A DNA stretch of 64,000 nt from a virus. The stretch lies in IMG/VR virus record IMGVR_UViG_3300035696_000005, positions 118,360-182,359 of that record. The stretch is one strand, 5' to 3'. A model generated the notes under the pieces. That model ran no database searches, had not been told where the DNA came from, and worked only from the letters and a program-made list of their open reading frames with translations. The first letter of the stretch is position 1; every line of letters begins with the position of its first letter. This document shows, in pieces, positions 1 through 64,000 of the stretch. A program made the translations under genes and the position numbers.

Positions 1-192
1 TACTCCGCAGATGATGTAGTCACCGACAGATACCTTCATTGCCCCTTCCATGGTGTGGATCTTGAGGTCTTCTCCTTCACGGTAGAGATAGGTGCCCGTG
101 CTAGGAGCGTAACTCGCCCACCCCATGGCTGCTTCCCAATCCCCCGTGTAGTGGTAGGCTTCAACTTCAACCGGCTTTTTTCTGTATAGCAT
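1..192 (-). CDS. Conserved phage hypothetical protein (YRKKPVEVEA...TMEG...GDYII type), C-terminus beyond window start
   Basis: Manual translation MLYRKKPVEVEAYHYTGDW...KIHTMEGAMKVSVGDYIICGV; ATG overlaps the TAA of 192..377. Confidence 0.75.
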   Translation of the reverse strand, partial: MLYRKKPVEVEAYHYTGDWEAAMGWASYAPSTGTYLYREGEDLKIHTMEGAMKVSVGDYIICGV

Positions 193-377
193 TAATCCTC
201 CTTAGCTTGTGCACGCTCGGCATCAGCGTGGCGTAAATTCTCAGGGCTTATTCCATATACGTGTCCATCGAAATCAACCCGCACGCGCCCATCTTTCCAA
301 AATCCGATAACCGTTCCCACTCGGTCACGACCACAGGTGAATCGACAAATTACCACGTCAAATAGTCCAAACATCAC
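192..377 (-). CDS. Hypothetical protein, 61 aa
   Basis: ORF track; coupled TAATG to the next gene; upstream AGGGGG. Confidence 0.6.
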   Translation of the reverse strand: MMFGLFDVVICRFTCGRDRVGTVIGFWKDGRVRVDFDGHVYGISPENLRHADAERAQAKED

Positions 378-408
378 TCGCCCCCTTTTGCCTGCTGGGC
401 AGTGGTGT

Positions 409-522
409 TTACCATCGGTAATTCATGTCATCGTACAGTTTTCGTTCTTCATCTTGCTGGCGCTCATACTCGGCACCGAATTTTCGCCATTCAAACCACC
501 ATTCTTTTAACTTAGCCCACAT
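409..522 (-). CDS. Small hypothetical protein (MWAKLKEWW...)
   Basis: Internal ATG of ORF 409..600 overlapping the end of the upstream gene; start uncertain. Confidence 0.4.
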   Translation of the reverse strand: MWAKLKEWWFEWRKFGAEYERQQDEERKLYDDMNYRW

Positions 523-742
523 CAACAACCTCCGGGGTTTGGCATACTGGTCCACACTCAATATCATCATCCGGCGCATCTGCGTCCGGCGGCAATTCAT
601 CGAGAAAGATTCGCACGCCTTTGACCCGCACTAGGCGCACGCCGAGAAGTCTGCTCTGTCTTGCCCGACGCTCAAAAACTTCGTCCCTAGTCTCTTCAAC
701 AACCTTATGTTTTTCTCCGCCTCTAAAAACAAACTTATCCAT
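512..742 (-). CDS. Hypothetical protein (MDKFVFRGG...)
   Basis: ORF 512..769; AAGG-type RBS before ATG at 742. Confidence 0.5.
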   Translation of the reverse strand: MDKFVFRGGEKHKVVEETRDEVFERRARQSRLLGVRLVRVKGVRIFLDELPPDADAPDDDIECGPVCQTPEVVDVG

Positions 743-986
743 CCTTGCTCCCCTTGGACTGTTGGGCATCCGTGCCGCTATCCGGTCGAGCGTAAAAGCG
801 TTTCACATCGCACATAGTTCTTACAAAGGGTGAAATGGTGAAACTATCTAGCTGGTTGATCTCGGCTAGAAAATCATAAGCATCTGCCTGTGTTCCGGTG
901 AACTGCGCAGCTTTTTTGCGCCAGCTTTCGTCAAGTTGACCGGTGGGTGCAGAAACCAACATAGCTACCATCTTTACAAAATCCAT
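735..986 (-). CDS. Hypothetical protein, 83 aa
   Basis: ORF track; AAGGAG RBS. Confidence 0.6.
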   Translation of the reverse strand: MDFVKMVAMLVSAPTGQLDESWRKKAAQFTGTQADAYDFLAEINQLDSFTISPFVRTMCDVKRFYARPDSGTDAQQSKGSKDG

Positions 987-988
987 AG

Positions 989-1210
989 TTACTCCTTCTT
1001 GACAGTGCGAACGTAGTTATGTGAGCCATCCCAATGAACCACAACGCCGCCGCCACCTGTCCCGCCGTAGTAAACCCAAGCCACCATTTCCATACCCACT
1101 CCTTCACTTAATCGTTTGTCACACAAGTAGTCGTGTCTTCTTTCTTTAGTAGGGCATCGATCTCCTTTTTGGTGCAAAAGTAGTACTGAATCAATAACCC
1201 GTCCGGACAC
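989..1210 (-). CDS. Hypothetical protein, 73 aa
   Basis: ORF track; tight packing with neighbours. Confidence 0.45.
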   Translation of the reverse strand: MSGRVIDSVLLLHQKGDRCPTKERRHDYLCDKRLSEGVGMEMVAWVYYGGTGGGGVVVHWDGSHNYVRTVKKE

Positions 1211-1247
1211 CCAAATTCGCGAAGTTCTTCGAAGGTGTAGCTATCCA

Positions 1248-2279
1248 TCAGTTATAATTCTCCCCATGTTCTTTATAGACAGCTCCCGTAAACGCCATCA
1301 CTTCTTCTCCATAGTGGTGGCAGATCAGTTTATTGCACCATTCCAGATCCGGCGTTTCGTGGAGAGTTGACTTAAGCCTAGCCTCTTCGAGTTCCACCAA
1401 TCCTTGCTCGATCTTTTCAAAGATCTCCTTGGAGTGGATCTCTTTGTTTCTGATCTTAAGCAAATATTCTGCATCAGGTCTTGGGAAAGTGATCCTTCCA
1501 GTCAATAGAAGCTCCTTAGCTTGAGAAGCAACACGGATTGCGTGCATGCAGGCTTTAAAATCAATACCCTCATTCTTTTCCGCCTGGAGAGCGCGTTCTC
1601 CGTATTCGTCCACCCACTTAGCCGCCATCGTAAGTGCAAGAGGGAGTTTCGTGCTGAAAGGAATCATCTTTCCGCAGACATCGAGGTGTTTGATCATTTG
1701 GGTAGAAGGCATTAGATCCATCTTTCGGGTCTTTTGTTCCACTTCAACGATCTTAATGAAAGTGTTTTCGAGTGCCCTTGTAGCCCAAAGTGATTCCATG
1801 TCCCCAACAGTATGTGGCGTTCCGCTGGCTGCAAGAAGGTCATCTCGAACAATACGAAACGCCGCTACCCGCGATCCTTTGATCCCGTATTTGTCCGCCT
1901 GCCCTTTGCAGTACTCAGCAAACTTAGCCGTTCCTTTGTGGATGAACTTTTGTTTGTTGAACCGAATTTCTACCCACCAGCCCGGGACATGTTGGCTGGT
2001 GTAGAATTTTGCTGGTGTGAACAGCATATCAAGCGCCATCGTATCCCCAGCCAAAAGAAGACCCATATACTTCTTAAGTGAGTAGAAGTCGCGGTCTGTA
2101 TCGTTTTTCGTGTTCTTGGCGTGCTCATCTTCCTTCGTATGGGTCCGGTAAGCATCGACTACCCTCTGAAGAAGGATGTCTTCAGCTTTGGGGATGAAAA
2201 CAGTTTTGTAATCAGTGTCGCTTTCCGTGGTATTGGTTCCGTAAACGTGGCTCCCAAACTGCATTGTGATTTCGTCCAT
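1248..2279 (-). CDS. Pol-beta superfamily nucleotidyltransferase (RlaP-like)
   Basis: N-terminal FGSHVYGTNTTESDTDYK matches the GS..YG...SD.D signature; helical C-terminus; 343 aa. Confidence 0.85.
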   Translation of the reverse strand: MDEITMQFGSHVYGTNTTESDTDYKTVFIPKAEDILLQRVVDAYRTHTKEDEHAKNTKNDTDRDFYSLKKYMGLLLAGDTMALDMLFTPAKFYTSQHVPGWWVEIRFNKQKFIHKGTAKFAEYCKGQADKYGIKGSRVAAFRIVRDDLLAASGTPHTVGDMESLWATRALENTFIKIVEVEQKTRKMDLMPSTQMIKHLDVCGKMIPFSTKLPLALTMAAKWVDEYGERALQAEKNEGIDFKACMHAIRVASQAKELLLTGRITFPRPDAEYLLKIRNKEIHSKEIFEKIEQGLVELEEARLKSTLHETPDLEWCNKLICHHYGEEVMAFTGAVYKEHGENYN

Positions 2280-2536
2280 TAATCCTCCCAGTCTTCTGCG
2301 TCTGCGTCGTAAACGTTGCCGTTACCATCATCAAGGTAGGTGAGAGCACCATGTTCATAGTGGACCTCTCCGGTGCCAATTTGTGGTTGAACGCCGTGGA
2401 GATCGCCACGCAAATTCCTATTTCCGAATTCCCTTTTCACTGGAACGCCCTCGTCATAGCCACAGCAAATCAATCTTCCATCTACCGGTTTGACTTCTTT
2501 TCCACAAGTTTTACACCCAAAGCGTGGGTTTGACAT
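2279..2536 (-). CDS. Hypothetical protein with CxxC/CC zinc-ribbon-like motif
   Basis: CKTC...ICCG; RBS AAGGAGAATCACTATG. Confidence 0.65.
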   Translation of the reverse strand: MSNPRFGCKTCGKEVKPVDGRLICCGYDEGVPVKREFGNRNLRGDLHGVQPQIGTGEVHYEHGALTYLDDGNGNVYDADAEDWED

Positions 2537-2658
2537 AGTGATTCTCCTTGAAGAAACGGCGGCTCGGAGTAGGTGTTCTTCAGTCCCCGCCGAACCGCCG
2601 CCTTTTGCTCGTGCTTTAGAAGTTTAAAGAAGCTTGTTCTTTATCCTACCGAGCAAAC

Positions 2659-2802
2659 TTAGTAATAGAATACGTGAAAGAGCCTTTTTCCCTTCCTCCG
2701 AATGTCGACGACCTTTAGGAGCTTGAAGCCCTCGTTGCGGACTCGCTCCAAAACTTCGTCGTACATATCCTCGTAAGCCACGATCATTTTGACTTGATTC
2801 AT
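2659..2802 (-). CDS. Small hypothetical protein, 47 aa
   Basis: Manual translation MNQVKMIVAYEDMYDEVLERVRNEGFKLLKVVDIRRKGKRLFHVFYY; ATGA overlap with upstream gene. Confidence 0.55.
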   Translation of the reverse strand: MNQVKMIVAYEDMYDEVLERVRNEGFKLLKVVDIRRKGKRLFHVFYY

Positions 2803-3089
2803 GATTTTATTCCTTTCAATTGTTGGTTTTCCTTCAGCAGTACTTGAATCTTTTTATCTAAATTGATCACGGTTGCAATCAGGATATTTTCAAAATCATC
2901 GGGATCAAGTAGCCCAGTATACTGGTCATCTTCCACAAGCATGTCAAAGAATTCTTCCCTGCTGAGCGGTGCTATCTCCCCGAGAAGCACTCCTTCACTC
3001 ATGAAGTCCATATCTGCAAGTGCTTGCTCTTGGCAGTCGCAAGCCTCTCCTGGTTCCAACCCGTATGCTCCACAGTTTTCACAGTTCAT
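2799..3089 (-). CDS. Hypothetical protein with CxxC N-terminus, 96 aa
   Basis: ORF track; GAGG RBS. Confidence 0.6.
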   Translation of the reverse strand: MNCENCGAYGLEPGEACDCQEQALADMDFMSEGVLLGEIAPLSREEFFDMLVEDDQYTGLLDPDDFENILIATVINLDKKIQVLLKENQQLKGIKS

Positions 3090-3092
3090 AGA

Positions 3093-3266
3093 TTATTCCT
3101 CGCAGCACAAATCATTGTCAGTGCCATGATAGTAGTGGTCCCCGTATCCGCAGCTTATGACTGAGGGGACATAGCGGCAGTAGGGTTTAGCTTTAATCTC
3201 ACCACCTCCGATCGATAAAGCGCATCCGGTAAGAGAAGTTATGCTTAATATCAGTAACAGCTTCAT
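3093..3266 (-). CDS. Small Cys-rich lipoprotein, 57 aa
   Basis: Manual translation MKLLLILSITSLTGCALSIGGG...DLCCEE; lipobox LTGC; GGAGG RBS. Confidence 0.6.
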   Translation of the reverse strand: MKLLLILSITSLTGCALSIGGGEIKAKPYCRYVPSVISCGYGDHYYHGTDNDLCCEE

Positions 3267-3310
3267 TGTGCCTCCTTGCTAAATTAGGTACATTGCCTCA
3301 AAATTTTAAG

Positions 3311-3613
3311 ATGAGGGTGTTCTTTTTATTGATGCTCCTAGCCATTTCCGCCCAGGCTTTCGATCGAGACAGCTTCTGTAAGGGCGTTTGTCACGATCGG
3401 TATCACGACGGAATGGCTACCTCTGACCAAAGTAATCTTGCTGAAAACGAGGTGCGTTGTTTCTGCGGTGATTACCGCGTTATTACTTTGGGAAGACAGC
3501 TTCCGGTTCCTCATAGGAAAAACCAAAATCCCTCTGAACCTACTGTTTATTACGGGGTCGACGAAATGCACTATGCTCCCGCCGACCCTCCTTCTGTCAA
3601 TGTTACTTTTTAG
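3311..3613 (+). CDS. Small secreted protein with Sec signal peptide
   Basis: MRVFFLLMLLAISAQA|FDRD (AxA site); CxxxC and CxC motifs; internal start of ORF 3266..3613. Confidence 0.55.
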   Translation: MRVFFLLMLLAISAQAFDRDSFCKGVCHDRYHDGMATSDQSNLAENEVRCFCGDYRVITLGRQLPVPHRKNQNPSEPTVYYGVDEMHYAPADPPSVNVTF

Positions 3614-4380
3614 ACATCCTCGGTTCTCCACCCTTCTGGATCATAATACTGCTTTGCTGCCTTAACCGTATGGTAGCTTTCCGCGCTATCATCCGCCTCA
3701 ATAACCACAGCACGTAAGTGTCCTCCATAAACACAACCTGCATCCAAAGCCCTCGCATAGGGGAAGTAGTATTGCTCACCTACGTTGTGCACATTATGTC
3801 CGAAGTAGATCGTTTCAGGACCGTGCCAGGAGTTGTACCATGGTGGACAATCATCCGAGTTATATGAGCCTTTTTTGTCGGGGCTATAAGTTCGGATCAG
3901 CCTGCAGGCAAAAGGATCTTGTTTGTAGACCGGAAATCGTGAGTCGATGCCCGCGTGCGCGACATACTTTGTATCCCGAAACCGAATGATCTGTGGCAGC
4001 TGATCGAGCCACTCAAAAAGCTCTTGTTTGTGTCTCGGCTGTTCGAGCTCCCACTTGAATTGGGTGAGTGTTGAGAGGAGCGACCCAACTTTAACGTTAT
4101 TTCCTTTGAGAAAACGCTTGAGCTTATTTTCATGGTTTCCCTCGCAGCAGTAGATGTTCTCGATAAACCTGGCAAAGTTAACGAGCCTGGCAATACCAGG
4201 ACCACGGTCAATGAGATCTCCCGTGAAGATCAGAATGTCGTTTGTCATCTTCCAATCCACGAGTTTTAGGAGTTGGTGGACTTCAGCGTCGCAACCGTGG
4301 GGATCTCCGATAATGATGACGCGCTTATCTTTACAGACCTCGCGGAGGTCTAGGATCTTTGCGTATTCCTTTGGTTTCAT
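3610..4380 (-). CDS. Metallophosphoesterase (PPP/ApaH/PrpE-like)
   Basis: GDPHG, GDLIDRG, GNHE, HAG, GH and LDAGC motifs; GGGAG RBS before ATG 4380. Confidence 0.9.
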   Translation of the reverse strand: MKPKEYAKILDLREVCKDKRVIIIGDPHGCDAEVHQLLKLVDWKMTNDILIFTGDLIDRGPGIARLVNFARFIENIYCCEGNHENKLKRFLKGNNVKVGSLLSTLTQFKWELEQPRHKQELFEWLDQLPQIIRFRDTKYVAHAGIDSRFPVYKQDPFACRLIRTYSPDKKGSYNSDDCPPWYNSWHGPETIYFGHNVHNVGEQYYFPYARALDAGCVYGGHLRAVVIEADDSAESYHTVKAAKQYYDPEGWRTEDV

Positions 4381-4735
4381 AAGACTCCCCAATGAGTTTT
4401 TTTAGCTCATAAAGCTCGTTGGTAAACTGGCAAACGTCTGCTCCAACATCGCCTTCGTGTTCCATATACCAAATGATCTCCGGAATGACCCAAAGAGCCT
4501 CTTTGAGCTTATCTAGTTTTTCCCGGGCTTCGTGCCAAAGATCGTGCTTAGCTTGCGCTTCTCTTGCAAAGCTTTCTTTGTCGCCCAGCGTAAGCCACAT
4601 TGCTTCAGCCCGATGCTTGGCCATTTCAAGTTCTTCTTTGCTGAAGGTATTGGCTGCTTCGCGTAGCTCATCTGCTTCTCTTGGCGTAAGGACATTCACA
4701 TACTTTGTACCACACTCGTCACATTCGAAAACCAT
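4331..4735 (-). CDS. Hypothetical protein with CxxC, 134 aa
   Basis: ORF track; GAGG RBS. Confidence 0.55.
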   Translation of the reverse strand: MVFECDECGTKYVNVLTPREADELREAANTFSKEELEMAKHRAEAMWLTLGDKESFAREAQAKHDLWHEAREKLDKLKEALWVIPEIIWYMEHEGDVGADVCQFTNELYELKKLIGESYETKGIRKDPRPPRGL

Positions 4736-4749
4736 AGCATCCTCAAAAT

Positions 4750-4780
4750 AAAAAAGGCGGGGCGCATAAGCACCCCGCCT
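4750..4780 (-). terminator. Intrinsic terminator after DUF932 gene
   Basis: AGGCGGGG-loop-CCCCGCCT followed by T6 on minus strand. Confidence 0.75.
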
Positions 4781-4786
4781 GATTGG

Positions 4787-5605
4787 TTAATTCACCGCCG
4801 TGTAACTTGAGATCATGATATTCAGTCGATCAAGCCTATTGAGCCTGCTTGTCTCCTGAATCCTCCGACTGGAGTTGCCGATCACATAGGTGAAGGCGTT
4901 GTAAATGTCCCAAACCGTGGTAGCAGATTGGAAGCGTACCTTCTCCTTCTCGATATCCCTTGGGCTTGCAATACCATATTCTTTGGCTGCCATCTCTGTA
5001 AGCCTTTCGATCTCATGGGGTCTAAGGGTAAGATCCGCCCATTGTTCCCAGATGCGACCCGTACGCTGGAACGCAGCAATGACCGCCTCAGGTGTAGGAA
5101 GGTTGATCTCAGGCTCTCCGTGCCCAACGTGTTTGATGTTGAGCCCGAAGATACTATCCATCGCCGTCGCACCATTCATGCAGCGAAGAACAAGACATCC
5201 CACTCGCAGGGTCAACGGAGTGGTTGTGTTGTAGGAATTGGTTCCCCAGGTACGAAGAGCAACGACGTCGCCCAGGCCCCGACCAACGCCCGGAATGTTA
5301 TGGCCTGGCATATTGAACGTGATGCTTCGGAATGTATGCTGGACGATGACTCTGGCACCGTCTTTTTCCTGGAAGAACTGGGTGTCAGGATTTACTCCGC
5401 CCAGAGCGCGAGCAAACGGCTCGAAAGCATCGATCATGCGCTCGTGTTTAATCAGCTTGTAGCGATCACTCACGATAGCCAGATGTTTTCTTGTGTCAGT
5501 TCTAGTGACACTTTTGACTCGTGGAATTTCCCGGTCAAACTCGTCGAACACAGGACGAAGGGCGACCGGGAAGTTATAAACGGAAGGGTTTGTAGTAGGA
5601 AGCAT
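4787..5605 (-). CDS. DUF932-family phage/plasmid protein
   Basis: RTDT..HLAIVSDRYKLIKHE, SYN.TTPL, RCMNG pattern typical of DUF932; 272 aa. Confidence 0.75.
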   Translation of the reverse strand: MLPTTNPSVYNFPVALRPVFDEFDREIPRVKSVTRTDTRKHLAIVSDRYKLIKHERMIDAFEPFARALGGVNPDTQFFQEKDGARVIVQHTFRSITFNMPGHNIPGVGRGLGDVVALRTWGTNSYNTTTPLTLRVGCLVLRCMNGATAMDSIFGLNIKHVGHGEPEINLPTPEAVIAAFQRTGRIWEQWADLTLRPHEIERLTEMAAKEYGIASPRDIEKEKVRFQSATTVWDIYNAFTYVIGNSSRRIQETSRLNRLDRLNIMISSYTAVN

Positions 5606-5625
5606 AGTGATTCTCCTTGATACAA

Positions 5626-5639
5626 TACTTATAACAGAG
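5626..5639 (-). promoter_or_regulatory. Recurrent -10-like promoter motif CTCTGTTATAAGTA
   Basis: Identical 14-mer at 24437..24450; GTTATAAG core also at 20070..20077 and 25998..26005, each just upstream of a gene or RNA start. Confidence 0.5.
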
Positions 5640-5649
5640 AAATAAGGCG

Positions 5650-5832
5650 CTATTCCTGGATTTTGGCTTCTTTCTTCGCTACAGCCGCAAGAAGTTGATT
5701 GAGCTGATTGATCTCGTTAAGCACAGCATGATAGCCAGGATTGTGTTCTTGGCTTATGCCACGGTATTCAAAATCTTGTAGCTCATTGTGAAGTCTAATC
5801 AATTCCCGGTCGATTGCTTCAATGATGGTCAT
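5650..5832 (-). CDS. Small coiled-coil hypothetical protein
   Basis: ORF track; AAGGAG RBS. Confidence 0.6.
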   Translation of the reverse strand: MTIIEAIDRELIRLHNELQDFEYRGISQEHNPGYHAVLNEINQLNQLLAAVAKKEAKIQE

Positions 5833-6128
5833 TGTTTCTCCTTATCTAGTTCGCTGAGCGCTTCCCTCAAATCAGACAGAGCCTCTGAGTACGAGGTGAA
5901 CGGTGCCTGCTTGATCACCCCTGACTCCATCGCTTTTCGAGCCAGATTAACAACTCTTTGGAGGGAATCACGCTCTTTTACGAGCTGACATAAACCATGC
6001 TTCTCCCAAATGGCGTGCTCCATTTCCATCTCTTCCACGCGAGCCTGGAGTCGCCTAAAGCAGTTCTTCGACGGGTAGTGAAGTGGAAGTCCCCCGCATC
6101 TGCAATCTAAAGTATCTTCGTTACTCAT
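5829..6128 (-). CDS. Hypothetical coiled-coil protein (paralog of 6409..6744)
   Basis: LQARVEE...LQRVV..AR...EAL..L.KE.K shared with 6409..6744; ATGA overlap. Confidence 0.6.
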   Translation of the reverse strand: MSNEDTLDCRCGGLPLHYPSKNCFRRLQARVEEMEMEHAIWEKHGLCQLVKERDSLQRVVNLARKAMESGVIKQAPFTSYSEALSDLREALSELDKEKQ

Positions 6129-6412
6129 TTACTAGACTCCTTTAGTGCACGAATTTCTTTCTCAATGGCTTTTTGGGCATTTTCCCAGCCTTCCATGGAG
6201 TGATCTCCGAAATAAGGGTCTTTTTCATCTTCTGGCCAGACTCCAGCGCACAGACTGGCTGCTTCCTCTAGTGCCTCGTTGCGAATTTCGCGGAGTACCC
6301 CAAGCAGATATGGACTGAAGTCAGCCGGGAGACACAAAACTCCGTCCTTGTCTGCGTAGACATTGCATAGAAACATCATCGTCACTTTGTCTGCACGTTC
6401 TTTCAGTTTCAC
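6125..6412 (-). CDS. Hypothetical protein
   Basis: GTG start overlapping TGA of the upstream gene (GTGA). Confidence 0.55.
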   Translation of the reverse strand: MKLKERADKVTMMFLCNVYADKDGVLCLPADFSPYLLGVLREIRNEALEEAASLCAGVWPEDEKDPYFGDHSMEGWENAQKAIEKEIRALKESSK

Positions 6413-6744
6413 TTGCTCTCCTTGTTCAGCTCTTGAAGAGCTTCTGTGAATTCTGGAAATTTCTTGTGGTACTGAAATCCCTTCATCCATTCAAACACGC
6501 CTCGTGCAGCATCCACCACACGCTGAAGCTTGGCGTTTTTCTTGGCAAGCTTTCGATTTGTTTCCTTTAGTTCAACTGGGAAATCTCGATTAGCCAGTGT
6601 CTTCCAATTCTGTCTATCTCGGGCAAGTTCTTCACATTCCTTTTCGAGTTCCTCCACGCGGGCTTGAAGTGAACGAATCATTTCAGATCGTTCATCTCCT
6701 GAAGTCTCTGGAAACGCCCCACCCCACGGACTGTCCCAACCCAT
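6409..6744 (-). CDS. Hypothetical coiled-coil protein (paralog of 5829..6128)
   Basis: Shared motifs as above; GGAGG RBS. Confidence 0.6.
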   Translation of the reverse strand: MGWDSPWGGAFPETSGDERSEMIRSLQARVEELEKECEELARDRQNWKTLANRDFPVELKETNRKLAKKNAKLQRVVDAARGVFEWMKGFQYHKKFPEFTEALQELNKESK

Positions 6745-6747
6745 AAG

Positions 6748-7101
6748 CTATTCCTCCATATTAAAGTTCTGTCCGCAATCCTCGCATAAGAATTGTTTCT
6801 TAAGTTTCCTCCCTTTGGAGAAATAATCGATCCGTTTCTGGATGTGTTCTTGCGGGTCTGCCTGGTCCAGGATGTTCTGACTTTTACATTCAGGACAACG
6901 CTCCTCTGGACCATTCAGTACTAGCGTCCTATCTTTTGAGGCTCGCGAGTTGGAATTGATTAGGTCCGCAATGTAACCAGCATCTTGTTCTCCTCCGCCG
7001 TCGTTGTACCAGGCAAGCCAGCAGTCTAGGTCGGAGTCTGATTCAAATACAAGAAGCAGACTTCGTTCGTTAATGGGTTGTAGGTTCTTCTTTTTTGACA
7101 T
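6748..7101 (-). CDS. Hypothetical protein with two CxxC (zinc ribbon)
   Basis: CPEC...CEDC; ORF track. Confidence 0.6.
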   Translation of the reverse strand: MSKKKNLQPINERSLLLVFESDSDLDCWLAWYNDGGGEQDAGYIADLINSNSRASKDRTLVLNGPEERCPECKSQNILDQADPQEHIQKRIDYFSKGRKLKKQFLCEDCGQNFNMEE

Positions 7102-7360
7102 CGGTCACCTCTGGTCCAAAGGGCATAACTTCTCCGAACTTCTTAAGCCACTTCATATCAGTGGGGCATTCAAGAACAAGTCTCAGATCGTTACATTCAG
7201 GATTATAGGCAAGTCCAATGATTGGGAAGTCGAGAAGGACATCATAGGCTTCGCTATTTTCATCCTTCAGATCGACTGCGATAAGGCGGGAAAGCTCGAC
7301 GTGTGCGTTATCCGGGTAGTCAGAGCTTGAGAGGGCTTCGATAAATTCTTTTTTAGTCAT
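7070..7360 (-). CDS. Hypothetical protein, 96 aa
   Basis: ORF track; AAGGAG RBS. Confidence 0.6.
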   Translation of the reverse strand: MTKKEFIEALSSSDYPDNAHVELSRLIAVDLKDENSEAYDVLLDFPIIGLAYNPECNDLRLVLECPTDMKWLKKFGEVMPFGPEVTDVKKEEPTTH

Positions 7361-7375
7361 AGTGTTTCTCCTTTA

Positions 7376-7446
7376 TGGTACCCCCGTACAGATTCGAACT
7401 GTACAGCACGAGCTTAGAAGGCTCAGTTGGTATCCAAACCGGGGGC
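7376..7446 (-). tRNA. tRNA-Arg(TCT), minimal D-loop
   Basis: GAGC-CTTCTAA-GCTC anticodon arm; TTCGAAT T-loop; encoded CCA. Confidence 0.8.
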
Positions 7447-7716
7447 ACTGATAGTTCCTTTATAGCTATCGATTTCAACACCGTTACCTTTGCGGTAGGC
7501 GTACATTTTCACGTCCCGCACTGGGAAGATTACGATCTTCTTTCGTTCAAGTACATCGTGTACAACTTCTTGGATCATAACCGTGAAGTTTGGGTCTTCT
7601 ACTGATTTAATGCCGTAGTCTTGGTATTCAACCACAAGACCGGATAGGCGCTTATGTCGCCTATTGAAGATGTAGTTGAAGAGGTCTTTGAGCTCATCGA
7701 AGAGTCTTTTTATCAT
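7423..7716 (-). CDS. Hypothetical protein; stop codon lies inside tRNA-Arg(TCT)
   Basis: ORF 7423..7743; GGAGAAAGG RBS before ATG 7716. Confidence 0.5.
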   Translation of the reverse strand: MIKRLFDELKDLFNYIFNRRHKRLSGLVVEYQDYGIKSVEDPNFTVMIQEVVHDVLERKKIVIFPVRDVKMYAYRKGNGVEIDSYKGTISAPGLDTN

Positions 7717-7882
7717 CTGACTTTCCTTTCTCCCACGGCACACCCCTGATCAATATGATAATGCACTGACCAACAGCATAGCAGAACACGAATGCAGGAA
7801 TACTTGCCTCCGGCACGATAAATTTCATGAGAGCGCCCCAGAGCGACATCCAGGCAATGTGAAAGACGAAGTAGGTTAACAT
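7694..7882 (-). CDS. Small membrane protein
   Basis: Two hydrophobic stretches; AAGGAG RBS. Confidence 0.5.
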   Translation of the reverse strand: MLTYFVFHIAWMSLWGALMKFIVPEASIPAFVFCYAVGQCIIILIRGVPWEKGKSDDKKTLR

Positions 7883-8157
7883 TATGTGTCTCCTTTTAGA
7901 ACGGTCCTGGCTTCTATTGCAACACGCCTACAAGGCCCACAGCAATTGTTTCCGTCTGTCTTTTGCAGAATCGACTTTAGGACAGTTTCGAGCTGCTCGA
8001 TCCTATCTTCGTAACGATGTCTTGTCATACTCTTTCCGCGCTTGAATGCTTCCATATCAACTCTGATCAGAGCCGCTTCAGCAAAGTCAGCTATGTCACT
8101 AGGGTGATTATGTATCCAGTCTTCGCGGATTTTTTCTGCCACCTTTCTAAGATCCAT
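7882..8157 (-). CDS. Hypothetical protein
   Basis: Internal ATG (MDLRKVAE) of ORF 7882..8214, overlapping the stop of the RF-like gene. Confidence 0.5.
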   Translation of the reverse strand: MDLRKVAEKIREDWIHNHPSDIADFAEAALIRVDMEAFKRGKSMTRHRYEDRIEQLETVLKSILQKTDGNNCCGPCRRVAIEARTVLKGDT

Positions 8158-8521
8158 CTGAGTTCTCTTCGGTAAGTCCATCAACCCACTTTCCGCTTTC
8201 ATCTCTGGTCTCAACCTTAACCGCCTTCATTTCCTGATCGACTTTCTCGTCGATCTTGGCAAGAACTCCAGTGACTCGGGCTGTCTCAGTCTTAAGCCAG
8301 GCTTGAAATGTTTTACTTTGAATGCAGCGTTCAAAGGCTCGTTTCTTGTTCACATGTTGGTCTCGCTCGTCACGAGCTTCGCCAACAGCACCTGAGGCTT
8401 CGTGAACTACACGAACACCTGAGTTGACCTTGTTTTGATTCTGCCCTCCCTTGCCGCCGGAGCGAAAAGTATCGACTCTAAAGTCTTTTTTGGTGACGCT
8501 GAAGAGGATTTCTTTAGCCAT
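8147..8521 (-). CDS. Stand-alone GGQ peptidyl-tRNA hydrolase (RF-1 domain; ArfB/PrfH-like)
   Basis: DFRVDTFRSGGKGGQNQNKVNSGVRVVH...RDQHVNKKRA; 124 aa; no stop-codon recognition domain. Confidence 0.9.
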   Translation of the reverse strand: MAKEILFSVTKKDFRVDTFRSGGKGGQNQNKVNSGVRVVHEASGAVGEARDERDQHVNKKRAFERCIQSKTFQAWLKTETARVTGVLAKIDEKVDQEMKAVKVETRDESGKWVDGLTEENSDGS

Positions 8522-8531
8522 ACATCTCCTT

Positions 8532-8606
8532 TGGTCTCCCCACTCCGAATCTCACGGAGATTTCAAATTTAGGAAATTTGCGTCCTGTATATTGAACGAT
8601 GGGGAG
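8532..8606 (-). tRNA. tRNA-Arg(CCT)
   Basis: CAAAT-TTCCTAA-ATTTG; T-loop TGAGATT; encoded CCA. Confidence 0.8.
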
Positions 8607-8609
8607 GTC

Positions 8610-8810
8610 TTAATCTTCTAGCCAATGACTGAAAGGTCCGATCTCTTCGAGTTCTCGTTCGCGTTCGATATCTTCCTTCATTGATGAGCTAATAGCCATA
8701 GAGCCCATGTCTTCAAGTTCTCGTTCGCGTTCGATATCTTCTTTCATGGATGGGCTAATTCCCATTGCTCCGAAACCATCATCCTTTTTCTTCTTTCCCG
8801 AAGACCTCAT
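8610..8810 (-). CDS. Small acidic protein with internal 22-aa repeat
   Basis: IS.SMKEDIERERELE repeated twice; start uncertain. Confidence 0.35.
   Translation of the reverse strand: MRSSGKKKKDDGFGAMGISPSMKEDIERERELEDMGSMAISSSMKEDIERERELEEIGPFSHWLED
8645..8760. repeat. Imperfect direct repeat, 66-nt period
   Basis: tcttc(g/a)agttctcgttcgcgttcgatatcttc(c/t)ttcat occurs twice. Confidence 0.85.
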
Positions 8811-8991
8811 ATTCTGTTCTCCCTTCTAGTAACTGTTCCATGTCGAACTCGTTTGGAAAGTGTTTGAGACGGTAATAGGCTTCTTTCCTGATCCATTTTG
8901 GAACACCGGGAGTTTTCTTTGGGTCAAGTAATGCCCGCAGAAACTCTCTCGTATTCCTGATTGCTCTTGTTCTTTCGTAAGGTAGCGTCAT
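8779..8991 (-). CDS. Conserved small phage protein (MTLPYERTRA...LKHFP)
   Basis: ORF track; ATGA overlap. Confidence 0.65.
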   Translation of the reverse strand: MTLPYERTRAIRNTREFLRALLDPKKTPGVPKWIRKEAYYRLKHFPNEFDMEQLLEGRTEYEVFGKEEKG

Positions 8992-9662
8992 AGATCAAAC
9001 ACAATGGGTTCGTTTTCCGGGTCGTAGCTATATGTGCAGGTACTGGCGTTCACATAGAGCGTATCTCCCACCTTCACTTCGCCGTAAGCTTCGTGAATGT
9101 GTCCAAAGATATGAGCTTTGGGCTTAATTCGCTCCACAGCTTTTGCCAAATCCCAGCACCCCACATGTCCCGGAACCAATCCGACAGGATCATACTTGGT
9201 CCGTGTCTTCCTGAAAATATCATCCTGGATCAGATAGGGCGGTCCATGAGTGATGAGCACATCCGTATCCGTCGGGATCTTATCCCACATGATCTTGAGC
9301 GCGTTTCCCCTGGGAAGGTTAAACGCCCAGTCATAGAATTCTGGTTGCCAGGGTGAGCCATAGAACTTGAGTCCTTGAACGGTGACTGAGCTATCTTGCA
9401 GGTAGTGTCCTGCAACCTTCACCATGTCTCTGGCGAGCGTGGGGTTTTCCTCAAAGAGGAAATCGTGATTGCCACAAATCCAAACGACATCCTTGTATTT
9501 TCCTTTGTTGAGAAGGGTATCAACCCAGTCAACAAAGCGTTGAACTTCATCGATGTCTCCTCGCATACTGATATCACCCGAATGGACGAGGATATCTCCA
9601 TCAGGTAGTTTTAATTTTTTGTGTAGTCCGTGAGTGTCGGAAATAGCAACGATTCGGGGCAT
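8988..9662 (-). CDS. Metallophosphoesterase (MPPED/239FB-like)
   Basis: ISDTHG, HSGD, GNHD, LITHGPP, FGHIHE; AGGAG RBS before MPRIVAIS at 9662. Confidence 0.9.
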   Translation of the reverse strand: MPRIVAISDTHGLHKKLKLPDGDILVHSGDISMRGDIDEVQRFVDWVDTLLNKGKYKDVVWICGNHDFLFEENPTLARDMVKVAGHYLQDSSVTVQGLKFYGSPWQPEFYDWAFNLPRGNALKIMWDKIPTDTDVLITHGPPYLIQDDIFRKTRTKYDPVGLVPGHVGCWDLAKAVERIKPKAHIFGHIHEAYGEVKVGDTLYVNASTCTYSYDPENEPIVFDL

Positions 9663-9706
9663 AATGATTCTCCTAGTAATAATCCTATACCCGATTTGAT
9701 TAGAAG

Positions 9707-9781
9707 TGGTAGCCCTGCTTGGAATCGCACCAAGTTCTTCGGTTTCGTAGACCGATATCCTATCTATTGAACGACAGGGCC
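9707..9781 (-). tRNA. tRNA-Arg(ACG)
   Basis: TCGGT-CTACGAA-ACCGA; T-loop TGCGATT; CCA. Confidence 0.85.
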
Positions 9782-9883
9782 ACATGAGGTAAAGTGGAAG
9801 GCGTGTGGTAACAACATCTATCTCCGAATTCAGTACTAGCAACTGAAACTGACGCCACACGTGCGTCTAAAAGGAGATAGGAT

Positions 9884-10111
9884 ATGAAGCGTTATACGAT
9901 TGTCGAGCTTTGCTCTGTTGACCACCCCAATGCCGAGAAGATCAAGAAGTACAATAAGGACCTGGGCTTCCATGTCTATAAATACCGTGGTGCCTATATG
10001 CTCATCATCGGTGATGAGTATGTGTGGAGAGCTGACGATGTCGACTACTGTTACATTGAGGGCGGAATGTACGTCTTTAATGAAAAGGGCGAACCTGTAA
10101 AGGTCGCTTAA
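9884..10111 (+). CDS. Small hypothetical protein on the opposite strand
   Basis: AAGGAG RBS; 75 aa. Confidence 0.65.
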   Translation: MKRYTIVELCSVDHPNAEKIKKYNKDLGFHVYKYRGAYMLIIGDEYVWRADDVDYCYIEGGMYVFNEKGEPVKVA

Positions 10112-10113
10112 AT

Positions 10114-10187
10114 TGGAGCCCCAACCGGGAGTTGAACCCGGGCGTCCTGACTGGCAGTCAGGCATGCTACCGTAACATCTCTGAGGC
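10114..10187 (-). tRNA. tRNA-Gly(GCC)
   Basis: CCTGA-CTGCCAG-TCAGG; TTCAACT; TCCA. Confidence 0.9.
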
Positions 10188-10210
10188 ATTGAACTTGTAT
10201 TAGGAAAATT

Positions 10211-10250
10211 CCCCTATTGAAACGCTGTTCACCCAGTGTTTCAATAGGGG
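10211..10250 (+). promoter_or_regulatory. Long hairpin covering the RBS of the protease gene
   Basis: CCCCTATTGAAAC / GTTTCAATAGGGG perfect 13-bp stem, extendable by GCTG/CAGT; ATG at 10252. Confidence 0.7.
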
Positions 10251-10251
10251 T

Positions 10252-11019
10252 ATGAAAAACAAACTTTTTGGTCGTCGTCCTCGTGGCTTTAACCATAAGA
10301 TCCCGCACATGAGCGCCATGCTGCTGGGCTCCGACAACTCTGTCTTTGTGCCGCCCAGCATCAACTATGCTCCGGACACTGTTTCGAATTTTGGAATGAT
10401 GTTGAATGATCAGCTCGGGGATTGCACTTGCGCTGCTGTCTACCACTCCATTCAAATTTGGTCCTTAAACGCACAAGGATCGATGCTGACAGAGCCGGAC
10501 AATGATGTCCTCTCTTTGTATGAGCAGGCTTGCGGGTACAGCCCAGCCGATCCTAGCACGGATCAGGGCGGGGTCGAGCAGAGCGTTCTCTCATATCTCC
10601 TCAACAACGGTGCTCCGATGAGTAGCGGAGCACCCCACAAGATCTCTGCTTTCTATGAAGTCGATCCTCGTAACACCAAGGACGTTAAGCAAACAATCTA
10701 CGAATGTGGCGTTGCTTACATCGGTATCGATGTTCCAGCCAATATCATGCCGGATGACGGCATGCCTCCGCAGCTCTGGCAGGTCGTGCCTAACCAGGAG
10801 ATTATTGGTGGGCACGCGATTGCTCTGACTGGCTATAACGCCACCGGTCCTTTTCTGATCAGCTGGGGTCAAAAATTTCAAATGACCTGGGATTTCTTTA
10901 ACCAGTATACCGACGAGGTCTACGGCATCGTAGACTCTGAGTGGATCGCCAAGACTGGCAAGACTCCTTGTGGAATGACACTTGTTCAGCTTGAACAAAT
11001 GATGCAGTCCATGAAGTAA
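10252..11019 (+). CDS. Papain-fold (C1-like) cysteine peptidase
   Basis: NDQLGDCTCAA (Cys), GGHAIALTGY (His), ISWG; 255 aa. Confidence 0.75.
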   Translation: MKNKLFGRRPRGFNHKIPHMSAMLLGSDNSVFVPPSINYAPDTVSNFGMMLNDQLGDCTCAAVYHSIQIWSLNAQGSMLTEPDNDVLSLYEQACGYSPADPSTDQGGVEQSVLSYLLNNGAPMSSGAPHKISAFYEVDPRNTKDVKQTIYECGVAYIGIDVPANIMPDDGMPPQLWQVVPNQEIIGGHAIALTGYNATGPFLISWGQKFQMTWDFFNQYTDEVYGIVDSEWIAKTGKTPCGMTLVQLEQMMQSMK

Positions 11020-11120
11020 GCCGCTGTTTATCATTCACGGAAGTGTCGGCAGTTTAACGTAACTATGTGCTTTTTCACGATTTAGTGATCTCCTTATCAG
11101 TCACGTTATCATTCAAAAAT

Positions 11121-11195
11121 TGGAGCCCCGAGCGAGAGTCGAACTCGCTTCACCAGATTGGAAGTCTGGCACATCACCACCAATGTTTTCGAGGC
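11121..11195 (-). tRNA. tRNA-Gly(TCC)
   Basis: CCAGA-CTTCCAA-TCTGG; TTCGACT; TCCA. Confidence 0.9.
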
Positions 11196-11196
11196 A

Positions 11197-11271
11197 TGGA
11201 GCCGCTACCGGTGTTCGCACCCGGATCGCTACATTACCAATGTAGAGCTCTGCTACTTAAGCTATAGCGGC
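11197..11271 (-). tRNA. tRNA-Thr(GGT)
   Basis: CTACA-TTGGTAA-TGTAG; T-loop TGCGAAC; CCA. Confidence 0.85.
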
Positions 11272-11278
11272 ATTAAAA

Positions 11279-11352
11279 TGGTACCCCAGCAAGGAATTGC
11301 ACCCTGTCGAGCTGTTTCGAAGACAGCCATGCGTCTACTACATCACTGGGGC
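11279..11352 (-). tRNA. tRNA-Arg(TCG)
   Basis: GCTGT-CTTCGAA-ACAGC; T-loop TGCAATT; CCA. Confidence 0.85.
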
Positions 11353-11392
11353 TCAGGATATTGGTGCGCGGCCACGCACCTCACTGATAGTT

Positions 11393-11418
11393 AAAAAAGC
11401 CGAGCCCGAAGGCTCGGC
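11393..11418 (-). terminator. Intrinsic terminator
   Basis: GCCGAGCC-TTCG-GGCTCGGC-T6. Confidence 0.85.
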
Positions 11419-11422
11419 GAAA

Positions 11423-11668
11423 CTAAAGCAAATGAAGTTCGTACTTGCTGTTCTGTGTTTGGAACAGGTACTTACTTTCTTCTTTGAGAAACGAGCACTC
11501 CTTGATTTCGGTTGTGAGAACAATCCTGAGATTACCCTCTTCAAGTGGTGGAGCAGTCATTAGAAAAGTCTTCCCAACTTCAGGAAGCTCCATACATTTC
11601 CCGACAATCTCGTTTGTCCTTAGGTTGTTGTGATTAGACTGAATCTTCACTAACCGTACTTCGTACAT
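11423..11668 (-). CDS. Small hypothetical protein, 81 aa
   Basis: ORF track; AGGAG RBS; followed by terminator. Confidence 0.65.
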   Translation of the reverse strand: MYEVRLVKIQSNHNNLRTNEIVGKCMELPEVGKTFLMTAPPLEEGNLRIVLTTEIKECSFLKEESKYLFQTQNSKYELHLL

Positions 11669-11675
11669 AAATCTC

Positions 11676-12416
11676 CTAGTCGATATTTTCCTGCTGGTAG
11701 ATTTCCATCTCTGGGAATCTTAGAGCAGTGAGTTTTCCGTAGTAAGGTCTCAACGGATCACCGAGAATCGTTATGCCCTTATAAGCACATCCCGTATCAA
11801 TGTTGGCATACCAGTCTTGGATATCAGGACCACTTTGCTGTGGCGTGTGTCCGTGGACGTTATACCAATTTTTGACGTTCTTCCTCGGTGGCTTGTAGCG
11901 GTTCCAGATGAAGGTCTGTCCGTCCCAGCCAAATTTTTTAACCTGATTCTCAAGATGACCCTGACCGACAGGGGCGTGAGTGATCAAAAGATGCCTTCCA
12001 TTCTTGTGCTTGAGTTCCTCGTACTCAAGATAAAGCGGAAGTGCCTTGATGTACTCTTGGTGCTTTTTCAGAACCTCGATACCTTCACAGGTGTGTGCTC
12101 TGTTGATTACTGTTTCTCCTGGATGCGGATAGAGTAGTCCATCTGGACAGCTACAGTAGCTTGCGTAAGCCTTAAGTCCTCCGTTGTAGAGCCACAAGCC
12201 TTCTTGCTTATCATCCGACATGAAATCATCGTGGTTTCCTTTGATACATGTGATCTTGTTATCGATGATGTATTGGATGAGCTCGCGGGTTCTTGGTCCA
12301 CGATCAGGGAGATCTCCTGCAACCACAAAAGGCTCGCCTGGAAATTTGGCCGTCATGTCTTCATGAAGCTTCTTGAACGTTAGAAAACATCCGTGCGGAT
12401 CTGTCGTGATAATCAT
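11676..12416 (-). CDS. Metallophosphoesterase (Ser/Thr phosphatase-like)
   Basis: TDPHG, GDLPDRG, GNHD, THAP, HGHTP, NIDTGC; AAGGAG RBS before ATG 12416. Confidence 0.9.
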   Translation of the reverse strand: MIITTDPHGCFLTFKKLHEDMTAKFPGEPFVVAGDLPDRGPRTRELIQYIIDNKITCIKGNHDDFMSDDKQEGLWLYNGGLKAYASYCSCPDGLLYPHPGETVINRAHTCEGIEVLKKHQEYIKALPLYLEYEELKHKNGRHLLITHAPVGQGHLENQVKKFGWDGQTFIWNRYKPPRKNVKNWYNVHGHTPQQSGPDIQDWYANIDTGCAYKGITILGDPLRPYYGKLTALRFPEMEIYQQENID

Positions 12417-12454
12417 ATAGATCTCCTTGGAAGTCTCATACCAGCATTTTAAAG

Positions 12455-12531
12455 TGGTAGGGATGGTGAGAATCGAACTCACTTGATGTCTTGCTCCCAA
12501 AGCAAGCGGCTAGCCTTTGGCCCACATCCCT
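12455..12531 (-). tRNA. tRNA-Pro(TGG)
   Basis: CTTGC-TTTGGGA-GCAAG; TTCGATT; ACCA. Confidence 0.85.
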
Positions 12532-12630
12532 ACATTAAAATTGCATTCCGATGCCCGGTCACCCTAACTCACAACTTCGCATGTGACGCATATTCCAGCA
12601 ACCGGCCTCTTTGACCTGGCTGATGAAAAT

Positions 12631-12697
12631 TGGAGCGGGCTGTTGGCTTCTAACCGAAAGAGCTTATGCTGCAGCAACTTCTCTTTCCAGACCCCGC
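12631..12697 (-). ncRNA. tRNA-like element ending in CCA (non-cloverleaf)
   Basis: GCGGG/CCCGC terminal stem + TCCA; GAAAGAG/CTCTTTC stem; small GG-TTAGAAG-CC arm; no D-arm. Confidence 0.4.
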
Positions 12698-12704
12698 ATA
12701 GTAA

Positions 12705-12944
12705 CTAATTGGCCGCAATAGATCCACGGCGTTTAAATTCGATAGCCTCTCTGGCTTTTTCCAGCGCCTCTTGCATAGGGAGACGCATGCTGCTTGCTGA
12801 CAGTACTGTCCATAAACGAAGTGGTTCGTCACTATCTTTCAGCGTTACCTGATAACCTACTTTTGCACCACGCTCAGGAATCCAGGCGACGGTTTCGAAA
12901 TTCTCGCTTTTCAGTACGCACTGCCTAAAGAAGTCATCTTTCAT
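12705..12944 (-). CDS. Hypothetical protein, 79 aa
   Basis: ORF track; AGGAG RBS. Confidence 0.65.
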   Translation of the reverse strand: MKDDFFRQCVLKSENFETVAWIPERGAKVGYQVTLKDSDEPLRLWTVLSASSMRLPMQEALEKAREAIEFKRRGSIAAN

Positions 12945-12958
12945 ATAGTCTCCTAAAA

Positions 12959-13037
12959 TGGTGCCCCCAGCCAGCTCCGCCCTGGCACATTCACCGAGTC
13001 TCAGTCGATGCTCTCTACTAATCTGGAGTATAGGGGC
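12959..13037 (-). tRNA. tRNA-Leu(GAG), short variable loop
   Basis: ATCGA-CTGAGAC-TCGGT; T-loop GGCGGAG; ACCA. Confidence 0.7.
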
Positions 13038-13041
13038 ATAA

Positions 13042-13221
13042 TCAGTTGGCTGAAATTTTCGGATCTCTCCAGACTAAGGAGTCTGTGAGTACGTCAATGT
13101 AGTAAAGAATGCGTCCTCTTTCGTCTCGCTCTTTCTTCACCTTAAGTCCACCAACCTGTTCGTTGATGCGAATGACTTCTTTGATTCCTTCGTCGAATTC
13201 TGAGCCAATGATGACCTTCAT
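13042..13221 (-). CDS. Small hypothetical protein, 59 aa
   Basis: Manual translation MKVIIGSEFDEGIKEVIRINEQVGGLKVKKERDERGRILYYIDV...; GGAGG RBS; TAATG overlap. Confidence 0.6.
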   Translation of the reverse strand: MKVIIGSEFDEGIKEVIRINEQVGGLKVKKERDERGRILYYIDVLTDSLVWRDPKISAN

Positions 13222-13478
13222 TAGTATCCTCCCCTTTTCCTGATAACCTTACTTTCTTTGAAGCAGTAGTCTAGGTTCACCTTATCAGCGTCTGCTTTGT
13301 TTTGACCCCCAGCATGGCTGTTGGCAAGGTAGTATTGCTCCACGCCGTCTATGCAACCGTACTCGTACCAGTTGGAACCCGTCATTCGCACGTAAGCGTA
13401 GGCAGCGAAGTATGCTGTCGGAATAAACAGCAGCATAACAAGCACCAGAGCAGCGAGCGACATGGCGATATATTTCAC
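13221..13478 (-). CDS. Small membrane-anchored protein
   Basis: N-terminal hydrophobic helix; AAGGA RBS. Confidence 0.55.
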   Translation of the reverse strand: MKYIAMSLAALVLVMLLFIPTAYFAAYAYVRMTGSNWYEYGCIDGVEQYYLANSHAGGQNKADADKVNLDYCFKESKVIRKRGGY

Positions 13479-13492
13479 TGACTATCCTTTAA

Positions 13493-13575
13493 TGGTGACC
13501 CTGGAGGGACTTGCACCCCCACGCCGAAGCATAAGTTCCTAAGACTTACGTGTCTGCTAATTCCACCACAGGGCC
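13493..13575 (-). tRNA. tRNA-Leu(TAG), long variable arm
   Basis: TAAGT-CTTAGGA-ACTTA; T-loop TGCAAGT; ACCA. Confidence 0.9.
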
Positions 13576-13581
13576 ACATCC

Positions 13582-14118
13582 CTACAAAAAGTCCTTGAGA
13601 TAAGACTCCCACACAGCCGGATCATTTGGCAAGTACTGGATTGTCATCGCAGGCTCCCATGAAGGTTTGAATGGCTCCCTAAGGAGTTTCATTTTAGCTT
13701 CTTGAGGTGTCCTGTTTCTCTTCTTCTGGTTGCAAGGTTTGCAAGCAGTCACGATGTTAGTCCAAGACTTGTAAGAGTCTGGCGTTCGATTACTCTTAGG
13801 AATTACGTGGTCAAGCGTGAGCTTGGCTGCTGGAAATTTCTTACAGCAGTATTGGCAGATGTAGCCATCTCGCCAGAACACGTTGGGCCTGGAGAATTTT
13901 ACGAAACGCCTCTTATAGTGTCCCGCTCCATTAAGCATCATTACGCAAGGAAGATTGAGAGTAAGGCGCTGAGAGCGTATGGGAATATCAGCGTATTCTT
14001 CTAAAACATCCGCCTTACCCTCGTAAAGCTTTTCAATGGCTTTCCTACCATTGATTACATCGATAGGCTGCATGCCTTGATCAAGAAGTAACACACGGAC
14101 TTTTTCTAAGTTTGCCAT
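13582..14118 (-). CDS. HNH endonuclease (McrA-like)
   Basis: RDGYICQYC, LTLDHVIPKS, NIVTACKPCNQKK. Confidence 0.9.
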   Translation of the reverse strand: MANLEKVRVLLLDQGMQPIDVINGRKAIEKLYEGKADVLEEYADIPIRSQRLTLNLPCVMMLNGAGHYKRRFVKFSRPNVFWRDGYICQYCCKKFPAAKLTLDHVIPKSNRTPDSYKSWTNIVTACKPCNQKKRNRTPQEAKMKLLREPFKPSWEPAMTIQYLPNDPAVWESYLKDFL

Positions 14119-14145
14119 ACAGCCTCCTCTCTGGGTTTACGTTAA

Positions 14146-14224
14146 TGGTGCCGGTGATCGGACTTGCACCGATAAGCAGTAAGGTTTGAGCTTACTAGGT
14201 ATGCTAGATTCCCTTCACACCGGC
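14146..14224 (-). tRNA. tRNA-Leu(CAA), short variable loop
   Basis: GTAAG-CTCAAAC-CTTAC; T-loop TGCAAGT; ACCA. Confidence 0.8.
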
Positions 14225-14656
14225 TCGTTTCCAATTAAACTGTTTTGCGGTCCTACGCCTATGGCAGTTTGCACAGCGGACTTCGCATTTACTGATTTCC
14301 TCTTCAATGGCTTTCCAGCTGTAGGCACCGCGAACAAGCAGTGTCACAGCACTGATCTTAAGGTCACGGTCAACGTGATCAAAGTCAAGGACAACCAGAT
14401 CGTCTTCGCCGCAGTCCACACACGGATGCTCAAGCAAATACTTGAAAAGTTTTTCGTAATTCTCTGCCCTAATGTCCTTGTTGCGCTTGCGAGCCTTTTT
14501 CTTGTAATAGCCTTTATTATTCTGATAGTGATCGCGAAGCCTGGCTCTACGGCACTCAGTACAATAAGACCTGCGCGTGCCGGTCTTTGGATTCTTGATG
14601 TCAAACTCTTCGATGGACTTCTCAAGCTTACACGGACCAGTGCAGCGTTTAGTCAT
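14204..14656 (-). CDS. HNH-family endonuclease; stop inside tRNA-Leu(CAA)
   Basis: CVDCGE..VLDFDH...CEVRCANCH; N-terminal Cys motifs. Confidence 0.8.
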   Translation of the reverse strand: MTKRCTGPCKLEKSIEEFDIKNPKTGTRRSYCTECRRARLRDHYQNNKGYYKKKARKRNKDIRAENYEKLFKYLLEHPCVDCGEDDLVVLDFDHVDRDLKISAVTLLVRGAYSWKAIEEEISKCEVRCANCHRRRTAKQFNWKRAGVKGI

Positions 14657-14695
14657 TAAACAGAGTGTAGGTAATAATTTCCGCTATGTCAAATC

Positions 14696-14771
14696 TGGTG
14701 CCCGTGATGGGTACTGCCCCCAAAAGACGGCGGATTTTAAGTCCACCCGATATACTATTCTCTACACAGGC
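14696..14771 (-). tRNA. tRNA-Leu(TAA), short variable loop
   Basis: GTGGA-CTTAAAA-TCCGC; T-loop GGCAGTA; ACCA. Confidence 0.75.
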
Positions 14772-14775
14772 AAAC

Positions 14776-14849
14776 TGGCGTCGCTTAAGGGAGTTGAACC
14801 CTTCTTGTCCGACTGAGAATCGGAAGTCCTACCGATAGACGAAAGCGAC
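14776..14849 (-). tRNA. tRNA-Glu(CTC)
   Basis: TCCGA-TTCTCAG-TCGGA; TTCAACT; GCCA. Confidence 0.9.
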
Positions 14850-14850
14850 A

Positions 14851-15138
14851 TCAAAGCTTAATCTTATCCCGATACTTCTTCATGGCCCGCTCGACTGTGC
14901 CTACGAGCTTTCCTTCGTCCTCGGCTAAGGCAGCGTGTTCTAGAGCCTCGTGTTTGAGGTCATCGCCCCAATCAAGAAGCCTGCAACGCTCTTTAGGATC
15001 AGATTCTTTTGCAGCCAGAATAAAGACAGCCATTGCGCGAGATGCCCACTTTGACGCAGTCTCGCGCTCGATCTGTTTTTCGCTTTTAGTCTGAACTTCC
15101 TTCATGGCTTCGGCGATATCGAATCCGATTTTGAACAT
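14851..15138 (-). CDS. Hypothetical helical protein, 95 aa
   Basis: ORF track; TGATATAAT (extended -10-like) just upstream. Confidence 0.6.
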   Translation of the reverse strand: MFKIGFDIAEAMKEVQTKSEKQIERETASKWASRAMAVFILAAKESDPKERCRLLDWGDDLKHEALEHAALAEDEGKLVGTVERAMKKYRDKIKL

Positions 15139-15153
15139 TTGTCTATTATATCA

Positions 15154-15229
15154 TGGTGGACTACATGGGAATCGAACCCATCAAAAACTGATTGCAAATC
15201 AGCCTACTTCCCCAGCTGTTTCGTAGCCC
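15154..15229 (-). tRNA. tRNA-Ala(TGC)
   Basis: GCTGA-TTTGCAA-TCAGT; G3:U70 pair; TTCGATT; ACCA. Confidence 0.9.
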
Positions 15230-15238
15230 ATTGAAATT

Positions 15239-15285
15239 TGGCATTGGGGAGAGCCCGGCAACTAGGCCGTATGACTCTCCCCAAT
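15239..15285 (-). ncRNA. Minihelix-like hairpin ending in GCCA
   Basis: ATTGGGGAGAG/CTCTCCCCAAT 11-bp stem, apical CGGC/GCCG hairpin, 3' GCCA overhang. Confidence 0.4.
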
Positions 15286-15288
15286 CTT

Positions 15289-15471
15289 TTAGCCGAACAG
15301 AATTCGGCGCGCTTGAGTCAGCGTCTGAGCCGACATGAATTCGGCTTCCACTTTTTTCTCTTGCGCACGCTTCTTGTGAAGCGCTTTGTAGTTGGTCAGA
15401 CTACGAAATGGGCTTAACACCCATCTTTCCTTCCCGTCCTGGGTAAGGAACTTCCTCTTGATCTGGTTCAT
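15289..15471 (-). CDS. Small basic hypothetical protein, 60 aa
   Basis: ORF track; GAAGGAGG RBS located in a hairpin. Confidence 0.55.
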   Translation of the reverse strand: MNQIKRKFLTQDGKERWVLSPFRSLTNYKALHKKRAQEKKVEAEFMSAQTLTQARRILFG

Positions 15472-15573
15472 AACAGACCCTCCTTCAGCTTTTGAGCGAA
15501 GAAGAGGTCTAGAAAGGATCTTCCGTAGTCATAGGCAGATGATGCCTGATGATGTTTTCAAAATCAAATTAAA

Positions 15574-15648
15574 TGGCAGGGGATGAAGGTAGTGCGCCCT
15601 CTTCTGCTGGTTTGGAATCAGCCGTGTTACTTTTATCACTAATCCCCT
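15574..15648 (-). tRNA. tRNA-Trp(CCA)
   Basis: GCTGA-TTCCAAA-CCAGC; AGGGG acceptor; T-loop CGCACTA; GCCA. Confidence 0.8.
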
Positions 15649-15659
15649 ACTGGAAAAAC

Positions 15660-15734
15660 TGGGGTCGCGTACGGGTTCTGCCCCCGCCTGTTCACCTTGA
15701 AAGGATGATGACCTCACTAGAAGTCGAACGCGAC
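15660..15734 (-). tRNA. tRNA-Glu(TTC)
   Basis: TCATC-CTTTCAA-GGTGA; GTCGC acceptor like Glu(CTC); T-loop GGCAGAA. Confidence 0.8.
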
Positions 15735-15739
15735 AAACT

Positions 15740-15816
15740 TGGGGTGATCGACGGGAGTTGCACCCGCTTACCCTGCTTCACAGGCAGGTACCTCAGCTAC
15801 TTCGGTTTCAACCACC
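15740..15816 (-). tRNA. tRNA-His(GTG)
   Basis: CCTGC-CTGTGAA-GCAGG; encoded G-1 and C73. Confidence 0.85.
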
Positions 15817-15825
15817 ACTGGAACT

Positions 15826-15900
15826 TGGTCGCTACGGGGGCACTTGCATCCCCTTCAGCAGGATATGAATCTGCAGCTTTACTTTATAAGCTACGTAGCG
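15826..15900 (-). tRNA. tRNA with CAT anticodon (elongator Met or Ile2)
   Basis: GCAGA-TTCATAT-CCTGC; paired C1:G72; T-loop TGCAAGT. Confidence 0.75.
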
Positions 15901-15953
15901 AAATGAGCAATCATCAGCCGCCTTCTGCAGTTCGGCTGTATCTTCGCTGATGA

Positions 15954-16307
15954 TTACCACTTGGCTGCTTGTTCAGCAGCATGAAACTTTCGATGACAAT
16001 TTGCGCACAAGATGTCGCATTTTTTTAATTCAATTAGTATGCGTTCTTTGCTCGCGTGATGAGCCAGTAACTTTGACATTTCTGAATCTTTTTCTGATGG
16101 ATCTCGATGATGAAAATCCAGGCAAGCTCTGTCTGTCTCTCCGCATTTTTTGCATTTGATATTCGGCGTAATCTCAACGAACCACTGCCTAATTTCTCTT
16201 CTTCGTGCCTGATTTCTTGAGTGATAGGCTTCTTTGTTTTTGAGGTAATGTTTGCGCTGAGCTGTTCTTTGTTTTTTTGTATCTGAGTAAGGCATGGTTC
16301 GTATCAT
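15954..16307 (-). CDS. HNH-family endonuclease (paralog of 14204..14656 and 25180..25554)
   Basis: CKKCGE...LDFHH.DP..K...KCDILCANCH. Confidence 0.8.
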   Translation of the reverse strand: MIRTMPYSDTKKQRTAQRKHYLKNKEAYHSRNQARRREIRQWFVEITPNIKCKKCGETDRACLDFHHRDPSEKDSEMSKLLAHHASKERILIELKKCDILCANCHRKFHAAEQAAKW

Positions 16308-16342
16308 ACGCTATAGATATGAACTTTGTAAATTTAAAGGAA

Positions 16343-16407
16343 TCGGGGGAGGTGATTCGATACACCATCTCCGGCTTTCGCCGGGCTCTAACTTAAGCTA
16401 TCCCCCG
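16343..16407 (-). ncRNA. Anticodon-less tRNA mimic (GAAA tetraloop)
   Basis: Acceptor CGGGGGA/TCCCCCG, D-arm GCTT..GAGC, CCGGC-GAAA-GCCGG arm, GGTG-TATCGAAT-CACC arm; no encoded CCA. Confidence 0.65.
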
Positions 16408-16410
16408 TCA

Positions 16411-16482
16411 TGGATGCAGGTCCTAGGGATGCCCTAGGGTCTTCTGGTTATGAGCCAGACATGGTCTCTCCACTAACCTGCA
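16411..16482 (-). tRNA. tRNA with CAT anticodon (Met or Ile2)
   Basis: TCTGG-CTCATAA-CCAGA; TGCAGGT/ACCTGCA acceptor; T-loop GGCATCC. Confidence 0.7.
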
Positions 16483-16518
16483 AAATCTACTATGGCAAAT
16501 CTTGCCGCCTTTGTCAAA

Positions 16519-16591
16519 TGGTCCGCGCTCCGGTTCCGCCCCGGTCCCTAACTCTTATAAGGAGTTTGTTGTTCTACTCAACTAAACGCGG
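16519..16591 (-). tRNA. tRNA-Ile(TAT)
   Basis: AACTC-CTTATAA-GAGTT; T-loop GGCGGAA; ACCA. Confidence 0.75.
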
Positions 16592-16623
16592 ATGTATACT
16601 GAAAAAGACCATCTTGGAGATAT

Positions 16624-17565
16624 ATGAAAACAGAAAACTTCTATGTCATCGCAGTGATCAGCAACCCCATTCGTTTCAAAAGCCGCTACGCCCTCTATCA
16701 AAAATTTGAAGCAGAAGTCAAGGCCGCAGGAGCACAACTTCTGACTGTGGAGTGCGCGCTTGGAGACAGACCACACATGGTTACGGAGTCGAATAATCCG
16801 TGGCATCTTCAGCTCAGAACCTGGGACGAAATTTGGCATAAAGAAAACATGATCAATCTTGGGCTAGCACGCCTTCCTTCCAATTGGGAATACGTCGCTT
16901 GGATTGATGCCGATGTTTCTTTCATCCGAAAAGATTGGGTTCTTGAAACCATCCATCAACTTCAGCACTACATGGTTGTTCAAATGTGGGAGACCGCTAT
17001 TGATCTAGGACCAACCGGTAGCGCTCTTGCGACTCATCATTCGTTCATTTCTCAGTACATCAAGGGTAAACCTTATTGCTACGGGCGACCTGGCGGCTAC
17101 TACTATGAACAATGGCATCCAGGCTATGCTTGGGCAGCCAGGCGCGAAGCAATTGATCATCTGGGTGGCATGATTGATACCGCAATCTTGGGTGCTGGCG
17201 ATAACCATATGGCACACGCCCTGATCGGTATGCTCGATGGATCGATCGCAAAAGGTCTTCACCCAAACTACATCAAGCACCTGACGACGTGGCAAGCTCG
17301 TGCTGAACGACATGTTCGTAGAGATGTTGGCTTTGTTCCTGGAACGATCTGTCATTCGTGGCACGGTAAAAAAGTGGACCGTAAATATCATGATCGCTGG
17401 AAGATTCTTGTGAATCACCAGTATGATCCGGATCTTGATCTTAAGCGCGACTCTCAGGGTCTTTATCAGCTCGTGGATCACGGGACACTCAGAAGTTCTC
17501 GTTTTCGCGATGATCTTCGTAGATACTTCCGCGCAAGAAACGAAGACTCCATCGATCTAGAATAA
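16624..17565 (+). CDS. GT-A fold glycosyltransferase-like protein
   Basis: WHKENMINLG...YVAWIDADVSF (DxD), PGYAWAARRE, GAGD; 313 aa; antisense to the tRNA cluster. Confidence 0.65.
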   Translation: MKTENFYVIAVISNPIRFKSRYALYQKFEAEVKAAGAQLLTVECALGDRPHMVTESNNPWHLQLRTWDEIWHKENMINLGLARLPSNWEYVAWIDADVSFIRKDWVLETIHQLQHYMVVQMWETAIDLGPTGSALATHHSFISQYIKGKPYCYGRPGGYYYEQWHPGYAWAARREAIDHLGGMIDTAILGAGDNHMAHALIGMLDGSIAKGLHPNYIKHLTTWQARAERHVRRDVGFVPGTICHSWHGKKVDRKYHDRWKILVNHQYDPDLDLKRDSQGLYQLVDHGTLRSSRFRDDLRRYFRARNEDSIDLE

Positions 17566-17566
17566 A

Positions 17567-17641
17567 TGGTGCATCCCCACGGTACTGCCCCGTGTGCACT
17601 GCCGTGTAAAAGCAGCCGCTCACTTTTTGCTGTTGAGATGC
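17567..17641 (-). tRNA. tRNA-Val(TAC)
   Basis: CTGCT-TTTACAC-GGCAG; T-loop GGCAGTA; ACCA. Confidence 0.75.
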
Positions 17642-17642
17642 A

Positions 17643-17716
17643 TGGTAGCCCTACCAGGAATCGGACCTGGGTTTCTTCCATGTCACGGAAGCGCTCTTCC
17701 ATTGAGTTATAGGGCT
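17643..17716 (-). tRNA. tRNA-Val(GAC)
   Basis: CTTCC-GTGACAT-GGAAG; T-loop TCCGATT; ACCA. Confidence 0.8.
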
Positions 17717-17725
17717 ATAGGAAAC

Positions 17726-17799
17726 TGGTTGGCCTTCCCGGTACCGCCCCGAGTTCTTGCGCCTATCAAGCGCAGGCATCACTTTAATGCTTAAGGCCA
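17726..17799 (-). tRNA. tRNA-Ile(GAT)
   Basis: TGCGC-TTGATAG-GCGCA; T-loop GGCGGTA; ACCA. Confidence 0.8.
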
Positions 17800-17807
17800 G
17801 TCTTTTA

Positions 17808-17882
17808 TGGTGGGCCGCCCGAGGCTCGAACTCGGTTCTACGGATTAAGAGTCCGCTGTGTCACCCGGTACACTTGCGACCC
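17808..17882 (-). tRNA. tRNA-Lys(CTT)
   Basis: GCGGA-CTCTTAA-TCCGT; TTCGAGC; ACCA. Confidence 0.9.
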
Positions 17883-17905
17883 ACAAAAAATGGTATATGG
17901 TTTAG

Positions 17906-17979
17906 TGGTAGGCCCGAACGGTACTGCCCCGTTTTCCTTAGGTTAAAAGCCTAATGTATCACTTTAATACTTCGAGCCC
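17906..17979 (-). tRNA. tRNA-Lys(TTT)
   Basis: TTAGG-CTTTTAA-CCTAA; T-loop GGCAGTA; ACCA. Confidence 0.85.
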
Positions 17980-17981
17980 AC

Positions 17982-18056
17982 TGGAGCCTCCGGTGTGAAT
18001 TGCACACACGCTTTCTCTTTTGCAGAGAGATATCTCCCTAATTCGATCACGGAGGC
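17982..18056 (-). tRNA. tRNA-Cys(GCA)
   Basis: TCTCT-CTGCAAA-AGAGA; T-loop TGCAATT; TCCA. Confidence 0.85.
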
Positions 18057-18065
18057 ATAGAAAAT

Positions 18066-18141
18066 TGGAGCCAGCTCCGGCGTTCGCATCCGGTTTACCT
18101 GCTTACAAGACAGGAGTTTTACTACATAGAACTAAGCTGGC
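18066..18141 (-). tRNA. tRNA-Thr(TGT)
   Basis: CCTGT-CTTGTAA-GCAGG; T-loop TGCGAAC. Confidence 0.85.
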
Positions 18142-18142
18142 A

Positions 18143-18217
18143 TGGAGCCTCCACACGGACTTGCGCCGAGCTATCAGCTTTACGAAAGCTGCACATCGCT
18201 ATCTATGTTTTGAAGGC
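18143..18217 (-). tRNA. tRNA-Thr(CGT)
   Basis: CAGCT-TTCGTAA-AGCTG; T-loop CGCAAGT. Confidence 0.8.
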
Positions 18218-18226
18218 ATTGAAAAA

Positions 18227-18301
18227 TGGCGGAGCTAAGGGGAATTGAACCCCTGTTTTCCGATCGACAGTCGGATGTAATTGCCACTATACGATAGCTC
18301 C
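18227..18301 (-). tRNA. tRNA-Asp(GTC), first tRNA of cluster B
   Basis: TCCGA-CTGTCGA-TCGGA; TTCAATT; GCCA. Confidence 0.9.
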
Positions 18302-18327
18302 GTGGTAAATATGTTCATGCTCATGTT

Positions 18328-18401
18328 TGAAGTCACCGCTCAGGCGTCACCCTGACTTGGTTCTGAATATCCTGTAGGTTTCCCCACAGGGTCCAACTTC
18401 A
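18328..18401 (-). ncRNA. Candidate three-way-junction RNA
   Basis: TGAAGTT..ACC/GGTGACTTCA closing stem; CCTGTGGG-GAAA-CCTACAGG and TCAGG-GTGACG-CCTGA hairpins. Confidence 0.45.
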
Positions 18402-18428
18402 TCTACAAGCACTGCTTTTCAAATAGCT

Positions 18429-18469
18429 AAAAAACAAAGAGCCAGCCCTGGTTTCCCGGGGCTGGCTCT
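18429..18469 (-). terminator. Attenuator terminator B
   Basis: AGAGCCAGCCC..GGGCTGGCTCT-TTGTTTTTT; 5' arm complementary to the end of leader ORF B. Confidence 0.85.
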
Positions 18470-18496
18470 ATCAGTTCAAACTTTTTAGTTATCCCT

Positions 18497-18613
18497 TTAG
18501 ATCCAGCCCCTCTTAGTACCCGGTTCAATACCGGTGACCAAATGAGCGCACATATCCAGTCCACGCTTTGTGGCTGGTTTTGCTGCTCTGAGGTTGGACC
18601 ATAGGTTAAACAT
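18497..18613 (-). CDS. Leader peptide B, 38 aa (MFNLWSNLRAAKPATKRGLDMCAHLVTGIEPGTKRGWI)
   Basis: Manual translation; ATG 7 nt after a -10 box; last codons AGG GGC TGG ATC complementary to terminator 5' arm. Confidence 0.75.
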   Translation of the reverse strand: MFNLWSNLRAAKPATKRGLDMCAHLVTGIEPGTKRGWI

Positions 18614-18620
18614 AAGTTTA

Positions 18621-18649
18621 AGAATAATGGGGTTAGGAAGAAGTTGCAA
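18621..18649 (-). promoter_or_regulatory. Sigma70-like promoter of leader B / tRNA cluster B
   Basis: TTGCAA-17 nt-TATTCT-7 nt-ATG. Confidence 0.75.
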
Positions 18650-18668
18650 CATTTATTTTTGAATAGCT

Positions 18669-18705
18669 AAAAAAAGACCTGCTCTCCAGAAGAGCAGGTC
18701 TTTTT
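18669..18705 (-). terminator. Intrinsic terminator after AIPR-like gene
   Basis: AGACCTGCTCT..AGAGCAGGTCT with T-tracts. Confidence 0.85.
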
Positions 18706-18711
18706 ATTAGT

Positions 18712-20051
18712 TTAGGAGTTGGGCGACGACCGCACTTCGGAACGAATATTGTGCGTTACCGCGCCGTATTCATTAGTTTGCGTTACTCCTTTCTTATTCT
18801 TAACGCTTACCCGAACCTTGGTAATTTCTTCAGTTCGTGGAACGGATTTTTCAACCATGTCGTACAGTTTGTTCCAGATAGATTCTGTCCTGCCGAAAGC
18901 GTAAGTGTTCTGCTTACCCGTGATTTTTAGCAGAGCATAATCTAAGAGGCTTTGCAGAGTTTTATCCACAAACTCTTTAACGTCTTCGAACGGCATGATG
19001 AATTCTAGATCCTGCCCGTTTTCACCCAACCTAACCAACTGCCTGTATGCAGACAAGATAGGCATGCGAATCGAATACATCAAAAGATAATCGATTTCTC
19101 CATTAAGGAAGACAAGCTGTTTATACTTGGCCTTCTTTCCAGTAGTTTTATGGGCATATGTTCTAATCTGAGAAACCTCTCCATCGAATCTCTTACTGAG
19201 GTATCTGGAAGATAGTAACAGCACATAATCCATTAGAGCCGCAAACTGCGGTCTAATCTTTTCTCTGGCCCTCACCGCTTCCGGATCAGATTTAAACCTG
19301 TCGATAACAAGGTCATCTCCGCAAACGTTGATAAAAATTGGAGCCCTCCTCTTTCCAAGGTAGGTATGCCCATCCAATGCCAAATCGAGTTTAGCTAAAT
19401 CAACGCAAGACCAGGTTGTGTCTGGCTGGTTCTCTTTTCTTTCAATCTTATCTCTGGACGGGTGATTCTCGAAACTAACTTCAAAAGTATCGAATACGCC
19501 GCCAAGATAGGCAAAAGAAGACGATTTAACCTTGTTGCTTGAGTTAAGCCGAAAAGATGTCGACAAAAGATCTTCTCTAGTTTCAGTAAAGCCCTCAATC
19601 AACCAGATACTCTGTTCGACATTGAACGGTTATCTTTGGCATCCATCAGAGTTTTGTAAAGATTTTGACCGTTAACAATTCCTCCGATAGCCATTTCCCC
19701 CAAATTGCAGTCGAATGTGACAGTATCCCCGTCACTATCCAACTCTCCAATGAGGACATGGATGGCATTATTGCTTACCAGATGTGTACCCGCTTCTTTT
19801 GGAATATGTAGGGATTTTTCGATTCCTCGGATGACCTTGTTGCTTTCTGGGACAGGATATCTGGCATTAGAATCGTTTCTAACCACTTGGGCGTTTTTCA
19901 GATCCTTCAAGGTAGTTACGATCCATGTCACTCTCCTCACCCTATCCCACTCACTTTCCGGAAAAAATTCTAGAAGCTTCGTATCAGTATTCCGGATCGT
20001 TGATTCGTAAGTACTGCGATGCTTAACTTTGAGGGTAACGATAGTATTCAT
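18712..20051 (-). pseudogene. AIPR-like gene split by a -1 frameshift near 19599..19629
   Basis: ORF 19599..20051 has SNNAIHVL..GGIVNGQ; the overlapping frame is open from 19629 (PFNVEQSIWLIEG..RLNSSNKVK) and continues the AIPR-like pattern into 18712..19602. Confidence 0.55.
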
Positions 20052-20103
20052 AAATTTCTCCTTTAGCTTCTTATAACCATTTTTGTGGTATTTTTACTCT
20101 GGT

Positions 20104-20128
20104 AAAAAGACCCCCTCCATAGGGTCTT
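20104..20128 (-). terminator. Intrinsic terminator
   Basis: AGACCC..GGGTCT-T5. Confidence 0.55.
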
Positions 20129-20135
20129 TATCGAA

Positions 20136-20681
20136 CTAGATGTTCAAGTGCCCGTTGAAGTGCTTCTTCAGGTCTTTGATGGTGTACCTGATATGTTCCA
20201 TCGGCGGCTGATAACCAGGGCTGATCCAGTACTCGCTGATCGTAATTTCTTTACCGGTATACTTATTGAAGGTCCCGGAATCCCTACGATAGACAAGCCA
20301 GTACTTCTCAGTCCTGAGCGAAATCCTCCACCGAACCAAACCACCAACGAACTTCAGTTGAAGCTCATTGGCCTGATCTAGATTTCGCCCCGTAAGCATG
20401 TGGGTAGAGAAAGTCATTTCAGCTGTATCCCAAATGTGGTTTACATCCACGTGAGGGACAGCGCTTTTATGACCAACGAGGAAGCCAGCCTTAGTGAAAA
20501 TTAGTTTTCCGGCCATAGTTCCGTTACTGACCAGATCATCGAGTGCGACATCGAGGATGTCACAATCTTTCCCGAATCTACGAGCGCCAACTTCTGTCTT
20601 GGCTTTTTGAAGGATGTCGTAGCTTTCTGCATCCTTGGGATTAACCCAATAGTCTTTGTGAGTCACATCGAACAAGTACAT
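20136..20681 (-). CDS. Hypothetical protein, 181 aa
   Basis: ORF track; GGAGG RBS. Confidence 0.7.
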   Translation of the reverse strand: MYLFDVTHKDYWVNPKDAESYDILQKAKTEVGARRFGKDCDILDVALDDLVSNGTMAGKLIFTKAGFLVGHKSAVPHVDVNHIWDTAEMTFSTHMLTGRNLDQANELQLKFVGGLVRWRISLRTEKYWLVYRRDSGTFNKYTGKEITISEYWISPGYQPPMEHIRYTIKDLKKHFNGHLNI

Positions 20682-20761
20682 AATTACCTCCTATGTTCTT
20701 GCGAGAGTATTCGAACGACCTAGACCATCCAGGTTCCTTCGAAGCACTTCTCATTGTGTTG

Positions 20762-21001
20762 TTAATACGTTCTAGAGTAGTTCCCAAACCTCAAACGAGC
20801 TTTGGCTTCTCCAGCATCCCCGTAGTAATCGCTTTCGCGGCTATACGGACCACAGTCACAGAGAGTTCCGATGTAGTAACCATTACCGCATCCGATCACT
20901 GTGATCTCTGGAATTTTTTTGCAACAGCCGCATACTTTAGGTGCGCCCGTTGCCATAGTTGTGTTAACTTGCGTTTCCATACTTACTTTTCCAGCCACCA
21001 C
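20762..21001 (-). CDS. Small Cys-rich hypothetical protein
   Basis: CGCC, CGNG, CDCG motifs; start uncertain. Confidence 0.5.
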   Translation of the reverse strand: MVAGKVSMETQVNTTMATGAPKVCGCCKKIPEITVIGCGNGYYIGTLCDCGPYSRESDYYGDAGEAKARLRFGNYSRTY

Positions 21002-21238
21002 TTATTCCTATTCATACGTCCTCCTCAACGGCACCTAAGCCATGCCGTAACAAACATTATTCCCATTCCGACGGACACAGCCACCGACGTAAGCAGTATG
21101 TCCTTCCCGACTAGTATTACGATATTCATCTGACACCTTCCCGATAGTTAAAGAAAAAGCCATAAGCCTAGTTGCGAGGCTAAACTTATTTCTTTTCCTC
21201 ATTATTCTTATACCCGGATCATGAGTAATTTTGCCCGC

Positions 21239-21267
21239 TTGACGGCAGGCTTTTCCTAGGATAGATT
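21239..21267 (+). promoter_or_regulatory. Sigma70-like promoter for 21331 gene
   Basis: TTGACG-17 nt-TAGATT. Confidence 0.65.
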
Positions 21268-21330
21268 TGTCCTTGTCCCTAGCTCTTAAACCCGAGGAGT
21301 CGAGCTACCCTCATAACAAGGAGATCCCTC

Positions 21331-22305
21331 ATGATGGCCTACGAGTCGAATTTCGTCGTATCAATCGTTCACAACAACAAACCCCTCCGAGAATTCAATG
21401 AATGCGGTACCCGTGTTTGCCGAGTTCCGTTCAACTCAGAATATAAGATCAGACTGAAGAGCAAGACCTGGAAACGGGCTCTCGCTGTAATCACTATCGA
21501 CGGAACGGATGTTCTTTCGGGCGGTAAGGCTGTTCTTCTTTCCCCGTATCAAACGGTGGATCTTGAGCGCTTTGTCGACGACTTGGATGCTGGTCGTAAG
21601 TTCAAGTTCGTCTCTGTGGAAAAGGGTGCTATGACGGGTGAAGTTCAAGATCCGACTTCAGCAGAGAATGGCTGGATTCAGGTGGATGTCTATCCTGAGG
21701 TGGATGCGCCGAAAGTGTATCCCACTTCAGACACTGGAATTCCTATCTGCTCCACCAAAGACATGGGCAGTGTTTGTCGTAGTCGTGGCATGTCCACTAG
21801 TTTCTCTGTCGCTGCCGACAACGGAATCAATCTCAGCGGCGCTACGATGGATTTCATGAGCTGCTCAAATGAGTCTTTTGCTACCAATACTGTAGCTAAC
21901 ACTTTTTATACATCAGGGGCAGTCCCTACCCCCTGCTCTATAAGTGGTGGTGTATCTGAGGAGCGATATCGAGCCATTTCTGACAAAGGCGCTACTGCCG
22001 AAGGAACTCATTCCGGTCAACAGTTTAGACTGGAAACGAAGAGCTTCGAGGTGGAGGAAAAGCCTGTGTCGATCAAGATCCTTCTTAAGGGTCCTAAGAG
22101 TGATCTGCAACAAGGAGTGCCAGCTACCGTGCCCAACACGAAGCCGGTCATTGTCTCCTTCCGTGATGGCAAGTACTACGTCTACTTGAACGGTAAGCTT
22201 GTTGATGGAATCACTAGCTGCCAAATCACAGACGGGATGGTCCACATTACAGGACGTAACGGACTATCTATTCAGACGGCAGATTATATGTTGGATTCGC
22301 AATAA
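21331..22305 (+). CDS. Conserved large-phage hypothetical protein, 324 aa
   Basis: KPLREF..VPFNSEYKIRLK..ITIDGTDVL..LERF..KFKF; AAGGAG RBS; function unknown. Confidence 0.75.
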   Translation: MMAYESNFVVSIVHNNKPLREFNECGTRVCRVPFNSEYKIRLKSKTWKRALAVITIDGTDVLSGGKAVLLSPYQTVDLERFVDDLDAGRKFKFVSVEKGAMTGEVQDPTSAENGWIQVDVYPEVDAPKVYPTSDTGIPICSTKDMGSVCRSRGMSTSFSVAADNGINLSGATMDFMSCSNESFATNTVANTFYTSGAVPTPCSISGGVSEERYRAISDKGATAEGTHSGQQFRLETKSFEVEEKPVSIKILLKGPKSDLQQGVPATVPNTKPVIVSFRDGKYYVYLNGKLVDGITSCQITDGMVHITGRNGLSIQTADYMLDSQ

Positions 22306-22307
22306 TT

Positions 22308-22337
22308 AAAAAAGAGGGGCACCATTTGGTGCCCCTC
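22308..22337 (-). terminator. Terminator between convergent 21331 gene and Ro60
   Basis: GAGGGGCACCA..TGGTGCCCCTC-T6. Confidence 0.85.
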
Positions 22338-22341
22338 AATC

Positions 22342-23976
22342 TTACAACTCAACCGAATTAACAACTGATTCGACATCCATTCCAAGCGTACCTACAGCTC
22401 CGAATAAGGCTGGAGTGAGCGTGTTATACACAATCATGGAATCACAGTTTGGAACTGCCGACCAAGGATTTGAAGCTTGGTTGATCAGAATCAGCTTTGA
22501 ACGTGAATTGACATTCTTTTGATACTTCAAGAATGCCTGATCCAGCGGTGTTCCCTGATTTTGGGCTTCATCGGTGATGATGATGAACTTATCCACATGC
22601 TTATCTTCAGCCAACGCTTTTTCGATAATCATGGCCGGGTTGGTATAGCCAGCAGCATAAGGATATTCAAGTACCATCTTCATGTCGGTCTTACGGTTTC
22701 CAGTCCAGCGAGGAAATGCTGCAGCACCACGAGATGCCCCAACGGAGCTTCCTTCGAAATGAAGCCTGCTATTTTCAAACCAGCTAAACCGAACGTCTCT
22801 AGCTTTACCATAGAATGCGTAAGCAAAAACGTTAGCAACTAGATACGACCATTGGTCAGAGTTTCCAAGACCACCGCGCATTGAGCCTGAGCTGTCAACA
22901 CTGACTTCAATAACGTCATCAGCGATCCCATCGATTGGAGTGTCGAAAGAAGAAGCTAAAGCTTCAGCCTGGATTCCCTTGATCTGTGGATGACTCGTAT
23001 GAACGTAGCTCTTGACGATGTCCAGCGGATTCATCCTTCCGCGCACAATAGCTTCAGGAGAAAGCATCTCACGATACTTCTCGATCGCACCGGTGAGCTC
23101 GAATACGCCGTGCTCGATGAATGAACGAGTATTCAAAAGAAGACCTTGAGTACCGCAGCTCATCATCAATGCAAACCACCAGCGTGGGTTGCTGCAAGGG
23201 ACTGGCTTAAGCGTATCAAACGGAAGCTTATTCTCCAGGATGATTCGACCCACAGCATCCAAATCGAAGTTCGGACGCTGCGCCATCGAGAGCACCTGCT
23301 CGTATGCCTTCTGCTGTGTTCCGTAAGGAACACCCTTACGGGTTCCTTCCTGCCCAGGGAACACGTAATCAAGCAGCGGGTTATTCCAGTCCGGGTGAGT
23401 CAAGCGAAGGAGGATTCGCATGTCATCCTTGTACTGGATCGTATAGCGCTCAAGCTTCTCAGGGCTCCAGCTCTTCATGACCTTACCGACCCAGCCTTGC
23501 TGGCGGTAGCCGAGACCCTTCGTGTACTTCTTTTGCATCTCGACATATTCCCGAAGCTGCTTCGGGTGATAAGTCGAAAGAAGATCCACAATGACGTCCC
23601 TGTAGTCAGCACAGAAGTCCTTGTTTGCGGACAGCGCAATAACGCCAAGCTTAGGCGACATCTTGATATTGCTTCGACGAGCAAGCACAAGCGCCTTAAG
23701 CAGAAACAGAGGGTTGGTCTGTGCTGCTTCAGAGAACCTCTTTAGCATCTCGGAGGCTTGCTTATCTGCATCGCTGTAATACGTATTTCCAATCACACCG
23801 CACTGAGACATACGGAAAATATCACGAGCAAACGAAGGAGTGAATGCCGCGTATCCATGAGGATTGGTTGTGGTCGGAGTTTTTCCGCTTGCGTGCTTTT
23901 CCATAAGCTTTCCGCCACGGCTTGAAGCAGGCTTTGGTTCCCGGGTATTTCGAAATGCGTCGACGTTGTTTGCCAT
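22342..23976 (-). CDS. rsr: Ro60/Rsr: TROVE + vWA RNA-binding protein
   Basis: TROVE-type N-terminus (IGNTYY..NPLFLLKALVLARR), vWA MIDAS VDSSGSM, FIIITDE; AGGGAG RBS before ATG 23976; Y-like RNAs adjacent. Confidence 0.85.
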   Translation of the reverse strand: MANNVDAFRNTREPKPASSRGGKLMEKHASGKTPTTTNPHGYAAFTPSFARDIFRMSQCGVIGNTYYSDADKQASEMLKRFSEAAQTNPLFLLKALVLARRSNIKMSPKLGVIALSANKDFCADYRDVIVDLLSTYHPKQLREYVEMQKKYTKGLGYRQQGWVGKVMKSWSPEKLERYTIQYKDDMRILLRLTHPDWNNPLLDYVFPGQEGTRKGVPYGTQQKAYEQVLSMAQRPNFDLDAVGRIILENKLPFDTLKPVPCSNPRWWFALMMSCGTQGLLLNTRSFIEHGVFELTGAIEKYREMLSPEAIVRGRMNPLDIVKSYVHTSHPQIKGIQAEALASSFDTPIDGIADDVIEVSVDSSGSMRGGLGNSDQWSYLVANVFAYAFYGKARDVRFSWFENSRLHFEGSSVGASRGAAAFPRWTGNRKTDMKMVLEYPYAAGYTNPAMIIEKALAEDKHVDKFIIITDEAQNQGTPLDQAFLKYQKNVNSRSKLILINQASNPWSAVPNCDSMIVYNTLTPALFGAVGTLGMDVESVVNSVEL

Positions 23977-23990
23977 AAATCTCCCTACAT

Positions 23991-24038
23991 AAAAAAAGAG
24001 AGGGACATAGCTTGCACAATGCAAGGTGGCCCCTCTCT
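23991..24038 (-). terminator. Terminator between Y-like RNAs and Ro60 CDS
   Basis: AGAGAGGGGC..GTCCCTCTCT-T6 with inner TTGCA/TGCAA hairpin. Confidence 0.7.
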
Positions 24039-24049
24039 GAGTTGAAAGA

Positions 24050-24112
24050 GCCACTGTGAATTGTAGAACCGGTTTTTCGTTTCAAGTGATGAACGGTTCC
24101 ACGAAGAGTGGC
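24050..24112 (-). ncRNA. Y-like RNA 4
   Basis: GCCACT/AGTGGC outer stem; AACCGTTCATC..AAACCGGTT core. Confidence 0.65.
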
Positions 24113-24135
24113 GAACTTGGTACTTCAATTGTTTT

Positions 24136-24262
24136 ACTACTATAAACGGATCAACCGGTTTTTAGCGTCCTAGCCATTAGACGACCTAGACCAAGGTCTT
24201 GGGTGAGATTCGAACTCACATTTCCATCTTGTGTAGATGAACGGTTAATTAACCAGAGTAGT
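24136..24262 (-). ncRNA. yrlA: YrlA-like Y RNA 3 with circularly permuted tRNA module
   Basis: Same core; insert 24166..24219 = T-arm GTGAG-TTCGAAT-CTCAC, loop-closed acceptor CCAAGAC/GTCTAGG, D-arm GTCT-AATGGCT-AGGAC. Confidence 0.75.
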
Positions 24263-24280
24263 AAATTTTCAAACAACAAA

Positions 24281-24340
24281 GCTACTGTGAATCGGACAAC
24301 CGGTGTTCAGTGTATAGATGAACGGTTATCCAAGAGTAGC
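24281..24340 (-). ncRNA. Y-like RNA 2
   Basis: GCTACT/AGTAGC stem; AACCGTTCATC..CACCGGTT core. Confidence 0.65.
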
Positions 24341-24361
24341 GAACTTCAAAAACTTTTTGTG

Positions 24362-24430
24362 GGGAGCTACTGTGTTTTGATCAACCGGTTTTCATTTTTG
24401 CCGATGAACGGTTAATCGAGAGTAGCTCCC
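24362..24430 (-). ncRNA. Y-like RNA 1
   Basis: GGGAGCTACT/AGTAGCTCCC stem; AACCGTTCATC..AAACCGGTT core. Confidence 0.65.
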
Positions 24431-24436
24431 TCAACT

Positions 24437-24450
24437 TACTTATAACAGAG
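24437..24450 (-). promoter_or_regulatory. Promoter motif upstream of Y-like RNA 1
   Basis: CTCTGTTATAAGTA, identical to 5626..5639; TTGACT further upstream. Confidence 0.5.
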
Positions 24451-24486
24451 TACCGGAAGATTGTTCCTAGTCAACTCTTTTTTAAA

Positions 24487-24579
24487 TGGCGGAGAAAGCT
24501 GGACTCGAACCAGATCCGGTCAAAGCCGGACTCAGAGTTTAGCAAACTCGCTATGCCGCCCGAGCATAGTTCATTCTCC
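24487..24579 (-). tRNA. tRNA-Ser(GCT)
   Basis: GAGT-TTGCTAA-ACTC; long variable arm; GCCA. Confidence 0.9.
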
Positions 24580-24584
24580 AAATA

Positions 24585-24674
24585 TGGCGGAGGGTTACGG
24601 AGTCGAACCGTCACGCTTTCGCGTGTGGTGCCTGTTTTCAAGACAGGTAGTCGTCCACACAACACAAACCCTCC
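24585..24674 (-). tRNA. tRNA-Ser(TGA)
   Basis: CCTGT-CTTGAAA-ACAGG; long variable arm; GCCA. Confidence 0.9.
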
Positions 24675-24681
24675 AAACTTT

Positions 24682-24755
24682 TGGTTGGGCTACTCTGGAT
24701 CGAACAGAGGTTAACACCTTCAGAGAGTGCAGTCTTGCCACTAGACGATAGCCCA
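24682..24755 (-). tRNA. tRNA-Gln(CTG)
   Basis: GCACT-CTCTGAA-GGTGT; TGGGCTA acceptor; TTCGATC. Confidence 0.85.
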
Positions 24756-24763
24756 ACATAAAC

Positions 24764-24837
24764 TGGTAGGGGATACCCGTGCTGCCCGGGTGCGACAACT
24801 TTCAAAGAGTTGCAGGCTACTGTTACCTCAATCCCCA
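24764..24837 (-). tRNA. tRNA-Gln(TTG)
   Basis: CAACT-CTTTGAA-AGTTG; unpaired 1:72; T-loop GGCAGCA. Confidence 0.8.
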
Positions 24838-24849
24838 ACATCAAAACTA

Positions 24850-24925
24850 TGGTGCCGCGAATCCGGATCGAACGGATACCTCTTGCTCTTCAGGCGAGCG
24901 TGCAGACCAACTACACCATCCCGGC
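24850..24925 (-). tRNA. tRNA-Phe(GAA)
   Basis: CTCGC-CTGAAGA-GCAAG; TTCGATC; ACCA. Confidence 0.85.
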
Positions 24926-24937
24926 ACATTAAAATTT

Positions 24938-25024
24938 TGGTGCCCGCATAAGGAGTCGAACCTTATTGCCCCGAAGAGAACGCGTTTACAGCGCGCCGAG
25001 TTCACCGGAACTCTCACTGCAGGC
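24938..25024 (-). tRNA. tRNA-Tyr(GTA)
   Basis: CGCG-CTGTAAA-CGCG; long variable arm; ACCA. Confidence 0.9.
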
Positions 25025-25034
25025 ACATTAAACT

Positions 25035-25110
25035 TGGCGCATGGGTTGAGACTCGAACTCAACTTTCCCGAGTTAACAGCTCGGTTCCATCACCCGATGG
25101 ATACCCATGC
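25035..25110 (-). tRNA. tRNA-Asn(GTT) copy 1
   Basis: CCGAG-CTGTTAA-CTCGG; GCCA. Confidence 0.9.
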
Positions 25111-25111
25111 A

Positions 25112-25189
25112 TGGCTGCGGGAGCTGGGATCGAACCAGCCTCATTTCGCATTAACAGTGCGACGCACTCACCCTGAACGCTATCCCGCA
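25112..25189 (-). tRNA. tRNA-Asn(GTT) copy 2, first tRNA of cluster A
   Basis: TCGCA-CTGTTAA-TGCGA; GCCA. Confidence 0.85.
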
Positions 25190-25554
25190 ACATCTAACTT
25201 TTCATGCTCCTCTGCGTGACAATTCAAACACAGTAGGACACATTTCTTTGCTTCAGCCAACACAGCCTTGTAAGAGCGCGTAATTCCTTTATTCGATACT
25301 CCGAAATCTTTCTTACTAGGGTCCGTATGGTGAAAACTTAGTGCTCCGTTACATTTGTTATAACCACACTTAGTACATTTACCTCCAAACTCATTAAGAA
25401 GCATTTCTTTTACACGCCTTCGTCGTCGTGCAACTGCTTCTGACCTGCATCTTACGCAGCGGTAATGCTGCTCACACTTAACGAAAATAAAGCTAGTTTT
25501 TCCATGCTTGCTGCAAACTCGATCAATATACTTTGTGGGCATGTTGGTTATCAT
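25180..25554 (-). CDS. HNH-family endonuclease; stop inside tRNA-Asn
   Basis: GGKCTKCGY..ALSFHH.DP..KDF...KCVLLCLNCH; start region in GTTGGTTA/TAACCAAC hairpin. Confidence 0.8.
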   Translation of the reverse strand: MITNMPTKYIDRVCSKHGKTSFIFVKCEQHYRCVRCRSEAVARRRRRVKEMLLNEFGGKCTKCGYNKCNGALSFHHTDPSKKDFGVSNKGITRSYKAVLAEAKKCVLLCLNCHAEEHEKLDVAG

Positions 25555-25579
25555 AACACGTTAACCAACCTCCATAGCT

Positions 25580-25620
25580 AAAAACAAAAACCCCGGCTAA
25601 CTTTCGCTAGCCGGGGTTTT
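25580..25620 (-). terminator. Attenuator terminator A
   Basis: CCCCGGCTAGC-GAAA-GTTAGCCGGGG-TTTTTGTTTTT. Confidence 0.9.
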
Positions 25621-25643
25621 GAGTTCTTGTCTATTCGTAATCT

Positions 25644-25715
25644 TTAGACGCGAACGCTCCCCGACCAGCTTTGCTGGTTACTATTAAAATAGCTTGAGGA
25701 GAAGTTCTTAGTCAT
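25644..25715 (-). CDS. Leader peptide A, 23 aa (MTKNFSSSYFNSNQQSWSGSVRV)
   Basis: C-terminal part of ORF 25644..25865; ATG 7 nt after -10 box; GCTGGTCGGGG pairs with terminator 5' arm. Confidence 0.8.
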   Translation of the reverse strand: MTKNFSSSYFNSNQQSWSGSVRV

Positions 25716-25722
25716 AAATACG

Positions 25723-25751
25723 ATCCTAAGCGGGATTTTCCGTTTGTGCAA
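25723..25751 (-). promoter_or_regulatory. Sigma70-like promoter of leader A / tRNA cluster A
   Basis: TTGCAC-17 nt-TAGGAT-7 nt-ATG; same geometry as promoter B. Confidence 0.7.
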
Positions 25752-25980
25752 CAACTTTCTTTTGTGTGGGTCTAGGCTTCTTTTTCGGAGGCAAATACCC
25801 AAACCCATAAGCCGTATTACCGATACCGATGACCACCCAAGGACCCGGAGTTTCGCCGTAGTCAAGGAAGAGCTGCGCCTTGTGCGGGTTCGGAATGTTT
25901 TTCACCGCAACCTGAAATTGCGGTGCTCTTTTGTTTGTGAGCGCTTTCTCTGTGTTGATCGTAACGAGTTCTTTAGCCAT
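25726..25980 (-). CDS. Hypothetical protein (MAKELV...)
   Basis: GGAGG RBS before ATG 25980. Confidence 0.6.
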   Translation of the reverse strand: MAKELVTINTEKALTNKRAPQFQVAVKNIPNPHKAQLFLDYGETPGPWVVIGIGNTAYGFGYLPPKKKPRPTQKKVVAQTENPA

Positions 25981-26005
25981 GTGAATCCTCCACAAGGCTT
26001 ATAAC

Positions 26006-26197
26006 TTATTTTCGAGTTTTCTTGGGTGGCGGGTAATCTCGGGCTAGCGAGTATTTGTTGATCCAGTTTCTGAGAGTTCTGACACTGATACCGAGAAGCT
26101 CTGCCGCCTCTGTCCTATTTCCTTTGGTCTGTGTGAGTGCAGCTTCTGCAAGTTTCTTAAGTTGCTTATCGACGTTGAATGCGTTGTTGTTTGCCAT
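26006..26197 (-). CDS. Fis-family helix-turn-helix protein
   Basis: AALTQTKGNRTEAAELLGISVRTLRNWINKY. Confidence 0.85.
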   Translation of the reverse strand: MANNNAFNVDKQLKKLAEAALTQTKGNRTEAAELLGISVRTLRNWINKYSLARDYPPPKKTRK

Positions 26198-26487
26198 TAG
26201 TCCAAGTACCTCACTTCGGTACGCCCATCATGGCTGTGGAGCTTTTCAAGCTGCGCAACGCTGTGACAGAACTCCATGCTCTTTTCGACCGAGAGCCACT
26301 CAACGATTACGAAGCCACTCGGGAAGATAAGACCAGTTGCAATGTAGCCGCAACCGCTGTTTCCTGAAACGTCTTCTTTTCTGTAGAGGGCTATCTTTCG
26401 TGTAAGAGGGACTTCTTTTTCTGGGTTATGAAGGGAGCTAGCAATCTTACCTTTGGTTTTTGCCATAAGCCCAATATACCTCGGCAA
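26197..26487 (-). CDS. Conserved phage hypothetical protein (R..DVSG.SG.G..A.G..F..G...W..S..HSH.G.T)
   Basis: Motif recognised from widespread phage proteins; start uncertain. Confidence 0.65.
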   Translation of the reverse strand: MPRYIGLMAKTKGKIASSLHNPEKEVPLTRKIALYRKEDVSGNSGCGYIATGLIFPSGFVIVEWLSVEKSMEFCHSVAQLEKLHSHDGRTEVRYLD

Positions 26488-26507
26488 AACTTGCCTGTCA
26501 AAAGAGC

Positions 26508-26539
26508 TAAAAAAAGAGGGAGCCCCGAAGGGCTCCCTC
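26508..26539 (-). terminator. Intrinsic terminator
   Basis: GAGGGAGCCC-TTCG-GGGCTCCCTC-T7. Confidence 0.9.
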
Positions 26540-26753
26540 AGAAGGTGAATGTCACCTTTGTCCTCACCTCAGTCTCTTTGGCACCTTTGAAAAGCTTCTG
26601 CAACCTGTAGCCGTGTTGCTGCAGCATCTCAAGTCTAGTAATCACATCTTTCTTAGAGGCGATAGTCTCATAGTTAAGACTACCGTTCTCAACAGAATAG
26701 ATGAGCACATAGACGCCCGCATCTCGGGTAGTGTCGTTTGACTGAGTTTCCAT
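26538..26753 (-). CDS. Hypothetical protein, 71 aa
   Basis: RBS AAGGAGAATCACTATG. Confidence 0.7.
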   Translation of the reverse strand: METQSNDTTRDAGVYVLIYSVENGSLNYETIASKKDVITRLEMLQQHGYRLQKLFKGAKETEVRTKVTFTF

Positions 26754-26775
26754 AGTGATTCTCCTTACCCTTAGA

Positions 26776-29700
26776 TTACTCGTTCACGGCAATTTTTGCC
26801 ACAATATTTTGTGGCACTACCTCAAGCGAGGTTGTCGTGAGTTCTTTGGGGGAGATCTTGCTTGGAGTAAACCCAAGTGACTCAAGCTTAATTGCCCAGC
26901 AATAGTGCCTGTTTCCTTGGGGTGTGGTCACATACTTCGTATTGGAAGTGCTCTTGGGGTCGTGCATACCAGGAGGAATATGCCCATCCTCAAGAAGCTG
27001 TCTTCCAATATGATGCTTACTCTGTGACCAGCTCTTGGATTTGTTGAGATGGGTCTCGACTTCTCCGTGAGCGGTGCCCGGGTAGATATAAACTACATCA
27101 GGCGTTTTCTCACGATAAAAGCCAAGTGCCTTTGAGCTCTTGTGCTCCGAAGGATCGTGCTCGCCCCAATTGATAATATGGTAGCGGGCAGGATCTTGAA
27201 GAAGCTCTTTAATTGAGTCCAAGAAAAGAGCTGCGGCACGCTGAGAGCCTGCGTTAGAGATGATTGTCTCACGACAGATCTCAAGGTTCTTTAGATGCCT
27301 CGCACAGAATTCATCCTTTCGTTTGTCTGGAATTACTCCCTTATCAACGAGAAGATCCATGATGAGTCTAAAGCCCGTCATATTGAATGCCAGGTTCTCG
27401 GAGATGCGGTAGCTGTTCTCTTTGACACCGGCTTCTTTATTTCTTTGTTCGAAGTAGGCAAGATACTCGTTGTAGATTCTCCTGACTTCTTCTTCGGTCA
27501 TGTTGTACACGAACTGAATGAAGTAAGGGGTAAATCCGCAATAGTCAATTCGTCTGTCCCGAACTTTGTTTCCCTTCTCAACGTTCATGCAGTTTTTCCC
27601 TGCATCAACCATGATCATGCGAGAAACAACGCTTGCTTCTTCAAGGGGACAGTCTTCTCCGGTAGTAGCCACAAGGCTTCTCACCCGAGTCGTCTTGTCC
27701 CTAAGCTCCCCATGCCTCTGAAGCGCCTGCCGACCAGAACGATCGTAGGCATTCTGAATAAACTCCATCATCTGTTTGGTGTTGTGTTCATTCAAAGACT
27801 TCTTGAAGTCATCCATCACGAAGAATGCATCTCTGAATTTATGCGCAATCTGAAGCTTGGCTAGTCCAGTGCTCTTCATGCCAGTCAGGCTTGAGAAGTT
27901 ACCGTAAAAGCATTGCGCCATTTCAGCGATGAAGCTTTTTCCGTTTCCGAAGGAGCCCCCAATCCAAAGAACAGGGCTTTTCGTAAGCGGAATGTGAGAC
28001 ATGATGGAAGCAGCCATGGCGTGAGCAAAGAGCGCCATAGTTGCAATAGAAGAGTTACACTCGAAGTAATCCGTGATGATGTGAAGGGAAAGATCCTTGA
28101 ATTGGCTTTCGTCAATGATCTTGAAGTCAAGAGACTTGCAAGTATCGTCGCTGAACTCCAGCTCAAACTCATCGTTTGGACGAATATAGTCTTTGGTAAT
28201 AATCACCGAAGGAGAGATGTAAGCGTGCTCTCCTTTGATCATGTAGTGACCAAAGTCTTCGACCTTTTTGCGGATGACTTTCAAGTCCTTGCTGAATGTT
28301 CCGATACAGTTACGAATCGCGTTGAAGTCTTGCGTTTCGTACTGAACTTCTGTTCCAGCACGGTTCATGATGAACGTGAAAAATGCTTCCGAGCTTCTAA
28401 GCCATTCATCTGAGGCGGTCTTGAAAGTGTAGTGCTTTGTTCCAACATGAATAATGCCCTTGACCCACCTATGTTCGATGGTCTGTTCTTCTTTGGGATC
28501 ATCGAGATCTTTAGGCTTAATCAGCGTAATTTCCTCTTTGATCTCAATTGTGAAGTTGGTGATTGGAAGCGTCGACGGACTTCCATCCAGAGCTCTTGAA
28601 ATCTGAACGTATCCTCCGTCTTTTTGCATGTAATCTTTGCCGTGGAAAGAGAAGTGCGGGTGGGTCTTTTTATCGATCTTTACCGCCTCTTCTTTAATCT
28701 CTTTGGCAACGATCTTCCTAAGCTGCTTTGCCTCTTTCTCCGGCATGTACTTCTTTACGGCAACGTAGCTATGGAAAGCACCGCCATCTTCTGGATCGAG
28801 CTTGCCAGCTGATGCGTAGATTTCTTTCACTCGAACAGCCAGATCTTCTGGCTCCGGTTCTTTCTTTTCTCTAAAAGAAAACAAAGCATCCAAAGCCTTA
28901 GTGAGCTGATCAAGAGTCATGTATCCGCTGGCAAAGCGAACCGGACTAGGATCTTTCCACTCACTCTCCGGAAGATTATCTGGATTAACCACATACTGGT
29001 TATTCCGCATCTCTCCCGGCGGTATCTTCTTCATGCAGTGGTCCCGCTTAACCGGATGGGTACCGATTCGGCAAAGTCCTGATTCCTGCATTGCCTTACA
29101 AGTCCATGGATGTTGAGTTGATTCTAAGGCGTAATCGATCTCAGCCTCAATGCTGATGGATTTCCAGCGGTCTCTGACGATCTCAAGGCCGTTTTCCGTT
29201 GCAGCAGCAAAGGCAATAGATGCAGTCCGGTGATTGTGGTCGCCTTTAGCATCTGGTCCAATCTTGTACCTACCCGCTTCATCCTTTTCCCAGAACTGCT
29301 TTAGAGCTGGGCACCTCTCGACCACTTTCCAAAAGTCACCGCGTGGTGGAATGGGCTCTCGATTTTCCTTATCTGTTCCTGCGTTTGCAGCAGCCCTTCG
29401 ACTTCTGCTCACCGGAACATTCAGAACTTCGATTTTTTGCTCAGCAATCACCTTCTCCAATTGCTCAAGAGTGATCTCTTTGCAGTTCGTAAAGTAGGAC
29501 CACTGCTCATCTGTAGGGATTGGCTTTGCATCGTCGTCCACCCAACAGTTGAACCCCTCCTTAATCTTAGGCTCAATCATTGGGATCTTGATACCATTAC
29601 CAGGTTTTGCAGGATCGTAGTTCACCTGTTTCGGGAAAGTCTCAGGAATTTTCATCTCGATGTTTTCTTGATACCGAGCAGTGAATCCGACTTTCTCGTA

Positions 29701-30222
29701 AATGTGGTGAATTAAGCTTGTAAAAAGATGGGCTGGAACCGGAGTCGCAAAGAACCAATAAAGATGGTAGCCCTTCTTACTGGATCTTGCGATATAACTT
29801 GGCAACCCATACTTCATGCTCTCATCCCGAACTGCTTTGGCATCTTCGAAGTGAGTTCCGTAATCAAAGTCGCAAGCGCCGAACTTGATTCCTTCTCTCT
29901 GGAGTAGGTGAAGGACCAGTTCTTTTTCTCCTGAGATGTGTTTCCAGATCCACTCGTCTGTGAGCGGCTGATACCGTTTGTGATCACATGTCGTGCATCC
30001 GCCTTTGTTTTGCGTGATTAGGCAAAGCTTCTGATTGCCATAATTCATGCATTGCGGAGAGAAGGTCGAGACTTCTTCAACACGTGGATTCAGTTTTTCA
30101 ATATCGTCTGGATCATAGACTGTCTTTTGAAATGTCTGGCGAACAGTGAAAACGTCTTCTCTGGAGCCGAATCTTTTTCGGAATAGATCAACTTTCTGCT
30201 TCCATACTTCTTGTTGAGTCAT
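26776..30222 (-). CDS. AEP primase (TOTE-type N-terminus) fused to Cys-rich domain and P-loop ATPase (primase-helicase)
   Basis: ACDFD, RSSKKGYHLYWFF, ETFPKQ, GNGIKIP; RCPAL..HPWTC..GLC; GGSFGNGKS, FFVMDDFK; 1148 aa. Confidence 0.8.
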   Translation of the reverse strand: MTQQEVWKQKVDLFRKRFGSREDVFTVRQTFQKTVYDPDDIEKLNPRVEEVSTFSPQCMNYGNQKLCLITQNKGGCTTCDHKRYQPLTDEWIWKHISGEKELVLHLLQREGIKFGACDFDYGTHFEDAKAVRDESMKYGLPSYIARSSKKGYHLYWFFATPVPAHLFTSLIHHIYEKVGFTARYQENIEMKIPETFPKQVNYDPAKPGNGIKIPMIEPKIKEGFNCWVDDDAKPIPTDEQWSYFTNCKEITLEQLEKVIAEQKIEVLNVPVSRSRRAAANAGTDKENREPIPPRGDFWKVVERCPALKQFWEKDEAGRYKIGPDAKGDHNHRTASIAFAAATENGLEIVRDRWKSISIEAEIDYALESTQHPWTCKAMQESGLCRIGTHPVKRDHCMKKIPPGEMRNNQYVVNPDNLPESEWKDPSPVRFASGYMTLDQLTKALDALFSFREKKEPEPEDLAVRVKEIYASAGKLDPEDGGAFHSYVAVKKYMPEKEAKQLRKIVAKEIKEEAVKIDKKTHPHFSFHGKDYMQKDGGYVQISRALDGSPSTLPITNFTIEIKEEITLIKPKDLDDPKEEQTIEHRWVKGIIHVGTKHYTFKTASDEWLRSSEAFFTFIMNRAGTEVQYETQDFNAIRNCIGTFSKDLKVIRKKVEDFGHYMIKGEHAYISPSVIITKDYIRPNDEFELEFSDDTCKSLDFKIIDESQFKDLSLHIITDYFECNSSIATMALFAHAMAASIMSHIPLTKSPVLWIGGSFGNGKSFIAEMAQCFYGNFSSLTGMKSTGLAKLQIAHKFRDAFFVMDDFKKSLNEHNTKQMMEFIQNAYDRSGRQALQRHGELRDKTTRVRSLVATTGEDCPLEEASVVSRMIMVDAGKNCMNVEKGNKVRDRRIDYCGFTPYFIQFVYNMTEEEVRRIYNEYLAYFEQRNKEAGVKENSYRISENLAFNMTGFRLIMDLLVDKGVIPDKRKDEFCARHLKNLEICRETIISNAGSQRAAALFLDSIKELLQDPARYHIINWGEHDPSEHKSSKALGFYREKTPDVVYIYPGTAHGEVETHLNKSKSWSQSKHHIGRQLLEDGHIPPGMHDPKSTSNTKYVTTPQGNRHYCWAIKLESLGFTPSKISPKELTTTSLEVVPQNIVAKIAVNE

Positions 30223-30302
30223 TTGTATCCCCGGATAGTGGTGTTAGAGTAAATGCTTCTCACTAGGACCCGGAGCATTTCCGGGTCCTATTCCTTATTC
30301 CA

Positions 30303-30563
30303 TTATCTGGAAGGATTGAGAGAAGGCTTCTCTCCATTCTCACCAGCTGGAGTAACTTCGCAATGGAAAACTACTTTTTTGCCGTGTGTCGGCGTCCGAC
30401 ACAAGTACTTCGGAATTTCTTCGATCTCGTCTTGTTCTGCAGGCAAGGTCCATAGAATCACAAGCAATTCCGCAGGACCCTCCACCAAGGATCTCTTTAG
30501 ATAAACGAGATCGCCCGATTCATATTCTTTTATATCTTGACTAGTTGCTTTCCAATTATCCAT
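30303..30563 (-). CDS. Hypothetical protein, 86 aa
   Basis: ORF track; overlaps helicase stop. Confidence 0.6.
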   Translation of the reverse strand: MDNWKATSQDIKEYESGDLVYLKRSLVEGPAELLVILWTLPAEQDEIEEIPKYLCRTPTHGKKVVFHCEVTPAGENGEKPSLNPSR

Positions 30564-32619
30564 TTCTGTTTCTCACTCGTTGGATTAGTTTTTTTGTTAG
30601 ATGTTCCGCAATCTCTTCAACAGAGCTTTGGCTGGATGGATTGAAAAGAGCGTTACGGTCACTGTTCTTTGTTACCATGACATCCATCAAGTCCCAGTCA
30701 ATAGTTTCTGTTCCGTCTCTATACTTGGCCAGAATGTGACCTACGAAAATAGGCCACCTTTGCCCGAGCCTCTCGATTCGTTTGGCTGTTTGATAGTAAT
30801 ACTCGAAGTTGTAATCAAGCGACGCAAATACGAGATGATTCGCCGCTGTAAGCGTAATCCCGTGGGCAGCTGCTGCAGGCTGGAGAATAACAATTCGGCA
30901 TGTGGGATTTTCTTGGAAGTCCCTGATGATTCGAGCTCTCTCCGGAACAGCAACGTCTCCGTTGATAGCTTTTGCGCCAATTCCTGAGTATCGTCGCACA
31001 AGGCAACTAATCTCTTCACGGAACTGGGCTGCGATGACAATCTTTTTATCACCAAGCTCTTCAATGTAGTCATCTAGGTCCTCCCATTTTGGGTTAGATG
31101 TTAGGTGAGCGACTTCCCCGTCTTTACCGAGGAGAAAGCCACTTGTGATTTGGCGAAGTTTCATGATCTTGGATAGGACATTGACGGCTTCCGCGCCGAC
31201 ACGTCTCCCGTCCTGACTCGTGAGTTCTGCGATGAGGTCACGCTCCATTCGATCATAAGCCTCCTCCTGTTCAGCTGTCATATAAGCCACTCGCCTGGTA
31301 TCGGTACGCGGCGGTAGATCAATACAGTCCCGTTGCTCAAAAAATGAACTTGCATTCCGCACTCTAGTGATAAGTGCTTCTTTTTCTTTTTCTCCCCTGA
31401 TTTCGTATTTGATTGCTTCTTTATTTCCTCCCGGCGTTTTGACGTACCCGACTCGAATTGGCTTGAAGTACTCATTTAAAAAATCCTTATACGATGGCTC
31501 TAAAGTAAGCCCACGATCCAAGAAATAGAACTGCTGGAAGAGATCTAAAAAACCGTTCGGATTAGGCGTCCCACTTAAAATAGATCTTCTTTTACATCTC
31601 CAGCTTATATTCACGTGTGCACGTGCAACTTTAGATCTGGGGCTTTTTATTTTGGTGCTCTCATCAATAATCAGCCAGTCAAGATCAAATTCTTTGAATA
31701 TACCTTCGTAAATCCTTACGGAATCGTGGTTAGTAAGATAGACGTCAACATCTGTACGGGCTAGCTCGGATCGGATGAAGGCTTCTCTGGTCTTTTCGGT
31801 GCTTGCAGTGCGTGCTCTAATTGGTCCGAAAGGAGTTTCGCATCCTTCGAGATCGATGGCGACTTTATAATTGGCAAGATGCTTGACCCAGTCATTGCCG
31901 TCGAGTGACGTAGGTCTTTCAAGAACCCTTCCGCTACTTGTTTGAACGTAGCAGACACCTGTTTTTGTCTTTGTCGTGATCGTACCTTCTGGCTTTTCCC
32001 CGTAGTTGCCGATGATCTTTTTTTCTTCGCCGAGGATCGTTTTGTTCGAGAGCGGGGTCCAGAGGATACTGGCTTTAAGCGAAGTAAACTTACCAAGATC
32101 GTCGAACCAGGAAGTGTGCAAAATACTGAGAGGGGCAGATACGAGTATACGCCCCTTTCGTACTTCACCATTCGCAAGACATAATTCGATTGCTCTTCCG
32201 TAGGAACCAGTTTTTCCCAAACCACAGTCAGCGAAGGTTGCTGTGTATGGGTTATTGAGGATAGCTCCGACAATTTTCGTCTGATGCGAGTACGGGATGA
32301 ATTTGCCATTGGGCGGTACCGGATACCTTTCCTGTGAGGCGATTTGTTGAGTTGTTTCTTTTGCAGCTTTATATCGGCTAAGTCTGTCTTTTAGACTATC
32401 TAAATACTGCTGACCTCCGGTTACAACCGGCTTCCTAGGTCCAGTAAGCCATTTAGCAATACGCTGCATATTCTGAGTCGACAATGCATATTCAAACACG
32501 CCGGGCGCTATGTCCTCCACCTTGCCGGTCAGCTTGCTAGCAAAAAGCCAGTCGGCTGGATCTGATAGTTTTAGAATGATCTTAGAGTACGTGAATTTAA
32601 TTTCGTTACTCACATCCAC
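30556..32619 (-). CDS. SNF2-family (SF2) helicase
   Basis: ADCGLGKT, IIDES, LSGTPNPN, ILSKIMKLRQITSG, QPAAAAHGITL, RIERLGQ. Confidence 0.9.
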   Translation of the reverse strand: MDVSNEIKFTYSKIILKLSDPADWLFASKLTGKVEDIAPGVFEYALSTQNMQRIAKWLTGPRKPVVTGGQQYLDSLKDRLSRYKAAKETTQQIASQERYPVPPNGKFIPYSHQTKIVGAILNNPYTATFADCGLGKTGSYGRAIELCLANGEVRKGRILVSAPLSILHTSWFDDLGKFTSLKASILWTPLSNKTILGEEKKIIGNYGEKPEGTITTKTKTGVCYVQTSSGRVLERPTSLDGNDWVKHLANYKVAIDLEGCETPFGPIRARTASTEKTREAFIRSELARTDVDVYLTNHDSVRIYEGIFKEFDLDWLIIDESTKIKSPRSKVARAHVNISWRCKRRSILSGTPNPNGFLDLFQQFYFLDRGLTLEPSYKDFLNEYFKPIRVGYVKTPGGNKEAIKYEIRGEKEKEALITRVRNASSFFEQRDCIDLPPRTDTRRVAYMTAEQEEAYDRMERDLIAELTSQDGRRVGAEAVNVLSKIMKLRQITSGFLLGKDGEVAHLTSNPKWEDLDDYIEELGDKKIVIAAQFREEISCLVRRYSGIGAKAINGDVAVPERARIIRDFQENPTCRIVILQPAAAAHGITLTAANHLVFASLDYNFEYYYQTAKRIERLGQRWPIFVGHILAKYRDGTETIDWDLMDVMVTKNSDRNALFNPSSQSSVEEIAEHLTKKLIQRVRNRNG

Positions 32620-33085
32620 CTCTACGCAGGTATTTAATTGCCGCTTTCAGTAAAGAGATATCATCGCCGAACAGACCTAAGGCATTATTACATGATTTAC
32701 ACAGAAGACCCCTGACTTTGCCTGTTTTGTGGTCGTGATCTATGTGCATGTGTTTAGTACGTACATCACCGCTAGTCCTTCTCATGCAGATAGCACACCG
32801 TCTATTTTGTTTTACAAAAAGATTTACATAATCTAGTTCTGTAAGTCCTCGCCTACTTAAAACCATCTGTCGATTATATTTTTTTCTCTTCTCTGGATTA
32901 GCTTTTCTGTATGCTGTAACTCTGGCATGAAATAGCTGTGGGTTAGCAAGATAACGTTTTCTTGCTCTTTTGCTGGAACATTTTTTACAGAGTCTGACAA
33001 ACTTACCTTTTCCGTCAACGTAACTGTAATGTTTCCTACTACCACATTTCCTACATCTATAAGCCTTCCTTGGCTTCTTTTTCAT
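32606..33085 (-). CDS. Endonuclease VII-family free-standing nuclease
   Basis: QNRRCAIC..IDHDHKTGKVRGLLCKSCNNALG.F.DD..LL..AI.YL. Confidence 0.9.
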   Translation of the reverse strand: MKKKPRKAYRCRKCGSRKHYSYVDGKGKFVRLCKKCSSKRARKRYLANPQLFHARVTAYRKANPEKRKKYNRQMVLSRRGLTELDYVNLFVKQNRRCAICMRRTSGDVRTKHMHIDHDHKTGKVRGLLCKSCNNALGLFGDDISLLKAAIKYLRRGGCE

Positions 33086-33094
33086 AATCTCTCC

Positions 33095-33811
33095 TTAAAG
33101 ACTGCTATACCTTTCTTTTGGATTCGTCGCTTGCTCTAACCTCGAAAGCGTCGGAGACACAAACGGATTAGGCGGACGAGTTGTCGTAGTGGACGTAAGA
33201 CTCTTAGTCGGCTCATTAGGAACCTCCTTCGCTCTATGAAACTCATTCCAATAAGCGCAAGTCTGAAGTTTGCAATCTTCGCAGGTCGCTCTCTTACTTG
33301 TATCCCTGATCTTGGGATCAGTGTTGTAGAGTCTGCAGCGGTTGCAATAAGTCCTCACATGCTCTTTACCGCCACTCCACTCTGTGACGTTAGCGCTGCA
33401 ATAGCCCATAGGAACGAGTACACCACAGTCGTCACAAGCAGCGTGATTAGGACGATCCATGATTTCAATCATCCCGTGAGGTACGACATTCTTGTTGTCA
33501 TAGAGCCACACTTGAAGAAGCTCAAGCTTCTTGTAATCAAGGTGACCTTCCTCCATACCGAAGTAGCCTTCTTTGTAATAGGTCTTGAGGTAACTCGCTG
33601 GCTCAGCCTTAAAGGTATCGCGGAGAAGCTTATATAAGATTCTATGCCCGTCTGACCGCTTAGAGAGATACCCAAAGACGATCTGAGTGATAAAGGTGAT
33701 ATCATCCACCGAAAGATTGATGCCGCACTGATGAAGAAGCTTACGAGCCTCCTCCACCATAGGTGGGTGGGACGGGGGGAGCGAACGCGACCACTGGATT
33801 CTGGGATTCAT
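33095..33811 (-). CDS. Hypothetical protein with several CxxC motifs
   Basis: CDDC, CNRC, CEDC; GGAGG RBS before ATG 33811. Confidence 0.65.
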   Translation of the reverse strand: MNPRIQWSRSLPPSHPPMVEEARKLLHQCGINLSVDDITFITQIVFGYLSKRSDGHRILYKLLRDTFKAEPASYLKTYYKEGYFGMEEGHLDYKKLELLQVWLYDNKNVVPHGMIEIMDRPNHAACDDCGVLVPMGYCSANVTEWSGGKEHVRTYCNRCRLYNTDPKIRDTSKRATCEDCKLQTCAYWNEFHRAKEVPNEPTKSLTSTTTTRPPNPFVSPTLSRLEQATNPKERYSSL

Positions 33812-34259
33812 GTTGAACCTCCTGCATAATGATAGGTTGTTGCTGCTGTTGTTTGGTTTGTTCTTCTGTTTTGATGAAATGCGTTGGGTGGTGTTTACCA
33901 CCTGCTTCTAAAAACTGTTCGTATGCTTTAGCGATTTCTCCTATGCGAATTCCTAGCTTCACTAGTATTCTTATATCCTCTACGCGTGTTCTTTTGCCCG
34001 CCAAGTTCTCAAAAATAATGAGAGTATCGTTTGCGATGTTGTTGGCTTTATCAATCGGCATGACTGCCAGCACGTCGATCAGTTTTTCTGAGTTAATGTA
34101 TTTGAGATGTTGTTCTGAGAGAGTATAGGGTAGCGTATAGGCTTCTAGTGCCTGCTTTCCCAGAGGTAGCCCGCAACTGGGGCAGCTCGTGGTTGTTTCG
34201 ATTGAGCTGATGCCCTCTTCACAGCGTGGGCACAGGAAGACTCTTTTGATAACGGCCAT
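33741..34259 (-). CDS. Hypothetical protein with N-terminal zinc ribbon
   Basis: CPRC..CPSC; 172 aa. Confidence 0.65.
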   Translation of the reverse strand: MAVIKRVFLCPRCEEGISSIETTTSCPSCGLPLGKQALEAYTLPYTLSEQHLKYINSEKLIDVLAVMPIDKANNIANDTLIIFENLAGKRTRVEDIRILVKLGIRIGEIAKAYEQFLEAGGKHHPTHFIKTEEQTKQQQQQPIIMQEVQHESQNPVVAFAPPVPPTYGGGGS

Positions 34260-34272
34260 TTTTTCCTACCTC

Positions 34273-34302
34273 TTGACTTTATCCTAACTGACCGGATACA
34301 GT
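34273..34302 (+). promoter_or_regulatory. Sigma70-like promoter at the start of the tail module
   Basis: TTGACT-18 nt-TACAGT at the strand switch. Confidence 0.45.
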
Positions 34303-34331
34303 ATGAAAAGGTTCTTTAAGGAGATACCACG

Positions 34332-35027
34332 ATGGAAGGCAGCTTCAAGGCACAAGGTTCGTTCGGAATTCCGGAACACGTCAAAAGGGAAATGGAAGCA
34401 GTCCGAAAGAGAGTCCCCGCTGCCGAAGCAGAAGCAAAGGCGACGCAGCCCCATCATCCACGTGCCCCAGCACCTGAAAAAGTAAACGAGCCGGAACCCA
34501 CCCCCACACAAGAACTCAGCAAAGAACTCGCTCCCGAAGAAGCTAAACAAAAGACTGCCGAAGAAACCGAATACGAAGAACTCGTTAAAAGGAAAAACTA
34601 CTGGGAAAAGCAGCTTGAGATCGAGATTACTGGTGAAGATCTCCAAGACTACTTGTTCAAGGGGCGCATCATCAAAGATGGAATCTATCTGACCTCCTAT
34701 AAAGTTAAAGGCGCTGAGAAAGATTTCAGGGTGAAGCTTCAATCACTTAACCCGAATGACTCAACAGAGATTGACGAAAAGATGGCTGCATTCCGCGACA
34801 AGGGAAAGTACACAGCAGCGGGTATCGATAATGAGCAAGCTCTTGTGACGCTCTCTTATGGGTTGCTAGCAGCCGACGGAAGGCCGCTTGGAAAAACACC
34901 AGACGAGCGGTACAAGAATATCTGCCAATTCGGTGGACTCACCGTCAACATGCTCGCTAGTGCATGGAAGGGCTTCAACTACCTCCTTGACTACGCCCTA
35001 CAGGAAAAAAAACTCTTAAAAAAGTAG
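34332..35027 (+). CDS. Tail assembly chaperone (G-like)
   Basis: Upstream of tape measure gene; ends in slippery A AAA AAG; AAGGAG RBS. Confidence 0.65.
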   Translation: MEGSFKAQGSFGIPEHVKREMEAVRKRVPAAEAEAKATQPHHPRAPAPEKVNEPEPTPTQELSKELAPEEAKQKTAEETEYEELVKRKNYWEKQLEIEITGEDLQDYLFKGRIIKDGIYLTSYKVKGAEKDFRVKLQSLNPNDSTEIDEKMAAFRDKGKYTAAGIDNEQALVTLSYGLLAADGRPLGKTPDERYKNICQFGGLTVNMLASAWKGFNYLLDYALQEKKLLKK

Positions 35028-35401
35028 TAAACTCCGCCGAAGTAAAAAGTCTGCTTGATTTGAGGCTTGCGGGCTTTAATTTCAGTGAGCTTAATCCCTT
35101 GGAACGAGATCTCTTGCTCAATCGTTTAGCCGAAGTGAAGCAAGTCACCTACTTTCAAATGATGACCATAGTTTATGCAATCATGGAAGGCGCTAAGATG
35201 GTTGCAAGCGGTGAAGGTAGCTTTAATAAAACCTCAGACATGCTGAAGTACGTTCGAGATATTATGTTCCCTGAAGTGGCTGAACAGACTGAGAAAAAAG
35301 CAGAAAGAACCAAGGCCCTCATCGAGAAAGAAATGAGCCGTGGACCAATCAAATTTCAGACCCGCGACTACGGGAAACAAAAGAGGAAAAAGAAGCGTTA
35401 A
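35018..35401 (+). CDS. -1 frame extension of chaperone (GT-like)
   Basis: A AAA AAG at 35018..35024; -1 frame is open (KKVVNSAEVKSLLDLRLAGF..) into ORF 35060..35401. Confidence 0.65.
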   Translation, partial: KKVVNSAEVKSLLDLRLAGFNFSELNPLERDLLLNRLAEVKQVTYFQMMTIVYAIMEGAKMVASGEGSFNKTSDMLKYVRDIMFPEVAEQTEKKAERTKALIEKEMSRGPIKFQTRDYGKQKRKKKR

Positions 35402-35435
35402 GTACCTTTTGCCACTATGTTAAACTGAGTGGTGT

Positions 35436-38400
35436 ATGGCCTTTGACCAGAACATAACGTATCGCGTCAACGTAGACGATTCGAATTTCCAGGCCAAGCT
35501 CTCGCAGATGAGAGCAAGCATGGACATGACGATGGGGGGCATGGGCGGCTTCGGCGGCATGATGCCCACGGGTGCTGCCTTCGGCGCGATGATGGCTCCT
35601 TTTGGTGGCGGCTATACGGGCGGCGTAATGAGCGGACTCGCCGACTTCGGTGCCCAAATTAGACCCGTCACTTACACCCCTCCCGCCATTGCGATGCAGC
35701 CTCATTTTGGAATGATTGCGCTCCAGCAAACAACCGGACAAGCCATGATGGGTGCAATGGGTCCTTTGGGTATCGGTCTTCAAGGTGCCGGGCACTTCTT
35801 AAGACACCCCTTCAGTGCTCAACCAGATGTCATTCCTCAACAGATCTCGGCTGCTGAGTACATGACTCTTTCATCAAGAGCATTTGCCACACGTGCAGGA
35901 GATGCGGCAGCTACTGGCGCTTACGTGGCTTCTAGCGTTGCTGCAAGCCTCGTAGGTGGCACCATTGGTGGTATTGCAGGTACAGCTCTTGGCGGACCAG
36001 TTGGTGGCTTTATTGGAAGCGTGCTGGGTAGCCAAGCCACAGATATGGTGATGGGTCCTGTTGGCACAATGATGACCGCTAACAGAGCTGTTCAAACTCA
36101 GCTTGAGGCTGGATCATTTCGCTTTATCTCTGGTGGCCCTGATGTCGATCCACTGACAGGTCGTGGCTTTGGTCGTAGAGCTCGTGCTGAGGTAGCGGAT
36201 TTCATTCAATCTCAAGAACTCAGAGATCCCCGCTTTGGCATGGGTGAGATGAGACAAGTTCTTGAGGGTGGCATGCAGATGGACCTCTTTTCAGGAACGA
36301 GAGATGTCCAGCAGTTCAAGGAAAGATTCTCAGGGCTTGTCAGCACTTTGAAAACCGTCACTGCAACACTTCACACAAGCCTTCAAGAAGGAATGGAAGT
36401 CGTTCGCGGGATGCGAGACATTGGCATTACCGATCCAGGTCAGGTAGTTGGAATGACCATGAAAGCCGAGACGATGGGACGCATGGCAGGCCGTACTGGT
36501 TCTGAGATGCTTGCTATCGGACAAGCAGGCGCTGAAATCTTTCGCGGTACTGGCATTCGAATGGGTCTTGGTTTTGAAGCTAATATGCAGAACGCTACGA
36601 TGGTTCGCCAGATGCTTAACCAGGGCGTAATCACCCGGGAGAATATCGCACAAGCAGGCGGCGAAAACGCCATGGCTCAACAGATGACTGCAAGCGCCCT
36701 TGCTTCAACCCAAACAGCGATGGGTCGCGGCATCTTGATGGCAAATTTCAATCCAGCTACCGGTGCGCTTGATCCCAATATGGCTACCAACATGGCTAAT
36801 CGTGGAGTATTTGGGCTATTAGGTCGTGCAGCTGCCATGTCCCCTCAAGCCATCATGAGTTTTCAGGCAAGGCAAGAAGACGTCATCAGTCAGATGAATC
36901 CGATGCAGCTTCAGCTCTTTGGAATCCAGTCCGATATGATGCAGGCTCGTATGGTGACTGATTCGATCTCAGGCACACGCCGTGGAACTCCTGAGTATCA
37001 ACAAGCTCTGGAAGATAACTTCATCAATGCGGAAAAACGCCGTGGTGTCCCAATCGATATCATCAAAGCCAACATGGGCATGATGAAAGCCGATCCGGAT
37101 AAACTCAAGCAGGACCAGGAAGCAGCGATGGCTACCATGGGTCAGCAGGCTGCTATGGAAGATATCAGGAATACCTATAGTTTAAAGCGTGTTACCAACG
37201 CTCTGAGCAGAACTTTTGTTCAGCCGCTTCAAAGAGAATTTACAGCTATCAGTACTGCAGTTGGGCTTGGTGTCGAGAGAGCTACGATGAGCCTCATGGG
37301 TGGTACTACGGTTGACTCTCTTTTTCTCGGACCAAGAACAATGTCTATGGCCCAAAACTTGGCTCAGCATCCTCTCGTTGCTGCTCCTACTGAAAAAGCA
37401 GGCGAAGTGCTGGACCTTCGTGGGAGCCTCTACCAAAGAGCGGTTGGTGGACAGACCTCTGGCGCTTTGGCTGCAGATATCTTTAAGTTCGGTACTCAGG
37501 GTGCTGCGGCAAACGAAGTCAACTTTATGGGCGGCACTGCCCTGAAGTTCAAATCCGAAGCAGACGTGAAGGCATATGCCGAAAGAGAGCACGTTGCTAT
37601 GAGAATCCTTGGCGAGAAGAATGGGGAGATTCTCGCAGTTTCTTCTACGCAGGAAGAGAAGATGCTTAAAAGGAGAGATCAGCTTATTCCAACAGCCAAA
37701 GACAAAGAGGCTGCTGAGAAGTTCAAAACCTCATCTGAAACAGACCAAGCGCTTCAAGATATGGCTATCCGAGAAGAACAGACGGGAGTTGCTACCGGAG
37801 TTAAAGACATCTCCGCTGTTCTCATGAAAGAGAAAGGCTTTCAAAAGCTCAGTGTTGCTGCTCAAGGCGAAGTTTTGGCTAGAGTCTCTAGGCAAGCAGG
37901 TTTCACTAAGGCGGGTGAGCAAATTGAGGCTGTTCGTGGCAAAGCTCTTGCTAACGCTGGCATGGCAACGACGGCTCAGGAAATCCAAGCTGGCGTGAAG
38001 GCTGGTAGGGCGGTTCAAGCACAGTTTTCGGATATCGCTGGCGGCGGAGCCCTTAAAGGTGCCTTGCTTGGGACGGCGGGCGTATTCGGAATCCACACCG
38101 CTGCTGATGATGCAAGCCGGGCCATTGGTAAGATGAACATGGATCAGTTCAATCAACTCGCCATTGTTGCGACTGACCCAACCTCCACAGAAGGCAAATC
38201 CGCTGCTGCAGCCCTGGAGGCTGAAGGTGTTTCTGCAAGCGTGATTAAAGTCGCCAGAGAAGACATCCATAAGAGGCTTATGGAGAAAGGTCAGATCTCT
38301 GATGTAAAAGCGCAGATCGCAGAATCCCAACGTGCTATTCGAGCAGGCGCTGCTACCGCAGAAGCAACTGGAGCGGCTGTTACTGGTGCTGGTGTTGGAG

Positions 38401-38516
38401 AAATATCAAAAGATACTTTGGCTTCAATGCGTACGATGTCTGATCAACTTGTTAAGAATATGGAGATGCTCATCGCCCTTCAGAAGCAATTTAATCAACT
38501 TCAAGGAAGCAGGTAA
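35436..38516 (+). CDS. Tape measure protein
   Basis: 1026 aa, Ala/Gly/Met-rich helical, follows the G/GT pair. Confidence 0.75.
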   Translation: MAFDQNITYRVNVDDSNFQAKLSQMRASMDMTMGGMGGFGGMMPTGAAFGAMMAPFGGGYTGGVMSGLADFGAQIRPVTYTPPAIAMQPHFGMIALQQTTGQAMMGAMGPLGIGLQGAGHFLRHPFSAQPDVIPQQISAAEYMTLSSRAFATRAGDAAATGAYVASSVAASLVGGTIGGIAGTALGGPVGGFIGSVLGSQATDMVMGPVGTMMTANRAVQTQLEAGSFRFISGGPDVDPLTGRGFGRRARAEVADFIQSQELRDPRFGMGEMRQVLEGGMQMDLFSGTRDVQQFKERFSGLVSTLKTVTATLHTSLQEGMEVVRGMRDIGITDPGQVVGMTMKAETMGRMAGRTGSEMLAIGQAGAEIFRGTGIRMGLGFEANMQNATMVRQMLNQGVITRENIAQAGGENAMAQQMTASALASTQTAMGRGILMANFNPATGALDPNMATNMANRGVFGLLGRAAAMSPQAIMSFQARQEDVISQMNPMQLQLFGIQSDMMQARMVTDSISGTRRGTPEYQQALEDNFINAEKRRGVPIDIIKANMGMMKADPDKLKQDQEAAMATMGQQAAMEDIRNTYSLKRVTNALSRTFVQPLQREFTAISTAVGLGVERATMSLMGGTTVDSLFLGPRTMSMAQNLAQHPLVAAPTEKAGEVLDLRGSLYQRAVGGQTSGALAADIFKFGTQGAAANEVNFMGGTALKFKSEADVKAYAEREHVAMRILGEKNGEILAVSSTQEEKMLKRRDQLIPTAKDKEAAEKFKTSSETDQALQDMAIREEQTGVATGVKDISAVLMKEKGFQKLSVAAQGEVLARVSRQAGFTKAGEQIEAVRGKALANAGMATTAQEIQAGVKAGRAVQAQFSDIAGGGALKGALLGTAGVFGIHTAADDASRAIGKMNMDQFNQLAIVATDPTSTEGKSAAAALEAEGVSASVIKVAREDIHKRLMEKGQISDVKAQIAESQRAIRAGAATAEATGAAVTGAGVGEISKDTLASMRTMSDQLVKNMEMLIALQKQFNQLQGSR

Positions 38517-38572
38517 GCCTGCTATAATGAGCCAAACCACACCTCAGAAGATGAGCGTAGCTGGGAGGAACC

Positions 38573-38803
38573 ATGGGCCAGGTTGTTAGTAGTACAGTTG
38601 GTATCGCAGACACGGGAATTGGACCCGTCTCAGTCACGGTGTCAATCATGAACAACTTTGATATCGATGACTTCGTTCATTCAGTCGTTCGGGCTCAGTG
38701 TATCCAACTCCAGCTGATCAACGCTATTCAGACAGCGGACCCTAGCCTGGCAACGAATCGTCCCCCACTCAACATTAACGGCAATGTTATTGGTGGGTAT
38801 TAA
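38573..38803 (+). CDS. Hypothetical protein, 76 aa
   Basis: GGGAGG RBS; TAATG coupling. Confidence 0.6.
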   Translation: MGQVVSSTVGIADTGIGPVSVTVSIMNNFDIDDFVHSVVRAQCIQLQLINAIQTADPSLATNRPPLNINGNVIGGY

Positions 38804-39882
38804 TGGCACAAAGTGTTCTTAGCTCTGGTCAGAGCCCCGCAAGCCTACTAAATACCAACTCCACGGGCACTGGAAACTATGCCCTTCTTACGGGGAAACT
38901 TACCGATTCCTCTGCGATTTCAGGAACGAATGTCGGACCCATTGGATCATCGCTCGCAGTTCCGGCTGCTCCACAGACTATCCAGCAAATGCTAACCCCT
39001 GGTGGTGGGTCGGTAAATCAAACGGAAGTTTTGCAGATGCAGTCGCAGCCCGCAACAACGCCCGACTCTAATGCGACTTCAACGAGCATCAACTTCAGTA
39101 ACGACGCTTATCGTAATACACCAGGACTCGGAATTACTTCCAGCGTAAGCGGAGACACGGTTACTACACCGCGAGAGCTTGGTGACTCGGCAGATAACGT
39201 TGCTTCAATCAGCCTTTCAAGCCAACTGATTGGGCCGAATTCGAACGCTACACCAACAAGCAACACAATCTTGAGTGCTTACTCGCGGTTCTTTTTGCAA
39301 TCGATTAATGAATCTCAGGTTGAGAAGTACCAGGTGGTAGAAACATTCACAGCCTATTATACTTTCTTCTACGGAAAGAGACCCCCTGTCTACAATTTCC
39401 GTGGTGCTTTGCTTAACGACGAGAACCACAAGTGGACCAACGATCTGATGTTCTTCTACGAGAACTTCTTAAGAGGCACACAAACTGTCAGCCTGGGTGC
39501 ACAAGCTATCATCAGCTATGACGGTCGTTTGATCAGTGGCTTTCTCCTCAATCTGAATATCAATCAAACAGCCGACCTGAACAAGGGCGCTGCGTTCTCT
39601 TTCGATGTGCTTGTCACAGATCACGTGCAAACTTATTTCAGTGCGGATATCAGTAGCCTTATTTCTAACGCAAGAGCTCTGCTAGCAGCAAGGCAGCAAC
39701 AGATTGAGCAGCAGATCAGCCAGATTACTTCTTCGGTCGCTCCTGGGAAAGCAGCACTGAATTCTCTTCTTGTTACCAATGGGCAGCAAAAGGCAAACTC
39801 TGTGTTAGCATCCGGTGTGACCCCCACCGTAACACCGGTAAGCGTTCAGGCGCCGACATTCGTTTCTACAGCGAACTTTTAA
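38803..39882 (+). CDS. Tail-associated structural protein (tube initiator-like)
   Basis: Position after tape measure; ESQVEKYQVVETF..FFYGKRPPVYNFRG.L beta-rich domain. Confidence 0.5.
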   Translation: MAQSVLSSGQSPASLLNTNSTGTGNYALLTGKLTDSSAISGTNVGPIGSSLAVPAAPQTIQQMLTPGGGSVNQTEVLQMQSQPATTPDSNATSTSINFSNDAYRNTPGLGITSSVSGDTVTTPRELGDSADNVASISLSSQLIGPNSNATPTSNTILSAYSRFFLQSINESQVEKYQVVETFTAYYTFFYGKRPPVYNFRGALLNDENHKWTNDLMFFYENFLRGTQTVSLGAQAIISYDGRLISGFLLNLNINQTADLNKGAAFSFDVLVTDHVQTYFSADISSLISNARALLAARQQQIEQQISQITSSVAPGKAALNSLLVTNGQQKANSVLASGVTPTVTPVSVQAPTFVSTANF

Positions 39883-39893
39883 GGATAATCACG

Positions 39894-42086
39894 ATGGCTA
39901 AAGGCATAACTCAGAAATGTAGACTTTTACTGGAAGGGCGTGAAGTTCCCTTTGTTGCAGCTACTCTTGTTTGCAATATCGGTGAACCGATGACTGCTGT
40001 CATCGAGCTTGTTCCACTTCAGGTCATTAAGTTCATTAAGCCGAAAACACAAGTTCAGATCTTTGTTCAGGATACCTACAACTTCGGTGACACTAATTTC
40101 TATTGTGCATTCGAAGGCGAAACTACCGGGCGTATGATGAGAAAGACGGATGGTTCCCGCTCTTTTCAAATCACAGCCGTAGATTACACCGGATACTGGG
40201 ATGAAGCTAAAGCCTATTACTACAACCCAAACTTTCTTGTGGGTAAAATCGAGGATGTTGTTGAAGGTGGGCAATCACCTTCTGCAGAAGCAAAACAAGC
40301 TGGCGCTACAACACTCACGACAAGTTCGACAGTCAACAGCATCATGATCAACATCATTACTACTGCCCTTCATGGGTCTAGTACGGATCTAATCGATGGT
40401 GTTGTGAACGTGGTTAAAGCTCTGAAGAAGATCAACCTCTTCTACAAAGCAGCGTTCAACCGCCTGCGGATTACTGACCGAATTCAAGTCCTCTCTAGCG
40501 GAAACATCAAAGCATTCCTTAAAGACCTGAACATGGATGACTTCCTGCTCAGCTACACGGGTAAACAGGGTGGAATGACTTCACTCAGGGAAATGCTTCT
40601 CAATGTGATGGGACTTATCTTTCACGATTTCGTAAGCGTTCCGTTTGCGTCGCTGGTTCCGTCCGTTCAGGGTGGCACTAACCTTGGGAACACGATCGCA
40701 AACTTCCTTTTTGTTCCTGACGGCTATCCCTTTCCCCCACCCCAGTGTAATGTCATTTTTCCGAACTACGTGCAGTCATTTGAATTTCGTGATGACTTCC
40801 AATCTAGCCTGACGAGGTTTTCTTATCGTGCAAGTTTCCCAGGATTTGCTGCGGATATTGGTGGTGTGAAGACATATCCAATGCAGTTCTATCCAGATAG
40901 CTTTAAAGACTATATGTTTAACACAGCTACTGAAACAGATGCTGAATACTATAGTTTACTTGGTACGTCTACGATCCTTGTAGATCCAGCAACTGGTAAA
41001 ACCTATGGAGATCTTGCAGAAAGCGGATTTCATTACGGATCTGCCGCAGGAACAAATAGCGCAAACGCTATTGGAAAAACGTCTGTGTCCCCGGTTCTCA
41101 GGGAAGCTGACTTTTTAACTAACGAAGAATCGATTAAGGGCATCATCCTGGATACTGAAACTTTCATGCCCGGAATGACCACACTAGCGTCTCACAGCTC
41201 GGCTGGCTCCATTCGTGGCTTTACTCAGTCAGTCGGCGCTTACATGTTTTACAAGAAAAGATTCTCATCTAGAAACGCACAAGCACAACTGATGTTTCAC
41301 CCATTTCTCGTTCCTGGATTCAACTGCATTATTGTCGACGACAGCGATGCCGGACAAAGCTTCATTGCCAAGATTCAAGGACTGACTCACAATCTCACTC
41401 ACCAGGGATGCTCAACTACTGTTCAGCTTGGCTATGCCCGTGACTTCGATGAGGTCGATGCTTTGACGGGCGGTTCCTCTGAACCTCCTCTTCCGCCCTG
41501 GTTTGATTCAACCAAGTTTGGAAGTGTTGCTACGAATGGCACATTGTTTAACCAGGAAACTGTATATCTCATCAACCAGAACATGTTAGGTCCTCAGTCC
41601 TTTGACCCCACTAACGGGACGCAAGAGCTAATCAATAGGCAAAAGATCTCAACTCAGCCAATTACGATCTACAATCACATGTGCGCCTTCTATCAGCAGC
41701 TCTTAGGTTGCGACTCAGTAACTACTGTCGATTCAGTGGACGATCCAACTGGCTTAGTCACGATGCGCGGTGCTGCTTACTGGCTTACAGAAAAGTTTAA
41801 GCAGCTCCGAAATGATCCGGATGCAAGAGATCGGTTTGTTGTTGATTACATTCAAAGAGAAATCCCAACCATGGCAACGACAATGTATTTTCTGGGAGCT
41901 ATTCCTCTTGGAACGACAGGTATTATCCCTGATGAGTTCGCCGAATTTGTTGCCGTAAGTACTGGGCCTCAAGCTGGTGTTTTTGATGGGACCAACCAAC
42001 CCGACGCACAGGTTCTGCAGATTCGAAGACAAGTTATCGACACTTATGTAGAACTTCTCAAAACTCAACGAGGCTTCAATGGATAA
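39894..42086 (+). CDS. Baseplate hub-like protein
   Basis: 730 aa; N-terminal RLLLEGREVPF..IELVP pattern; context. Confidence 0.5.
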   Translation: MAKGITQKCRLLLEGREVPFVAATLVCNIGEPMTAVIELVPLQVIKFIKPKTQVQIFVQDTYNFGDTNFYCAFEGETTGRMMRKTDGSRSFQITAVDYTGYWDEAKAYYYNPNFLVGKIEDVVEGGQSPSAEAKQAGATTLTTSSTVNSIMINIITTALHGSSTDLIDGVVNVVKALKKINLFYKAAFNRLRITDRIQVLSSGNIKAFLKDLNMDDFLLSYTGKQGGMTSLREMLLNVMGLIFHDFVSVPFASLVPSVQGGTNLGNTIANFLFVPDGYPFPPPQCNVIFPNYVQSFEFRDDFQSSLTRFSYRASFPGFAADIGGVKTYPMQFYPDSFKDYMFNTATETDAEYYSLLGTSTILVDPATGKTYGDLAESGFHYGSAAGTNSANAIGKTSVSPVLREADFLTNEESIKGIILDTETFMPGMTTLASHSSAGSIRGFTQSVGAYMFYKKRFSSRNAQAQLMFHPFLVPGFNCIIVDDSDAGQSFIAKIQGLTHNLTHQGCSTTVQLGYARDFDEVDALTGGSSEPPLPPWFDSTKFGSVATNGTLFNQETVYLINQNMLGPQSFDPTNGTQELINRQKISTQPITIYNHMCAFYQQLLGCDSVTTVDSVDDPTGLVTMRGAAYWLTEKFKQLRNDPDARDRFVVDYIQREIPTMATTMYFLGAIPLGTTGIIPDEFAEFVAVSTGPQAGVFDGTNQPDAQVLQIRRQVIDTYVELLKTQRGFNG

Positions 42087-42933
42087 GGAAAAGCTATTAG
42101 AACTCGAAGCTTATGCAATGGACAAGGTAGGTGCTCCACAGGACGATATCGTGAAAAAGCGCGAGGAAGACATCCGTCTTTTGAACGCGTTTAAGAAAGA
42201 CCCAACCAAAGAAACTTTCACGCCACTTTATCAGTCGTTTAAGCCACTCATCTTTAAGGCGTCACGTCCAAATACTTTCGGCAGTCCTCTTCCTCCTAGC
42301 GCCCATTGGGCTTATGCAACGCAAAGCTTCTTAGATGCGATTAGAACGCACGATCCAAAGCTCGCTCCTTTTCACATTCATGCCTACACAACGATTCTAA
42401 ACAAAGGGAAGCGTTTAAATCTCAAGTATCAAAACATTGGCTACATTCCTGAAGCTCGTGCAACGAAGTATCAACTCTATAACAATACGGTTACGCTTCT
42501 AAGAGAGCAGCTTGGACGAGAGCCCTCTACACTTGAGATAGCAGATGAGATTAAATGGTCTCCCAAGATGGTTGAGACCATGCGCAAGGAAGTACGTACT
42601 GCTTATTTGATGGACGAGGGCAAGTCTGAGATTCATGGAATCGTTAAAAGCGATAAGGCCAAACAAGCTTTGCAGGATATTCAATACAGCCTCATTCCTG
42701 CGCACCAGCTTGTACTTGAGCATGCTGTGGGACTTAATGGAAAGCTTCCTCTTCTAAAGCCTAGTGGCGGACCCGATCTTCAAGCGATCTCTAAGGTGAC
42801 TAAGCTTTCCGTCCCTAAAATCAGAAGCGCGCTAAAGACGATCACTCGTAAATACAAACAGTATCAGGGACAGGTTCTTGGTCCTGAAGAGGTTGATGAG
42901 ATGGAAATTGAAAAAGGGGACGTAGAGGTCTAA
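42079..42933 (+). CDS. Phage sigma70-family factor
   Basis: Region-3-like LREQLGREPSTLEIADEIKWS; region-2-like DAIRTHDP; C-terminal HTH-like segment. Confidence 0.7.
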   Translation: MDKEKLLELEAYAMDKVGAPQDDIVKKREEDIRLLNAFKKDPTKETFTPLYQSFKPLIFKASRPNTFGSPLPPSAHWAYATQSFLDAIRTHDPKLAPFHIHAYTTILNKGKRLNLKYQNIGYIPEARATKYQLYNNTVTLLREQLGREPSTLEIADEIKWSPKMVETMRKEVRTAYLMDEGKSEIHGIVKSDKAKQALQDIQYSLIPAHQLVLEHAVGLNGKLPLLKPSGGPDLQAISKVTKLSVPKIRSALKTITRKYKQYQGQVLGPEEVDEMEIEKGDVEV

Positions 42934-42934
42934 C

Positions 42935-45010
42935 GTGGCAAGTCTACCGGGGCTAGGAACAATCACTGGATCAGGAGCGACTACCGCAGTTACGGGGGCA
43001 TCGCTAGGCGTTTCTGTCATTACCGATTTCATGAAACAAAATCAGACGCAAAACAATGCGTCTATTGCTGCTGCGGAAAATAGAGACAAGACGAATCCAA
43101 ACTCGGTTCTTACAAGCACCACCCAAAATAACGTTGCGGCGAGTACGCAAGCCTCTCTTGCAAACAATCCTATTATCGCGTCAAGTGTTGACTCGATTAA
43201 TAAGGTTGTAACGACAACCACCCAAGGACTTGCTGCTGGACTTACTAGGACAATTACGGGCGCTCTTAAGCCACTTCAATCAGCGTCGGACGCTTACTTC
43301 ACGACTCTTGCCCTTGTATCTACTGCGAGTGTTGAGATTGCCATGGAGCTGGCTCGTGGTAACGCTTCGCTTATTGTTTCTAGAATTGCTCAAAAAGAAA
43401 CTATTATTACTCAGCTTAAAACCGAGGCTACAGCGCTCTATAACGCCGTATCGACTATTCTGCAAAGTCAGCCCTTTCTAACTCCTTACGTGGCTCAACT
43501 TCTTGCTGCTTACAATGATATCGTTACCGCTGACCAGGATTTGAAAAGCGTAGTTGCTGCCCTTGAAACCTCCGCACCTTACTATAACGATACGCTGTTT
43601 AACGCCGCACTTAGTCTTCTGACTACGGCGCAGGCTTTGATTCTTCCCGGATCGGTTTCTGATACAAGCCAAGTCCGCACAGGAACTCCAAACACAGCGA
43701 ATAACACCCCAACTGGACCTAAGCAAGCTGTAGCCACAGCTCTTGTTATTCCTGGAATCAGCGAGCAAATTGCTAAGCTCATGGTTCAATATGCGGTCAT
43801 CACAGAGGAGATCAATCTTCTGATCTCTCTTTATCTTGTCGCTTTGAGTTCGTTCATCAGCACCTATAAGAGAAACCCAAACGTCGATCTTGCGACAATC
43901 AACCATATTAACTCAGCAACCAGTCAGCTCGATTCGCTTTTAGCGAGCATGAAGGTTTATCTCTTTCCTACAGACGCACAGAAGGCAAATCCACTGTTTC
44001 CTGTTCAATTGACCTCAAACGCCACGACTTGGGGACTTAAGCTCGCCGCAATTATTCAGTGGCTTAAGGTCAACCCTGGCGCAGCCTCCCAATCACTCAA
44101 CGTCACAGGTCAGAGCGTGACTCTGTACAACAAGTCAATTGCTAATTTAAACGCCCAGGGAAACATTACGTACAATACTGCCACTCTTCTTGTGACTGCT
44201 GCTCAAGAAAACGTACTCAACACAGGTGAGCAAGTTGCACGATTTCTTTTTGATGCCAATACGGTACTTGCTACTCGACAAAACCCAAGAAACGTCCTTG
44301 CGGAAATGCAGCAATTCTTAGATCTGATGAGTGCGTCCCACGAACTTGACCAAAACATCATCTCTTACCTAACACCTTTCATCAACACACCAAATGAACT
44401 TATCGCTGGAGCCAAGAGCGTGGTAAGCAATCTCAGCGGTGCGGCTAAAAGTTTGGGGTTTGATCGAGTAGGTGATCTAATTGCAAAAGGTGATATCTCA
44501 AACCTATTCGCAACTAATGCAGCTACAGCTACTTACGTGGGCGCAGCGCTTGTGGGTGTTCGTGGGATTATTTCAACTGTGAGCTCAAATCCGAACGCCA
44601 CTGATCAGGACATGGCAAAGCTTAACGCTGTAAGCACGGATCTCAGCAGTCAAAACGCCGTGAAGCAAGTCGATGCGAGCCGTAGCGCGACAGACACCAC
44701 GGCAACATATGCTGCCCAAACCAGCGCTCAGACAGCTGCCACCAATCAGGATGGAAACTCTGCTATTCAGGTCGCTCAAAAGTACACGCCATCAGCATCA
44801 AGCAGCACACCTTCCTCGGTTTCTCTTAACAGCATCTTTAAGAACATCACTGGTAATTCGTTTGGCTTGCTTCCAACAAACCCGAGTTCACCCGCATCTA
44901 CTAAGAATACTTCATCAGCTACTGCAGCCATTACGGGTGGTGTTGGAACTCCAAATACTTCAACTAACCTTGGAACGCCCTCTCCTGCAGGAGTGGGTGG
45001 TGTCGGCTAA
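42935..45010 (+). CDS. Hypothetical virion protein, 691 aa
   Basis: Long ORF in the tail module; Ala/Thr/Ser-rich. Confidence 0.65.
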   Translation: MASLPGLGTITGSGATTAVTGASLGVSVITDFMKQNQTQNNASIAAAENRDKTNPNSVLTSTTQNNVAASTQASLANNPIIASSVDSINKVVTTTTQGLAAGLTRTITGALKPLQSASDAYFTTLALVSTASVEIAMELARGNASLIVSRIAQKETIITQLKTEATALYNAVSTILQSQPFLTPYVAQLLAAYNDIVTADQDLKSVVAALETSAPYYNDTLFNAALSLLTTAQALILPGSVSDTSQVRTGTPNTANNTPTGPKQAVATALVIPGISEQIAKLMVQYAVITEEINLLISLYLVALSSFISTYKRNPNVDLATINHINSATSQLDSLLASMKVYLFPTDAQKANPLFPVQLTSNATTWGLKLAAIIQWLKVNPGAASQSLNVTGQSVTLYNKSIANLNAQGNITYNTATLLVTAAQENVLNTGEQVARFLFDANTVLATRQNPRNVLAEMQQFLDLMSASHELDQNIISYLTPFINTPNELIAGAKSVVSNLSGAAKSLGFDRVGDLIAKGDISNLFATNAATATYVGAALVGVRGIISTVSSNPNATDQDMAKLNAVSTDLSSQNAVKQVDASRSATDTTATYAAQTSAQTAATNQDGNSAIQVAQKYTPSASSSTPSSVSLNSIFKNITGNSFGLLPTNPSSPASTKNTSSATAAITGGVGTPNTSTNLGTPSPAGVGGVG

Positions 45011-45024
45011 ACAAGGAGGACCTC

Positions 45025-45441
45025 GTGCCCGATATTCAGATTTTTCAAATTGATCCAACCACTGGCTTGGGAACTCTTGAGCTTGGTAATGCCCCTAAGG
45101 AACTTGCGGGCATTCAGCTTCTTGCTCAAATCGTCGCTCTTTCATTTCTTAGAGACCCGGGTCAAGACGTGATTGATCCAACTGAAGGCGCTGGTGTTCG
45201 CCAAGACATCGGAAATCTTTCTGTCACCTCAGAGGATGAAGCCAATCTTCTTATAATGCAACGCACCAAGGTTGTGGAGACAGAAGTACTCAGCAGGCAG
45301 ACCGTTGGGATTGGAGATCCGAGCGAGAAGCTTCTAAGTCTCACTGTTCTTGATGTCGCCTCAAATCTTTCTGAAGCGCAGATCATGACTCGCATCAAAG
45401 TAACGAGCGAGACTGGTCAGTCAACTGAGATCCTTGTATGA
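45025..45441 (+). CDS. Baseplate wedge, gp25-like
   Basis: 138 aa; FLRDPGQD..PTEGAG; precedes a J-like gene; GGAGG RBS. Confidence 0.55.
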   Translation: MPDIQIFQIDPTTGLGTLELGNAPKELAGIQLLAQIVALSFLRDPGQDVIDPTEGAGVRQDIGNLSVTSEDEANLLIMQRTKVVETEVLSRQTVGIGDPSEKLLSLTVLDVASNLSEAQIMTRIKVTSETGQSTEILV

Positions 45442-45457
45442 TTAGGATGGGATAACC

Positions 45458-47959
45458 ATGGCTGATTTACCAGTTCTAACATTCATTCAAGAGCGTATTA
45501 GCGAAGCAGATTCAACCCTTGAGCTTAGGAAGGGTACGGCTTTCTACGATCTCTTTGTAAAGCCACAAGAATTTATGCTCCAGCCGTTGATTACGGCAAT
45601 GGAAACAGTACTTACTGCACAGAGCGTAAGCCGCATCCTAGCGCTATCTAATCCAGATCAGTTTGATACGAGCCTTGTTGATGATCTTGTTTCTAACGTC
45701 TATGTCACAAGAAACCAAGGTGCTTTAGCAACGACAACTGTTCGGGTATTTTATCAGACACCACTGGATAAGGAATACGCGGCTCTTACAGCTGAGTTTG
45801 ATTCTGATAGTCTCTCGTTCTTCAACAGCGTGGATGTTGTCATTACGGCAACCGAAATGCAGCTTCAGATCCAGGGAAACTTCTACTACTTAGACTTTCC
45901 TGTTCAGGCACAAGCTACTGGGTCAGCCTACAATCTGGATGTCACCCAGGGCGTAACTTTCATCAACGATACGGATGCAGTAAGTGCTATTTTCCTAGCC
46001 CCCGCAGTGGGCGGATTGGCGGCAGAAACAAACACCCAGGTGCTCAATCGTGCTGCTAACTCAATTGGTGTCAGGGATCTTGAAACGATCAAAGGCATCA
46101 ATGGCATCATTCAGCAGAACTTCCCTTACGTTACCGAGATTCAGGCTATTGGCATGGGTGATCCAGAGATGCAAAGGGACATTATCTACAACGCCCACGT
46201 TGGTGGTAACACGGACATTTACTTGAAGACACCGGTTTACCAAACGGTTACCAATAACTTCATTGGTGTCGAATACGACTTTACTCGCAATCTTCCCTAC
46301 AGCGTCAATCTTCAACTTACGGCTACATCCTTTAGTGATCCTGCGTCTTACCTCAATACACCAGAAATCGTAAGCCAGACGGTAAATGTCACGAGTAATA
46401 CGATCCCCACCGCAGGATTTTGTGTCACCGCCCATATTCCCGCAGGTGTTGGAATTAACCTAAGTGCTGGCCAGTGGATTAAACTTCAGGTGGATAACGG
46501 AGTACCGGTCAATATCAAGGTTGCAGGAGCTAATCCTGCCTCAACCCAACGCTTTGAGGTCATCAACGCAATTAATGCGGCTGTCGGACTTACGGTAGCA
46601 AGCGAGTACGCAACCGACCAAGTTCTAATTCAAAGCTTGACGGTAGGGGCTGGCTCTCAGCTTATCTTCTATCAGCCAGATTCTCCTCGATCAGACGGCA
46701 CACTTCTTCTGGTTCCTTCTATCGCAACTGTACCGCCAGCTACTGTTGCCTATTCTCCTCCGACACCCGGTTCCTTCGTAGGCATTGCTCCGATTGTTTA
46801 CATTGAAAACGTCGATTATCAGATCGACTACACCACTGGCCAGATTATCAATCTTCTTGGATCTATTCTGAGTGGAAGAATCATAGCGGAACACCCAGGT
46901 ATTCCCGATGCGGGCGCAGGTATTATCACCACGGGAAGTAACATTATTTCAACAGCGACTGTGGGAGCTTTCTCTCTTGTTCAGCCTGGGGATCAATTCA
47001 TTGTTGATGTCTCGACTGGCGTTACTCCTGGCACTTATGTTGTGAGTCAAAAGATCAATAACCAAACCCTGAAACTTCAAAACTTTAATCCAACGTCAAA
47101 CGACTCTGCCGTCCAATACCATGTGATTAGTAGTCAGGTCGTTGTAGTAACTTACCAGTACAATCCGATAAGCATCGACATCGGACCTAACGTTATTCTT
47201 GCTGATGGAGTCAGTCGTGGCATTCGCCCAGGACGAGAAGATTACACCATTACTGATGTAGCCTTTATCGACATCATCTCTATCCAAGAGATCGATCCCA
47301 TTACCCAGCAAGGACTTGGAATTTTCTTGAATGGTCCTGGTGGCTTTGGTTCCGGTGGGTTTGGTCTTGGACCTTTCGGTATTGGGTCTGCGGGTGATTA
47401 CCAGTTCATTGTAAATGTCCCACCCGCCAGATTCTCTGCTTGGGAAGATGCGCTGATTGCTTTTAATCCTTCTTTCTTTGGACAGAGTTTTGCGATTACT
47501 TATTATGCAGCCGATGAAATCGCATCGATCCATTCTTTTTGCACAAACGATGGGGAACGTGTTACAGGTGCATCGGTACTTGCAAAAGCATTCATTCCAG
47601 CTCTTGTTGATATGACGATCACGGTTAGACCTAACCCAGCTAACATCAATACGCCCACAAACGCGGCGCTTGTCACGTTAGTGTCCAATTACATCAACAC
47701 TGTGACTACGGTTCCGGGGCCTAATCCTATTCAGCAATCCGTCATCGAACAAACAATTATCGATTCTGGCATCGCCTCCGTGCAAACGCCGTTTACGATG
47801 ACTGCTACTATTCTGAATCCGGACGGAAGCACTACGATTCTTACAAGTACGGATGAGATGATCTTGCCATCTGTTACTCTGCCTAGCGAAACCTCTAACT
47901 ACACGACTCCGAGGATCACACACTGGTATCCTAGGAACATTGTGATTAACGGAGTATAA
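45458..47959 (+). CDS. Baseplate wedge protein (gp6/J-like)
   Basis: GTAFYDLFVKP, R..GALATTTVRV.., AVGG..AETN pattern; 833 aa. Confidence 0.7.
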   Translation: MADLPVLTFIQERISEADSTLELRKGTAFYDLFVKPQEFMLQPLITAMETVLTAQSVSRILALSNPDQFDTSLVDDLVSNVYVTRNQGALATTTVRVFYQTPLDKEYAALTAEFDSDSLSFFNSVDVVITATEMQLQIQGNFYYLDFPVQAQATGSAYNLDVTQGVTFINDTDAVSAIFLAPAVGGLAAETNTQVLNRAANSIGVRDLETIKGINGIIQQNFPYVTEIQAIGMGDPEMQRDIIYNAHVGGNTDIYLKTPVYQTVTNNFIGVEYDFTRNLPYSVNLQLTATSFSDPASYLNTPEIVSQTVNVTSNTIPTAGFCVTAHIPAGVGINLSAGQWIKLQVDNGVPVNIKVAGANPASTQRFEVINAINAAVGLTVASEYATDQVLIQSLTVGAGSQLIFYQPDSPRSDGTLLLVPSIATVPPATVAYSPPTPGSFVGIAPIVYIENVDYQIDYTTGQIINLLGSILSGRIIAEHPGIPDAGAGIITTGSNIISTATVGAFSLVQPGDQFIVDVSTGVTPGTYVVSQKINNQTLKLQNFNPTSNDSAVQYHVISSQVVVVTYQYNPISIDIGPNVILADGVSRGIRPGREDYTITDVAFIDIISIQEIDPITQQGLGIFLNGPGGFGSGGFGLGPFGIGSAGDYQFIVNVPPARFSAWEDALIAFNPSFFGQSFAITYYAADEIASIHSFCTNDGERVTGASVLAKAFIPALVDMTITVRPNPANINTPTNAALVTLVSNYINTVTTVPGPNPIQQSVIEQTIIDSGIASVQTPFTMTATILNPDGSTTILTSTDEMILPSVTLPSETSNYTTPRITHWYPRNIVINGV

Positions 47960-47960
47960 G

Positions 47961-48368
47961 ATGCCATTCGTATCACAAGCACAAAGAGGTCTTTTTTATC
48001 ACAAGAAAGAAACCGGCGAGTTCTCCCCGGAGATGGTAAAGCACTGGGAGGAGGCTACCCCAAAAGGAAAGAAGCTTCCAGCAAGACTTCATCCCAAGGC
48101 TAAGCATGGTCACAGCAAGCACGCTTTCGTAGAAGGCTTCAAAAAAGTCGCCATCATTGATCTTCCAGACGAAGCTCGATATGGTGCTATTGTTCCAATG
48201 CAAGATTATGTGCCCGGCAGAATCGGAAAGCAGCTTGATACCGAAACGGGTCAGCGAAGGAAAACCAACTTCAGAACTGATAACGTAAGAAACGAAGACC
48301 GCGAATTCAACCAAGCGATCAAGCATGATGTAGCAAACGCAAGGAGACCTAAGACATGGCGTTCATAA
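47961..48368 (+). CDS. Hypothetical protein (MPFVSQAQ-type N-terminus)
   Basis: ORF track; F..GF.K.A motif shared with the next gene. Confidence 0.65.
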   Translation: MPFVSQAQRGLFYHKKETGEFSPEMVKHWEEATPKGKKLPARLHPKAKHGHSKHAFVEGFKKVAIIDLPDEARYGAIVPMQDYVPGRIGKQLDTETGQRRKTNFRTDNVRNEDREFNQAIKHDVANARRPKTWRS

Positions 48369-48574
48369 AGGGTTTTGAAAAGAAGGCAGCCAAGTCACAG
48401 GGACTTTCCCCCACTACGCTTGAGCACGCTGGGCTTGGACTTCTTTATCCTGCTGCAGCTTTGCATACCTATAAGGCGATAAAAGAAAAGAACAAAGGTG
48501 AGGCCGCTACGGGCGCTGCAGAGTTGGGAGGACTCGGTCTTCTCTCTAGAGCCGTAGCCAAAGGCCACAAGTAA
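48356..48574 (+). CDS. Small hypothetical protein
   Basis: MAFIKGFEKKAA; AAGGAG RBS. Confidence 0.6.
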   Translation: MAFIKGFEKKAAKSQGLSPTTLEHAGLGLLYPAAALHTYKAIKEKNKGEAATGAAELGGLGLLSRAVAKGHK

Positions 48575-48576
48575 CG

Positions 48577-50346
48577 ATGGCAACAGCTGATACAGATCTA
48601 TTTGGCTTTATCAACGATCTCTACAACCTTCTTCCCGAGATTGATCGGATTAGGTTTGGGGAGCTTTGGACTGCTTACGAACAAACCTACGGAGATGTTT
48701 GGACAAGACTTCTTCAGAGCCAGCTCTCGTCGGTCATCTCGACTTTGCCCCTCTACAACATCCAACGTTGGCTTCAACACGAATTTGACACCACGACCCA
48801 GGTTAATCTCCGGGCTACTTATACTACAAATCAAGATGTAAGCCAGGGGCTCAACTTTTTAAACAGATATTTGATTCGTTTCAGTGTGGATGGCGGACCA
48901 CAAATTGAAGTGAACCTAACCGGGGCTAATCCGGCCAGTACGACAAGTGCTGAGATCATCTCTAAGATTAACACGGCTGCGGGGTTCACATTTGCAACGC
49001 TGGTTGTTGACAATGCCTTGATTCAATTTAGTAGCCCTACTAGCGGACCTACGAGCTCAATCACTTTTTACCCGGCATCTGTTCCAACTGCTGATGCAAG
49101 TGGCATCGTTCTTGGACTTGACCCGGCGGATCTTCCGGAGACCTTCCCAGAATTTCCTTACGCCTATGCGCTAGTGGACTCAGACATTGCAAGCATTCCT
49201 ACGCTTCAAGATAAGATCCGCGTTGAGAGCGTTACTGTCACCCTTACGCAGAACGTGGATTATGCCGTAAGCTCTGGCATTATTATGTTTGCAGAGCAGC
49301 CTGCGATCACAATGAATCTACCCGTTGCAGCAGGACCCGGAACGGTCACAGCTGTAGGCAATTCACAGATTGTTATCACCTACACGAGTATGATCGTAGA
49401 GACCTATACGATCCCATCAAACTCTTCCTCTCTTGTTTCCGTAGGGCAGACAGTCATAGAAAACCAGCCACTTGTTGCAATCTACATGTGGGCTCAGAAT
49501 ACGCTCTATAACTTCGAGACCCCTTACAATAATTACGGCTACCTGATGAACTATTACGCTCCGAATAGTTCTCAGTATCTTAAGGCTGTCCAAGGACTTT
49601 GGTTCGCCTATTGGACTGGACCTAGCCCAAAGAACATCGAGAACTCCTTATATCTGCTCTTTGGACTTCCCACCGCAAGCTATGCTGGGGTTGTATCCTC
49701 CGTTACGCCAACTACTATCACCCTGGCTTACAACAACGGTCTAACCGAATCTTTTACGATTCCACCAAACCTACTTGCTCTGGTTGGTCCTGGTGATCCA
49801 GTAAATCAATACCAGCCCCTCGTTACTGGCATCACAGTTCTAGACAAGGTGAACTCACCCGGGTTTTTGGCTAGGGAGGTGGGACGCACAGGCATCCAGC
49901 AGTTCCTAACTCAGTACGCCACCCGTGGAACAGGTCCAAATACGGATGAAACTAAAGCCCTTAAAACTGTTGAACAGAATACTTATCTGCCTCAGATCGA
50001 TGTAAATGCCTTCATTACAACAAACATCAACCTTGGGAACGTAAGAACTTTCTTAACGAACATGCAACCCAAGAGCAGAACATTCTTGTTCCAGGTGCTT
50101 GTAGGCACATTTGATGATCAACTGATAATGGAAGAGGTGCTTGCTCAGAACATCAGCTTTGACGTTACGCCAAACGTGGATTACAACCCCAACACCTACG
50201 CTCAGCAATCTGACCTAACTGATGCCGAAACAGACCCAAACACAGGGATCATCTTGGATAGCGAAGCCTTTACTTTGGTGGATTATCTTAGTATCGATAT
50301 TTATAACCACGCGGTCTTTATCGAGACTTTGCATGTCGAGGGGTAA
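48577..50346 (+). CDS. Baseplate wedge-associated protein
   Basis: 589 aa; YLKAVQGLWFAYWTGPS..NIE..L; context. Confidence 0.5.
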   Translation: MATADTDLFGFINDLYNLLPEIDRIRFGELWTAYEQTYGDVWTRLLQSQLSSVISTLPLYNIQRWLQHEFDTTTQVNLRATYTTNQDVSQGLNFLNRYLIRFSVDGGPQIEVNLTGANPASTTSAEIISKINTAAGFTFATLVVDNALIQFSSPTSGPTSSITFYPASVPTADASGIVLGLDPADLPETFPEFPYAYALVDSDIASIPTLQDKIRVESVTVTLTQNVDYAVSSGIIMFAEQPAITMNLPVAAGPGTVTAVGNSQIVITYTSMIVETYTIPSNSSSLVSVGQTVIENQPLVAIYMWAQNTLYNFETPYNNYGYLMNYYAPNSSQYLKAVQGLWFAYWTGPSPKNIENSLYLLFGLPTASYAGVVSSVTPTTITLAYNNGLTESFTIPPNLLALVGPGDPVNQYQPLVTGITVLDKVNSPGFLAREVGRTGIQQFLTQYATRGTGPNTDETKALKTVEQNTYLPQIDVNAFITTNINLGNVRTFLTNMQPKSRTFLFQVLVGTFDDQLIMEEVLAQNISFDVTPNVDYNPNTYAQQSDLTDAETDPNTGIILDSEAFTLVDYLSIDIYNHAVFIETLHVEG

Positions 50347-50354
50347 CGTGTAAA

Positions 50355-51218
50355 ATGAGGACTATGAAGCAAGGCGGAAAAACCCTCCTACAGTCATCCA
50401 GCAACCCGCGCTCATGTAGCGATGGCCTCAAAATGAAGGGGGTTGTTGAATACCTCGTCTATCACCACGGCAAGCTTGTGGATAGACAAGTGCTTGAAAA
50501 CATTATTTTTTATCAGGGAAACGGGGCGATTATCAGGTCGCTTGCAACGATCTCTCCATCAACTCTTCCGGCAATTATTAATCGCATGGCGGTTGGAGAC
50601 CAAGGAACGATTCCTTCTAGTTCGATTACTCCAAAGGTTCCGACAAAAGATCTTCCTCAAGTTTTGGCTACAAACGGTCTTTACCACGAGGTTTACCGCA
50701 AGGACATTGACTCAAGCGTAATCACAACAAATAACGGCGCGACGTTCACGCCAACCTGCACTATCGTCGCCGGAAGTACTGTTGTCACTACGACAGATAC
50801 TTCAAGTCTCGCGGCGGGTATGTCTGTTTCCGGAACTTATATTCCGGTTGGCGACGTGATTGGAGCCATTCTCAGCTCAACTCAGTTTACGATTGGACCC
50901 GGCACTCCAACTCAGAGCACTGTTGAAGTTCTAACTATCTCTGGGGCTGCTAACCAAGTTCAGTTCTCGGCTCAGTTCAATGCTCCTGATATTGCGCTCT
51001 CGGCTTACACGAACCCAAGTAACCCGGTACTCAATGAAGTGGGGCTTGTTTTGATCAATCCCGCAGCGCCGTCAGGCATCACTCGCTCTCCTGTTACTGC
51101 ACCGACAGCCCCGCCGTCGGATGAGGTAATCATGTCGATCAGGACTTTTCCAAGTATTCCGTTCACGATTGCAAACGATGTGTCGGTTACGATCCGATAC
51201 ACAATCTATATGGTGTAA
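50355..51218 (+). CDS. Baseplate / fibre-attachment protein
   Basis: VLENIIF..G, MAVGD, LNEVGL, FP.IP motifs typical of distal baseplate proteins. Confidence 0.5.
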   Translation: MRTMKQGGKTLLQSSSNPRSCSDGLKMKGVVEYLVYHHGKLVDRQVLENIIFYQGNGAIIRSLATISPSTLPAIINRMAVGDQGTIPSSSITPKVPTKDLPQVLATNGLYHEVYRKDIDSSVITTNNGATFTPTCTIVAGSTVVTTTDTSSLAAGMSVSGTYIPVGDVIGAILSSTQFTIGPGTPTQSTVEVLTISGAANQVQFSAQFNAPDIALSAYTNPSNPVLNEVGLVLINPAAPSGITRSPVTAPTAPPSDEVIMSIRTFPSIPFTIANDVSVTIRYTIYMV

Positions 51219-51224
51219 CTGACT

Positions 51225-52496
51225 ATGGCAACCCAAACCCCGAATCTAGGTCTTGTTCAACCTGCGCGTGGCGAGTTCACTGGAACTTGGGACATCCCAA
51301 TCAACGGTAACTCCTCAATCATTGACACCGCTGTCGGTGAGCTTCAAACCGATATTACAGACGCACAGGGATCAGCATCAAGTCTAGCTGCACGACTTTC
51401 AATCTCCCTTGATCCTCTTGGAAATCCACTTCCTTCACCGGAAATTCTGGCAGCCAGGGTCAGCACTATTTACGGAACACAAACAAGTCTCGACGCACGC
51501 ATCGAGGCTGTTGATACAGAAGTTTTCACCGCCCGTCAGAGCCTCCCTATGCTTCGAGATGCGATGGCTTGGGGACTTAGCAATCATACAAGCGATAGCG
51601 TCGTCAGCGCACCTCCTGGGTTTCTTTCCTACACAGGTGCTAATGTCTATGTTAACGGATCAGTGACTCCGGTTGTCAGTGACATCAATGGTTATCGCCA
51701 GGTGGTCAGCACTCAGATATCAACAACGATTTCTGGTATTGCTGGAACGTACTATATCTATCTCCAAAGAAATCCGGCTGGTCAGATCGTCTTGGACCGC
51801 ACCGGAGCAGGACAGAATACTGGAACCGTTACCACAGACTTGTCTAGTAATCTGACGGTGCTGAATGACACAACTCAAAACTTCATTAGCGAAGACATTG
51901 AGCCTGGGCAGCTTCTTCAAATCACTTCCGTTGGATCTCAGAACCTAGGCACTTACGTGATCGCAGCCGTGGGATATAATTCAAACCCGAATAATCTTCA
52001 GATTATCGGAAACTTTGTTTCTGCCCAAGCTGGTTTGAATTACAAAATCATTGACCCAGTTGCCCCGACTGTTGGTTTTACTGCTACTGCGCCAGCAGGT
52101 CGGTTCGCTCCGGTTTCCAATCAGATTTTCATTGGACAAGCTGTGTTTGACGGAACGAACGTGACCAGCATTATTACGTATGCGCTTCAGGGTCACTATG
52201 AAGGATTCACGGGTGTTACGCTGATCGGTGGATATTATAATCTTACGATCCCTCATAACATCGGTTATGTACCTACTGGTCTTAAGGTTTATGCAAGCCA
52301 GGCTAGTGACTTCTCTCAAGTTCTTGAGAGGTTGTCGGATGGAGATATGACGACAAGCACCCTCTTGAGGAGTGTAATTACCGCTCAAGATGATCTCAAC
52401 ATTTACATCAAGAATCCTACAAACGGCGTATTTTATAAGAGCTTTGCCGGTATTACTCAGACAGCTGGTTTTCTTTTCGTGGTTGTGGATCGATAA
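51225..52496 (+). CDS. Tail fibre-associated structural protein
   Basis: N-terminal TPNLGLVQP..W..N...ID motif; 423 aa. Confidence 0.55.
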   Translation: MATQTPNLGLVQPARGEFTGTWDIPINGNSSIIDTAVGELQTDITDAQGSASSLAARLSISLDPLGNPLPSPEILAARVSTIYGTQTSLDARIEAVDTEVFTARQSLPMLRDAMAWGLSNHTSDSVVSAPPGFLSYTGANVYVNGSVTPVVSDINGYRQVVSTQISTTISGIAGTYYIYLQRNPAGQIVLDRTGAGQNTGTVTTDLSSNLTVLNDTTQNFISEDIEPGQLLQITSVGSQNLGTYVIAAVGYNSNPNNLQIIGNFVSAQAGLNYKIIDPVAPTVGFTATAPAGRFAPVSNQIFIGQAVFDGTNVTSIITYALQGHYEGFTGVTLIGGYYNLTIPHNIGYVPTGLKVYASQASDFSQVLERLSDGDMTTSTLLRSVITAQDDLNIYIKNPTNGVFYKSFAGITQTAGFLFVVVDR

Positions 52497-52509
52497 GCGA
52501 GGTTAATTC

Positions 52510-55500
52510 GTGGCTATTACTAAGTCCATTCGATTTGCAGCGCCCTATACATCAGGAACCTTCAATAACGAAGAGCTGCTGAACATTGGAAGAAACGGAG
52601 TTGTGACCGGATGTTCCGTTAGCACGTCTGGTACTGTTGTCACAGTTCAGCCCGGCAGCTTCATTCAGCAAGGTCTTATTGTTTCATTCAGTGTCCCGCT
52701 CTCCACGGTTCTTCCTTCTAATCTGGTTGCGCCTTACTCAGTTGTAGTAACTACCTCATCTTCAGTTCAAAACCCTGCAGAAGTTATCACACCTACCTTC
52801 GCTCAAAGACCTGAGGATCTTTCTCTAAACTCAGTTGTTTTGGCGGACTGGGACGGACAAGAGTGGGTTGCGCGTCAGCATCTTCAGATTAACGATATCC
52901 TTCTTGCAGCTCAAAACAAGGATGTTGAGCAAGGTTTTACCGGCGTTGCACAAGGTTTCGAAGTTACAAGCGCAGCTGGTAACCTCGTCACGACCCCAGG
53001 CTCATTAATTGATCAGCAAGGCTCTTACTTTGCTAAAACACTTTCTCAAAGCTTCCCTGAGGTTGCTTCAGATATTGACGGTCTTCTTCGCGTCGACGAG
53101 CTGGTTTATCGCAGACCAAGTGATGATCCAAACCGTCCTGGAAGCCTTCAATATGTAGTGGGTCCTACTTTCAATGCGGCAAGCAGCGTTGAGGTTCTAC
53201 ACACGACTGAAATCGGAAATACCTCGGTAGTGAATACTGCAGGGAAGATTCTGAATGTTGCTTCAACCAATGAAAGCATCTTCCTCTACATTGCTGACTA
53301 TGGAGCACGTGCTCAGCTGATGCTGAGATCCTCTCCGGACCTAATGACGTCGGTAAGCTCTGCGTCCAGCATTACTACTGGACTTAGCGGCTTTGATGCG
53401 GCTTTCAGCCTTTCTGGAAACATCGATCTCATTTATACTCGCGGCAATAATCTTTACTACCAGCAGGTAACCACTGCAGGTGCTCCAGTTGTCGCTGAAA
53501 TTCAGATCGCGTCTCACGCGGTTCCGCTTGCCAATCCAAAGCTTGCTTCGATCGTTACTGGGACTATCTACTACATGCACATCGTGTATGAGGTTGTCCT
53601 CTCGAACGCCGTTCACCAGCTCTTTTATGTTCGTCTTTCAAGCTCCGCAACAGTAGAAACTCCGCAGCAACTACTAGTTGATTTAAGTGCGGTTGTTACC
53701 AATCCATCTGTTGCTAATGATGACACGGACGACGTACTACTTCTTGCTTACGAAAACGCAACAACTGGCAAAGTCTATTACCGAGAGTATGACGCTTCAA
53801 CAGCCACAGCCGTCGCTCCTCCGACTCAATTAGGAACGACTCTTGAGCTTGAGGATGACACGCTTGTTATTAGCTCTGACACGGTTCTTCCTGCAAATGG
53901 AGCTCAGCAGCCCATCATTAAGATTGCCGAAAACAAAGAAGTTTATGTCTTCTGGCTGCAAAATAAAGGTTCAGGAAACTACGGCGTTGGCATCTACAAC
54001 GAAGCCTACATCACCGATTTTGGACATAAGTCGGTTATCCAAGATTTGATTGTTTCTGGCGAGAACATCGGACTCTTTGATGTTCAGCTCGACGGGCTTA
54101 GCAATGCGCACTTTCTTTTAGGACGCGGCACCCACACCTACAAAGCCTCGTTGCAACTTGAGTCGGCGGATGTTCTTGGAGCGACGACAGCGATTGATTC
54201 TACACTTCCTTCGGCTGTTGCTACGAACTTCAACGCTAAAGGTTCTTTGGTTCAGATGTGGTCTTACCCAAGCACCGGGACCACGCCAAACAATAGCACC
54301 CTTCCAGTTCAGTTTATCGGCCCAGGTTTATTCCCCGTTTCATCGTCGGTTGCGGCAAATGAATTTGTCATGCTGCAGTCTGATTACAACAGTCTGCCAA
54401 CAGTCCCAACTGTGGGTGATACGCTTACAATCGCGAGTGCAGGATCAGACAATGGAACGTTCCAATTCCTTAGTGCTCGCACCTACGTAGAGGCATCTGT
54501 CACTTATGTGGCGGTTGCCACAAGTGCAACCTTCACGATGCATGCTTCTGGACCTACGGTTCAGTTTCTTCTCCAGGCAGGAACTGATATCGATGTCGCA
54601 AAAACAACGGCGGGTGTCTTTACTAATCTTCGAAGTTTCAGCCCAATCCACACTGATGTTATTCTTGCCCATTACCGCACGCCTGACGGAGTGGTGGCTG
54701 TTCAAAGTGAAGCTCTTGATGCGCGAACGGATATCTCAAGACTTTACGAGTTTCTTAATGTCTCTGAGGCATCGGGTGTCGTCGACTGGCAGGTCCTTGG
54801 AACAAGCATTCTATCTTTCGTAAATAACATCACGTTCAATTTCTTGAACCGGGTATCGACCTACACTGTTAACGCACTTCCTGGCGGTATTACTATTCCT
54901 CCTGGAAGCGCTGCTTATGTTCAAATCCCAGATACAGACGAAGACGCAACGCTCACTCTTGAGGTCGCTGCATTTGGTAGCGGAATCCTAGATAGGAACA
55001 GTAGAAATACATATGTTCTGTTTTGGAACGTGGGTGGAACGCTTTACTCGAAATTTGCTTCGATGTCAGCGAGCAATCACCAGAACATTATTTATGTCAG
55101 TCTTTCTGGTAGCGATGCAAGTGGTAACGGTTCTTACAACAATCCTTTTAGAACGTGGGTAAAAGCAAACGACGCGGTACTTGCCGCTTCCCCAGCACCT
55201 TCGATCAGCAACATCTACACTATTTGGGGTGATCCTGGCTTTTATCAAGAAACCTCTTCTTTTACATTCTTAGACTTCTGTGTTTATTACATGCCTGTTG
55301 GAGCAGTTGGGGCTGGTGGTGTTTGTGTTCCAGATCCTCTACACCTAGGCCAGTATCTGAATATCACCGTTAACCAAGCCTCGGGCTCTCAAATCTTTCT
55401 TTACGGCGTTTCGACCACGAGTGATTACACTGGCGCAACAGGAAGCGGTATCGTCATTAACGATGACGGTACTCCTCACGATGGACACTACGAAGTGTTC

Positions 55501-58062
55501 GGAATGTCCCTTGCTTCTATCCCAGGACCGACCACGTTCAATGGTTTGGGGGCTTCAAGATCCATCATCGTATGCGATACTGACACAATCCTCTCTAATT
55601 TCCCAGGCGCTGGAACTATTGTAAATAACGCCCAATTGCAACTGTCCAAGGCTTATGCGCGTAACACGATCACGCTTAATCAAACGACCCCTCCTGGAGA
55701 TGGAGGCTGTGTTCTTTACGGTGAACACGCGGTTATCGCTGATCTGGTTACGATCAATGGTGGTTCAGGAGATCCGGCTTATGCCGCTCTTTTAAGCTGC
55801 GATTCAAGAGTTGCAAGCTTTGCCGTCAACGGAACCAACGCTTCATTGAGGGCAGATAGTGTCAGTCTTCCAAGTGATTCTTCCAACATTACCTATAGCG
55901 GCGGAGCTTCAGCTGCAAGCAATCTTATCCTTTACACGGAAGCCTACGCTCTTGGCTATAGCCCTTCTGTTGCGACTCAATGGCCATATTCTGAGCCAAA
56001 TGATGCGCACGACGGGCTTGAGACAGCCACAGACTCTGCACGAGCCTTGCTGTTTCCATTTAAGACTGATGTCAACTTGGCCAATACTTATAGGGTCATT
56101 ATTAACCCAGTCGATGTTACGATGCTCGATGGAACAATCGCAAGCAGGCTCCAAAAGCAAAATATCATGGAGTTCGCTGGAGCTCAGGTCGACTTCTCCA
56201 ACGGAAATATTTATGACATTACGGGTGTAACCGTCACACAGACCTTCACTTTGTCTGCTGTCCCAACAGGTGATTGGCTCTGGTATGCGATCTCTCTGAC
56301 CACAGAGACCATCGGTACCGACAATAGAGCTATCGCACAGGTGAGTGTAAGCCCAGCCACTGGGTACGCCTCTGGTGCTGACCCGTATGTCTCTGGCGCA
56401 CCAAGAGCCACGTTTATTTCCGGAACCCCTGTCTCACAAGTCGCTATCCAATCGACCGGAGCAACTGCTGGACAAATTGAGCCTCTTACTCAAACAAATG
56501 TCGTTCAGACCTTCGCTGGGAACGGAAGCGGAAGCGGTTCATCAAGTGGGGTACCAGCATCCCCCGCTGACGGCTTCCAGTTTTTGGTTGCTGAGAATCC
56601 TTTCTCTGCTCCCGCAGGAAGTCCTGGCTCGGATATCGATCCAGCAAACACCACTGGAACGTTCAATGGTGGCGAACTTCTTTACCAAATGCTGTGTGAT
56701 AAAACCAAGACGATCACTACAGTTGGAACAGCATACACTCTTTCCGGCGATCCAAGCTTTACCGTAACTCCTGGATGTATTATCTGGGTCAACTCGCTTG
56801 CTACATGGGCAAGAATTGCGACTGTTACGACGCAATCAACCGGTACTTTGGATGCTGCATTCTCTAGCAACCAGAGTGGCGCAGCAGGCATGGTCTCTCA
56901 GGCAGTCACAACACTTGATCTGACTGCGATTGGACTTGCCTCCCATCACCAGCGTGGTATCGATATTTTCCCAGGCGAAACGGTTAACCAGATCAACATC
57001 GCTTACACCGATTCTCTTGCTATCGCAGATGGGATCTTTGACCCAGTTGTTACCGCTGAAATAGTTGTTTCAGGATCGAACTCAGGTCTTCAAGGGGCTT
57101 CTGGAACTCCTCTTTCATCAACCTACACTTCGATCTTTACGAGACCCTCTGAAGTTCCCGTGGATGGACAACTCCCAACCTGGCCAAACTACCCGCTGAC
57201 GTTGAACACGAATTCTCAGCGGTTGTTCTTAGTGTTCTTTCCGAACCCAAATAACGGATCTGTCACGGCTCAGTCAAATCTTCTGAGCTATAGTGCTTCG
57301 ATGTATCCAGCCCAAGTCCTTAACAATGGCGGATATTTGAACTCAGCTTTCTGCATGACGGACGGCTCTGGGACTCCTGTTGATTCCAGCGTTGCTGTAG
57401 TGGGAGGGTACACGCAGGTTACCCTAACATGGAGCTATGTTCCTGGGCTCAATCCAGGACTTCCAGATGGTGACCTTGAAGTCATCATTGAAGGCGCAGT
57501 TATTCCTCGTTACTTCACGGGTGTTGTCGGTCAGTATTACACGGAATTAAACCCTTATCTCATTCAGCTATCGGCGGATTATTCAGGGTTCTCATATTCC
57601 GTTCAGGTTCGTCGTCGCCAGGGCTCGATTGATACAGCTGATCAAAATGCTCTGACCCTTGGAAACCTAGCTGCAGCAACTGTCGGTACTTCGGCTCAAG
57701 TAGCGGCAGGCCAAGCAGGCTACACAACTTTGACTTCAGCACTCGCTGCGGTTGGAGCCGGAGCAAGAATTCAAATTCTTCCAGGAGTTACCACAACTGA
57801 ACCAGGTGGATCGGTTACGATCTCTCAGGCAGTTATGCTCTTTGGAAACGGGCTAAGCTCTGTGATTGGTGCAAATCTTGTGGTTGGATCAACAACAGGC
57901 TCTTCAACACCTACTGACGGCTCGGTGTTGAAATGGTTCAAAGTAACTGGCACGATTACATTGAACGCGAACTACATGTTCTATCAAGAAGCTTGGCAAA
58001 CGCTTGGTCAAACGTTTACCGATAACGGGATCGAGAATACTGTTCAAATAAGGACGTTGTAA
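52510..58062 (+). CDS. Large tail fibre/spike-like protein
   Basis: 1850 aa, beta-rich; IIYVSLSGSDASGNGSYNNPFRT beta-helix lead-in motif. Confidence 0.6.
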   Translation: MAITKSIRFAAPYTSGTFNNEELLNIGRNGVVTGCSVSTSGTVVTVQPGSFIQQGLIVSFSVPLSTVLPSNLVAPYSVVVTTSSSVQNPAEVITPTFAQRPEDLSLNSVVLADWDGQEWVARQHLQINDILLAAQNKDVEQGFTGVAQGFEVTSAAGNLVTTPGSLIDQQGSYFAKTLSQSFPEVASDIDGLLRVDELVYRRPSDDPNRPGSLQYVVGPTFNAASSVEVLHTTEIGNTSVVNTAGKILNVASTNESIFLYIADYGARAQLMLRSSPDLMTSVSSASSITTGLSGFDAAFSLSGNIDLIYTRGNNLYYQQVTTAGAPVVAEIQIASHAVPLANPKLASIVTGTIYYMHIVYEVVLSNAVHQLFYVRLSSSATVETPQQLLVDLSAVVTNPSVANDDTDDVLLLAYENATTGKVYYREYDASTATAVAPPTQLGTTLELEDDTLVISSDTVLPANGAQQPIIKIAENKEVYVFWLQNKGSGNYGVGIYNEAYITDFGHKSVIQDLIVSGENIGLFDVQLDGLSNAHFLLGRGTHTYKASLQLESADVLGATTAIDSTLPSAVATNFNAKGSLVQMWSYPSTGTTPNNSTLPVQFIGPGLFPVSSSVAANEFVMLQSDYNSLPTVPTVGDTLTIASAGSDNGTFQFLSARTYVEASVTYVAVATSATFTMHASGPTVQFLLQAGTDIDVAKTTAGVFTNLRSFSPIHTDVILAHYRTPDGVVAVQSEALDARTDISRLYEFLNVSEASGVVDWQVLGTSILSFVNNITFNFLNRVSTYTVNALPGGITIPPGSAAYVQIPDTDEDATLTLEVAAFGSGILDRNSRNTYVLFWNVGGTLYSKFASMSASNHQNIIYVSLSGSDASGNGSYNNPFRTWVKANDAVLAASPAPSISNIYTIWGDPGFYQETSSFTFLDFCVYYMPVGAVGAGGVCVPDPLHLGQYLNITVNQASGSQIFLYGVSTTSDYTGATGSGIVINDDGTPHDGHYEVFGMSLASIPGPTTFNGLGASRSIIVCDTDTILSNFPGAGTIVNNAQLQLSKAYARNTITLNQTTPPGDGGCVLYGEHAVIADLVTINGGSGDPAYAALLSCDSRVASFAVNGTNASLRADSVSLPSDSSNITYSGGASAASNLILYTEAYALGYSPSVATQWPYSEPNDAHDGLETATDSARALLFPFKTDVNLANTYRVIINPVDVTMLDGTIASRLQKQNIMEFAGAQVDFSNGNIYDITGVTVTQTFTLSAVPTGDWLWYAISLTTETIGTDNRAIAQVSVSPATGYASGADPYVSGAPRATFISGTPVSQVAIQSTGATAGQIEPLTQTNVVQTFAGNGSGSGSSSGVPASPADGFQFLVAENPFSAPAGSPGSDIDPANTTGTFNGGELLYQMLCDKTKTITTVGTAYTLSGDPSFTVTPGCIIWVNSLATWARIATVTTQSTGTLDAAFSSNQSGAAGMVSQAVTTLDLTAIGLASHHQRGIDIFPGETVNQINIAYTDSLAIADGIFDPVVTAEIVVSGSNSGLQGASGTPLSSTYTSIFTRPSEVPVDGQLPTWPNYPLTLNTNSQRLFLVFFPNPNNGSVTAQSNLLSYSASMYPAQVLNNGGYLNSAFCMTDGSGTPVDSSVAVVGGYTQVTLTWSYVPGLNPGLPDGDLEVIIEGAVIPRYFTGVVGQYYTELNPYLIQLSADYSGFSYSVQVRRRQGSIDTADQNALTLGNLAAATVGTSAQVAAGQAGYTTLTSALAAVGAGARIQILPGVTTTEPGGSVTISQAVMLFGNGLSSVIGANLVVGSTTGSSTPTDGSVLKWFKVTGTITLNANYMFYQEAWQTLGQTFTDNGIENTVQIRTL

Positions 58063-58581
58063 ATGGGTTTGATTTCTTACGACATACCAGCAGGAACAAT
58101 GCAATCCTTTGGGGGACCGATTAGCAATATCCCGAGCGGATGGCTCTATTGCAATGGAGCAAGCGTGCTTCGTGCGGATTACCCAGAGCTGTTCGCCGCA
58201 ATCGGAACTGCATGGGGAGCCGCTGACGGCTTGCATTTTAACTTGCCATACACCCCCGGGCTATTTCTGAGAGGTCAGGCTGACGGCTCTGGATTTGACC
58301 CAGATCGTGGAACTCGCAGTGCCATCCAGGGCGGAGGAAATACCGGAGATAGTGTTGGCTCGTATCAGGGCACACAAATCCAAAGCCACTTCCACTGGGG
58401 AATTACAGAAGACCCGGCAGAAAGCGCAAATACATGGGGAAATGGTTTCGCTACGTCACCAGGAAATACGCAGACAGGAGCTGGCACTAGTGGTCCAAAC
58501 CACGTGACAGGAACATCATCTACTGGCGGAAACCAAACAAACCCGTATAACGTTTACGTAAACTATATGATTAAATATTAA
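58063..58581 (+). CDS. Tail collar domain protein 1
   Basis: IPAGTMQSFGG..PSGWLYCNG..YPELFAAIG..FNLP..GLFLRG. Confidence 0.85.
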   Translation: MGLISYDIPAGTMQSFGGPISNIPSGWLYCNGASVLRADYPELFAAIGTAWGAADGLHFNLPYTPGLFLRGQADGSGFDPDRGTRSAIQGGGNTGDSVGSYQGTQIQSHFHWGITEDPAESANTWGNGFATSPGNTQTGAGTSGPNHVTGTSSTGGNQTNPYNVYVNYMIKY

Positions 58582-58590
58582 GGAATAGAA

Positions 58591-59169
58591 ATGCCAAATA
58601 GTACACAACTAGGAACAGGAGTCGTTCTTTCATCGCCACAGCAGGGTCCGCCAATTACTTTGCCTCAGCAGAGTGTCGATACCGTTAACCTTACTCCTGC
58701 CGTCCAACAACAACTTGTCCCTCCAGGGACAGTTATTGACTTTGCTGGTCCGACAGCTCCCACAGGCTATTTGATTTGTGATGGCAGTGCTATTAGTCAA
58801 ACTGTGTATGCTAATCTTTACGCAGCAATCGGTACCTACTGGGGCGCGCCTGGCGGCGGGAATTTCAGTCTTCCGGATATGCGCGGATTTTTTACTCGTA
58901 TGGTGGATACTACGGCTGGTGCACGAGACCCCGACTATTTATCTAGAACACCTTTCGGAACTGGGACAAGCGATCAAGTTGGATCGTACCAATGGCACCA
59001 GTTTTATAGTCACGATCACCCAAACTGGGCACCCACAGTAGAGACAGGAAACGGATCTTTTCCTGTCATATCGCTCGTAATTAATTCTCAGACCTCCTCT
59101 ACTGGATATGCAGGTGGCAATGAAACTCGTCCTATCAACGTTTACGTGGTTAAGTGTATTAAGTACTAA
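58591..59169 (+). CDS. Tail collar domain protein 2
   Basis: PPGTVIDFAG..PTGYLICDG..YANLYAAIG..FSLPDMRG..GGNETRP. Confidence 0.85.
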   Translation: MPNSTQLGTGVVLSSPQQGPPITLPQQSVDTVNLTPAVQQQLVPPGTVIDFAGPTAPTGYLICDGSAISQTVYANLYAAIGTYWGAPGGGNFSLPDMRGFFTRMVDTTAGARDPDYLSRTPFGTGTSDQVGSYQWHQFYSHDHPNWAPTVETGNGSFPVISLVINSQTSSTGYAGGNETRPINVYVVKCIKY

Positions 59170-59179
59170 GGAGAAACAG

Positions 59180-59632
59180 ATGCAAGCTTATCAATGCAAT
59201 ATGAATGGAATTTTTATCGGCATGACAAATTGTCAGCCATCTCCTTTGCAGCCTGGTATGTTTTTAGTTCCGGGTGGTGCTACGACGATAGCGCCCCCTT
59301 CGTTTAACTCCGCAACACAGGCAGCGCAATTTAACTTTGCTAATCAAACTTGGAGTATCATTCCGCTTCCTCCTGCTGGTCTTTCTTATGGCTCTCAAGA
59401 GCTTAGCCTAACTGTTGGAACAGCAATGTCTCCGCTAGCTCCCAGCATCAGTGGCGGTGCGGTGGCTTCGTATTCAGTAAGTCCTGCACTTCCCGCAGGA
59501 CTGTCACTTGATCCGGTAGCAGGGACTATTTCTGGTGCACCAACGACTGCGTCAACAACTCTGTGTGTAATCCAAGCGTCGAATTCAAGTGGTAGCTGCT
59601 CTGCTACTCTCTCGATTATTGTGGGGTCTTAA
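59180..59632 (+). CDS. Tail fibre assembly-like domain fused to putative Ig (He_PIG-like) domain
   Basis: SPLQPGMFLVPGGATTIAPP..W; SYSVSPALPAGLSLDP..GTISGAPT; AAGGAG RBS before 59180. Confidence 0.7.
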   Translation: MQAYQCNMNGIFIGMTNCQPSPLQPGMFLVPGGATTIAPPSFNSATQAAQFNFANQTWSIIPLPPAGLSYGSQELSLTVGTAMSPLAPSISGGAVASYSVSPALPAGLSLDPVAGTISGAPTTASTTLCVIQASNSSGSCSATLSIIVGS

Positions 59633-60139
59633 ATGCCAAGAATTGCTGGGATCGATAAATCAGGTACTCCGGTAGGGATAGTCTCTTCCATCGCGTATGA
59701 TTCTGCGCTTCCTGCAGGAACTCTTCTGTGCGATGGCTCTTCCGTTAGTCAAACTGCATACCCTATTCTTTATGCCGCAATTGGCACTAAATGGGGCACG
59801 GCTGGGGCCGGTTTTTTTAATTTACCCGACTTAAGGGGAAAATTTATTCGCGGACGAGATCACGGTGCTGGGAATGACCCTGATGTTGGTTCGCGAACAG
59901 CACAAGATTCGGGTGGTGAAACTGGGGATAACGTCGGATCGGTGCAGGGACATCAGCTTGTCAGCCATACCCACAACACCGGAACTCTTTGTCCGGCTGC
60001 GTGGACCTCGGCTGCCGACCTTGCCGCCTTTCCGAATAACGTGACCACGCCCCTCAAGACTGTTGACATCGGCTATACTGGCGGCAACGAAACCCGCCCC
60101 ATCAATGCTTATTGTAACTATGTAATCGCTTACCTTTAA
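59633..60139 (+). CDS. Tail collar domain protein 3
   Basis: PVGIV..LPAGTLLCDG..YPILYAAIG..FNLPDLRGKFIRG..GGNETRP. Confidence 0.85.
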   Translation: MPRIAGIDKSGTPVGIVSSIAYDSALPAGTLLCDGSSVSQTAYPILYAAIGTKWGTAGAGFFNLPDLRGKFIRGRDHGAGNDPDVGSRTAQDSGGETGDNVGSVQGHQLVSHTHNTGTLCPAAWTSAADLAAFPNNVTTPLKTVDIGYTGGNETRPINAYCNYVIAYL

Positions 60140-60165
60140 TATAGGGCTATAATGACTGGAGATTT

Positions 60166-61074
60166 ATGAAAAAATATTTGATTCCTCTAATCCTCCTCGT
60201 GATGGCTCCAGTCGCCTTTGCCCTCTATCCTATCGATAAGCAGGTGGACAGACTTGGAAATACCATCGGCGGGCCTCTCATGTATATCCCTGCTGTAGGA
60301 ACTCAGTTTCTTTCTGATACGAACGCCGTGACTGTTACCGGTAAAAACATGTCCGGTTTAACTAACACCTTCACGAATATTCCTTCCACAGCTCTTCCGA
60401 CATTTAATGGCACTCAAGCCGGTATCGTTCCACCGGATTCAACTATCCAAGGATACTTCCTAAGAGACGACGGAACCTGGGTGCACGTTACGGGCGGTGG
60501 AGGTGGTAGCCCAGGTGGGTCTAGCACGGCTGTTCAGATCAACGAGTTCTCTGCGTTTGGTGGCAATGCAGCTTACATCGGCACTTCCACGGACTTTAAA
60601 AGGCTCCTTCTAGGCGGTGCAACAGACGACAGCACATCATGGCTTCAAGCGAATGGAAACATCGCAGTTAGCGGTACTACAATCACATCCACTCTTAAGG
60701 TTACGACAAGTCCAACGAGCGGCTACGTTCTTACCTCAGATTCATCCGGAAACGCCACATGGCAAGCACCCTCTGGTGGTGGATCTTCAAGAACTACAAA
60801 CACTGTCTCGTCTATGTTCACAATTCCAACTCTTACAAAAGATTATCTTTTAAATGTAGATACGTCGCTTGGTGCAATACCTATCACGCTGCCAGATGCC
60901 ACTGCGAGTAGCGGCTGGTGTGTGGATATCAAGAATATCGGTTCGCCTACAAATAACCTGACAGTAGGGACTCAAATGTCACAGACGATTGATGCTGCGG
61001 CAACTGCCACAATTAATGGTACAATGGATTCCAGGCATTTGTGTGCCAACGGTGGGAATTGGTTCAATTATTAA
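60166..61074 (+). CDS. Signal-peptide-bearing fibre-like protein 1
   Basis: MKKYLIPLILLVMAPVAFA|LY; TSPTSGYVLTSDSSGNATW module. Confidence 0.7.
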   Translation: MKKYLIPLILLVMAPVAFALYPIDKQVDRLGNTIGGPLMYIPAVGTQFLSDTNAVTVTGKNMSGLTNTFTNIPSTALPTFNGTQAGIVPPDSTIQGYFLRDDGTWVHVTGGGGGSPGGSSTAVQINEFSAFGGNAAYIGTSTDFKRLLLGGATDDSTSWLQANGNIAVSGTTITSTLKVTTSPTSGYVLTSDSSGNATWQAPSGGGSSRTTNTVSSMFTIPTLTKDYLLNVDTSLGAIPITLPDATASSGWCVDIKNIGSPTNNLTVGTQMSQTIDAAATATINGTMDSRHLCANGGNWFNY

Positions 61075-61092
61075 GCTAAGAGGATAGAAATA

Positions 61093-62247
61093 ATGAAGAA
61101 TTTTATCGTAGCATTCACAATGCTATTCTCGTTGTCAGTATACGCTGATTACGTACAGGACTTAACTGTCCCAAGAGGTGGTACTGGGCAGACATCATTT
61201 ACGAGCGGCACGCCTTTGATCGGTAACGGAGGCAGCGCGATTTCCCAAGGTACCGTCTCTGGTAACACGACCGAGTTCGTGACGACCACGGGTACTTTGA
61301 CCAGCGGTCACTGCGTTGACATCGACTCGCACGGAAACTTTATTGACTCGGGTGCAGCCTGTAGCGCGGGTGGATCTGGCACTGTAAATAGCGGTACTGC
61401 AGGTCAGATGGCTTATTATGCAACTTCAACGAACGCGGTTAGCGGTGATGCTGACGCCACCATTTCGGCTGGCGCACTGACTCTCGGTGTGAACACAACA
61501 GCGACGGGGTCTTTGCTACTTGCGAACGGGGCAGCTGGTGGTGCAGCTACCACGATTCAACCCTCTTCCTCTACACTCTCGGCGTGGTCGCTGACCCTGC
61601 CGTCATCTGGAGGCTCTAACGGCTACCTTCTCTCGACTAACGGTAGCGGAGTAACGAGCTGGGTAGCACCTGGAGCAAATACCGCTCTCAGTAACTTGGC
61701 ATCGGTTGCGATCAATACATCGCTTCTACCTGCTACAGCCGGAAGCGCTAACATTGGTAGCGCGGCTTTGCCTTTTGGAACTGACTATGAGCAAGAATTA
61801 GACCTGATCGGTTCTACATCTGGAAACGTCCAAGTTAAAGCAGCCGCTGTTACCACGCCATGGACCATTACGCTGCCTGCTGCAGTTTGCAGTAGCGGTC
61901 AATATTGGGCTGATAACGGATCAGGTGTTTATAGCTGTACTACACTTACGACTCCGAACGTAACAGTGACGAACGGTGGAGATACTGCTTACGCAATTCT
62001 ATCTACAGATCAGCACATTCGCAGCGGTACAACGCTGACTGCGCCGAGAACGTATACACTGCCAGCTTGTACGTCTTTAACAATCGGGAAGAAGTTCGAG
62101 ATCAAGAACCTGCCTAGCCAAACATTCAATCTCACTGTTGCGACGAGCGGAAGCGATATGATTGACGGAAGCTCAACCTGGGTATTGGAGCCAGGGGATT
62201 CCGTTCCTGTTGTTTGCGCAGTGGCTACTGCATGGGATGTTGAATAA
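61093..62247 (+). CDS. Signal-peptide-bearing fibre-like protein 2
   Basis: MKNFIVAFTMLFSLSVYA|DY; GYLLSTNGSGVTSW and ANTALSNLASVAIN modules. Confidence 0.7.
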   Translation: MKNFIVAFTMLFSLSVYADYVQDLTVPRGGTGQTSFTSGTPLIGNGGSAISQGTVSGNTTEFVTTTGTLTSGHCVDIDSHGNFIDSGAACSAGGSGTVNSGTAGQMAYYATSTNAVSGDADATISAGALTLGVNTTATGSLLLANGAAGGAATTIQPSSSTLSAWSLTLPSSGGSNGYLLSTNGSGVTSWVAPGANTALSNLASVAINTSLLPATAGSANIGSAALPFGTDYEQELDLIGSTSGNVQVKAAAVTTPWTITLPAAVCSSGQYWADNGSGVYSCTTLTTPNVTVTNGGDTAYAILSTDQHIRSGTTLTAPRTYTLPACTSLTIGKKFEIKNLPSQTFNLTVATSGSDMIDGSSTWVLEPGDSVPVVCAVATAWDVE

Positions 62248-62291
62248 TTGATGGATTTGACAGAGGCGAAGGCGTAAAAGGAAATTTAGAT

Positions 62292-64000
62292 ATGAAAATC
62301 TTAAGCACGCTTGTTCTTTTATTCTCCTTGAATGCCTTCGCCGATGTTGATGCCCATCTGAGTCACCTGATCGCCCCAACAGCGGTCGATCAAAATCTGC
62401 TGCCACAAACGACTACGACGTATAACCTCGGGTCATCATCGTTTCAGTGGAATGATGCTTATATTGACTCGCTGATCACCGGCAATTTTAAGCTGACGAC
62501 ATCGCCGACGTCTGGATACGTGTTGACCTCTGACGGCTCCGGTAATGGAACATGGCAGCCAGCTGGTGCAAGTAGTTCAACAACCGGGTATCTGATTGAT
62601 AATACGACACCATTTGGGTCGTTTCCGATTAACTCAGGTGGAGACGATGGATGGGCAAGTCCGTTCACTGTAAGCGCGACTGAGACGGCGATTAGTCTGA
62701 TTCTGCCGATCAACACGTTGTCTGGGACACCTGCTGGTAATATCGATGTGACGATTTCTGCTGACAGTAGTGGTCAACCAGGAGCAGCTGCTTGGAGCGG
62801 GACGATTTTGGCAAGCTCGATCCCGACTGGATCGCCAGGGTCGTATTATGCGACAGTGTCGATCAATCAGTCGATCAGTGCTGGAAGTTACTGGGTGACT
62901 GTGACTGGAGATTCGACATTTCTGGCAAGCGGAGCAGTTGATCAGGTGTATGGATCGACGAATGAGCCTGGACCAGCTTCTGTGTGGAACGGATCGATTT
63001 GGGCGACGGCACCAGGGCAGCCGCAAGTTGCAGCACAGATTACGTATTCAGATGGACCAGCAGCGAGCATTTATCTGAGTAACTTAGATCCGAACACAGC
63101 AGTGAACCAGAGCATGATCCCACAGTACGATGGGACGGTTGATCTGGGAAATTACACGAACGGATGGAATCACATTTATCTGTCGCCATCCGGGTTGAGT
63201 AGTATTGGTCAGTACAATGGGTACATCGCGCAGTGGAATGCTACGCTACTGCACACTTATGGAGATTCGAGCAGCCACACGAACGTGTTCCTGGGGTATA
63301 GCGCTGGCAACTACTCGATGTCAGACGGAACGGCTAGGAATAACACTGGCGTTGGAATTGAGACGTTGCAAGGGTTAACAATAGGCGTAGACAACGTGGC
63401 AGTAGGTGCGAACGCTGCTACAGGAGATAATAGCGGTAGTGAGAATATTGCGATTGGTTCCTCAGCTTTGTACGCAAACAGTTCTGGATCGTACAACATA
63501 GCGATTGGAACGCTTGCGCTTGCTGCGACAACAAGTGATAGCGGAAACGTAGCGATCGGTTTTGGAGCCTCACAGGAGAACAGTGGTGGATCTAGCAATA
63601 CTGCAGTTGGATATTCTGCTTTAAATGCGAATACTACAGGAGATCAAAATACCGCAGTAGGCTATAACTCTCTGACAGCTGATACCGTTGGGTATGGCAA
63701 CACAGCGATGGGTTATTTTTCACTAGAATCAGAGACGACTGGATTCTATAACACCGCAGTAGGACAGGGTGCGATGGTTAACGCTAGTAGTGGAAATTCT
63801 TATCTGACCGCTGTCGGTAATAACGCTTTAGCGAATGCGGTCGGTCTATCGTCGTCAACTGCTATGGGAACTTCCGCGTTGAATAATGATACTACAGGAG
63901 ATCAAAATACCGCAGTAGGCTATAACTCTCTGACAGCTGATACCGTTGGGTATGGCAACACAGCGATGGGTTATTTTTCACTAAAATCAGAGACGACTGG
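62292..64000 (+). CDS. Signal-peptide-bearing fibre/adhesin-like protein 3 (partial, at least 569 aa)
   Basis: Manual translation MKILSTLVLLFSLNAFA|DV..; 14-aa N.A.G..AL beta-roll repeats; open to window end. Confidence 0.75.
   Translation, partial: MKILSTLVLLFSLNAFADVDAHLSHLIAPTAVDQNLLPQTTTTYNLGSSSFQWNDAYIDSLITGNFKLTTSPTSGYVLTSDGSGNGTWQPAGASSSTTGYLIDNTTPFGSFPINSGGDDGWASPFTVSATETAISLILPINTLSGTPAGNIDVTISADSSGQPGAAAWSGTILASSIPTGSPGSYYATVSINQSISAGSYWVTVTGDSTFLASGAVDQVYGSTNEPGPASVWNGSIWATAPGQPQVAAQITYSDGPAASIYLSNLDPNTAVNQSMIPQYDGTVDLGNYTNGWNHIYLSPSGLSSIGQYNGYIAQWNATLLHTYGDSSSHTNVFLGYSAGNYSMSDGTARNNTGVGIETLQGLTIGVDNVAVGANAATGDNSGSENIAIGSSALYANSSGSYNIAIGTLALAATTSDSGNVAIGFGASQENSGGSSNTAVGYSALNANTTGDQNTAVGYNSLTADTVGYGNTAMGYFSLESETTGFYNTAVGQGAMVNASSGNSYLTAVGNNALANAVGLSSSTAMGTSALNNDTTGDQNTAVGYNSLTADTVGYGNTAMGYFSLKSETT
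63631..64000 (+). repeat. 112-nt near-identical in-frame direct repeat
   Basis: 63631..63742 vs 63889..64000, one mismatch (G/A), 258-nt spacing; second copy reaches window end. Confidence 0.9.

What the first reader, a model, noticed from the sequence alone, without database searches (positions are those of the whole stretch)
7376..25189. Coordinated remodelling of the tRNA elbow in 21 of 37 tRNAs
Seen (manual tally): T-loop starts TTC in 15, TCC in 1, TGC in 9, TGA in 1, CGC in 2 and GGC in 9. The G55 tRNAs show an AG-type D-loop (AAAGT, TAG, CAG) instead of GG, whereas the U55/C55 tRNAs keep GG (except D-loop-reduced Arg-TCT). 8 of 9 G54 tRNAs have G58, all T54 have A58, and Trp has C54/C58. 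Arg(CCT) appears to swap G19-C56 for T19-A56. Established: G18-psi55, G19-C56 and the 54-58 reverse-Hoogsteen pair build the elbow; TruB and TrmA/TrmFO modify 55 and 54. Inference: compensatory redesign that removes dependence on these modifications and may evade elbow-reading nucleases or sensors.
Basis: partly seen in the sequence, partly recalled or inferred. Interest (0 to 1): 0.7.

Follow-up and report, generated by a model that had tools for sequence, protein, structure and literature searches.

The report
Phage tRNAs with rewired elbow
A 182-kb peat phage carries 37 intact tRNA genes, and 21 of them replace two of the most conserved contacts of the tRNA corner (G18-U55 and T54-A58) with matched alternatives. 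These look like working tRNAs that no longer carry the U54-U55 site needed by two tRNA-modifying enzymes and by a published anti-phage nuclease.

Summary
There are 37 minus-strand tRNA genes, and each is followed by an encoded CCA. The T-loop tally is exactly as reported: TTC 15, TCC 1, TGC 9, TGA 1, CGC 2, GGC 9.

- **18/55.** All 21 G55 tRNAs lack the D-loop GG and have AG instead. Arg-CCT has AU, matched by A56.
- **54/58.** These positions co-vary: U-A, G-G and C-C, with one C-A (Thr-CGT) and one G-U exception.
- **Alignment.** The covariation survives alignment to covariance models.
- **Orthologs.** In orthologs from related phages, every clear G55/U55 switch comes with an A18/G18 switch. 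Positions 54 and 58 changed together in 8 of 8 pairs. Position 19-56 swaps U-A for C-G.
- **Stems.** Rewired orthologs show 125 compensated stem changes against 5 broken pairs, so they are under selection.

What is kept: the 19-56 outer pair, purine 57, G53-C61 and U33. The redesign therefore removes the U54-U55 sequence, not the elbow shape.

The purpose is inferred. The rewired tRNAs lose pseudouridine 55 (and m5U54 in 11 of them) and probably resist T-loop-cutting nucleases such as the published CbCash. Neutral compensated drift is the main rival.

This scan has reported the same A18/G55 design on other DNA. I found no paper describing it for tRNAs. tmRNAs of Caulobacter and a jakobid mitochondrion show related T-loop changes.

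The parts
7379..7446 (-). tRNA-Arg(TCT), canonical T-loop TTCGAAT, D-loop reduced to 3 nt; CCA at 7376-7378
8535..8606 (-). tRNA-Arg(CCT), rewired: T-loop TGAGATT (G55, A56), D-loop AATATACA (A18, U19)
9710..9781 (-). tRNA-Arg(ACG), rewired: TGCGATT, D-loop AATAGATA
10117..10187 (-). tRNA-Gly(GCC), canonical TTCAACT / GG
11124..11195 (-). tRNA-Gly(TCC), canonical TTCGACT / GG
11200..11271 (-). tRNA-Thr(GGT), rewired: TGCGAAC, D-loop AAGTAGCA
11282..11352 (-). tRNA-Arg(TCG), rewired: TGCAATT, D-loop AGTAGAC
12458..12531 (-). tRNA-Pro(TGG), canonical TTCGATT / GG
12962..13037 (-). tRNA-Leu(GAG), rewired: GGCGGAG (G54-G58), D-loop AGATTAGTAG; short variable region
13496..13575 (-). tRNA-Leu(TAG), rewired: TGCAAGT, D-loop AATTAGCAG; 11-nt variable region
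14149..14224 (-). tRNA-Leu(CAA), rewired: TGCAAGT, D-loop GAATCTAGCAT; 5-nt variable region
14699..14771 (-). tRNA-Leu(TAA), rewired: GGCAGTA (G54-G58); weak D stem
14779..14849 (-). tRNA-Glu(CTC), canonical TTCAACT / GG; its ortholog in a relative is rewired
15157..15229 (-). tRNA-Ala(TGC), canonical TTCGATT / GG
15577..15648 (-). tRNA-Trp(CCA), rewired: CGCACTA (C54, G55, C58), D-loop TAAAAGTA
15663..15734 (-). tRNA-Glu(TTC), rewired: GGCAGAA, D-loop TCTAGTGA
15743..15815 (-). tRNA-His(GTG), rewired: TGCAACT, D-loop AAGTAGCTG; G at -1 (15816) and C73
15829..15900 (-). tRNA-Met(CAT), rewired: TGCAAGT, D-loop ATAAAGTA
16414..16482 (-). tRNA(CAT), Met or Ile2; rewired: GGCATCC (G54, G55, U58), 5-nt D-loop AGAGA
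16522..16591 (-). tRNA-Ile(TAT), rewired: GGCGGAA, D-loop AGTAGAA; T stem only 4 bp
17570..17641 (-). tRNA-Val(TAC), rewired: GGCAGTA, D-loop AAAAAGTG; weak D stem
17646..17716 (-). tRNA-Val(GAC), TCCGATT (C55) with GG D-loop
17729..17799 (-). tRNA-Ile(GAT), rewired: GGCGGTA, D-loop TAAAGTG
17811..17882 (-). tRNA-Lys(CTT), canonical TTCGAGC / GG
17909..17979 (-). tRNA-Lys(TTT), rewired: GGCAGTA, D-loop TAAAGTG; Rfam aligns A under G18 and GG under U54-U55
17985..18056 (-). tRNA-Cys(GCA), rewired: TGCAATT, D-loop AATTAGGG (18-19 register ambiguous; orthologs have AG)
18069..18141 (-). tRNA-Thr(TGT), rewired: TGCGAAC, D-loop TATGTAGTA
18146..18217 (-). tRNA-Thr(CGT), rewired: CGCAAGT (C54, G55, A58), D-loop AGATAGCG
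18230..18301 (-). tRNA-Asp(GTC), canonical TTCAATT / GG
24490..24579 (-). tRNA-Ser(GCT), class II, canonical TTCGAGT / GG
24588..24674 (-). tRNA-Ser(TGA), class II, canonical TTCGACT / GG
24685..24755 (-). tRNA-Gln(CTG), canonical TTCGATC / GG
24767..24837 (-). tRNA-Gln(TTG), rewired: GGCAGCA, D-loop AACAGTA; its ortholog in a relative has AGCATAA (A54-U58)
24853..24925 (-). tRNA-Phe(GAA), canonical TTCGATC / GG; all related records carry a rewired Phe instead
24941..25024 (-). tRNA-Tyr(GTA), class II, canonical TTCGACT / GG
25038..25110 (-). tRNA-Asn(GTT), canonical TTCGAGT / GG
25115..25189 (-). tRNA-Asn(GTT), canonical TTCGATC / GG

Best explanation
**Shown.** These are 37 real tRNA genes that together serve all 20 amino acids. 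In 21 of them the inner contacts of the elbow have been exchanged as matched sets.
- G18-U55 becomes A18-G55.
- U54-A58 becomes G54-G58 in 8, with single cases of C-C, C-A and G-U. Relatives also show A54-U58.
- In Arg-CCT, G19-C56 becomes U19-A56.
- The frame of the elbow is kept: a Watson-Crick 19-56 outer pair, purine 57, a 7-nt loop closed by G53-C61, U33 and an encoded CCA.

**Inferred.**
- The rewired RNAs fold into a normal L shape. They are probably cut out by RNase P, since U at -1 is kept and His has G at -1.
- They are charged according to their anticodon and identity elements, and used by the ribosome.
- The practical consequence is that they lack the U54-U55 dinucleotide. They therefore cannot receive pseudouridine 55, and 11 of them cannot receive m5U54.
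- They should also not be substrates for enzymes that need that dinucleotide. The documented example is the type III CRISPR-associated Schlafen nuclease CbCash, which cuts 5' of U55 and is blocked by single U54 or U55 changes.

**Most likely benefit.** Part of the phage's own near-complete decoding set stays intact when host T-loops are attacked.

**How the design spreads.** It spreads through the array by compensated point changes and by replacement of tRNA genes.
For: **Real, selected genes.**
- 37 of 37 have an encoded CCA, 30 of 37 have U at -1, and G at -1 occurs only in His.
- U33 is present in 38 of 38 and purine 57 in 38 of 38, counting the extra tRNA just upstream of the window.
- Mean cloverleaf energy is equal in the two classes: -21.1 against -20.9 kcal/mol.
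- In 30 rewired ortholog-like pairs, 125 stem positions changed on both sides with pairing kept, against 5 broken. Canonical pairs give 85 against 8.

**Matched contacts.**
- Over 151 CCA-encoding tRNAs: U55 with GG 92, G55 with AG 49, G55 with AU plus A56 2. There is no clear mixed combination.
- 54x58 counts are U-A 116, G-G 24, A-U 6, C-A 3, C-C 1, G-U 1.
- Ortholog switches appear in Glu-CTC, Glu-TTC (TCTAGTGA with G55 against TCTGGTGA with U55), Val-GAC and Trp.
- Eight of 8 changes at 54/58 were double changes.
- 19-56 is U-A here and C-G in a relative.
- The curated Rfam model places A under G18 and G under U55.

**Not marginal.** Under simple wobble the 37 tRNAs read 90% of 44,267 phage codons, and rewired tRNAs alone read 41%.

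**Pressure on tRNA is plausible.**
- CbCash needs U54 and U55 (PMC13462974).
- Phage tRNAs are known to escape anticodon nucleases through sequence change (PMC10264068).
- A Ro60-like gene with four Y-RNA-like hairpins sits inside this array. A relative carries RtcB in the equivalent gap between its tRNA clusters.
Against: - No expression, charging, structure or cleavage data exist.
- Only 21 of 37 tRNAs are rewired. A nuclease that cuts every UUC T-loop would still disable 15 of them and with them 13 amino acids.
- Relatives carry canonical versions of tRNAs that are rewired here (Lys-TTT, Val-TAC, Trp, three Leu) and the reverse (Phe, Glu-CTC). There is therefore no uniform direction.
- Other near-universal core nucleotides are also loose in this phage, in both elbow classes. 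U8-A14 is present in only 19 of 38, against 16 of 17 in distant relatives. This fits general relaxation as well as targeted escape.
- The host and its defences are unknown.
- The geometry of A18-G55 and of the alternative 54-58 pairs is not modelled.
Confidence: 0.5

Rival explanations
1. **Neutral compensated drift.** The rewired tRNAs work, but the redesign has no benefit of its own. Phage tRNAs act only for minutes in an infected cell, so the modifications and extra stability tied to U54, U55, U8 and A14 matter little. Alternative pairings that preserve the fold are then reached by compensated changes and spread by gene turnover.
For: - U8-A14 and 15-48 are also loose, in both elbow classes. 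Variable loops of 4 nt and class-I-like Leu tRNAs are common.
- The state is a mosaic: 21 of 37 here, 15 of 32 and 11 of 22 in two relatives, with switches in both directions.
Against: - No intermediates (G18 with G55, or A18 with U55) are seen among 151 tRNAs. Single changes therefore look deleterious, and repeated valley crossing is harder without a benefit.
- The same end state recurs across many tRNA identities.
- According to earlier, unchecked notes of this scan, it also recurs in unrelated phages.
Confidence: 0.3
2. **Self/non-self mark for a phage-made activity.** The phage, or a partner element, destroys or disables host tRNAs through their UUC T-loop. The rewired tRNAs are the ones meant to survive.
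For: - The set is nearly complete for decoding.
- RNA quality-control genes lie in the array.
- Two metallophosphoesterases and an HNH nuclease lie among the tRNAs, but no function is assigned to them.
Against: - No Schlafen-type domain is detected in the genome.
- No candidate tRNA nuclease was identified.
- Sixteen of the phage's own tRNAs would be hit, including the only tRNAs for Gly, Pro, Ala, Asp, Ser, Phe, Tyr and Asn.
Confidence: 0.1
3. **Decaying pseudogenes or non-translational tRNA mimics.** The G55 genes would be decoys, or partners of the Ro60-like protein, rather than adaptors.
For: - Half are missed by standard finders.
- A few have weak D stems or a 4-bp T stem: Leu-TAA, Val-TAC, Ile-TAT.
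- A Ro60-like gene and a tRNA-like Y RNA module are nearby.
Against: - Compensated stem changes outnumber broken pairs 125 to 5.
- U33, purine 37, CCA, discriminator bases and His G at -1 are intact.
- The 21 rewired tRNAs have 20 different anticodons and never duplicate a canonical one.
- They are the only tRNAs here for Thr, Leu, Trp, His, Met, Ile and Cys.
- A leader peptide upstream of the 29-tRNA cluster uses exactly the 15 amino acids that the cluster serves.
Confidence: 0.05
4. **Numbering or alignment artefact.** The apparent covariation would come from hand-placed D-loop and T-loop registers.
For: - D-loop length varies.
- Four rows fall one column out of register in the covariance-model alignment.
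- Rfam aligns Cys as GG.
Against: - T-loop positions are fixed by 5-bp stems and a 7-nt loop.
- 54x58 is the top non-helical pair in the unedited alignment.
- Orthologs fix the D-loop register: TCTAGTGA against TCTGGTGA, and AATAGATA against AATGGATTA.
- Rfam's own alignment agrees for Lys-TTT and Thr-TGT.
Confidence: 0.02

Closest known systems
Canonical bacterial and phage elongator tRNA (Rfam RF00005). Its elbow is G18-pseudouridine 55, G19-C56 and T54-A58, with purine 57 intercalated (PMC4810234).
   Same: - Same cloverleaf, 7-nt T-loop closed by G53-C61, Watson-Crick 19-56 outer pair, purine 57 and U33.
- Same encoded CCA and identity elements, such as His G at -1 with C73, Cys U73 and Leu A73.
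   Different: - Position 55 is G, and position 18 is A.
- 54-58 is G-G, C-C or C-A here (A-U only in relatives) in 11 of the 21, and then position 60 is usually A.
- A57 is preferred over G57.
Suppressor tRNAs selected in E. coli from libraries with randomised D- and T-loops (Zagryadskaya, Doyon and Steinberg, Nucleic Acids Res 2003). Cited from memory; the paper could not be opened.
   Same: As I recall it, functional clones carried G54-G58 or G54-A58 in place of U54-A58. That argues these pairs can stand in for the reverse-Hoogsteen pair, and G54-G58 is the commonest alternative here.
   Different: - Those were laboratory constructs of a single tRNA.
- Here the alternatives occur naturally in many tRNA identities, together with A18-G55.
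Two-piece tmRNAs of Caulobacter crescentus and of the Reclinomonas americana mitochondrion (PMC1168896)
   Same: The paper states that the nucleotide matching E. coli tmRNA U342 (tRNA position 55) is G in Caulobacter. It also states that U341-U342 are both G in R. americana. These correspond to the UGC-type and GGC-type T-loops seen here.
   Different: - tmRNA is not a decoding tRNA and has a reduced D-loop equivalent bound by SmpB.
- No partner covariation is described there, and I did not inspect tmRNA sequences myself.
Phage tRNAs that escape tRNA-targeting defences by sequence change (PMC10264068, PMC11555353)
   Same: The logic is the same: the phage brings its own tRNAs, and their sequence differs at the site the nuclease reads.
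   Different: - The described changes are in the anticodon loop.
- PMC10264068 contains no mention of T-loop, D-loop or elbow.
tRNA-Pyl and animal mitochondrial tRNAs that lack G18, G19 and T-pseudouridine-C (PMC7609411)
   Same: They are natural, working tRNAs without the universal D-loop and T-loop signatures.
   Different: - Those have shrunken or absent D/T-loop contact and altered stem lengths.
- Here loop sizes are normal and the D/T contact co-varies, so it is kept.
- The review mentions neither G55 nor phages.

Membership tests
tRNA (Rfam RF00005, decoding adaptor) | Cloverleaf with 7/4/5/5-bp stems and 7-nt anticodon and T loops | tested here: met
   Met by all 37, with few mismatches. 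Exceptions are a 4-bp T stem in Ile-TAT and weak D stems in Leu-TAA and Val-TAC.
tRNA (Rfam RF00005, decoding adaptor) | Score at or above the Rfam gathering threshold (29 bits) | tested here: inconclusive
   - 23 of 37 reach 29 bits for RF00005.
- The three class II tRNAs match only tRNA-Sec below its threshold.
- Eleven, mostly of the GGC type, are found only by the window-trained model R1.
tRNA (Rfam RF00005, decoding adaptor) | U33, purine 37 and a 3' CCA | tested here: met
   U33 is present in 38 of 38, position 37 is A or G in 38 of 38, and CCA is encoded in 37 of 37.
tRNA (Rfam RF00005, decoding adaptor) | Aminoacylation and use on the ribosome | not testable with these tools
   Only indirect evidence: identity elements are kept and stems are conserved through compensated changes.
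Canonical tRNA elbow | G18 and U55 (pseudouridine 55) | tested here: not met
   21 of 37 have G55 with A18.
Canonical tRNA elbow | U54-A58 reverse-Hoogsteen pair | tested here: not met
   11 of 37 have another combination: G-G 8, G-U 1, C-C 1, C-A 1.
Canonical tRNA elbow | Watson-Crick 19-56 pair and purine 57 | tested here: met
   19-56 is G-C in 35 (Cys by orthology) and U-A in Arg-CCT, with Arg-TCT not assignable (3-nt D-loop). Position 57 is always a purine.
Mitochondrial-type tRNAs without D-loop/T-loop contact | Loss of conserved loop sizes and of D/T covariation | tested here: not met
   The T-loop is always 7 nt. Positions 18/55 and 19/56 co-vary, which implies the contact is kept.
Phage tRNAs that escape immune tRNA nucleases | Sequence differs from host tRNA at the nuclease's recognition or cleavage site | tested here: inconclusive
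   - The U54-U55 site needed by CbCash is absent in the 21 G55 tRNAs and altered (C55) in Val-GAC.
- The host, its tRNAs and its defences are unknown.
Phage tRNAs that escape immune tRNA nucleases | Demonstrated resistance to cleavage and rescue of infection | not testable with these tools
   This needs a bench assay.

The most novel reading that the evidence does not exclude
Nature holds a second, self-consistent design of the tRNA elbow: A18-G55 with G54-G58, A54-U58 or C54-N58, plus A60. It supports normal decoding without pseudouridine 55 and m5U54. Phages adopt it repeatedly because it makes their tRNAs invisible to immune nucleases and other enzymes that read the universal U54-U55 site. 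This clade would then show the switch in progress, tRNA by tRNA.
Probability: 0.35. Interest if true: 0.85.

Novelty: new variant of a known kind. Interest (0 to 1): 0.72.

Why it matters
**Why the positions matter.** U55 and G18 are among the most conserved nucleotides in biology, and textbooks treat the T-pseudouridine-C loop as universal.

**What a working natural alternative would offer.**
- It acts as a ready-made double-mutant experiment on why cells keep U54, U55 and their modifications.
- It would give a new route by which phages can escape tRNA-directed immunity. That route sits in the T-loop, whereas the published cases are in the anticodon loop.
- It points to tRNA scaffolds that are blind to TruB, TrmA and T-loop nucleases, which may be useful for orthogonal translation.

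**A practical point.** ARAGORN with default settings found 5 of the 21 rewired genes. Rfam at gathering score found 8, none of them of the GGC type. Phage tRNA censuses are therefore likely to undercount this class.

Tried and rejected
**Searches for relatives.**
- No close phage was found in the INPHARED collection.
- A search for relatives through the Ro60-like protein found nothing.
- The pattern TAAAGTGAT...GGGGCRGTACC found nothing in viral contigs.
- Relatives cannot be drawn for a virus record.
- The metagenome scan with the rewired Phe pattern gave only two short contigs, which I did not analyse.
- Record G004, found through the shared rewired tRNA-Phe, has no detectable homolog of the SNF2 helicase. 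I therefore do not call it a relative.

**Expression.** No RNA holder was listed among the sequencing runs. The two holders are peat metagenome DNA, and no reads were laid.

**Tests that proved unsuitable.**
- "Any GG in the D-arm" proved too crude a test. It gave 13 exceptions, several caused by a GG at the end of the loop (as in the rewired Phe) or by very short D-loops.
- Mean cloverleaf energies do not separate the two classes.

**Candidates rejected.**
- 15400-15473 has no CCA.
- The ARAGORN "tRNA-Gln" at 24195-24282 is the tRNA-like insert of a Y-like RNA.
- 16343-16407 is a tRNA-shaped element with a GAAA tetraloop in place of the anticodon loop and no CCA.

**Genes not found in the genome.** RtcB, a CCA-adding enzyme and a Schlafen domain were not detected.

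**Literature.**
- The Steinberg 2003 paper could not be opened.
- Full-text searches for G55, U55G or A18 together with tRNA and phage found no description of this design.

Full report
**What is there**

The window is the last 64 kb of a 182,359-bp IMG/VR virus record rated complete. DNA runs that hold it are peat metagenomes.

Standard finders see only part of the tRNA set. ARAGORN with default settings finds 18 and Rfam at gathering score finds 17. Three further searches raise this to 37 genes, all on the minus strand between 7379 and 25189:
- a cloverleaf scan that ignores T-loop sequence;
- relaxed ARAGORN;
- a covariance model (R1) built from the window's own tRNAs and run without filters.

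Several features mark them as real genes:
- Every one is followed by a discriminator base and an encoded CCA.
- 30 of 37 have T at -1, and the only G at -1 belongs to tRNA-His, which also has C73.
- U33 and a purine at 37 are universal.
- The plus strand of the whole window yields three weak cloverleaves.
- The set covers all 20 amino acids. Under simple wobble it reads every sense codon except UCY, CCY and GCY, which is 90% of 44,267 codons in 139 phage ORFs.

**The observation**

Positions 54-56 read TTC 15, TCC 1, TGC 9, TGA 1, CGC 2 and GGC 9.

The 21 G55 tRNAs have AG where the others have GG. Arg-CCT has AU together with A56. Arg-TCT has a 3-nt D-loop. Two cases are ambiguous: Cys (TAGGG) and the CAT tRNA at 16414-16482, which has a 5-nt D-loop.

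For 54/58, G54 goes with G58 in 8 of 9, T54 always goes with A58, Trp is C54/C58 and Thr-CGT is C54/A58.

**Formal alignment**

The covariation survives alignment to covariance models.
- In the unedited model alignment, 54x58 is the strongest column pair outside the helices (0.93 bits). 18x55 scores 0.55 bits, although four rows with a 3-nt stretch after position 19 sit one column out of register.
- The curated Rfam tRNA model places A under consensus G18 and G under U55 for Lys-TTT and Thr-TGT. It places GG under U54-U55 for Lys-TTT. It aligns Cys as GG.

Two further links emerged:
- A non-U54 goes with A60 (G-G-A 17, A-U-A 5).
- G55 prefers A57 (32 A to 17 G, against 7 A to 41 G with U55).

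**Relatives**

The SNF2 helicase at 30556-32619 has about 68 homologs at 44-69% identity, many on contigs of 160-180 kb. I obtained the tRNA regions of the following records:

| Record | Link to this phage |
|---|---|
| R69 | helicase 69% |
| R68 | helicase 68% |
| R63 | helicase 63% |
| G001-G003 | helicase about 50% |
| G004-G006 | share a rewired tRNA-Phe |

G004 has no detectable helicase homolog, so its kinship is open.

The share of rewired tRNAs differs between records:
- The 50% relatives have only canonical tRNAs (17 parsed).
- G004 has 1 of 26 rewired (Phe), plus a Thr-GGT with A19-U56.
- R63 has 11 of 22 and R69 has 15 of 32.
- This phage has 21 of 37.

Over the 151 CCA-encoding tRNAs the combinations are U55 with GG 92, G55 with AG 49, and G55 with AU plus A56 2. 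The remainder are very short D-loops or register problems. I saw no clear G18 with G55, and no A18 with U55.

**Ortholog switches**

Among 55 pairs with the same anticodon and at least 60% identical stems:
- Every unambiguous G55/U55 difference comes with an A18/G18 difference:
  - Glu-CTC: ATCGGTA/TTCAACT here, ATTAGTA/GGCAGTA in R63.
  - Glu-TTC: TCTAGTGA/GGCAGAA here, TCTGGTGA/ATCGTAA in R63.
  - Val-GAC: three states across three phages.
  - Trp.
- Positions 54 and 58 differ together in 8 pairs and singly in none. One example is G-G against A-U in Gln-TTG.
- Arg-CCT has U19-A56 here and C19-G56 in R69.

These are separate events in different tRNAs. The association is therefore not a single inherited accident.

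Many same-anticodon pairs are too different to be in-place descendants. Gene replacement therefore also moves the two designs around.

**Are the rewired genes alive?**

Yes, by every sequence test available.
- Rewired ortholog pairs show 125 stem positions changed on both sides with pairing kept, against 5 broken. Canonical pairs show 85 against 8.
- Several rewired tRNAs are 90-100% identical in their stems to their R69 counterparts, while the helicase protein is 69% identical.
- Mean cloverleaf energies are the same in both classes.
- The 21 rewired tRNAs carry 20 different anticodons, and none duplicates a canonical one.
- They are the only tRNAs here for Thr, Leu, Trp, His, Met, Ile and Cys.
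- Expected identity features are present: A73 in all four Leu, U73 in Cys, G73 in Trp, and G1-C72 with C2-G71 in the three Thr. These rules are from established knowledge of E. coli identity sets.

**What is kept and what is changed**

Kept:
- the 7-nt loop closed by G53-C61 (35 of 38);
- C56 (37 of 38), or a swapped Watson-Crick 19-56 pair;
- purine 57 (38 of 38).

According to the elbow review PMC4810234, the outer face of the 19-56 pair is the flat surface that RNase P, the ribosomal L1 stalk and T-boxes stack on. G18 intercalates next to 57 and bonds to pseudouridine 55.

The redesign therefore leaves the surface used by shape-readers alone. It rewrites the inner contacts and, with them, the U54-U55 sequence.

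One structural point is inference only: G55 N1-H might replace U55 N3-H in the turn, and the A18 amino group might bond to G55 O6.

**Likely purpose**

Two consequences follow directly:
- There is no pseudouridine 55 in 21 tRNAs.
- There is no m5U54 in the 11 with G54 or C54.

A published anti-phage enzyme fits the change. CbCash is a Schlafen nuclease activated by type III CRISPR signalling. It cuts tRNAs mainly in the T-loop, immediately 5' of U55, and single mutations of U54 or U55 abolish cleavage (PMC13462974).

Phage tRNAs are already known to dodge anticodon nucleases by changing the anticodon loop (PMC10264068, PMC11555353). That work does not mention the T- or D-loop.

The array also holds a Ro60-like gene preceded by four Y-RNA-like hairpins. 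A relative has the RNA ligase RtcB in the equivalent gap between its tRNA clusters. Both point to RNA damage as a theme.

Several facts count against a simple escape story:
- Sixteen tRNAs keep U55 or C55.
- Relatives differ in which tRNAs are rewired.
- U8-A14 is also loose in both classes, at 19 of 38 here against 16 of 17 in distant relatives. This fits relaxed constraint.

I therefore give escape from U54-U55-reading enzymes about 0.35-0.4, neutral compensated drift about 0.3, and the existence of a working alternative elbow about 0.85.

**Known or new**

- Full-text searches found no description of natural A18/G55 tRNAs.
- A review of non-canonical tRNAs mentions neither G55 nor phages.
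- There are partial precedents:
  - G at the position equivalent to U55 in Caulobacter tmRNA, and GG for U54-U55 in a jakobid mitochondrial tmRNA (PMC1168896).
  - From memory, G54-G58 in laboratory-selected suppressor tRNAs (Steinberg laboratory, 2003).
- This scan has already reported the same design in several other phages and in Verrucomicrobia tRNA arrays. I did not check those reports.
- What this locus adds is a half-converted set, with close relatives that show the switches tRNA by tRNA.

Noticed in passing
window 24060-24440 (-) and 22342-24054 (-): Four tandem hairpins share a conserved outer stem and core (GCTACTCT ... AACCGTTCATC ... AAACCGGTT ... CACAGTAGC). They lie directly upstream of a 570-aa Ro60-like gene (Pfam vWA_Ro60; PHROG 850, annotated 'RNA-binding protein'). 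The third hairpin carries a tRNA-like insert with a canonical TTCGAAT T-loop, which ARAGORN calls 'tRNA-Gln' at 24195-24282. This looks like a phage Ro60 / Y-RNA module of the YrlA and YrlB kind.
   Followed up: partly
window 25644-25865 (-) and 18497-18652 (-): Short ORFs precede the two tRNA clusters.
- One ends MTKNFSSSYFNSNQQSWSGSVRV, rich in exactly the amino acids of the next eight tRNAs (Asn, Tyr, Phe, Gln, Ser).
- In the other, after residue 7 of its internal 38-aa reading, only the 15 amino acids served by the next 29 tRNAs appear. Of its codons, 15 match rewired anticodons exactly and 11 match canonical ones.

They look like leader-peptide controls. Only the peptide content was checked here.
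   Followed up: partly
window 12962-13037, 13496-13575, 14149-14224, 14699-14771 (-): All four tRNA-Leu genes have short variable regions (5, 6, 6 and 11 nt) instead of the long arm of bacterial class II tRNA-Leu, while Ser and Tyr keep long arms. The same holds in related records that have canonical elbows, so this trait is independent of the elbow change.
   Followed up: partly
window, all tRNAs (positions 8 and 14): The near-universal U8-A14 pair is present in only 19 of 38 tRNAs. The others are U-U 6, A-U 4, A-A 4, G-G 2 and three singles, in both elbow classes. Distant relatives have it in 16 of 17. Some cases may reflect the D-stem register.
   Followed up: partly
window 16343-16407 (-): A tRNA-shaped element lies just 3' of the CAT tRNA. 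It has a 7-bp acceptor stem and a T arm with loop ATCGAAT. A GAAA tetraloop on a 5-bp stem stands where the anticodon loop should be, and there is no CCA (R1 score 16.8 bits).
   Followed up: partly
genome 114918-114995 (-), about 3.4 kb before the window: A well-formed tRNA with anticodon CTA (amber suppressor) has a canonical elbow and scores 51.6 bits with Rfam. CTA tRNAs also occur in the distant relatives G001, G002 and G004.
   Followed up: no
L026 18135-18228 (+) and L032 9936-10027 (+): In two related records, one tRNA-Asn(GTT) carries a 22-24-nt variable region, so it is a class II-like Asn.
   Followed up: no
L037 17433-17504 (+), compared with window 9710-9781: The R69 counterpart of tRNA-Arg(ACG) has the same acceptor stem and rewired elbow but anticodon GCG.
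   Followed up: no
window 8988-9860 (-), 11676-12500 (-), 13582-14118 (-): Two calcineurin-like metallophosphoesterases and an HNH endonuclease are interspersed among the tRNA genes. Their function was not examined.
   Followed up: no
L001 16196-16465 and L026 16264-16536: Relatives encode a small protein matching Pfam Acb5 between the primase and the tRNA cluster. I did not look for it in the window.
   Followed up: no

Follow-up and report, generated by a model that had tools for sequence, protein, structure and literature searches.

Genes and features at the locus

The window analysed here, 64,000 nucleotides long, is the last 64 kb of a phage record of 182,359 bases in IMG/VR. It carries two clusters of tRNA genes, each preceded by a short cassette; we call the cassettes A and B, and all of their features, like the tRNA clusters themselves, are on the minus strand. 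The main cluster extends from 18301 to 9707 and contains 21 tRNA genes, as established with ARAGORN, Rfam and a cloverleaf check, which together serve 15 amino acids (Asp, Thr, Cys, Lys, Ile, Val, Met, His, Trp, Ala, Glu, Leu, Pro, Arg and Gly). The second cluster, upstream of cassette B, extends from 25189 to 24491 and consists of seven tRNAs for Asn, Tyr, Phe, Gln and Ser. A preliminary description of this DNA had proposed that the 20 amino acids are divided 15 to 5 between the two clusters, and this is the case. Its figure of 29 tRNAs downstream of cassette B must be revised, since 21 are found downstream and seven upstream, and 29 is approximately the total for both clusters.

Along the direction of transcription, the order is a gene for a 296-residue protein, its terminator T1, the -35 and -10 hexamers of a promoter that we call P_B, the ATG and the remainder of a leader open reading frame (ORF), a second terminator T2, and then tRNA-Asp, the first gene of the main cluster. 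The features of cassette B and its surroundings are listed below, where "win" is the window's own copy of the cassette and copies in related phages are labelled by locus (L005, L008, L033).

18712-19602, upstream gene, 296 amino acids, closed by terminator T1
18673..18703 (-), hairpin of terminator T1 closing the 296-residue gene, about -21 kcal/mol, with a T run behind it
18644..18649 (-), -35 hexamer of P_B, with an A-rich stretch before it; first three bases invariant in the eight aligned cassettes
18621..18626 (-), -10 hexamer of P_B, 17 nt after the -35 hexamer and 7 nt before the ATG
18497..18613 (-), leader ORF, 38 codons plus TAA, no Shine-Dalgarno sequence, predicted to be leaderless
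18589..18606 (-), region 1, candidate anti-antiterminator strand (ORF nucleotides 8-25, codons 3-9)
18556..18577 (-), central hairpin within the ORF; one stem pair broken in L005
18513..18541 (-), second hairpin within the ORF; inner stem kept in win, L005 and L008
18493..18511 (-), region 2, antiterminator 5' strand (last four codons, stop codon and 4 nt beyond)
18457..18475 (-), region 3, 5' arm of T2 plus a few bases upstream; partner of region 2
18438..18469 (-), hairpin of intrinsic terminator T2 (the putative attenuator), -26.7 kcal/mol
18429..18437 (-), U tract of T2
18410..18428 (-), conserved motif directly 3' of the T2 U tract, recurring after T1 and after the cassette A terminator
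18371..18390 (-), conserved hairpin upstream of tRNA-Asp; one pair differs in L005 by a compensatory change
9707..18301 (-), proposed regulated unit: the 21 tRNA genes of the main cluster, among which lie small ORFs and an HNH gene

T2 ends 134 nt before tRNA-Asp (18301), and the hairpin at 18371..18390 in this interval is possibly a processing site. A promoter between T2 and tRNA-Asp was considered and rejected, as it would have to rely on weak hexamers whose spacing differs among the relatives. The motif that follows the U tract has a core of 7 nt that is found at many intrinsic terminators of this genome, including T2 (18428-18422), T1 (18668-18662) and the terminator of cassette A (25580-25574), and at no fewer than five further sites; it is kept in the relatives.

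Several other genes for RNA-related functions were observed in this phage and its relatives. A tRNA with an amber-reading anticodon, of the suppressor type, is encoded at genome positions 114918-114995 (-), 3.4 kb before the start of the window, and a tRNA of this kind is also present in a distant relative (G002, locus L028). The protein encoded at 22342-24054 (-) is an orthologue of Ro60/TROVE (Pfam vWA_Ro60, PHROG RNA-binding protein). Upstream of its gene are four repeats of a long-stem module, each about 85 nt in length (24040-24480, minus strand). The modules fold with a z score of -5.8, one of them has a tRNA-like T arm, and none matches an Rfam family; they are candidates for Y-RNA-like partners of Ro60. 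Genes for RtcB or an RNA ligase adjoin the tRNA clusters in some relatives (L004 16901-18106, L033 14929-15690 and L034 22191-23231), with the RtcB gene of L033 split into three ORFs. Together with Ro60 in the phage studied here, these genes suggest a theme of RNA repair around the tRNA region. A tmRNA-like gene lies between tRNA-Met and tRNA-Asn at about 1020-1400 of L030, a locus of relative G005, which is without attenuator cassettes.

A conserved promoter that appears to start transcription at the leader ATG

The layout previously claimed for the promoter and the start of the leader was found as described, with the -35 hexamer at 18649-18644, 17 nt to the -10 hexamer at 18626-18621, and a further 7 nt to the ATG at 18613. 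P_B is of the sigma-70 type. The same geometry recurs in eight aligned cassettes, four of type B and four of type A, in which the -35 and -10 elements, the 17-nt spacing and an ATG positioned 6-7 nt past the -10 hexamer are all kept while the sequence of the spacer diverges. At the level of sequence, the copies share the A-rich stretch, the initial three bases of the -35 hexamer and a -10 hexamer of the form TA...T; between L005 and L033 and the window's copy, the -10 hexamer of P_B is identical in spite of the diverged spacer.

The ORF of 38 codons that the preliminary description had proposed begins at this ATG and ends with the stop codon at 18499-18497. No Shine-Dalgarno sequence precedes its ATG, compared with 74% of this phage's genes that have one. 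This absence and the conserved geometry of promoter and ATG point to a leaderless mRNA, and we infer that the leader begins at the predicted 5' end of the transcript. A longer reading of 51 codons from an ATG at 18652 was rejected because it has the conserved promoter inside it and is absent from the relatives.

Cassette B is conserved in diverged phages

Relatives of this phage were difficult to find. Searches of GenBank phages by DNA and by protein yielded none, and single-protein searches of IMG/VR with three neighbouring genes returned no usable ones. The 296-residue neighbour protein has no relatives, the only other contig that carries it having a copy that is 100% identical. An exact search of IMG/VR with a 19-nt core gave no match, and neither did a gapped pattern made of the conserved spacer and post-terminator bases; against metagenomes, the same pattern gave nine AT-rich chance matches, none of them homologous. 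Relatives were found by means of the gene at 26776-30222 (-), whose product of 1148 amino acids has an AEP primase domain of the type known from TOTE conflict systems (Pfam PF22548) and whose homologues, at 33-65% identity, are on long metagenomic contigs. This primase defines a clade of phages of about 115-180 kb that is known from metagenomes only.

Three further copies of cassette B were identified in this way, at position 19573 of L005, 12473 of L008 and 15740 of L033, each of them directly ahead of a tRNA cluster that opens with tRNA-Asp. The divergence among these phages is substantial, as the primases of the four are 61-65% identical. Nevertheless, the ORF is open in L005, L008 and L033 (37, 39 and 38 codons, respectively), and its stop codon lies inside region 2 in all four phages. 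The set for comparison comprises only these four homologues from a single clade, a limit that we count against our interpretation. Two other relatives, L034 and G005, have tRNA clusters and no such cassettes.

Alternative RNA structures and their covariation

The final codons of the leader had been reported to pair over 8 nt with the 5' arm of the terminator. This pairing is present and can be extended to about 12 bp. The energies of the resulting antiterminator (the duplex of regions 2 and 3), its p value against shuffles and the energy of the terminator are as follows in the four phages:

win: antiterminator -25.0 kcal/mol, shuffle p 0.012, terminator -26.7 kcal/mol
L005: antiterminator -23.6 kcal/mol, shuffle p 0.004, terminator -19.0 kcal/mol
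L008: antiterminator -29.7 kcal/mol, shuffle p 0, terminator -25.0 kcal/mol
L033: antiterminator -23.8 kcal/mol, shuffle p 0.012, terminator -23.7 kcal/mol

The antiterminators are therefore comparable in strength to the terminators with which they would compete. The terminators differ in sequence among the phages, and the end of each ORF has changed to fit its own terminator, with six positions showing compensatory changes on both strands of the 2:3 duplex when the copies are placed in register by the stop codon. Conservation and covariation together exclude chance as an explanation of the cassette. The pairing is also unusual within the genome: when its 20 strongest terminators are ranked by the energy of their upstream complements, T2 and the cassette A terminator come first and second (-23.0 and -22.1 kcal/mol), whereas the complements of the other 18 are at -17.4 kcal/mol or weaker and no different from shuffles.

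A hexamer upstream of region 2 had been suggested as its alternative partner. That assignment did not hold, as the hexamer folds locally in the central hairpin (18556..18577), possibly a pause hairpin, and is mutated without compensation in L005. A better candidate is provided by ORF nucleotides 8-25, our region 1, which is predicted to form with region 2 a duplex of -17.8 kcal/mol that is part of the minimum-energy fold of the full-length transcript. In three of the four phages the minimum-energy fold pairs region 2 with this part of the leader (ORF nucleotides 4-25), and in L008 the pairing is placed elsewhere. Against shuffles the duplex does not reach significance, a point that we count against our interpretation. 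Between the ATG and the U tract, the RNA has a predicted folding energy of -80 kcal/mol (z -6.1), with both the 1:2 duplex and T2 formed; when the 3' arm of T2 is left out, region 2 pairs instead with region 3 to give the antiterminator. As judged from such predicted folds, the 1:2 duplex, the 2:3 duplex and T2 correspond to the trio of mutually exclusive helices that defines the classical type of attenuator.

The effect of a ribosome on these structures was modelled by equilibrium folding with the 3' arm of T2 absent and a ribosome footprint of 28 nt. With the A site at any of codons 1-31, the antiterminator has a predicted probability of 0.9 or more. This probability falls with the A site at codons 32-34 and is 0 at the last four codons or the stop codon, so that blocking of the antiterminator is confined to the last 4-5 codons and the stop codon.

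On 18429-18649, Rfam gave no match at gathering score, whether to Thr_leader, His_leader, Trp_leader and other leaders or to the T-box. Hits to Thr_leader at 30-32 bits (cut-off 55) were seen off cassette B, on T1 at 18649-18771.

The leader samples the amino acids of the main tRNA cluster

The leader had been described as sampling every one of the 15 amino acids of the downstream cluster, with Asn, Gln, Ser, Tyr and Phe absent after residue 7, and this is what it contains. The only residues of those five amino acids in the window's leader are Phe, Asn, Ser and Asn, all within the first seven, and codons 1-31 already cover the complete set of 15. Coverage of all 15 is found in 0.85% of the 38-residue windows of the phage's own proteins, and in 0.14% of them the window also has no more than four residues from the other five. 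The claim that 32 of the 38 codons are distinct is also borne out; a diversity of at least 32 different codons is reached by 0.66% of windows taken from genes, 0.87% of windows in all six frames and 6.5% of codon sets drawn uniformly at random.

This composition recurs in the relatives. The four leaders (win, L005, L008 and L033), which are 37-39 codons long, have 15, 15, 15 and 14 of the 15 cognate amino acids and 32, 33, 33 and 32 distinct codons, and the other five amino acids make up 6-16% of the residues in the leader cores, compared with 23% in the proteome. Residues present in a single copy (Met, Glu, Lys and Val) are at different positions in different phages, and so the coverage of 15 amino acids looks maintained rather than inherited. 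There are exceptions to the division of amino acids, and they count against our interpretation: besides the residues among the first seven, the leader of L033 lacks Cys even though its cluster has a tRNA-Cys, and L008 has Phe and Ser late in its leader. The idea that the leader is a checklist of 15 amino acids is thus supported for amino acids and codon diversity, not as a strict rule.

The same idea is not supported at the level of exact anticodons. The 20 codons reported to be Watson-Crick matches to phage anticodons were counted correctly (22 if two Asn codons are included); the significance attached to them does not stand, as the probability of 22 or more in 38 is 0.11. Such matches are unremarkable because 46% of the codons in the phage's genes match a phage anticodon. 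We therefore rejected exact codon-anticodon matching, which is at chance level, as a signal, and count this result against an attenuator. A second point that counts against it is the small number of leader codons, one to four, devoted to each amino acid; in the classical theory of attenuation so few codons per amino acid give low sensitivity to a mild shortage.

Substitutions among the four ORFs of type B show no excess at third positions, a result that we also count against the attenuator, as it means that coding constraint is not shown in the usual way. Non-synonymous changes exceed synonymous ones two- to six-fold, and, judging by these substitutions, the peptide itself does not seem to be constrained in the way that ordinary proteins are.

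A sister cassette precedes the second tRNA cluster

Cassette A has the same promoter geometry as cassette B and lies ahead of the tRNAs for the remaining five amino acids. Its features are:

25588..25751 (-), cassette A, in front of the second tRNA cluster (Asn, Tyr, Phe, Gln and Ser)
25715-25644 (-), leader A, 23 codons
25619-25588 (-), terminator of cassette A, with a 5' arm complementary to the end of leader A

Leader A includes 13 consecutive residues that are all Asn, Phe, Ser, Tyr or Gln. This is the longest such run in any of the six frames of the genome, the next being nine. The leader is kept in three relatives (L004, L005 and L007), in which the terminator abuts tRNA-Asn. In this phage only, an ORF of 124 amino acids at 25180-25554 (-) lies between the terminator and the tRNAs; its product is rich in Cys and His and was read as HNH-like, with no match in Pfam. 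It is likely the insertion of a homing endonuclease, which would now be under the control of the attenuator.

An independent test comes from two more distant relatives, whose primases are about 40% identical and which have cassettes of this family ahead of clusters of other composition. In G002, tRNAs for Leu, Leu, Ser, Ser and Asn stand behind a leader rich in Leu, Ser and Asn, and in G003 a cluster of Leu, Leu, Pro, Tyr, Ser and Ser tRNAs is accompanied by a leader that uses Leu, Ser, Pro and Tyr but not Asn. Hence, the composition of the leader appears to follow the tRNA content of the cluster among the relatives of cassette A, which is the strongest argument that the family reads the supply of tRNA. 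The parallel lends weight to the same reading of cassette B.

Discussion

Cassette B is probably a ribosome-mediated transcription attenuator that gates the main tRNA operon. The attenuation logic of the trp and his type that the preliminary description had invoked fits the anatomy of the cassette, the covariation of regions 2 and 3 in four phages and the parallel with cassette A. What we infer beyond these observations is where transcription starts, that ribosomes translate the leader, and that read-through would depend on this translation and on tRNA supply. In the mechanism that we propose, P_B would start a transcript at the ATG or one base before it, and the leader would be translated as a leaderless mRNA. 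A ribosome that keeps pace with RNA polymerase to the last codons or the stop codon would cover region 2, so that T2 could form and transcription would stop about 130 nt before tRNA-Asp. If the ribosome were instead delayed within the first 31 or so codons, region 2 would be free when region 3 emerges, the antiterminator would form in place of T2, and the polymerase would enter the 21 tRNA genes. Since the leader presents one to a few codons for each of 15 amino acids and scarcely repeats any, the arrangement would act as an OR gate over many tRNA species, and restored decoding would shut the operon off again by negative feedback.

A more elaborate version of this proposal is put forward tentatively. 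The leaderless leader may have been selected as a "pangram", with one codon or more for each amino acid that has a tRNA gene behind it and hardly any codon repeated, which would let one attenuator serve as an OR gate for some thirty codon species, with cassettes A and B dividing the genetic code between two independently gated operons. The system might then function as a damage sensor that switches on the replacement of host tRNAs cleaved or depleted in the course of infection, for example by anticodon nucleases.

Alternatively, the switch could be real and report general translation capacity, such as ribosome availability, the coupling of ribosome and polymerase or host shut-off, with the diverse codons serving as an average message. 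A sensor of this kind would be served equally well by high codon diversity. Moreover, of the 20 amino acids, 18 are found in the win leader and 19 in that of L005, among them Phe, Asn and Ser and, in L005, Gln; the exact codon-anticodon matches are at chance; and L033 has no Cys codon upstream of its tRNA-Cys gene. We nevertheless consider a general sensor unlikely, because the leaders of cassette A and its relatives clearly consist of amino acids served by the tRNA clusters behind them and change as those clusters change, which argues that the family as a whole is tRNA-specific, and because the B leaders are poor in the five amino acids served by the second cluster, to the extent given above.

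It is considerably less probable that cassette B is a stand-alone small gene, whose leaderless mRNA encodes a functional peptide of 38 residues, with the tRNAs expressed by leaky read-through or from elsewhere. In favour of such a gene, the cassette has its own promoter and a strong terminator, and all four phages retain the ORF, in which synonymous changes leave some motifs intact. The prevalence of non-synonymous substitutions and the missing third-position excess argue against this possibility, as do C-terminal residues that change along with the terminator arm and the absence of a PHROGs family match for the 51-residue reading that contains the whole leader. A small gene would also leave unexplained why the stop codon is always inside the complement of the terminator 5' arm, and why cassette A is built in the same way.

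Equally improbable is a structured non-coding RNA of about 180 nt in which the ORF is incidental, or a terminated leader that acts also in trans, as described for rnTrpL; the very stable fold, the separate promoter and terminator, and a nucleotide identity to L005 far above that expected from primase proteins 65% identical would suit such an RNA, whereas an ORF open in four diverged copies with its ATG fixed at the predicted transcript start and its stop codon fixed in region 2, the unusual codon diversity and amino-acid coverage of all four, the only partial conservation of the internal hairpins and the lack of an Rfam family match speak against it. A role of the leader in trans on top of attenuation is conceivable.

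Among known systems, the closest are the enterobacterial leaders trpL, hisL, leuL and pheL, and nearest of all the multivalent thrL and ilvL. Cassette B resembles them in its short, putatively translated leader, in the intrinsic terminator before the genes, in an antiterminator whose 5' strand includes the last codons of the leader, and in the proposed signal, which is the speed of the ribosome on cognate codons; region 1 is a candidate for the upstream strand that would sequester the antiterminator strand. It differs in its targets, which are tRNA genes rather than biosynthetic enzymes, and in using one to four codons for each of 15 amino acids where the enterobacterial leaders have runs of one or two regulatory codons. 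Its mRNA is apparently leaderless, unlike theirs, and there is no sequence relationship. Attenuation by a leader peptide is also known for a component of the translation apparatus, as the pheST attenuator of Escherichia coli, with its pheM leader, responds to charged tRNA. However, that attenuator controls a synthetase, monitors one amino acid and has a conventional ribosome-binding site, and cassette B differs in all three respects. T-box riboswitches are similar in that a switch between terminator and antiterminator reports the status of tRNA and controls genes related to translation. Nevertheless, the T-box binds uncharged tRNA directly and needs no translation, and cassette B has no T-box match.

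Full-text searches of the literature for leader-peptide attenuation of phage tRNA genes or of tRNA operons found nothing relevant. The tRNA genes of phages are usually discussed as aids to codon usage or as replacements for host tRNAs destroyed by defence nucleases, and to our knowledge the control of their expression is hardly known. At about 220 nt, cassette B is self-contained and could potentially be used as a compact reporter of decoding speed in cells. If our interpretation is correct, it would represent a new kind of leader, in which many codons are each sampled once rather than one codon being repeated, and would extend textbook attenuation to a new class of targets, namely RNA genes. 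The phage would then make the synthesis of its tRNAs conditional on the very defect that these tRNAs repair, and the response would be self-limiting.

Follow-up and report, generated by a model that had tools for sequence, protein, structure and literature searches.

The closest described systems are the multivalent transcription attenuators of enterobacteria, such as the thr leader (Thr/Ile) and the ilvGMEDA leader (Ile/Leu/Val), along with trpL, hisL, pheL and leuL. In Escherichia coli, pheST is controlled by the pheM leader attenuator, which governs the Phe-tRNA synthetase through decoding of the cognate codon. T-box riboswitches also choose between terminator and antiterminator according to tRNA status, but they need no ribosome: a single uncharged tRNA binds to the RNA itself, by way of a specifier codon and the T-box bulge. 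Large phages can carry tRNA sets of their own: the arrays of T4 and T5 offset the loss of host tRNAs, and tRNA-cleaving defenses include PrrC, RloC and PARIS. A literature search found no paper on demand-sensing (leader-peptide attenuator) control of tRNA genes or phage tRNA arrays. The control that we propose here differs in this respect from the accounts of the T4 and T5 arrays.

We analyzed a 64,000-nt stretch (hereafter the window) from an uncultured 182-kb peat phage, which carries two tRNA gene clusters, both on the minus strand. Upstream of each cluster lie a promoter-like hexamer pair and an ATG that opens a short ORF, followed by an intrinsic terminator, all on the minus strand and placed as the original prediction had them. 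Both elements have the anatomy of a leader-peptide attenuator, again in agreement with that prediction. From their sequences, we consider it likely that the two cassettes are ribosome-mediated transcription attenuators, one per tRNA block, sensing the decoding speed of codons matched to the cluster. The features are as follows.

25716..25751, minus strand: promoter-like element A (TTGCAC, 17 nt, TAGGAT, 7 nt, ATG), leaderless geometry
25644..25715, minus strand: leader ORF A, 23 codons, of which codons 4-16 (25668-25706) are all from cluster A amino acids
25657..25701, minus strand: switch A, RNA regions 1 (25673-25701) and 2 (25657-25669) of the minimum-energy fold
25574..25620, minus strand: intrinsic terminator A with T-tract and TTTAGCTAT tail (stem 25587-25620, 15 pairs)
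25180..25554, minus strand: 124-codon ORF with HNH-like Cys/His motifs (recognized by eye), between attenuator A and the tRNAs
24487..25189, minus strand: tRNA cluster A, comprising Asn GTT (two copies), Tyr GTA, Phe GAA, Gln TTG, Gln CTG, Ser TGA and Ser GCT
18614..18649, minus strand: promoter-like element B (TTGCAA, 17 nt, TATTCT, 7 nt, ATG), leaderless geometry
18497..18613, minus strand: leader ORF B, 38 codons, with codons 8-38 (18500-18592) as putative sensor window
18499..18604, minus strand: switch B, RNA regions 1 (18589-18604) and 2 (18499-18512) of the minimum-energy fold
18423..18468, minus strand: intrinsic terminator B with T-tract and TTTAGCTAT tail (stem 18439-18468)
18302..18420, minus strand: structured and conserved RNA spacer, after terminator B and before tRNA-Asp
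about 7376..18301, minus strand: tRNA cluster B, 22-23 tRNAs for 15 amino acids, interspersed with ORFs

As in the enterobacterial attenuators, a promoter-proximal short ORF rich in regulatory codons precedes an intrinsic terminator, more than one amino acid would be sensed, and the antiterminator strand sits at the end of the ORF, where a ribosome reading through would mask it. Unlike them, the cassettes are phage-borne, would control tRNA genes rather than biosynthetic enzymes, and appear to produce leaderless mRNAs; moreover, 15 amino acids are sampled by one phage leader, and both leaders together cover all 20. The Rfam search gave no membership in, or sequence kinship to, the amino-acid leaders, with only sub-threshold Thr_leader matches that fall on a neighboring terminator. 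The locus would share with pheST a leader-peptide attenuator governing a component of the translation apparatus, although pheST concerns a synthetase instead of tRNAs, a single amino acid, a host gene and an ordinary ribosome-binding site.

The tRNA inventory confirms that the genetic code is split between the two clusters: the genes divide the 20 amino acids into five (cluster A) and 15 (cluster B), with no overlap. Cluster B comprises tRNAs for Asp, Thr (two), Cys, Lys (two), Ile, Val, Met (two), His, Trp, Ala, Glu, Leu (two), Pro, Arg (three or four) and Gly (two). The ORFs scattered among them include an HNH and two Metallophos genes; RNA-repair-type genes are also found among the tRNAs of related phages, as RtcB or RNA ligase.

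The two promoter-like elements have the same geometry, as predicted, with a 17-nt spacer and 7 nt from the -10 hexamer to the ATG. In element A, the -35 hexamer lies at 25746-25751, the -10 at 25723-25728 and the ATG at 25715; in element B, the corresponding positions are 18644-18649, 18621-18626 and 18613. Transcription would start at the A of the ATG, yielding a leaderless mRNA. Neither leader has a Shine-Dalgarno sequence, whereas neighboring genes do carry GGAGG-type ribosome sites, and the leaderless geometry recurs at three other ORFs of the phage (89-192 codons), behind TTGACA promoters. Against the attenuator reading, both promoters are weak with respect to the E. coli consensus; neither was called by a generic sigma-70 scan, because each fits just 8 of 12 consensus positions.

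The codon content of the leaders follows the division of the tRNAs. Codons 4-16 of leader A form a run of 13 (Asn x3, Phe x2, Ser x5, Tyr x1, Gln x2); a six-frame scan of the 182-kb genome (364,714 codon positions) gives no other stretch of at least 10 such codons. Codons 8-38 of leader B include all 15 cluster B amino acids and not a single Asn, Gln, Ser, Tyr or Phe; this 31-codon pattern likewise occurs once in the same six-frame scan, and a random 37-residue peptide would hold all 15 amino acids with P = 0.012. The predicted complementarity of the codon sets thus stands for these two segments and fails for the codons flanking them. In leader A, Thr and Lys come ahead of the run, and the structural part behind it contains Trp, Gly, Val and Arg; the first seven codons of leader B, which include Phe, Asn, Ser and Asn, are RNA region 1 and not sensor codons. 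The match of each leader to its own cluster holds at the level of amino acids. At the level of isoacceptors, codon matching was no better than synonymous resampling (P = 0.69 for A, 0.13 for B), and the Glu codon of leader B is GAA, although the sole Glu tRNA found reads GAG, which counts against the attenuator reading.

An amino-acid-level match between codons and tRNAs, combined with an antiterminator/terminator pair, could also be expected if the leader RNA sensed tRNAs directly in a T-box-like, ribosome-free manner, with the codons serving as specifier sequences. This seems very improbable. A T-box needs one specifier codon, versus the 13-31 in-frame codons here, which lie between an ATG at what is predicted to be the 5' end and a conserved stop; 15 of 15 leaders in the phage and its relatives keep an open frame; and the Rfam search of the window returned no T-box even at E <= 1.

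These 15 leaders come from this phage and nine related contigs, whose primases, on the contigs having one, are 40-65% identical to its own. Eight leaders are A-type, five B-type and two Leu/Ser-type; the last two belong to L018 and L019, which are distant relatives. Seven A-type relatives and the two Leu/Ser-type cassettes preserve the geometry of element A (spacer of 16-17 nt, ATG after 6-7 nt) with varying spacer sequences, and element B is conserved in L004, L024, L025 and L043. Of the 22-24 residues in an A-type leader, 12-15 are from the five-amino-acid set (background 0.233; P from 1e-5 to 2e-3). From codon 8 onwards, B-type leaders have 0-2 of 29-32 residues in that set, and four of the five contain all 15 other amino acids. 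For all 15 leaders the cluster match is best in the ATG frame; the other frames trail clearly in 14 leaders and narrowly in that of L019, and in leader A the enrichment is seen in the ATG frame alone. For every leader, the set of its own cluster shows the highest enrichment. Leader composition follows cluster content: in L018, the cluster comprises Leu, Leu, Ser, Ser and Asn, and the leader abounds in Leu, Ser and Asn but lacks Pro; in L019, the cluster comprises Leu, Leu, Pro, Tyr, Ser and Ser, and the leader abounds in Leu, Ser, Pro and Tyr but lacks Asn. Counting against the attenuator reading, several leaders include a few off-set residues, such as Tyr in L018 and His or Arg in both L004 and L046.

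The leaders also carry the elements of an RNA switch. The minimum-energy folds of switches A and B have z = -7.6 and z = -6.6 versus shuffles. In switch A, region 2 has two alternative partners, region 1 or the 5' arm of the terminator, and its duplex with the 5' arm has 11 pairs and -22.1 kcal/mol, reached by 0 of 500 shuffles. In switch B, region 1 corresponds to codons 4-9 and region 2 to the final codons and the start of the stop codon; the equivalent duplex has -20.5 kcal/mol (P = 0.002). Cognate antiterminator duplexes range from -12 to -22 kcal/mol, stronger than those of shuffled leaders (P from 0 to 0.08). In three of four B cassettes, region 2 finds its best partner in the cognate arm. 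An antiterminator at the leader end had been predicted; the 3' end of each leader indeed duplicates its own terminator's 3' arm, so that an antiterminator can form. As for the predicted shared core, ACCAGC..GCTGG folds into a local hairpin in A; in the minimum-energy fold of B, the local partner of ACCAGCC is another one.

Terminator A is supported by covariation among eight homologs (96% of cells paired, 7 of 13 pairs compensatory, equaled by 0 of 500 shuffles). In the antiterminator alignment, 86% is paired in register versus at most 62% when slid, with two compensatory pairs. In the B cassettes, the terminator sequences diverge, and the leader 3' end shifts along with its own terminator. 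The TTTAGCTAT tail is present in both cassettes as expected; it follows about seven terminators genome-wide and is thus a general terminator signature rather than a cassette hallmark.

Such generic terminators could be ordinary constitutive stops or insulators ending upstream units, with the tRNAs transcribed from other promoters and the short ORFs untranslated or vestigial. In keeping with this, L046 and L049 have a consensus-like promoter between attenuator and tRNAs, a promoter-like site (16489-16517) lies inside cluster B immediately upstream of a tRNA-Met, and no leader is visible in L020, L021 and L023, which have tRNAs; the relatives in both groups and the site in cluster B count against the attenuator reading. 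We nevertheless regard constitutive stops as improbable, as they leave unexplained the genome-unique codon patterns, the frame specificity of 15 leaders, the tracking of clusters by leaders and the mimicry of the terminator arm by the leader 3' end. Moreover, the upstream gene is already stopped by its own terminator (18671-18705), directly before promoter B.

In the attenuator reading, a ribosome would translate the short leader while RNA polymerase heads for the intrinsic terminator. Region 2, the near copy of the terminator 3' arm in the last leader codons, would pair with the 5' arm to form the antiterminator. A fast ribosome would cover region 2 as the terminator emerges, allowing the terminator to fold and keeping the tRNA block off; a delay anywhere upstream would leave region 2 free, and the tRNA block would be turned on. 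In a ribosome-mask model, 0.7-0.9 of the 5' arm is in the antiterminator when the stall lies no closer to region 2 than about 3-6 codons, versus 0.0-0.5 with a ribosome on the last codons or stop. Two results count against the attenuator reading: both Gln codons of leader A lie near region 2, where a stalled ribosome would, in the model, partly mask it; and ribosome-free equilibrium folding already favors the antiterminator in most cassettes.

The predicted read-through without a ribosome suits another possibility, namely that the attenuators gauge overall translation capacity or starvation for amino acids (by ribosome availability or charging level) instead of the loss of particular tRNAs, with the tRNA clusters belonging to a stress or late-infection program. 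As established for the trp and his attenuators, leader-peptide attenuators cannot distinguish a missing from an uncharged tRNA. Leader B, spanning 15 amino acids, comes close to a general speed gauge, and the lack of a significant codon-level match points the same way. We consider this explanation unlikely, though less so than constitutive stops: two leaders with complementary amino-acid sets would be superfluous for a general gauge, leader composition shifts with cluster content (L018 versus L019, A-type versus B-type), and extra tRNA gives no relief from amino-acid starvation.

In L003, L004, L022, L037 and L043, about 100 nt or less separate the terminator from the first tRNA. Here, unit A has the 124-codon ORF in between, for which a Pfam search gave no match, and unit B has the structured spacer, in whose consensus fold of five homologs 17 of 24 predicted pairs survive via changes on both sides. 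Leader B control may not extend over the whole of cluster B, which contains, besides the promoter-like site, an antisense ORF and a strong terminator at 11399-11418, ahead of an Arg-Thr-Gly block. These interruptions, and the Arg and Gly codons that leader B nonetheless carries, count against the attenuator reading. Unit A may have a 3' extension, with the following features.

22314..24432, minus strand: possible 3' extension of unit A, with Y-RNA-like stem-loops, a Ro60-like ORF and a terminator
24048-24432, minus strand: four tandem Y-RNA-like stem-loops, from folds
22342-23976, minus strand: Ro60-like ORF (Pfam vWA_Ro60 match, E = 5e-7)
22314-22337, minus strand: terminator ending the possible extension, from the terminator scan

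Between 25587 and the terminator at 22314-22337, the minus-strand scan listed no terminator with more than five pairs. Transcription of cluster A could plausibly continue through the Y-RNA-like repeats to the Ro60-like gene. The stem-loops did not match Y RNA in Rfam at E <= 1.

Leader A would gauge the decoding of Asn, Phe, Ser, Tyr and Gln codons, and leader B that of codons for the other 15 amino acids. Since the leader codons are for the amino acids of the downstream cluster, each cluster would be turned on by slow decoding of its own kind and, once tRNA supply is restored, go off again, closing a feedback loop on tRNA supply. Candidate triggers are the decay of host tRNAs after shut-off, a mismatch in codon usage or host anticodon nucleases; slow decoding of whatever cause should trip the sensor, so that nucleases are one candidate among several. 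The phage probably makes each tRNA set only while ribosomes are slow in reading the matching codons.

Apart from a suppressor-type tRNA, the tRNA genes of this phage (an IMG/VR virus record of 182,359 bp, 47.6% G+C, from peat metagenome DNA runs; the window is its final 64 kb) lie in two clusters, each preceded by a cassette made of promoter-like hexamers, a short leader ORF and a terminator. Cassettes and clusters are all on the minus strand. The window region had no match among INPHARED phages by megablast, nor did its Ro60-like protein by tblastn, and among deposited phage genomes this phage has no near relative. At default settings ARAGORN found 18 tRNAs and missed 13, which we recovered by running ARAGORN at a lower threshold, by Rfam and by reading the anticodon loops; the output of an intron-permitting run was mainly noise. 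The resulting inventory bears out the original prediction that the 20 amino acids are divided between the clusters, five in A and 15 in B.

Cassettes and tRNA clusters (window positions)
ATG at 25715, minus strand: cassette A promoter-like element and start (TTGCAC, 17-nt spacer, TAGGAT, 7 nt, ATG)
25715 to 25644, minus strand: leader ORF A, 23 codons
25587-25620, minus strand: terminator A, 15 pairs
24487-25189, minus strand: tRNA cluster A (Asn GTT x2, Tyr GTA, Phe GAA, Gln TTG, Gln CTG, Ser TGA, Ser GCT)
ATG at 18613, minus strand: cassette B promoter-like element and start (TTGCAA, 17-nt spacer, TATTCT, 7 nt, ATG)
18613 to 18497, minus strand: leader ORF B, 38 codons
18439-18468, minus strand: terminator B, an intrinsic terminator
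~7376-18301, minus strand: tRNA cluster B (Asp, Thr x2, Cys, Lys x2, Ile, Val, Met x2, His, Trp, Ala, Glu, Leu x2, Pro, Arg x3-4, Gly x2)

The codon content of each leader follows the cluster that it precedes. Codons 4-16 of leader A specify Asn (three), Phe (two), Ser (five), Tyr (one) and Gln (two), and this is the sole run of at least 10 codons confined to those five amino acids in six frames (364,714 codon positions), the runner-up having nine. The other 15 amino acids are all represented in codons 8-38 of leader B, from which the five are absent; no other stop-free 31-codon window of the genome has this content. Both patterns stand directly upstream of their matching clusters. The claim that the two codon sets are complementary thus holds for these runs, which match their own cluster and are each unique in the genome, but not for the ends of leader A or the first seven codons of leader B. 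Outside its run, leader A has Thr and Lys before, and Trp, Gly, Val and Arg after, the latter in the part that forms region 2, the pairing segment of the leader RNA discussed below. The first seven codons of leader B include Phe, Asn, Ser and Asn, which might be taken to couple this leader to cluster A; we rejected this idea because, of this start segment, relatives keep only a Trp-Ser pair, which forms RNA region 1. In the fold, region 1 is made by these first codons of the leader and is paired with region 2. The correspondence is one of amino acids: under synonymous resampling, leader codons matched cluster anticodons no better than expected (P = 0.69 for A and 0.13 for B), and leader B carries GAA, the only Glu tRNA found having the anticodon CTC.

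As had been proposed, the two cassettes share their promoter geometry, with the hexamers, a 17-nt spacer and 7 nt to the ATG. The short ORFs of 23 and 38 codons begin 7 nt past the -10-like hexamer, directly upstream of tRNA genes, and the frame is open in 15 homologous cassettes. No Shine-Dalgarno sequence is present at the ATG of leader A or B; neighbouring genes have GGAGG-type sites. A strict genome-wide scan for this geometry gave seven sites. At three of them a consensus TTGACA promoter precedes an ORF of 89-192 codons, and leaderless starts therefore seem to be in use in this phage. One of these three ORFs sits within tRNA cluster B. A generic sigma-70 scan called neither cassette promoter (8 of 12 consensus positions each), and the promoter assignment therefore rests on the conserved geometry.

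ORFs with leaderless geometry, 6-7 nt after the -10 of TTGACA-17-TAnnnT
Window 14656, minus strand: ORF of 150 codons
Window 26466, minus strand: ORF of 89 codons
Genome 41124, minus strand: ORF of 192 codons

Both cassettes end in a terminator stem of 13-15 pairs followed by a T-tract. The TTTAGCTAT tail described for the two cassettes does follow terminators A and B, but it is general to the terminators of this phage, of which about seven carry it genome-wide; it is present after terminators in related phages too, and may be a signal for processing or termination peculiar to this group of phages. A TTGAAA motif past the terminators was considered as a second promoter and rejected: the B cassettes have no -10 at the proper distance, and in A-type relatives (those with homologues of leader A) the motif is too near the tRNA.

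TTTAGCTAT motif after terminator T-tracts, about seven hairpins genome-wide
Window 25574-25582, minus strand: copy of the motif
Window 18663-18671, minus strand: copy of the motif
Window 18423-18431, minus strand: copy of the motif

The leader RNAs have the makings of a switch. Both leader regions fold far more stably than shuffled sequences (z = -7.6 for A and -6.6 for B). In each cassette region 2, formed by the last codons of the ORF, resembles the 3' arm of its own terminator and can therefore pair with the 5' arm (region 3) as an antiterminator. This duplex has 11 pairs and -22.1 kcal/mol in cassette A, and -20.5 kcal/mol in cassette B. Across 10 cassettes of this phage and its relatives, cognate antiterminator duplexes range from -12 to -22 kcal/mol and beat those of shuffled leaders (P from 0 to 0.08); in three of the four B cassettes tested, whose terminator sequences differ, the best partner is the cognate arm. 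When the eight A-type cassettes are aligned, the terminator is 96% paired, with compensatory changes in 7 of 13 pairs, and none of 500 shuffles is as good. The antiterminator helix is 86% paired in register versus at most 62% when slid, with two compensatory pairs, and covariation gives it modest support (32-47 of 500 shuffles). The minimum-energy folds at full length have regions 1 and 2 paired. For transcripts that end before the terminator 3' arm and carry no ribosome, equilibrium favours the antiterminator of regions 2 and 3 in most cassettes.

We then modelled a ribosome as a footprint masked at each codon in turn, folding the transcript as it stands before the terminator 3' arm emerges. 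Region 2 holds 0.7-0.9 of the 5' arm as long as the ribosome is stalled at least ~3-6 codons short of it; with the ribosome on the last codons or the stop, the value falls to 0.0-0.5. These results fit a race between the ribosome and terminator formation. A ribosome that finishes the leader in time would cover region 2 and permit termination, and any delay upstream would leave region 2 free and lead to read-through. The race also accounts for a sensor as long as 31 codons. In leader A the two Gln codons are so near to region 2 that a ribosome stalled on them would mask part of it. Taken with the comparison among relatives, the anatomy of the cassettes makes their reading as leader-peptide transcription attenuators well supported; that the leaders are translated, and that read-through rises when their cognate codons are decoded slowly, is the behaviour predicted by the model. 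Such slow decoding may be due to host anticodon nucleases, the decay of host tRNAs that follows shut-off, mismatched codon usage or poor charging.

Relatives allowed the concordance between leader and cluster, the check set by the original prediction, to be assessed across homologues. The best marker of this phage group is a primase-AEP-TOTE protein of 1148 residues (window 26776-30222, minus strand). This AEP-type primase, encoded near the cassettes, has ~43 full-length homologues in metagenomes at 30-65% identity, and gene order is conserved on the contigs with these homologues. When the Ro60-like protein and the primase were used as single queries against viral contigs, no relatives came up; an alignment-based search was required. 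A pattern scan of metagenomes added four further cassettes, the other 12 of its 16 matches being due to chance, and two DNA pattern scans of viral contigs returned only the distant relatives L018 and L019 again, or chance matches in coding regions with no tRNAs near. In all, 15 leaders could be read, this phage included: eight A-type, five B-type (homologues of leader B) and those of L018 and L019.

The eight A-type leaders each precede Asn, Tyr, Phe, Gln and Ser tRNAs, as far as the contig extends, and the five B-type leaders each precede Asp, Thr, Cys, Lys and further tRNAs. In both types the hexamers are conserved, 16-17 nt apart, with the ATG 6-7 nt past the -10, and the spacer sequences vary. 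Between 12 and 15 of the 22-24 residues of A-type leaders belong to the five-amino-acid set, against a fraction of 0.233 in the phage's own protein composition; B-type leaders have from codon 8 only 0-2 such residues in 29-32. Binomial P values for enrichment in the own set are 1e-5 to 2e-3 (A-type) and 3e-4 to 2e-2 (B-type). All 15 other amino acids are present in four of the five B-type leaders (P = 0.012 for a random peptide of that length). L018 and L019, with primases 40-41% identical, were searched over their whole records and have one small cluster each, before which stands a homologous leader with the same geometry. Before the L018 cluster (Leu, Leu, Ser, Ser, Asn) the leader abounds in Leu, Ser and Asn and lacks Pro; before that of L019 (Leu, Leu, Pro, Tyr, Ser, Ser) it abounds in Leu, Ser, Pro and Tyr and lacks Asn. 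In every leader the most enriched set of amino acids is that of its own cluster, and the ATG frame is the strongest match in 15 of 15, by a wide margin in 14 and a narrow one in L019. The outcome of the check is favourable, in a small sample of related phages. Three further tRNA-bearing relatives (L020, L021 and L023) have no visible leader or terminator.

Cluster B spans 11 kb, and three elements interrupt it. One is an antisense ORF (16624-17565); a promoter-like site (16489-16517) directly precedes one of its tRNA-Met genes, and a strong terminator (11399-11418) precedes its Arg-Thr-Gly block, although leader B nonetheless carries Arg and Gly codons. Given these elements, control of the whole cluster by attenuator B is putative. 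In the related stretches L046 and L049 a consensus-like promoter stands between attenuator and tRNAs.

The nearest parallels among known systems are the pheST attenuator and the multivalent leader-peptide attenuators that control amino-acid operons in enterobacteria, and the cassettes would work like them. Leader-peptide attenuation is textbook knowledge for amino-acid biosynthesis and a few synthetase genes, and E. coli tRNA-Phe genes possibly have attenuator-like leaders, for which our literature search gave no confirmation. In that full-text search, no description of tRNA genes controlled by leader-peptide attenuation came up, for phages or for any other source. Among the Rfam leader families only Thr_leader gave a hit, at 30-32 bits versus a gathering score of 55, and on the terminator upstream of promoter B (18649-18771), neither leader being matched. 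T-box had no match in the window at the gathering score, nor in 5000-26000 at E <= 1. The cassettes are outside every Rfam leader family and the T-box family.

Several further RNAs and genes accompany the clusters. Terminator B is separated from the first tRNA (Asp) by a conserved structured spacer of ~100 nt with homologues in four relatives; two hairpins and an outer and an inner stem make up its consensus fold, in which 17 of 24 pairs are maintained through two-sided changes, and the spacer has no Rfam match. Downstream of cluster A, four tandem stem-loops resemble Y RNAs beside a Ro60-like ORF, with no match to the Rfam Y RNA family at E <= 1; the first strong minus-strand terminator after the cluster A region is at 22314-22337. 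Phosphoesterase and HNH genes amid cluster B, and RtcB or RNA ligase genes beside the clusters of relatives, look like an RNA-repair kit, which is circumstantially in keeping with phages that meet tRNA damage. L019, the contig of the distant relative G002, has a phage tmRNA, and a tmRNA-like sequence seems present in L020. The 89-codon ORF of the window (25726-25995, minus strand) has no Pfam match at E <= 0.01 and may, from its neighbourhood, be the counterpart of the Acb5 ORF of relatives. Suppressor-type tRNAs with anticodon CTA hint at some reading of TAG codons; the protein gene before them shares sequence motifs in this phage, L018 and one of the two L019 copies, and no leader cassette was seen in the regions upstream of these tRNAs in the three phages.

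RNAs and genes near the tRNA clusters (window positions unless prefixed)
18302-18420, minus strand: structured RNA spacer
L004 19745-19867, L024 12111-12231, L025 15887-16046 and L043 1065-1203, minus strand: spacer homologues
24048-24432, minus strand: four tandem stem-loop RNAs with common closing-stem motifs, one with a T-arm-like module
22342-24054, minus strand: Ro60-like ORF (Pfam vWA_Ro60 domain, E = 5e-7), just downstream of the stem-loops
8988-9860 and 11676-12500, minus strand: calcineurin-type phosphoesterase ORFs
13582-14118, minus strand: HNH endonuclease
L003 16901-18106, L023 22191-23231 and L025 14929-15690: RtcB or RNA ligase, the L025 RtcB broken into three ORFs
L019 12570-12994, minus strand: tmRNA (Rfam, 106 bits), just upstream of the leader cassette
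L003 13869-14138 and L022 13882-14154: ORF of 89-90 codons between primase and cassette A, Pfam Acb5 (PF26761) by precomputed annotation
26006-26197, minus strand: Fis-type HTH protein, 63 codons, adjoining the 89-codon ORF
G000:C1:114918-114995 (this phage, just beyond the window), minus strand: tRNA CTA, directly 3' of a protein gene
L018 1046-1120, L019 1123-1199 and L019 2991-3064, minus strand: tRNA CTA, directly 3' of a protein gene

The proposed mechanism is a known one, leader-peptide attenuation, in an apparently new setting, phage tRNA genes. Here a virus apparently applies attenuator logic to the genes for tRNAs as such, and its leaders sample as many as 15 amino acids. We lean slightly towards a broader reading, in which a family of large environmental phages would use translated "codon test strips" to gauge how well the infected cell can decode, and would transcribe their own tRNAs in response. 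Here the code would be split into regulons of five and 15 amino acids, and any loss of host tRNA, including cleavage by anticodon nucleases, would call up the matching block, together with a Ro60/Y-RNA-like RNA-surveillance module if unit A reads on. For annotation, the downstream tRNAs may be predictable from leader composition. If the attenuator reading is true, the cassettes would serve engineering as compact, naturally evolved sensors of how fast chosen sets of codons are decoded. The reading would also explain how large phages carry at least 30 tRNA genes without constant cost, and show a way for a phage to sense decay of host tRNAs or tRNA-cleaving defences in real time.
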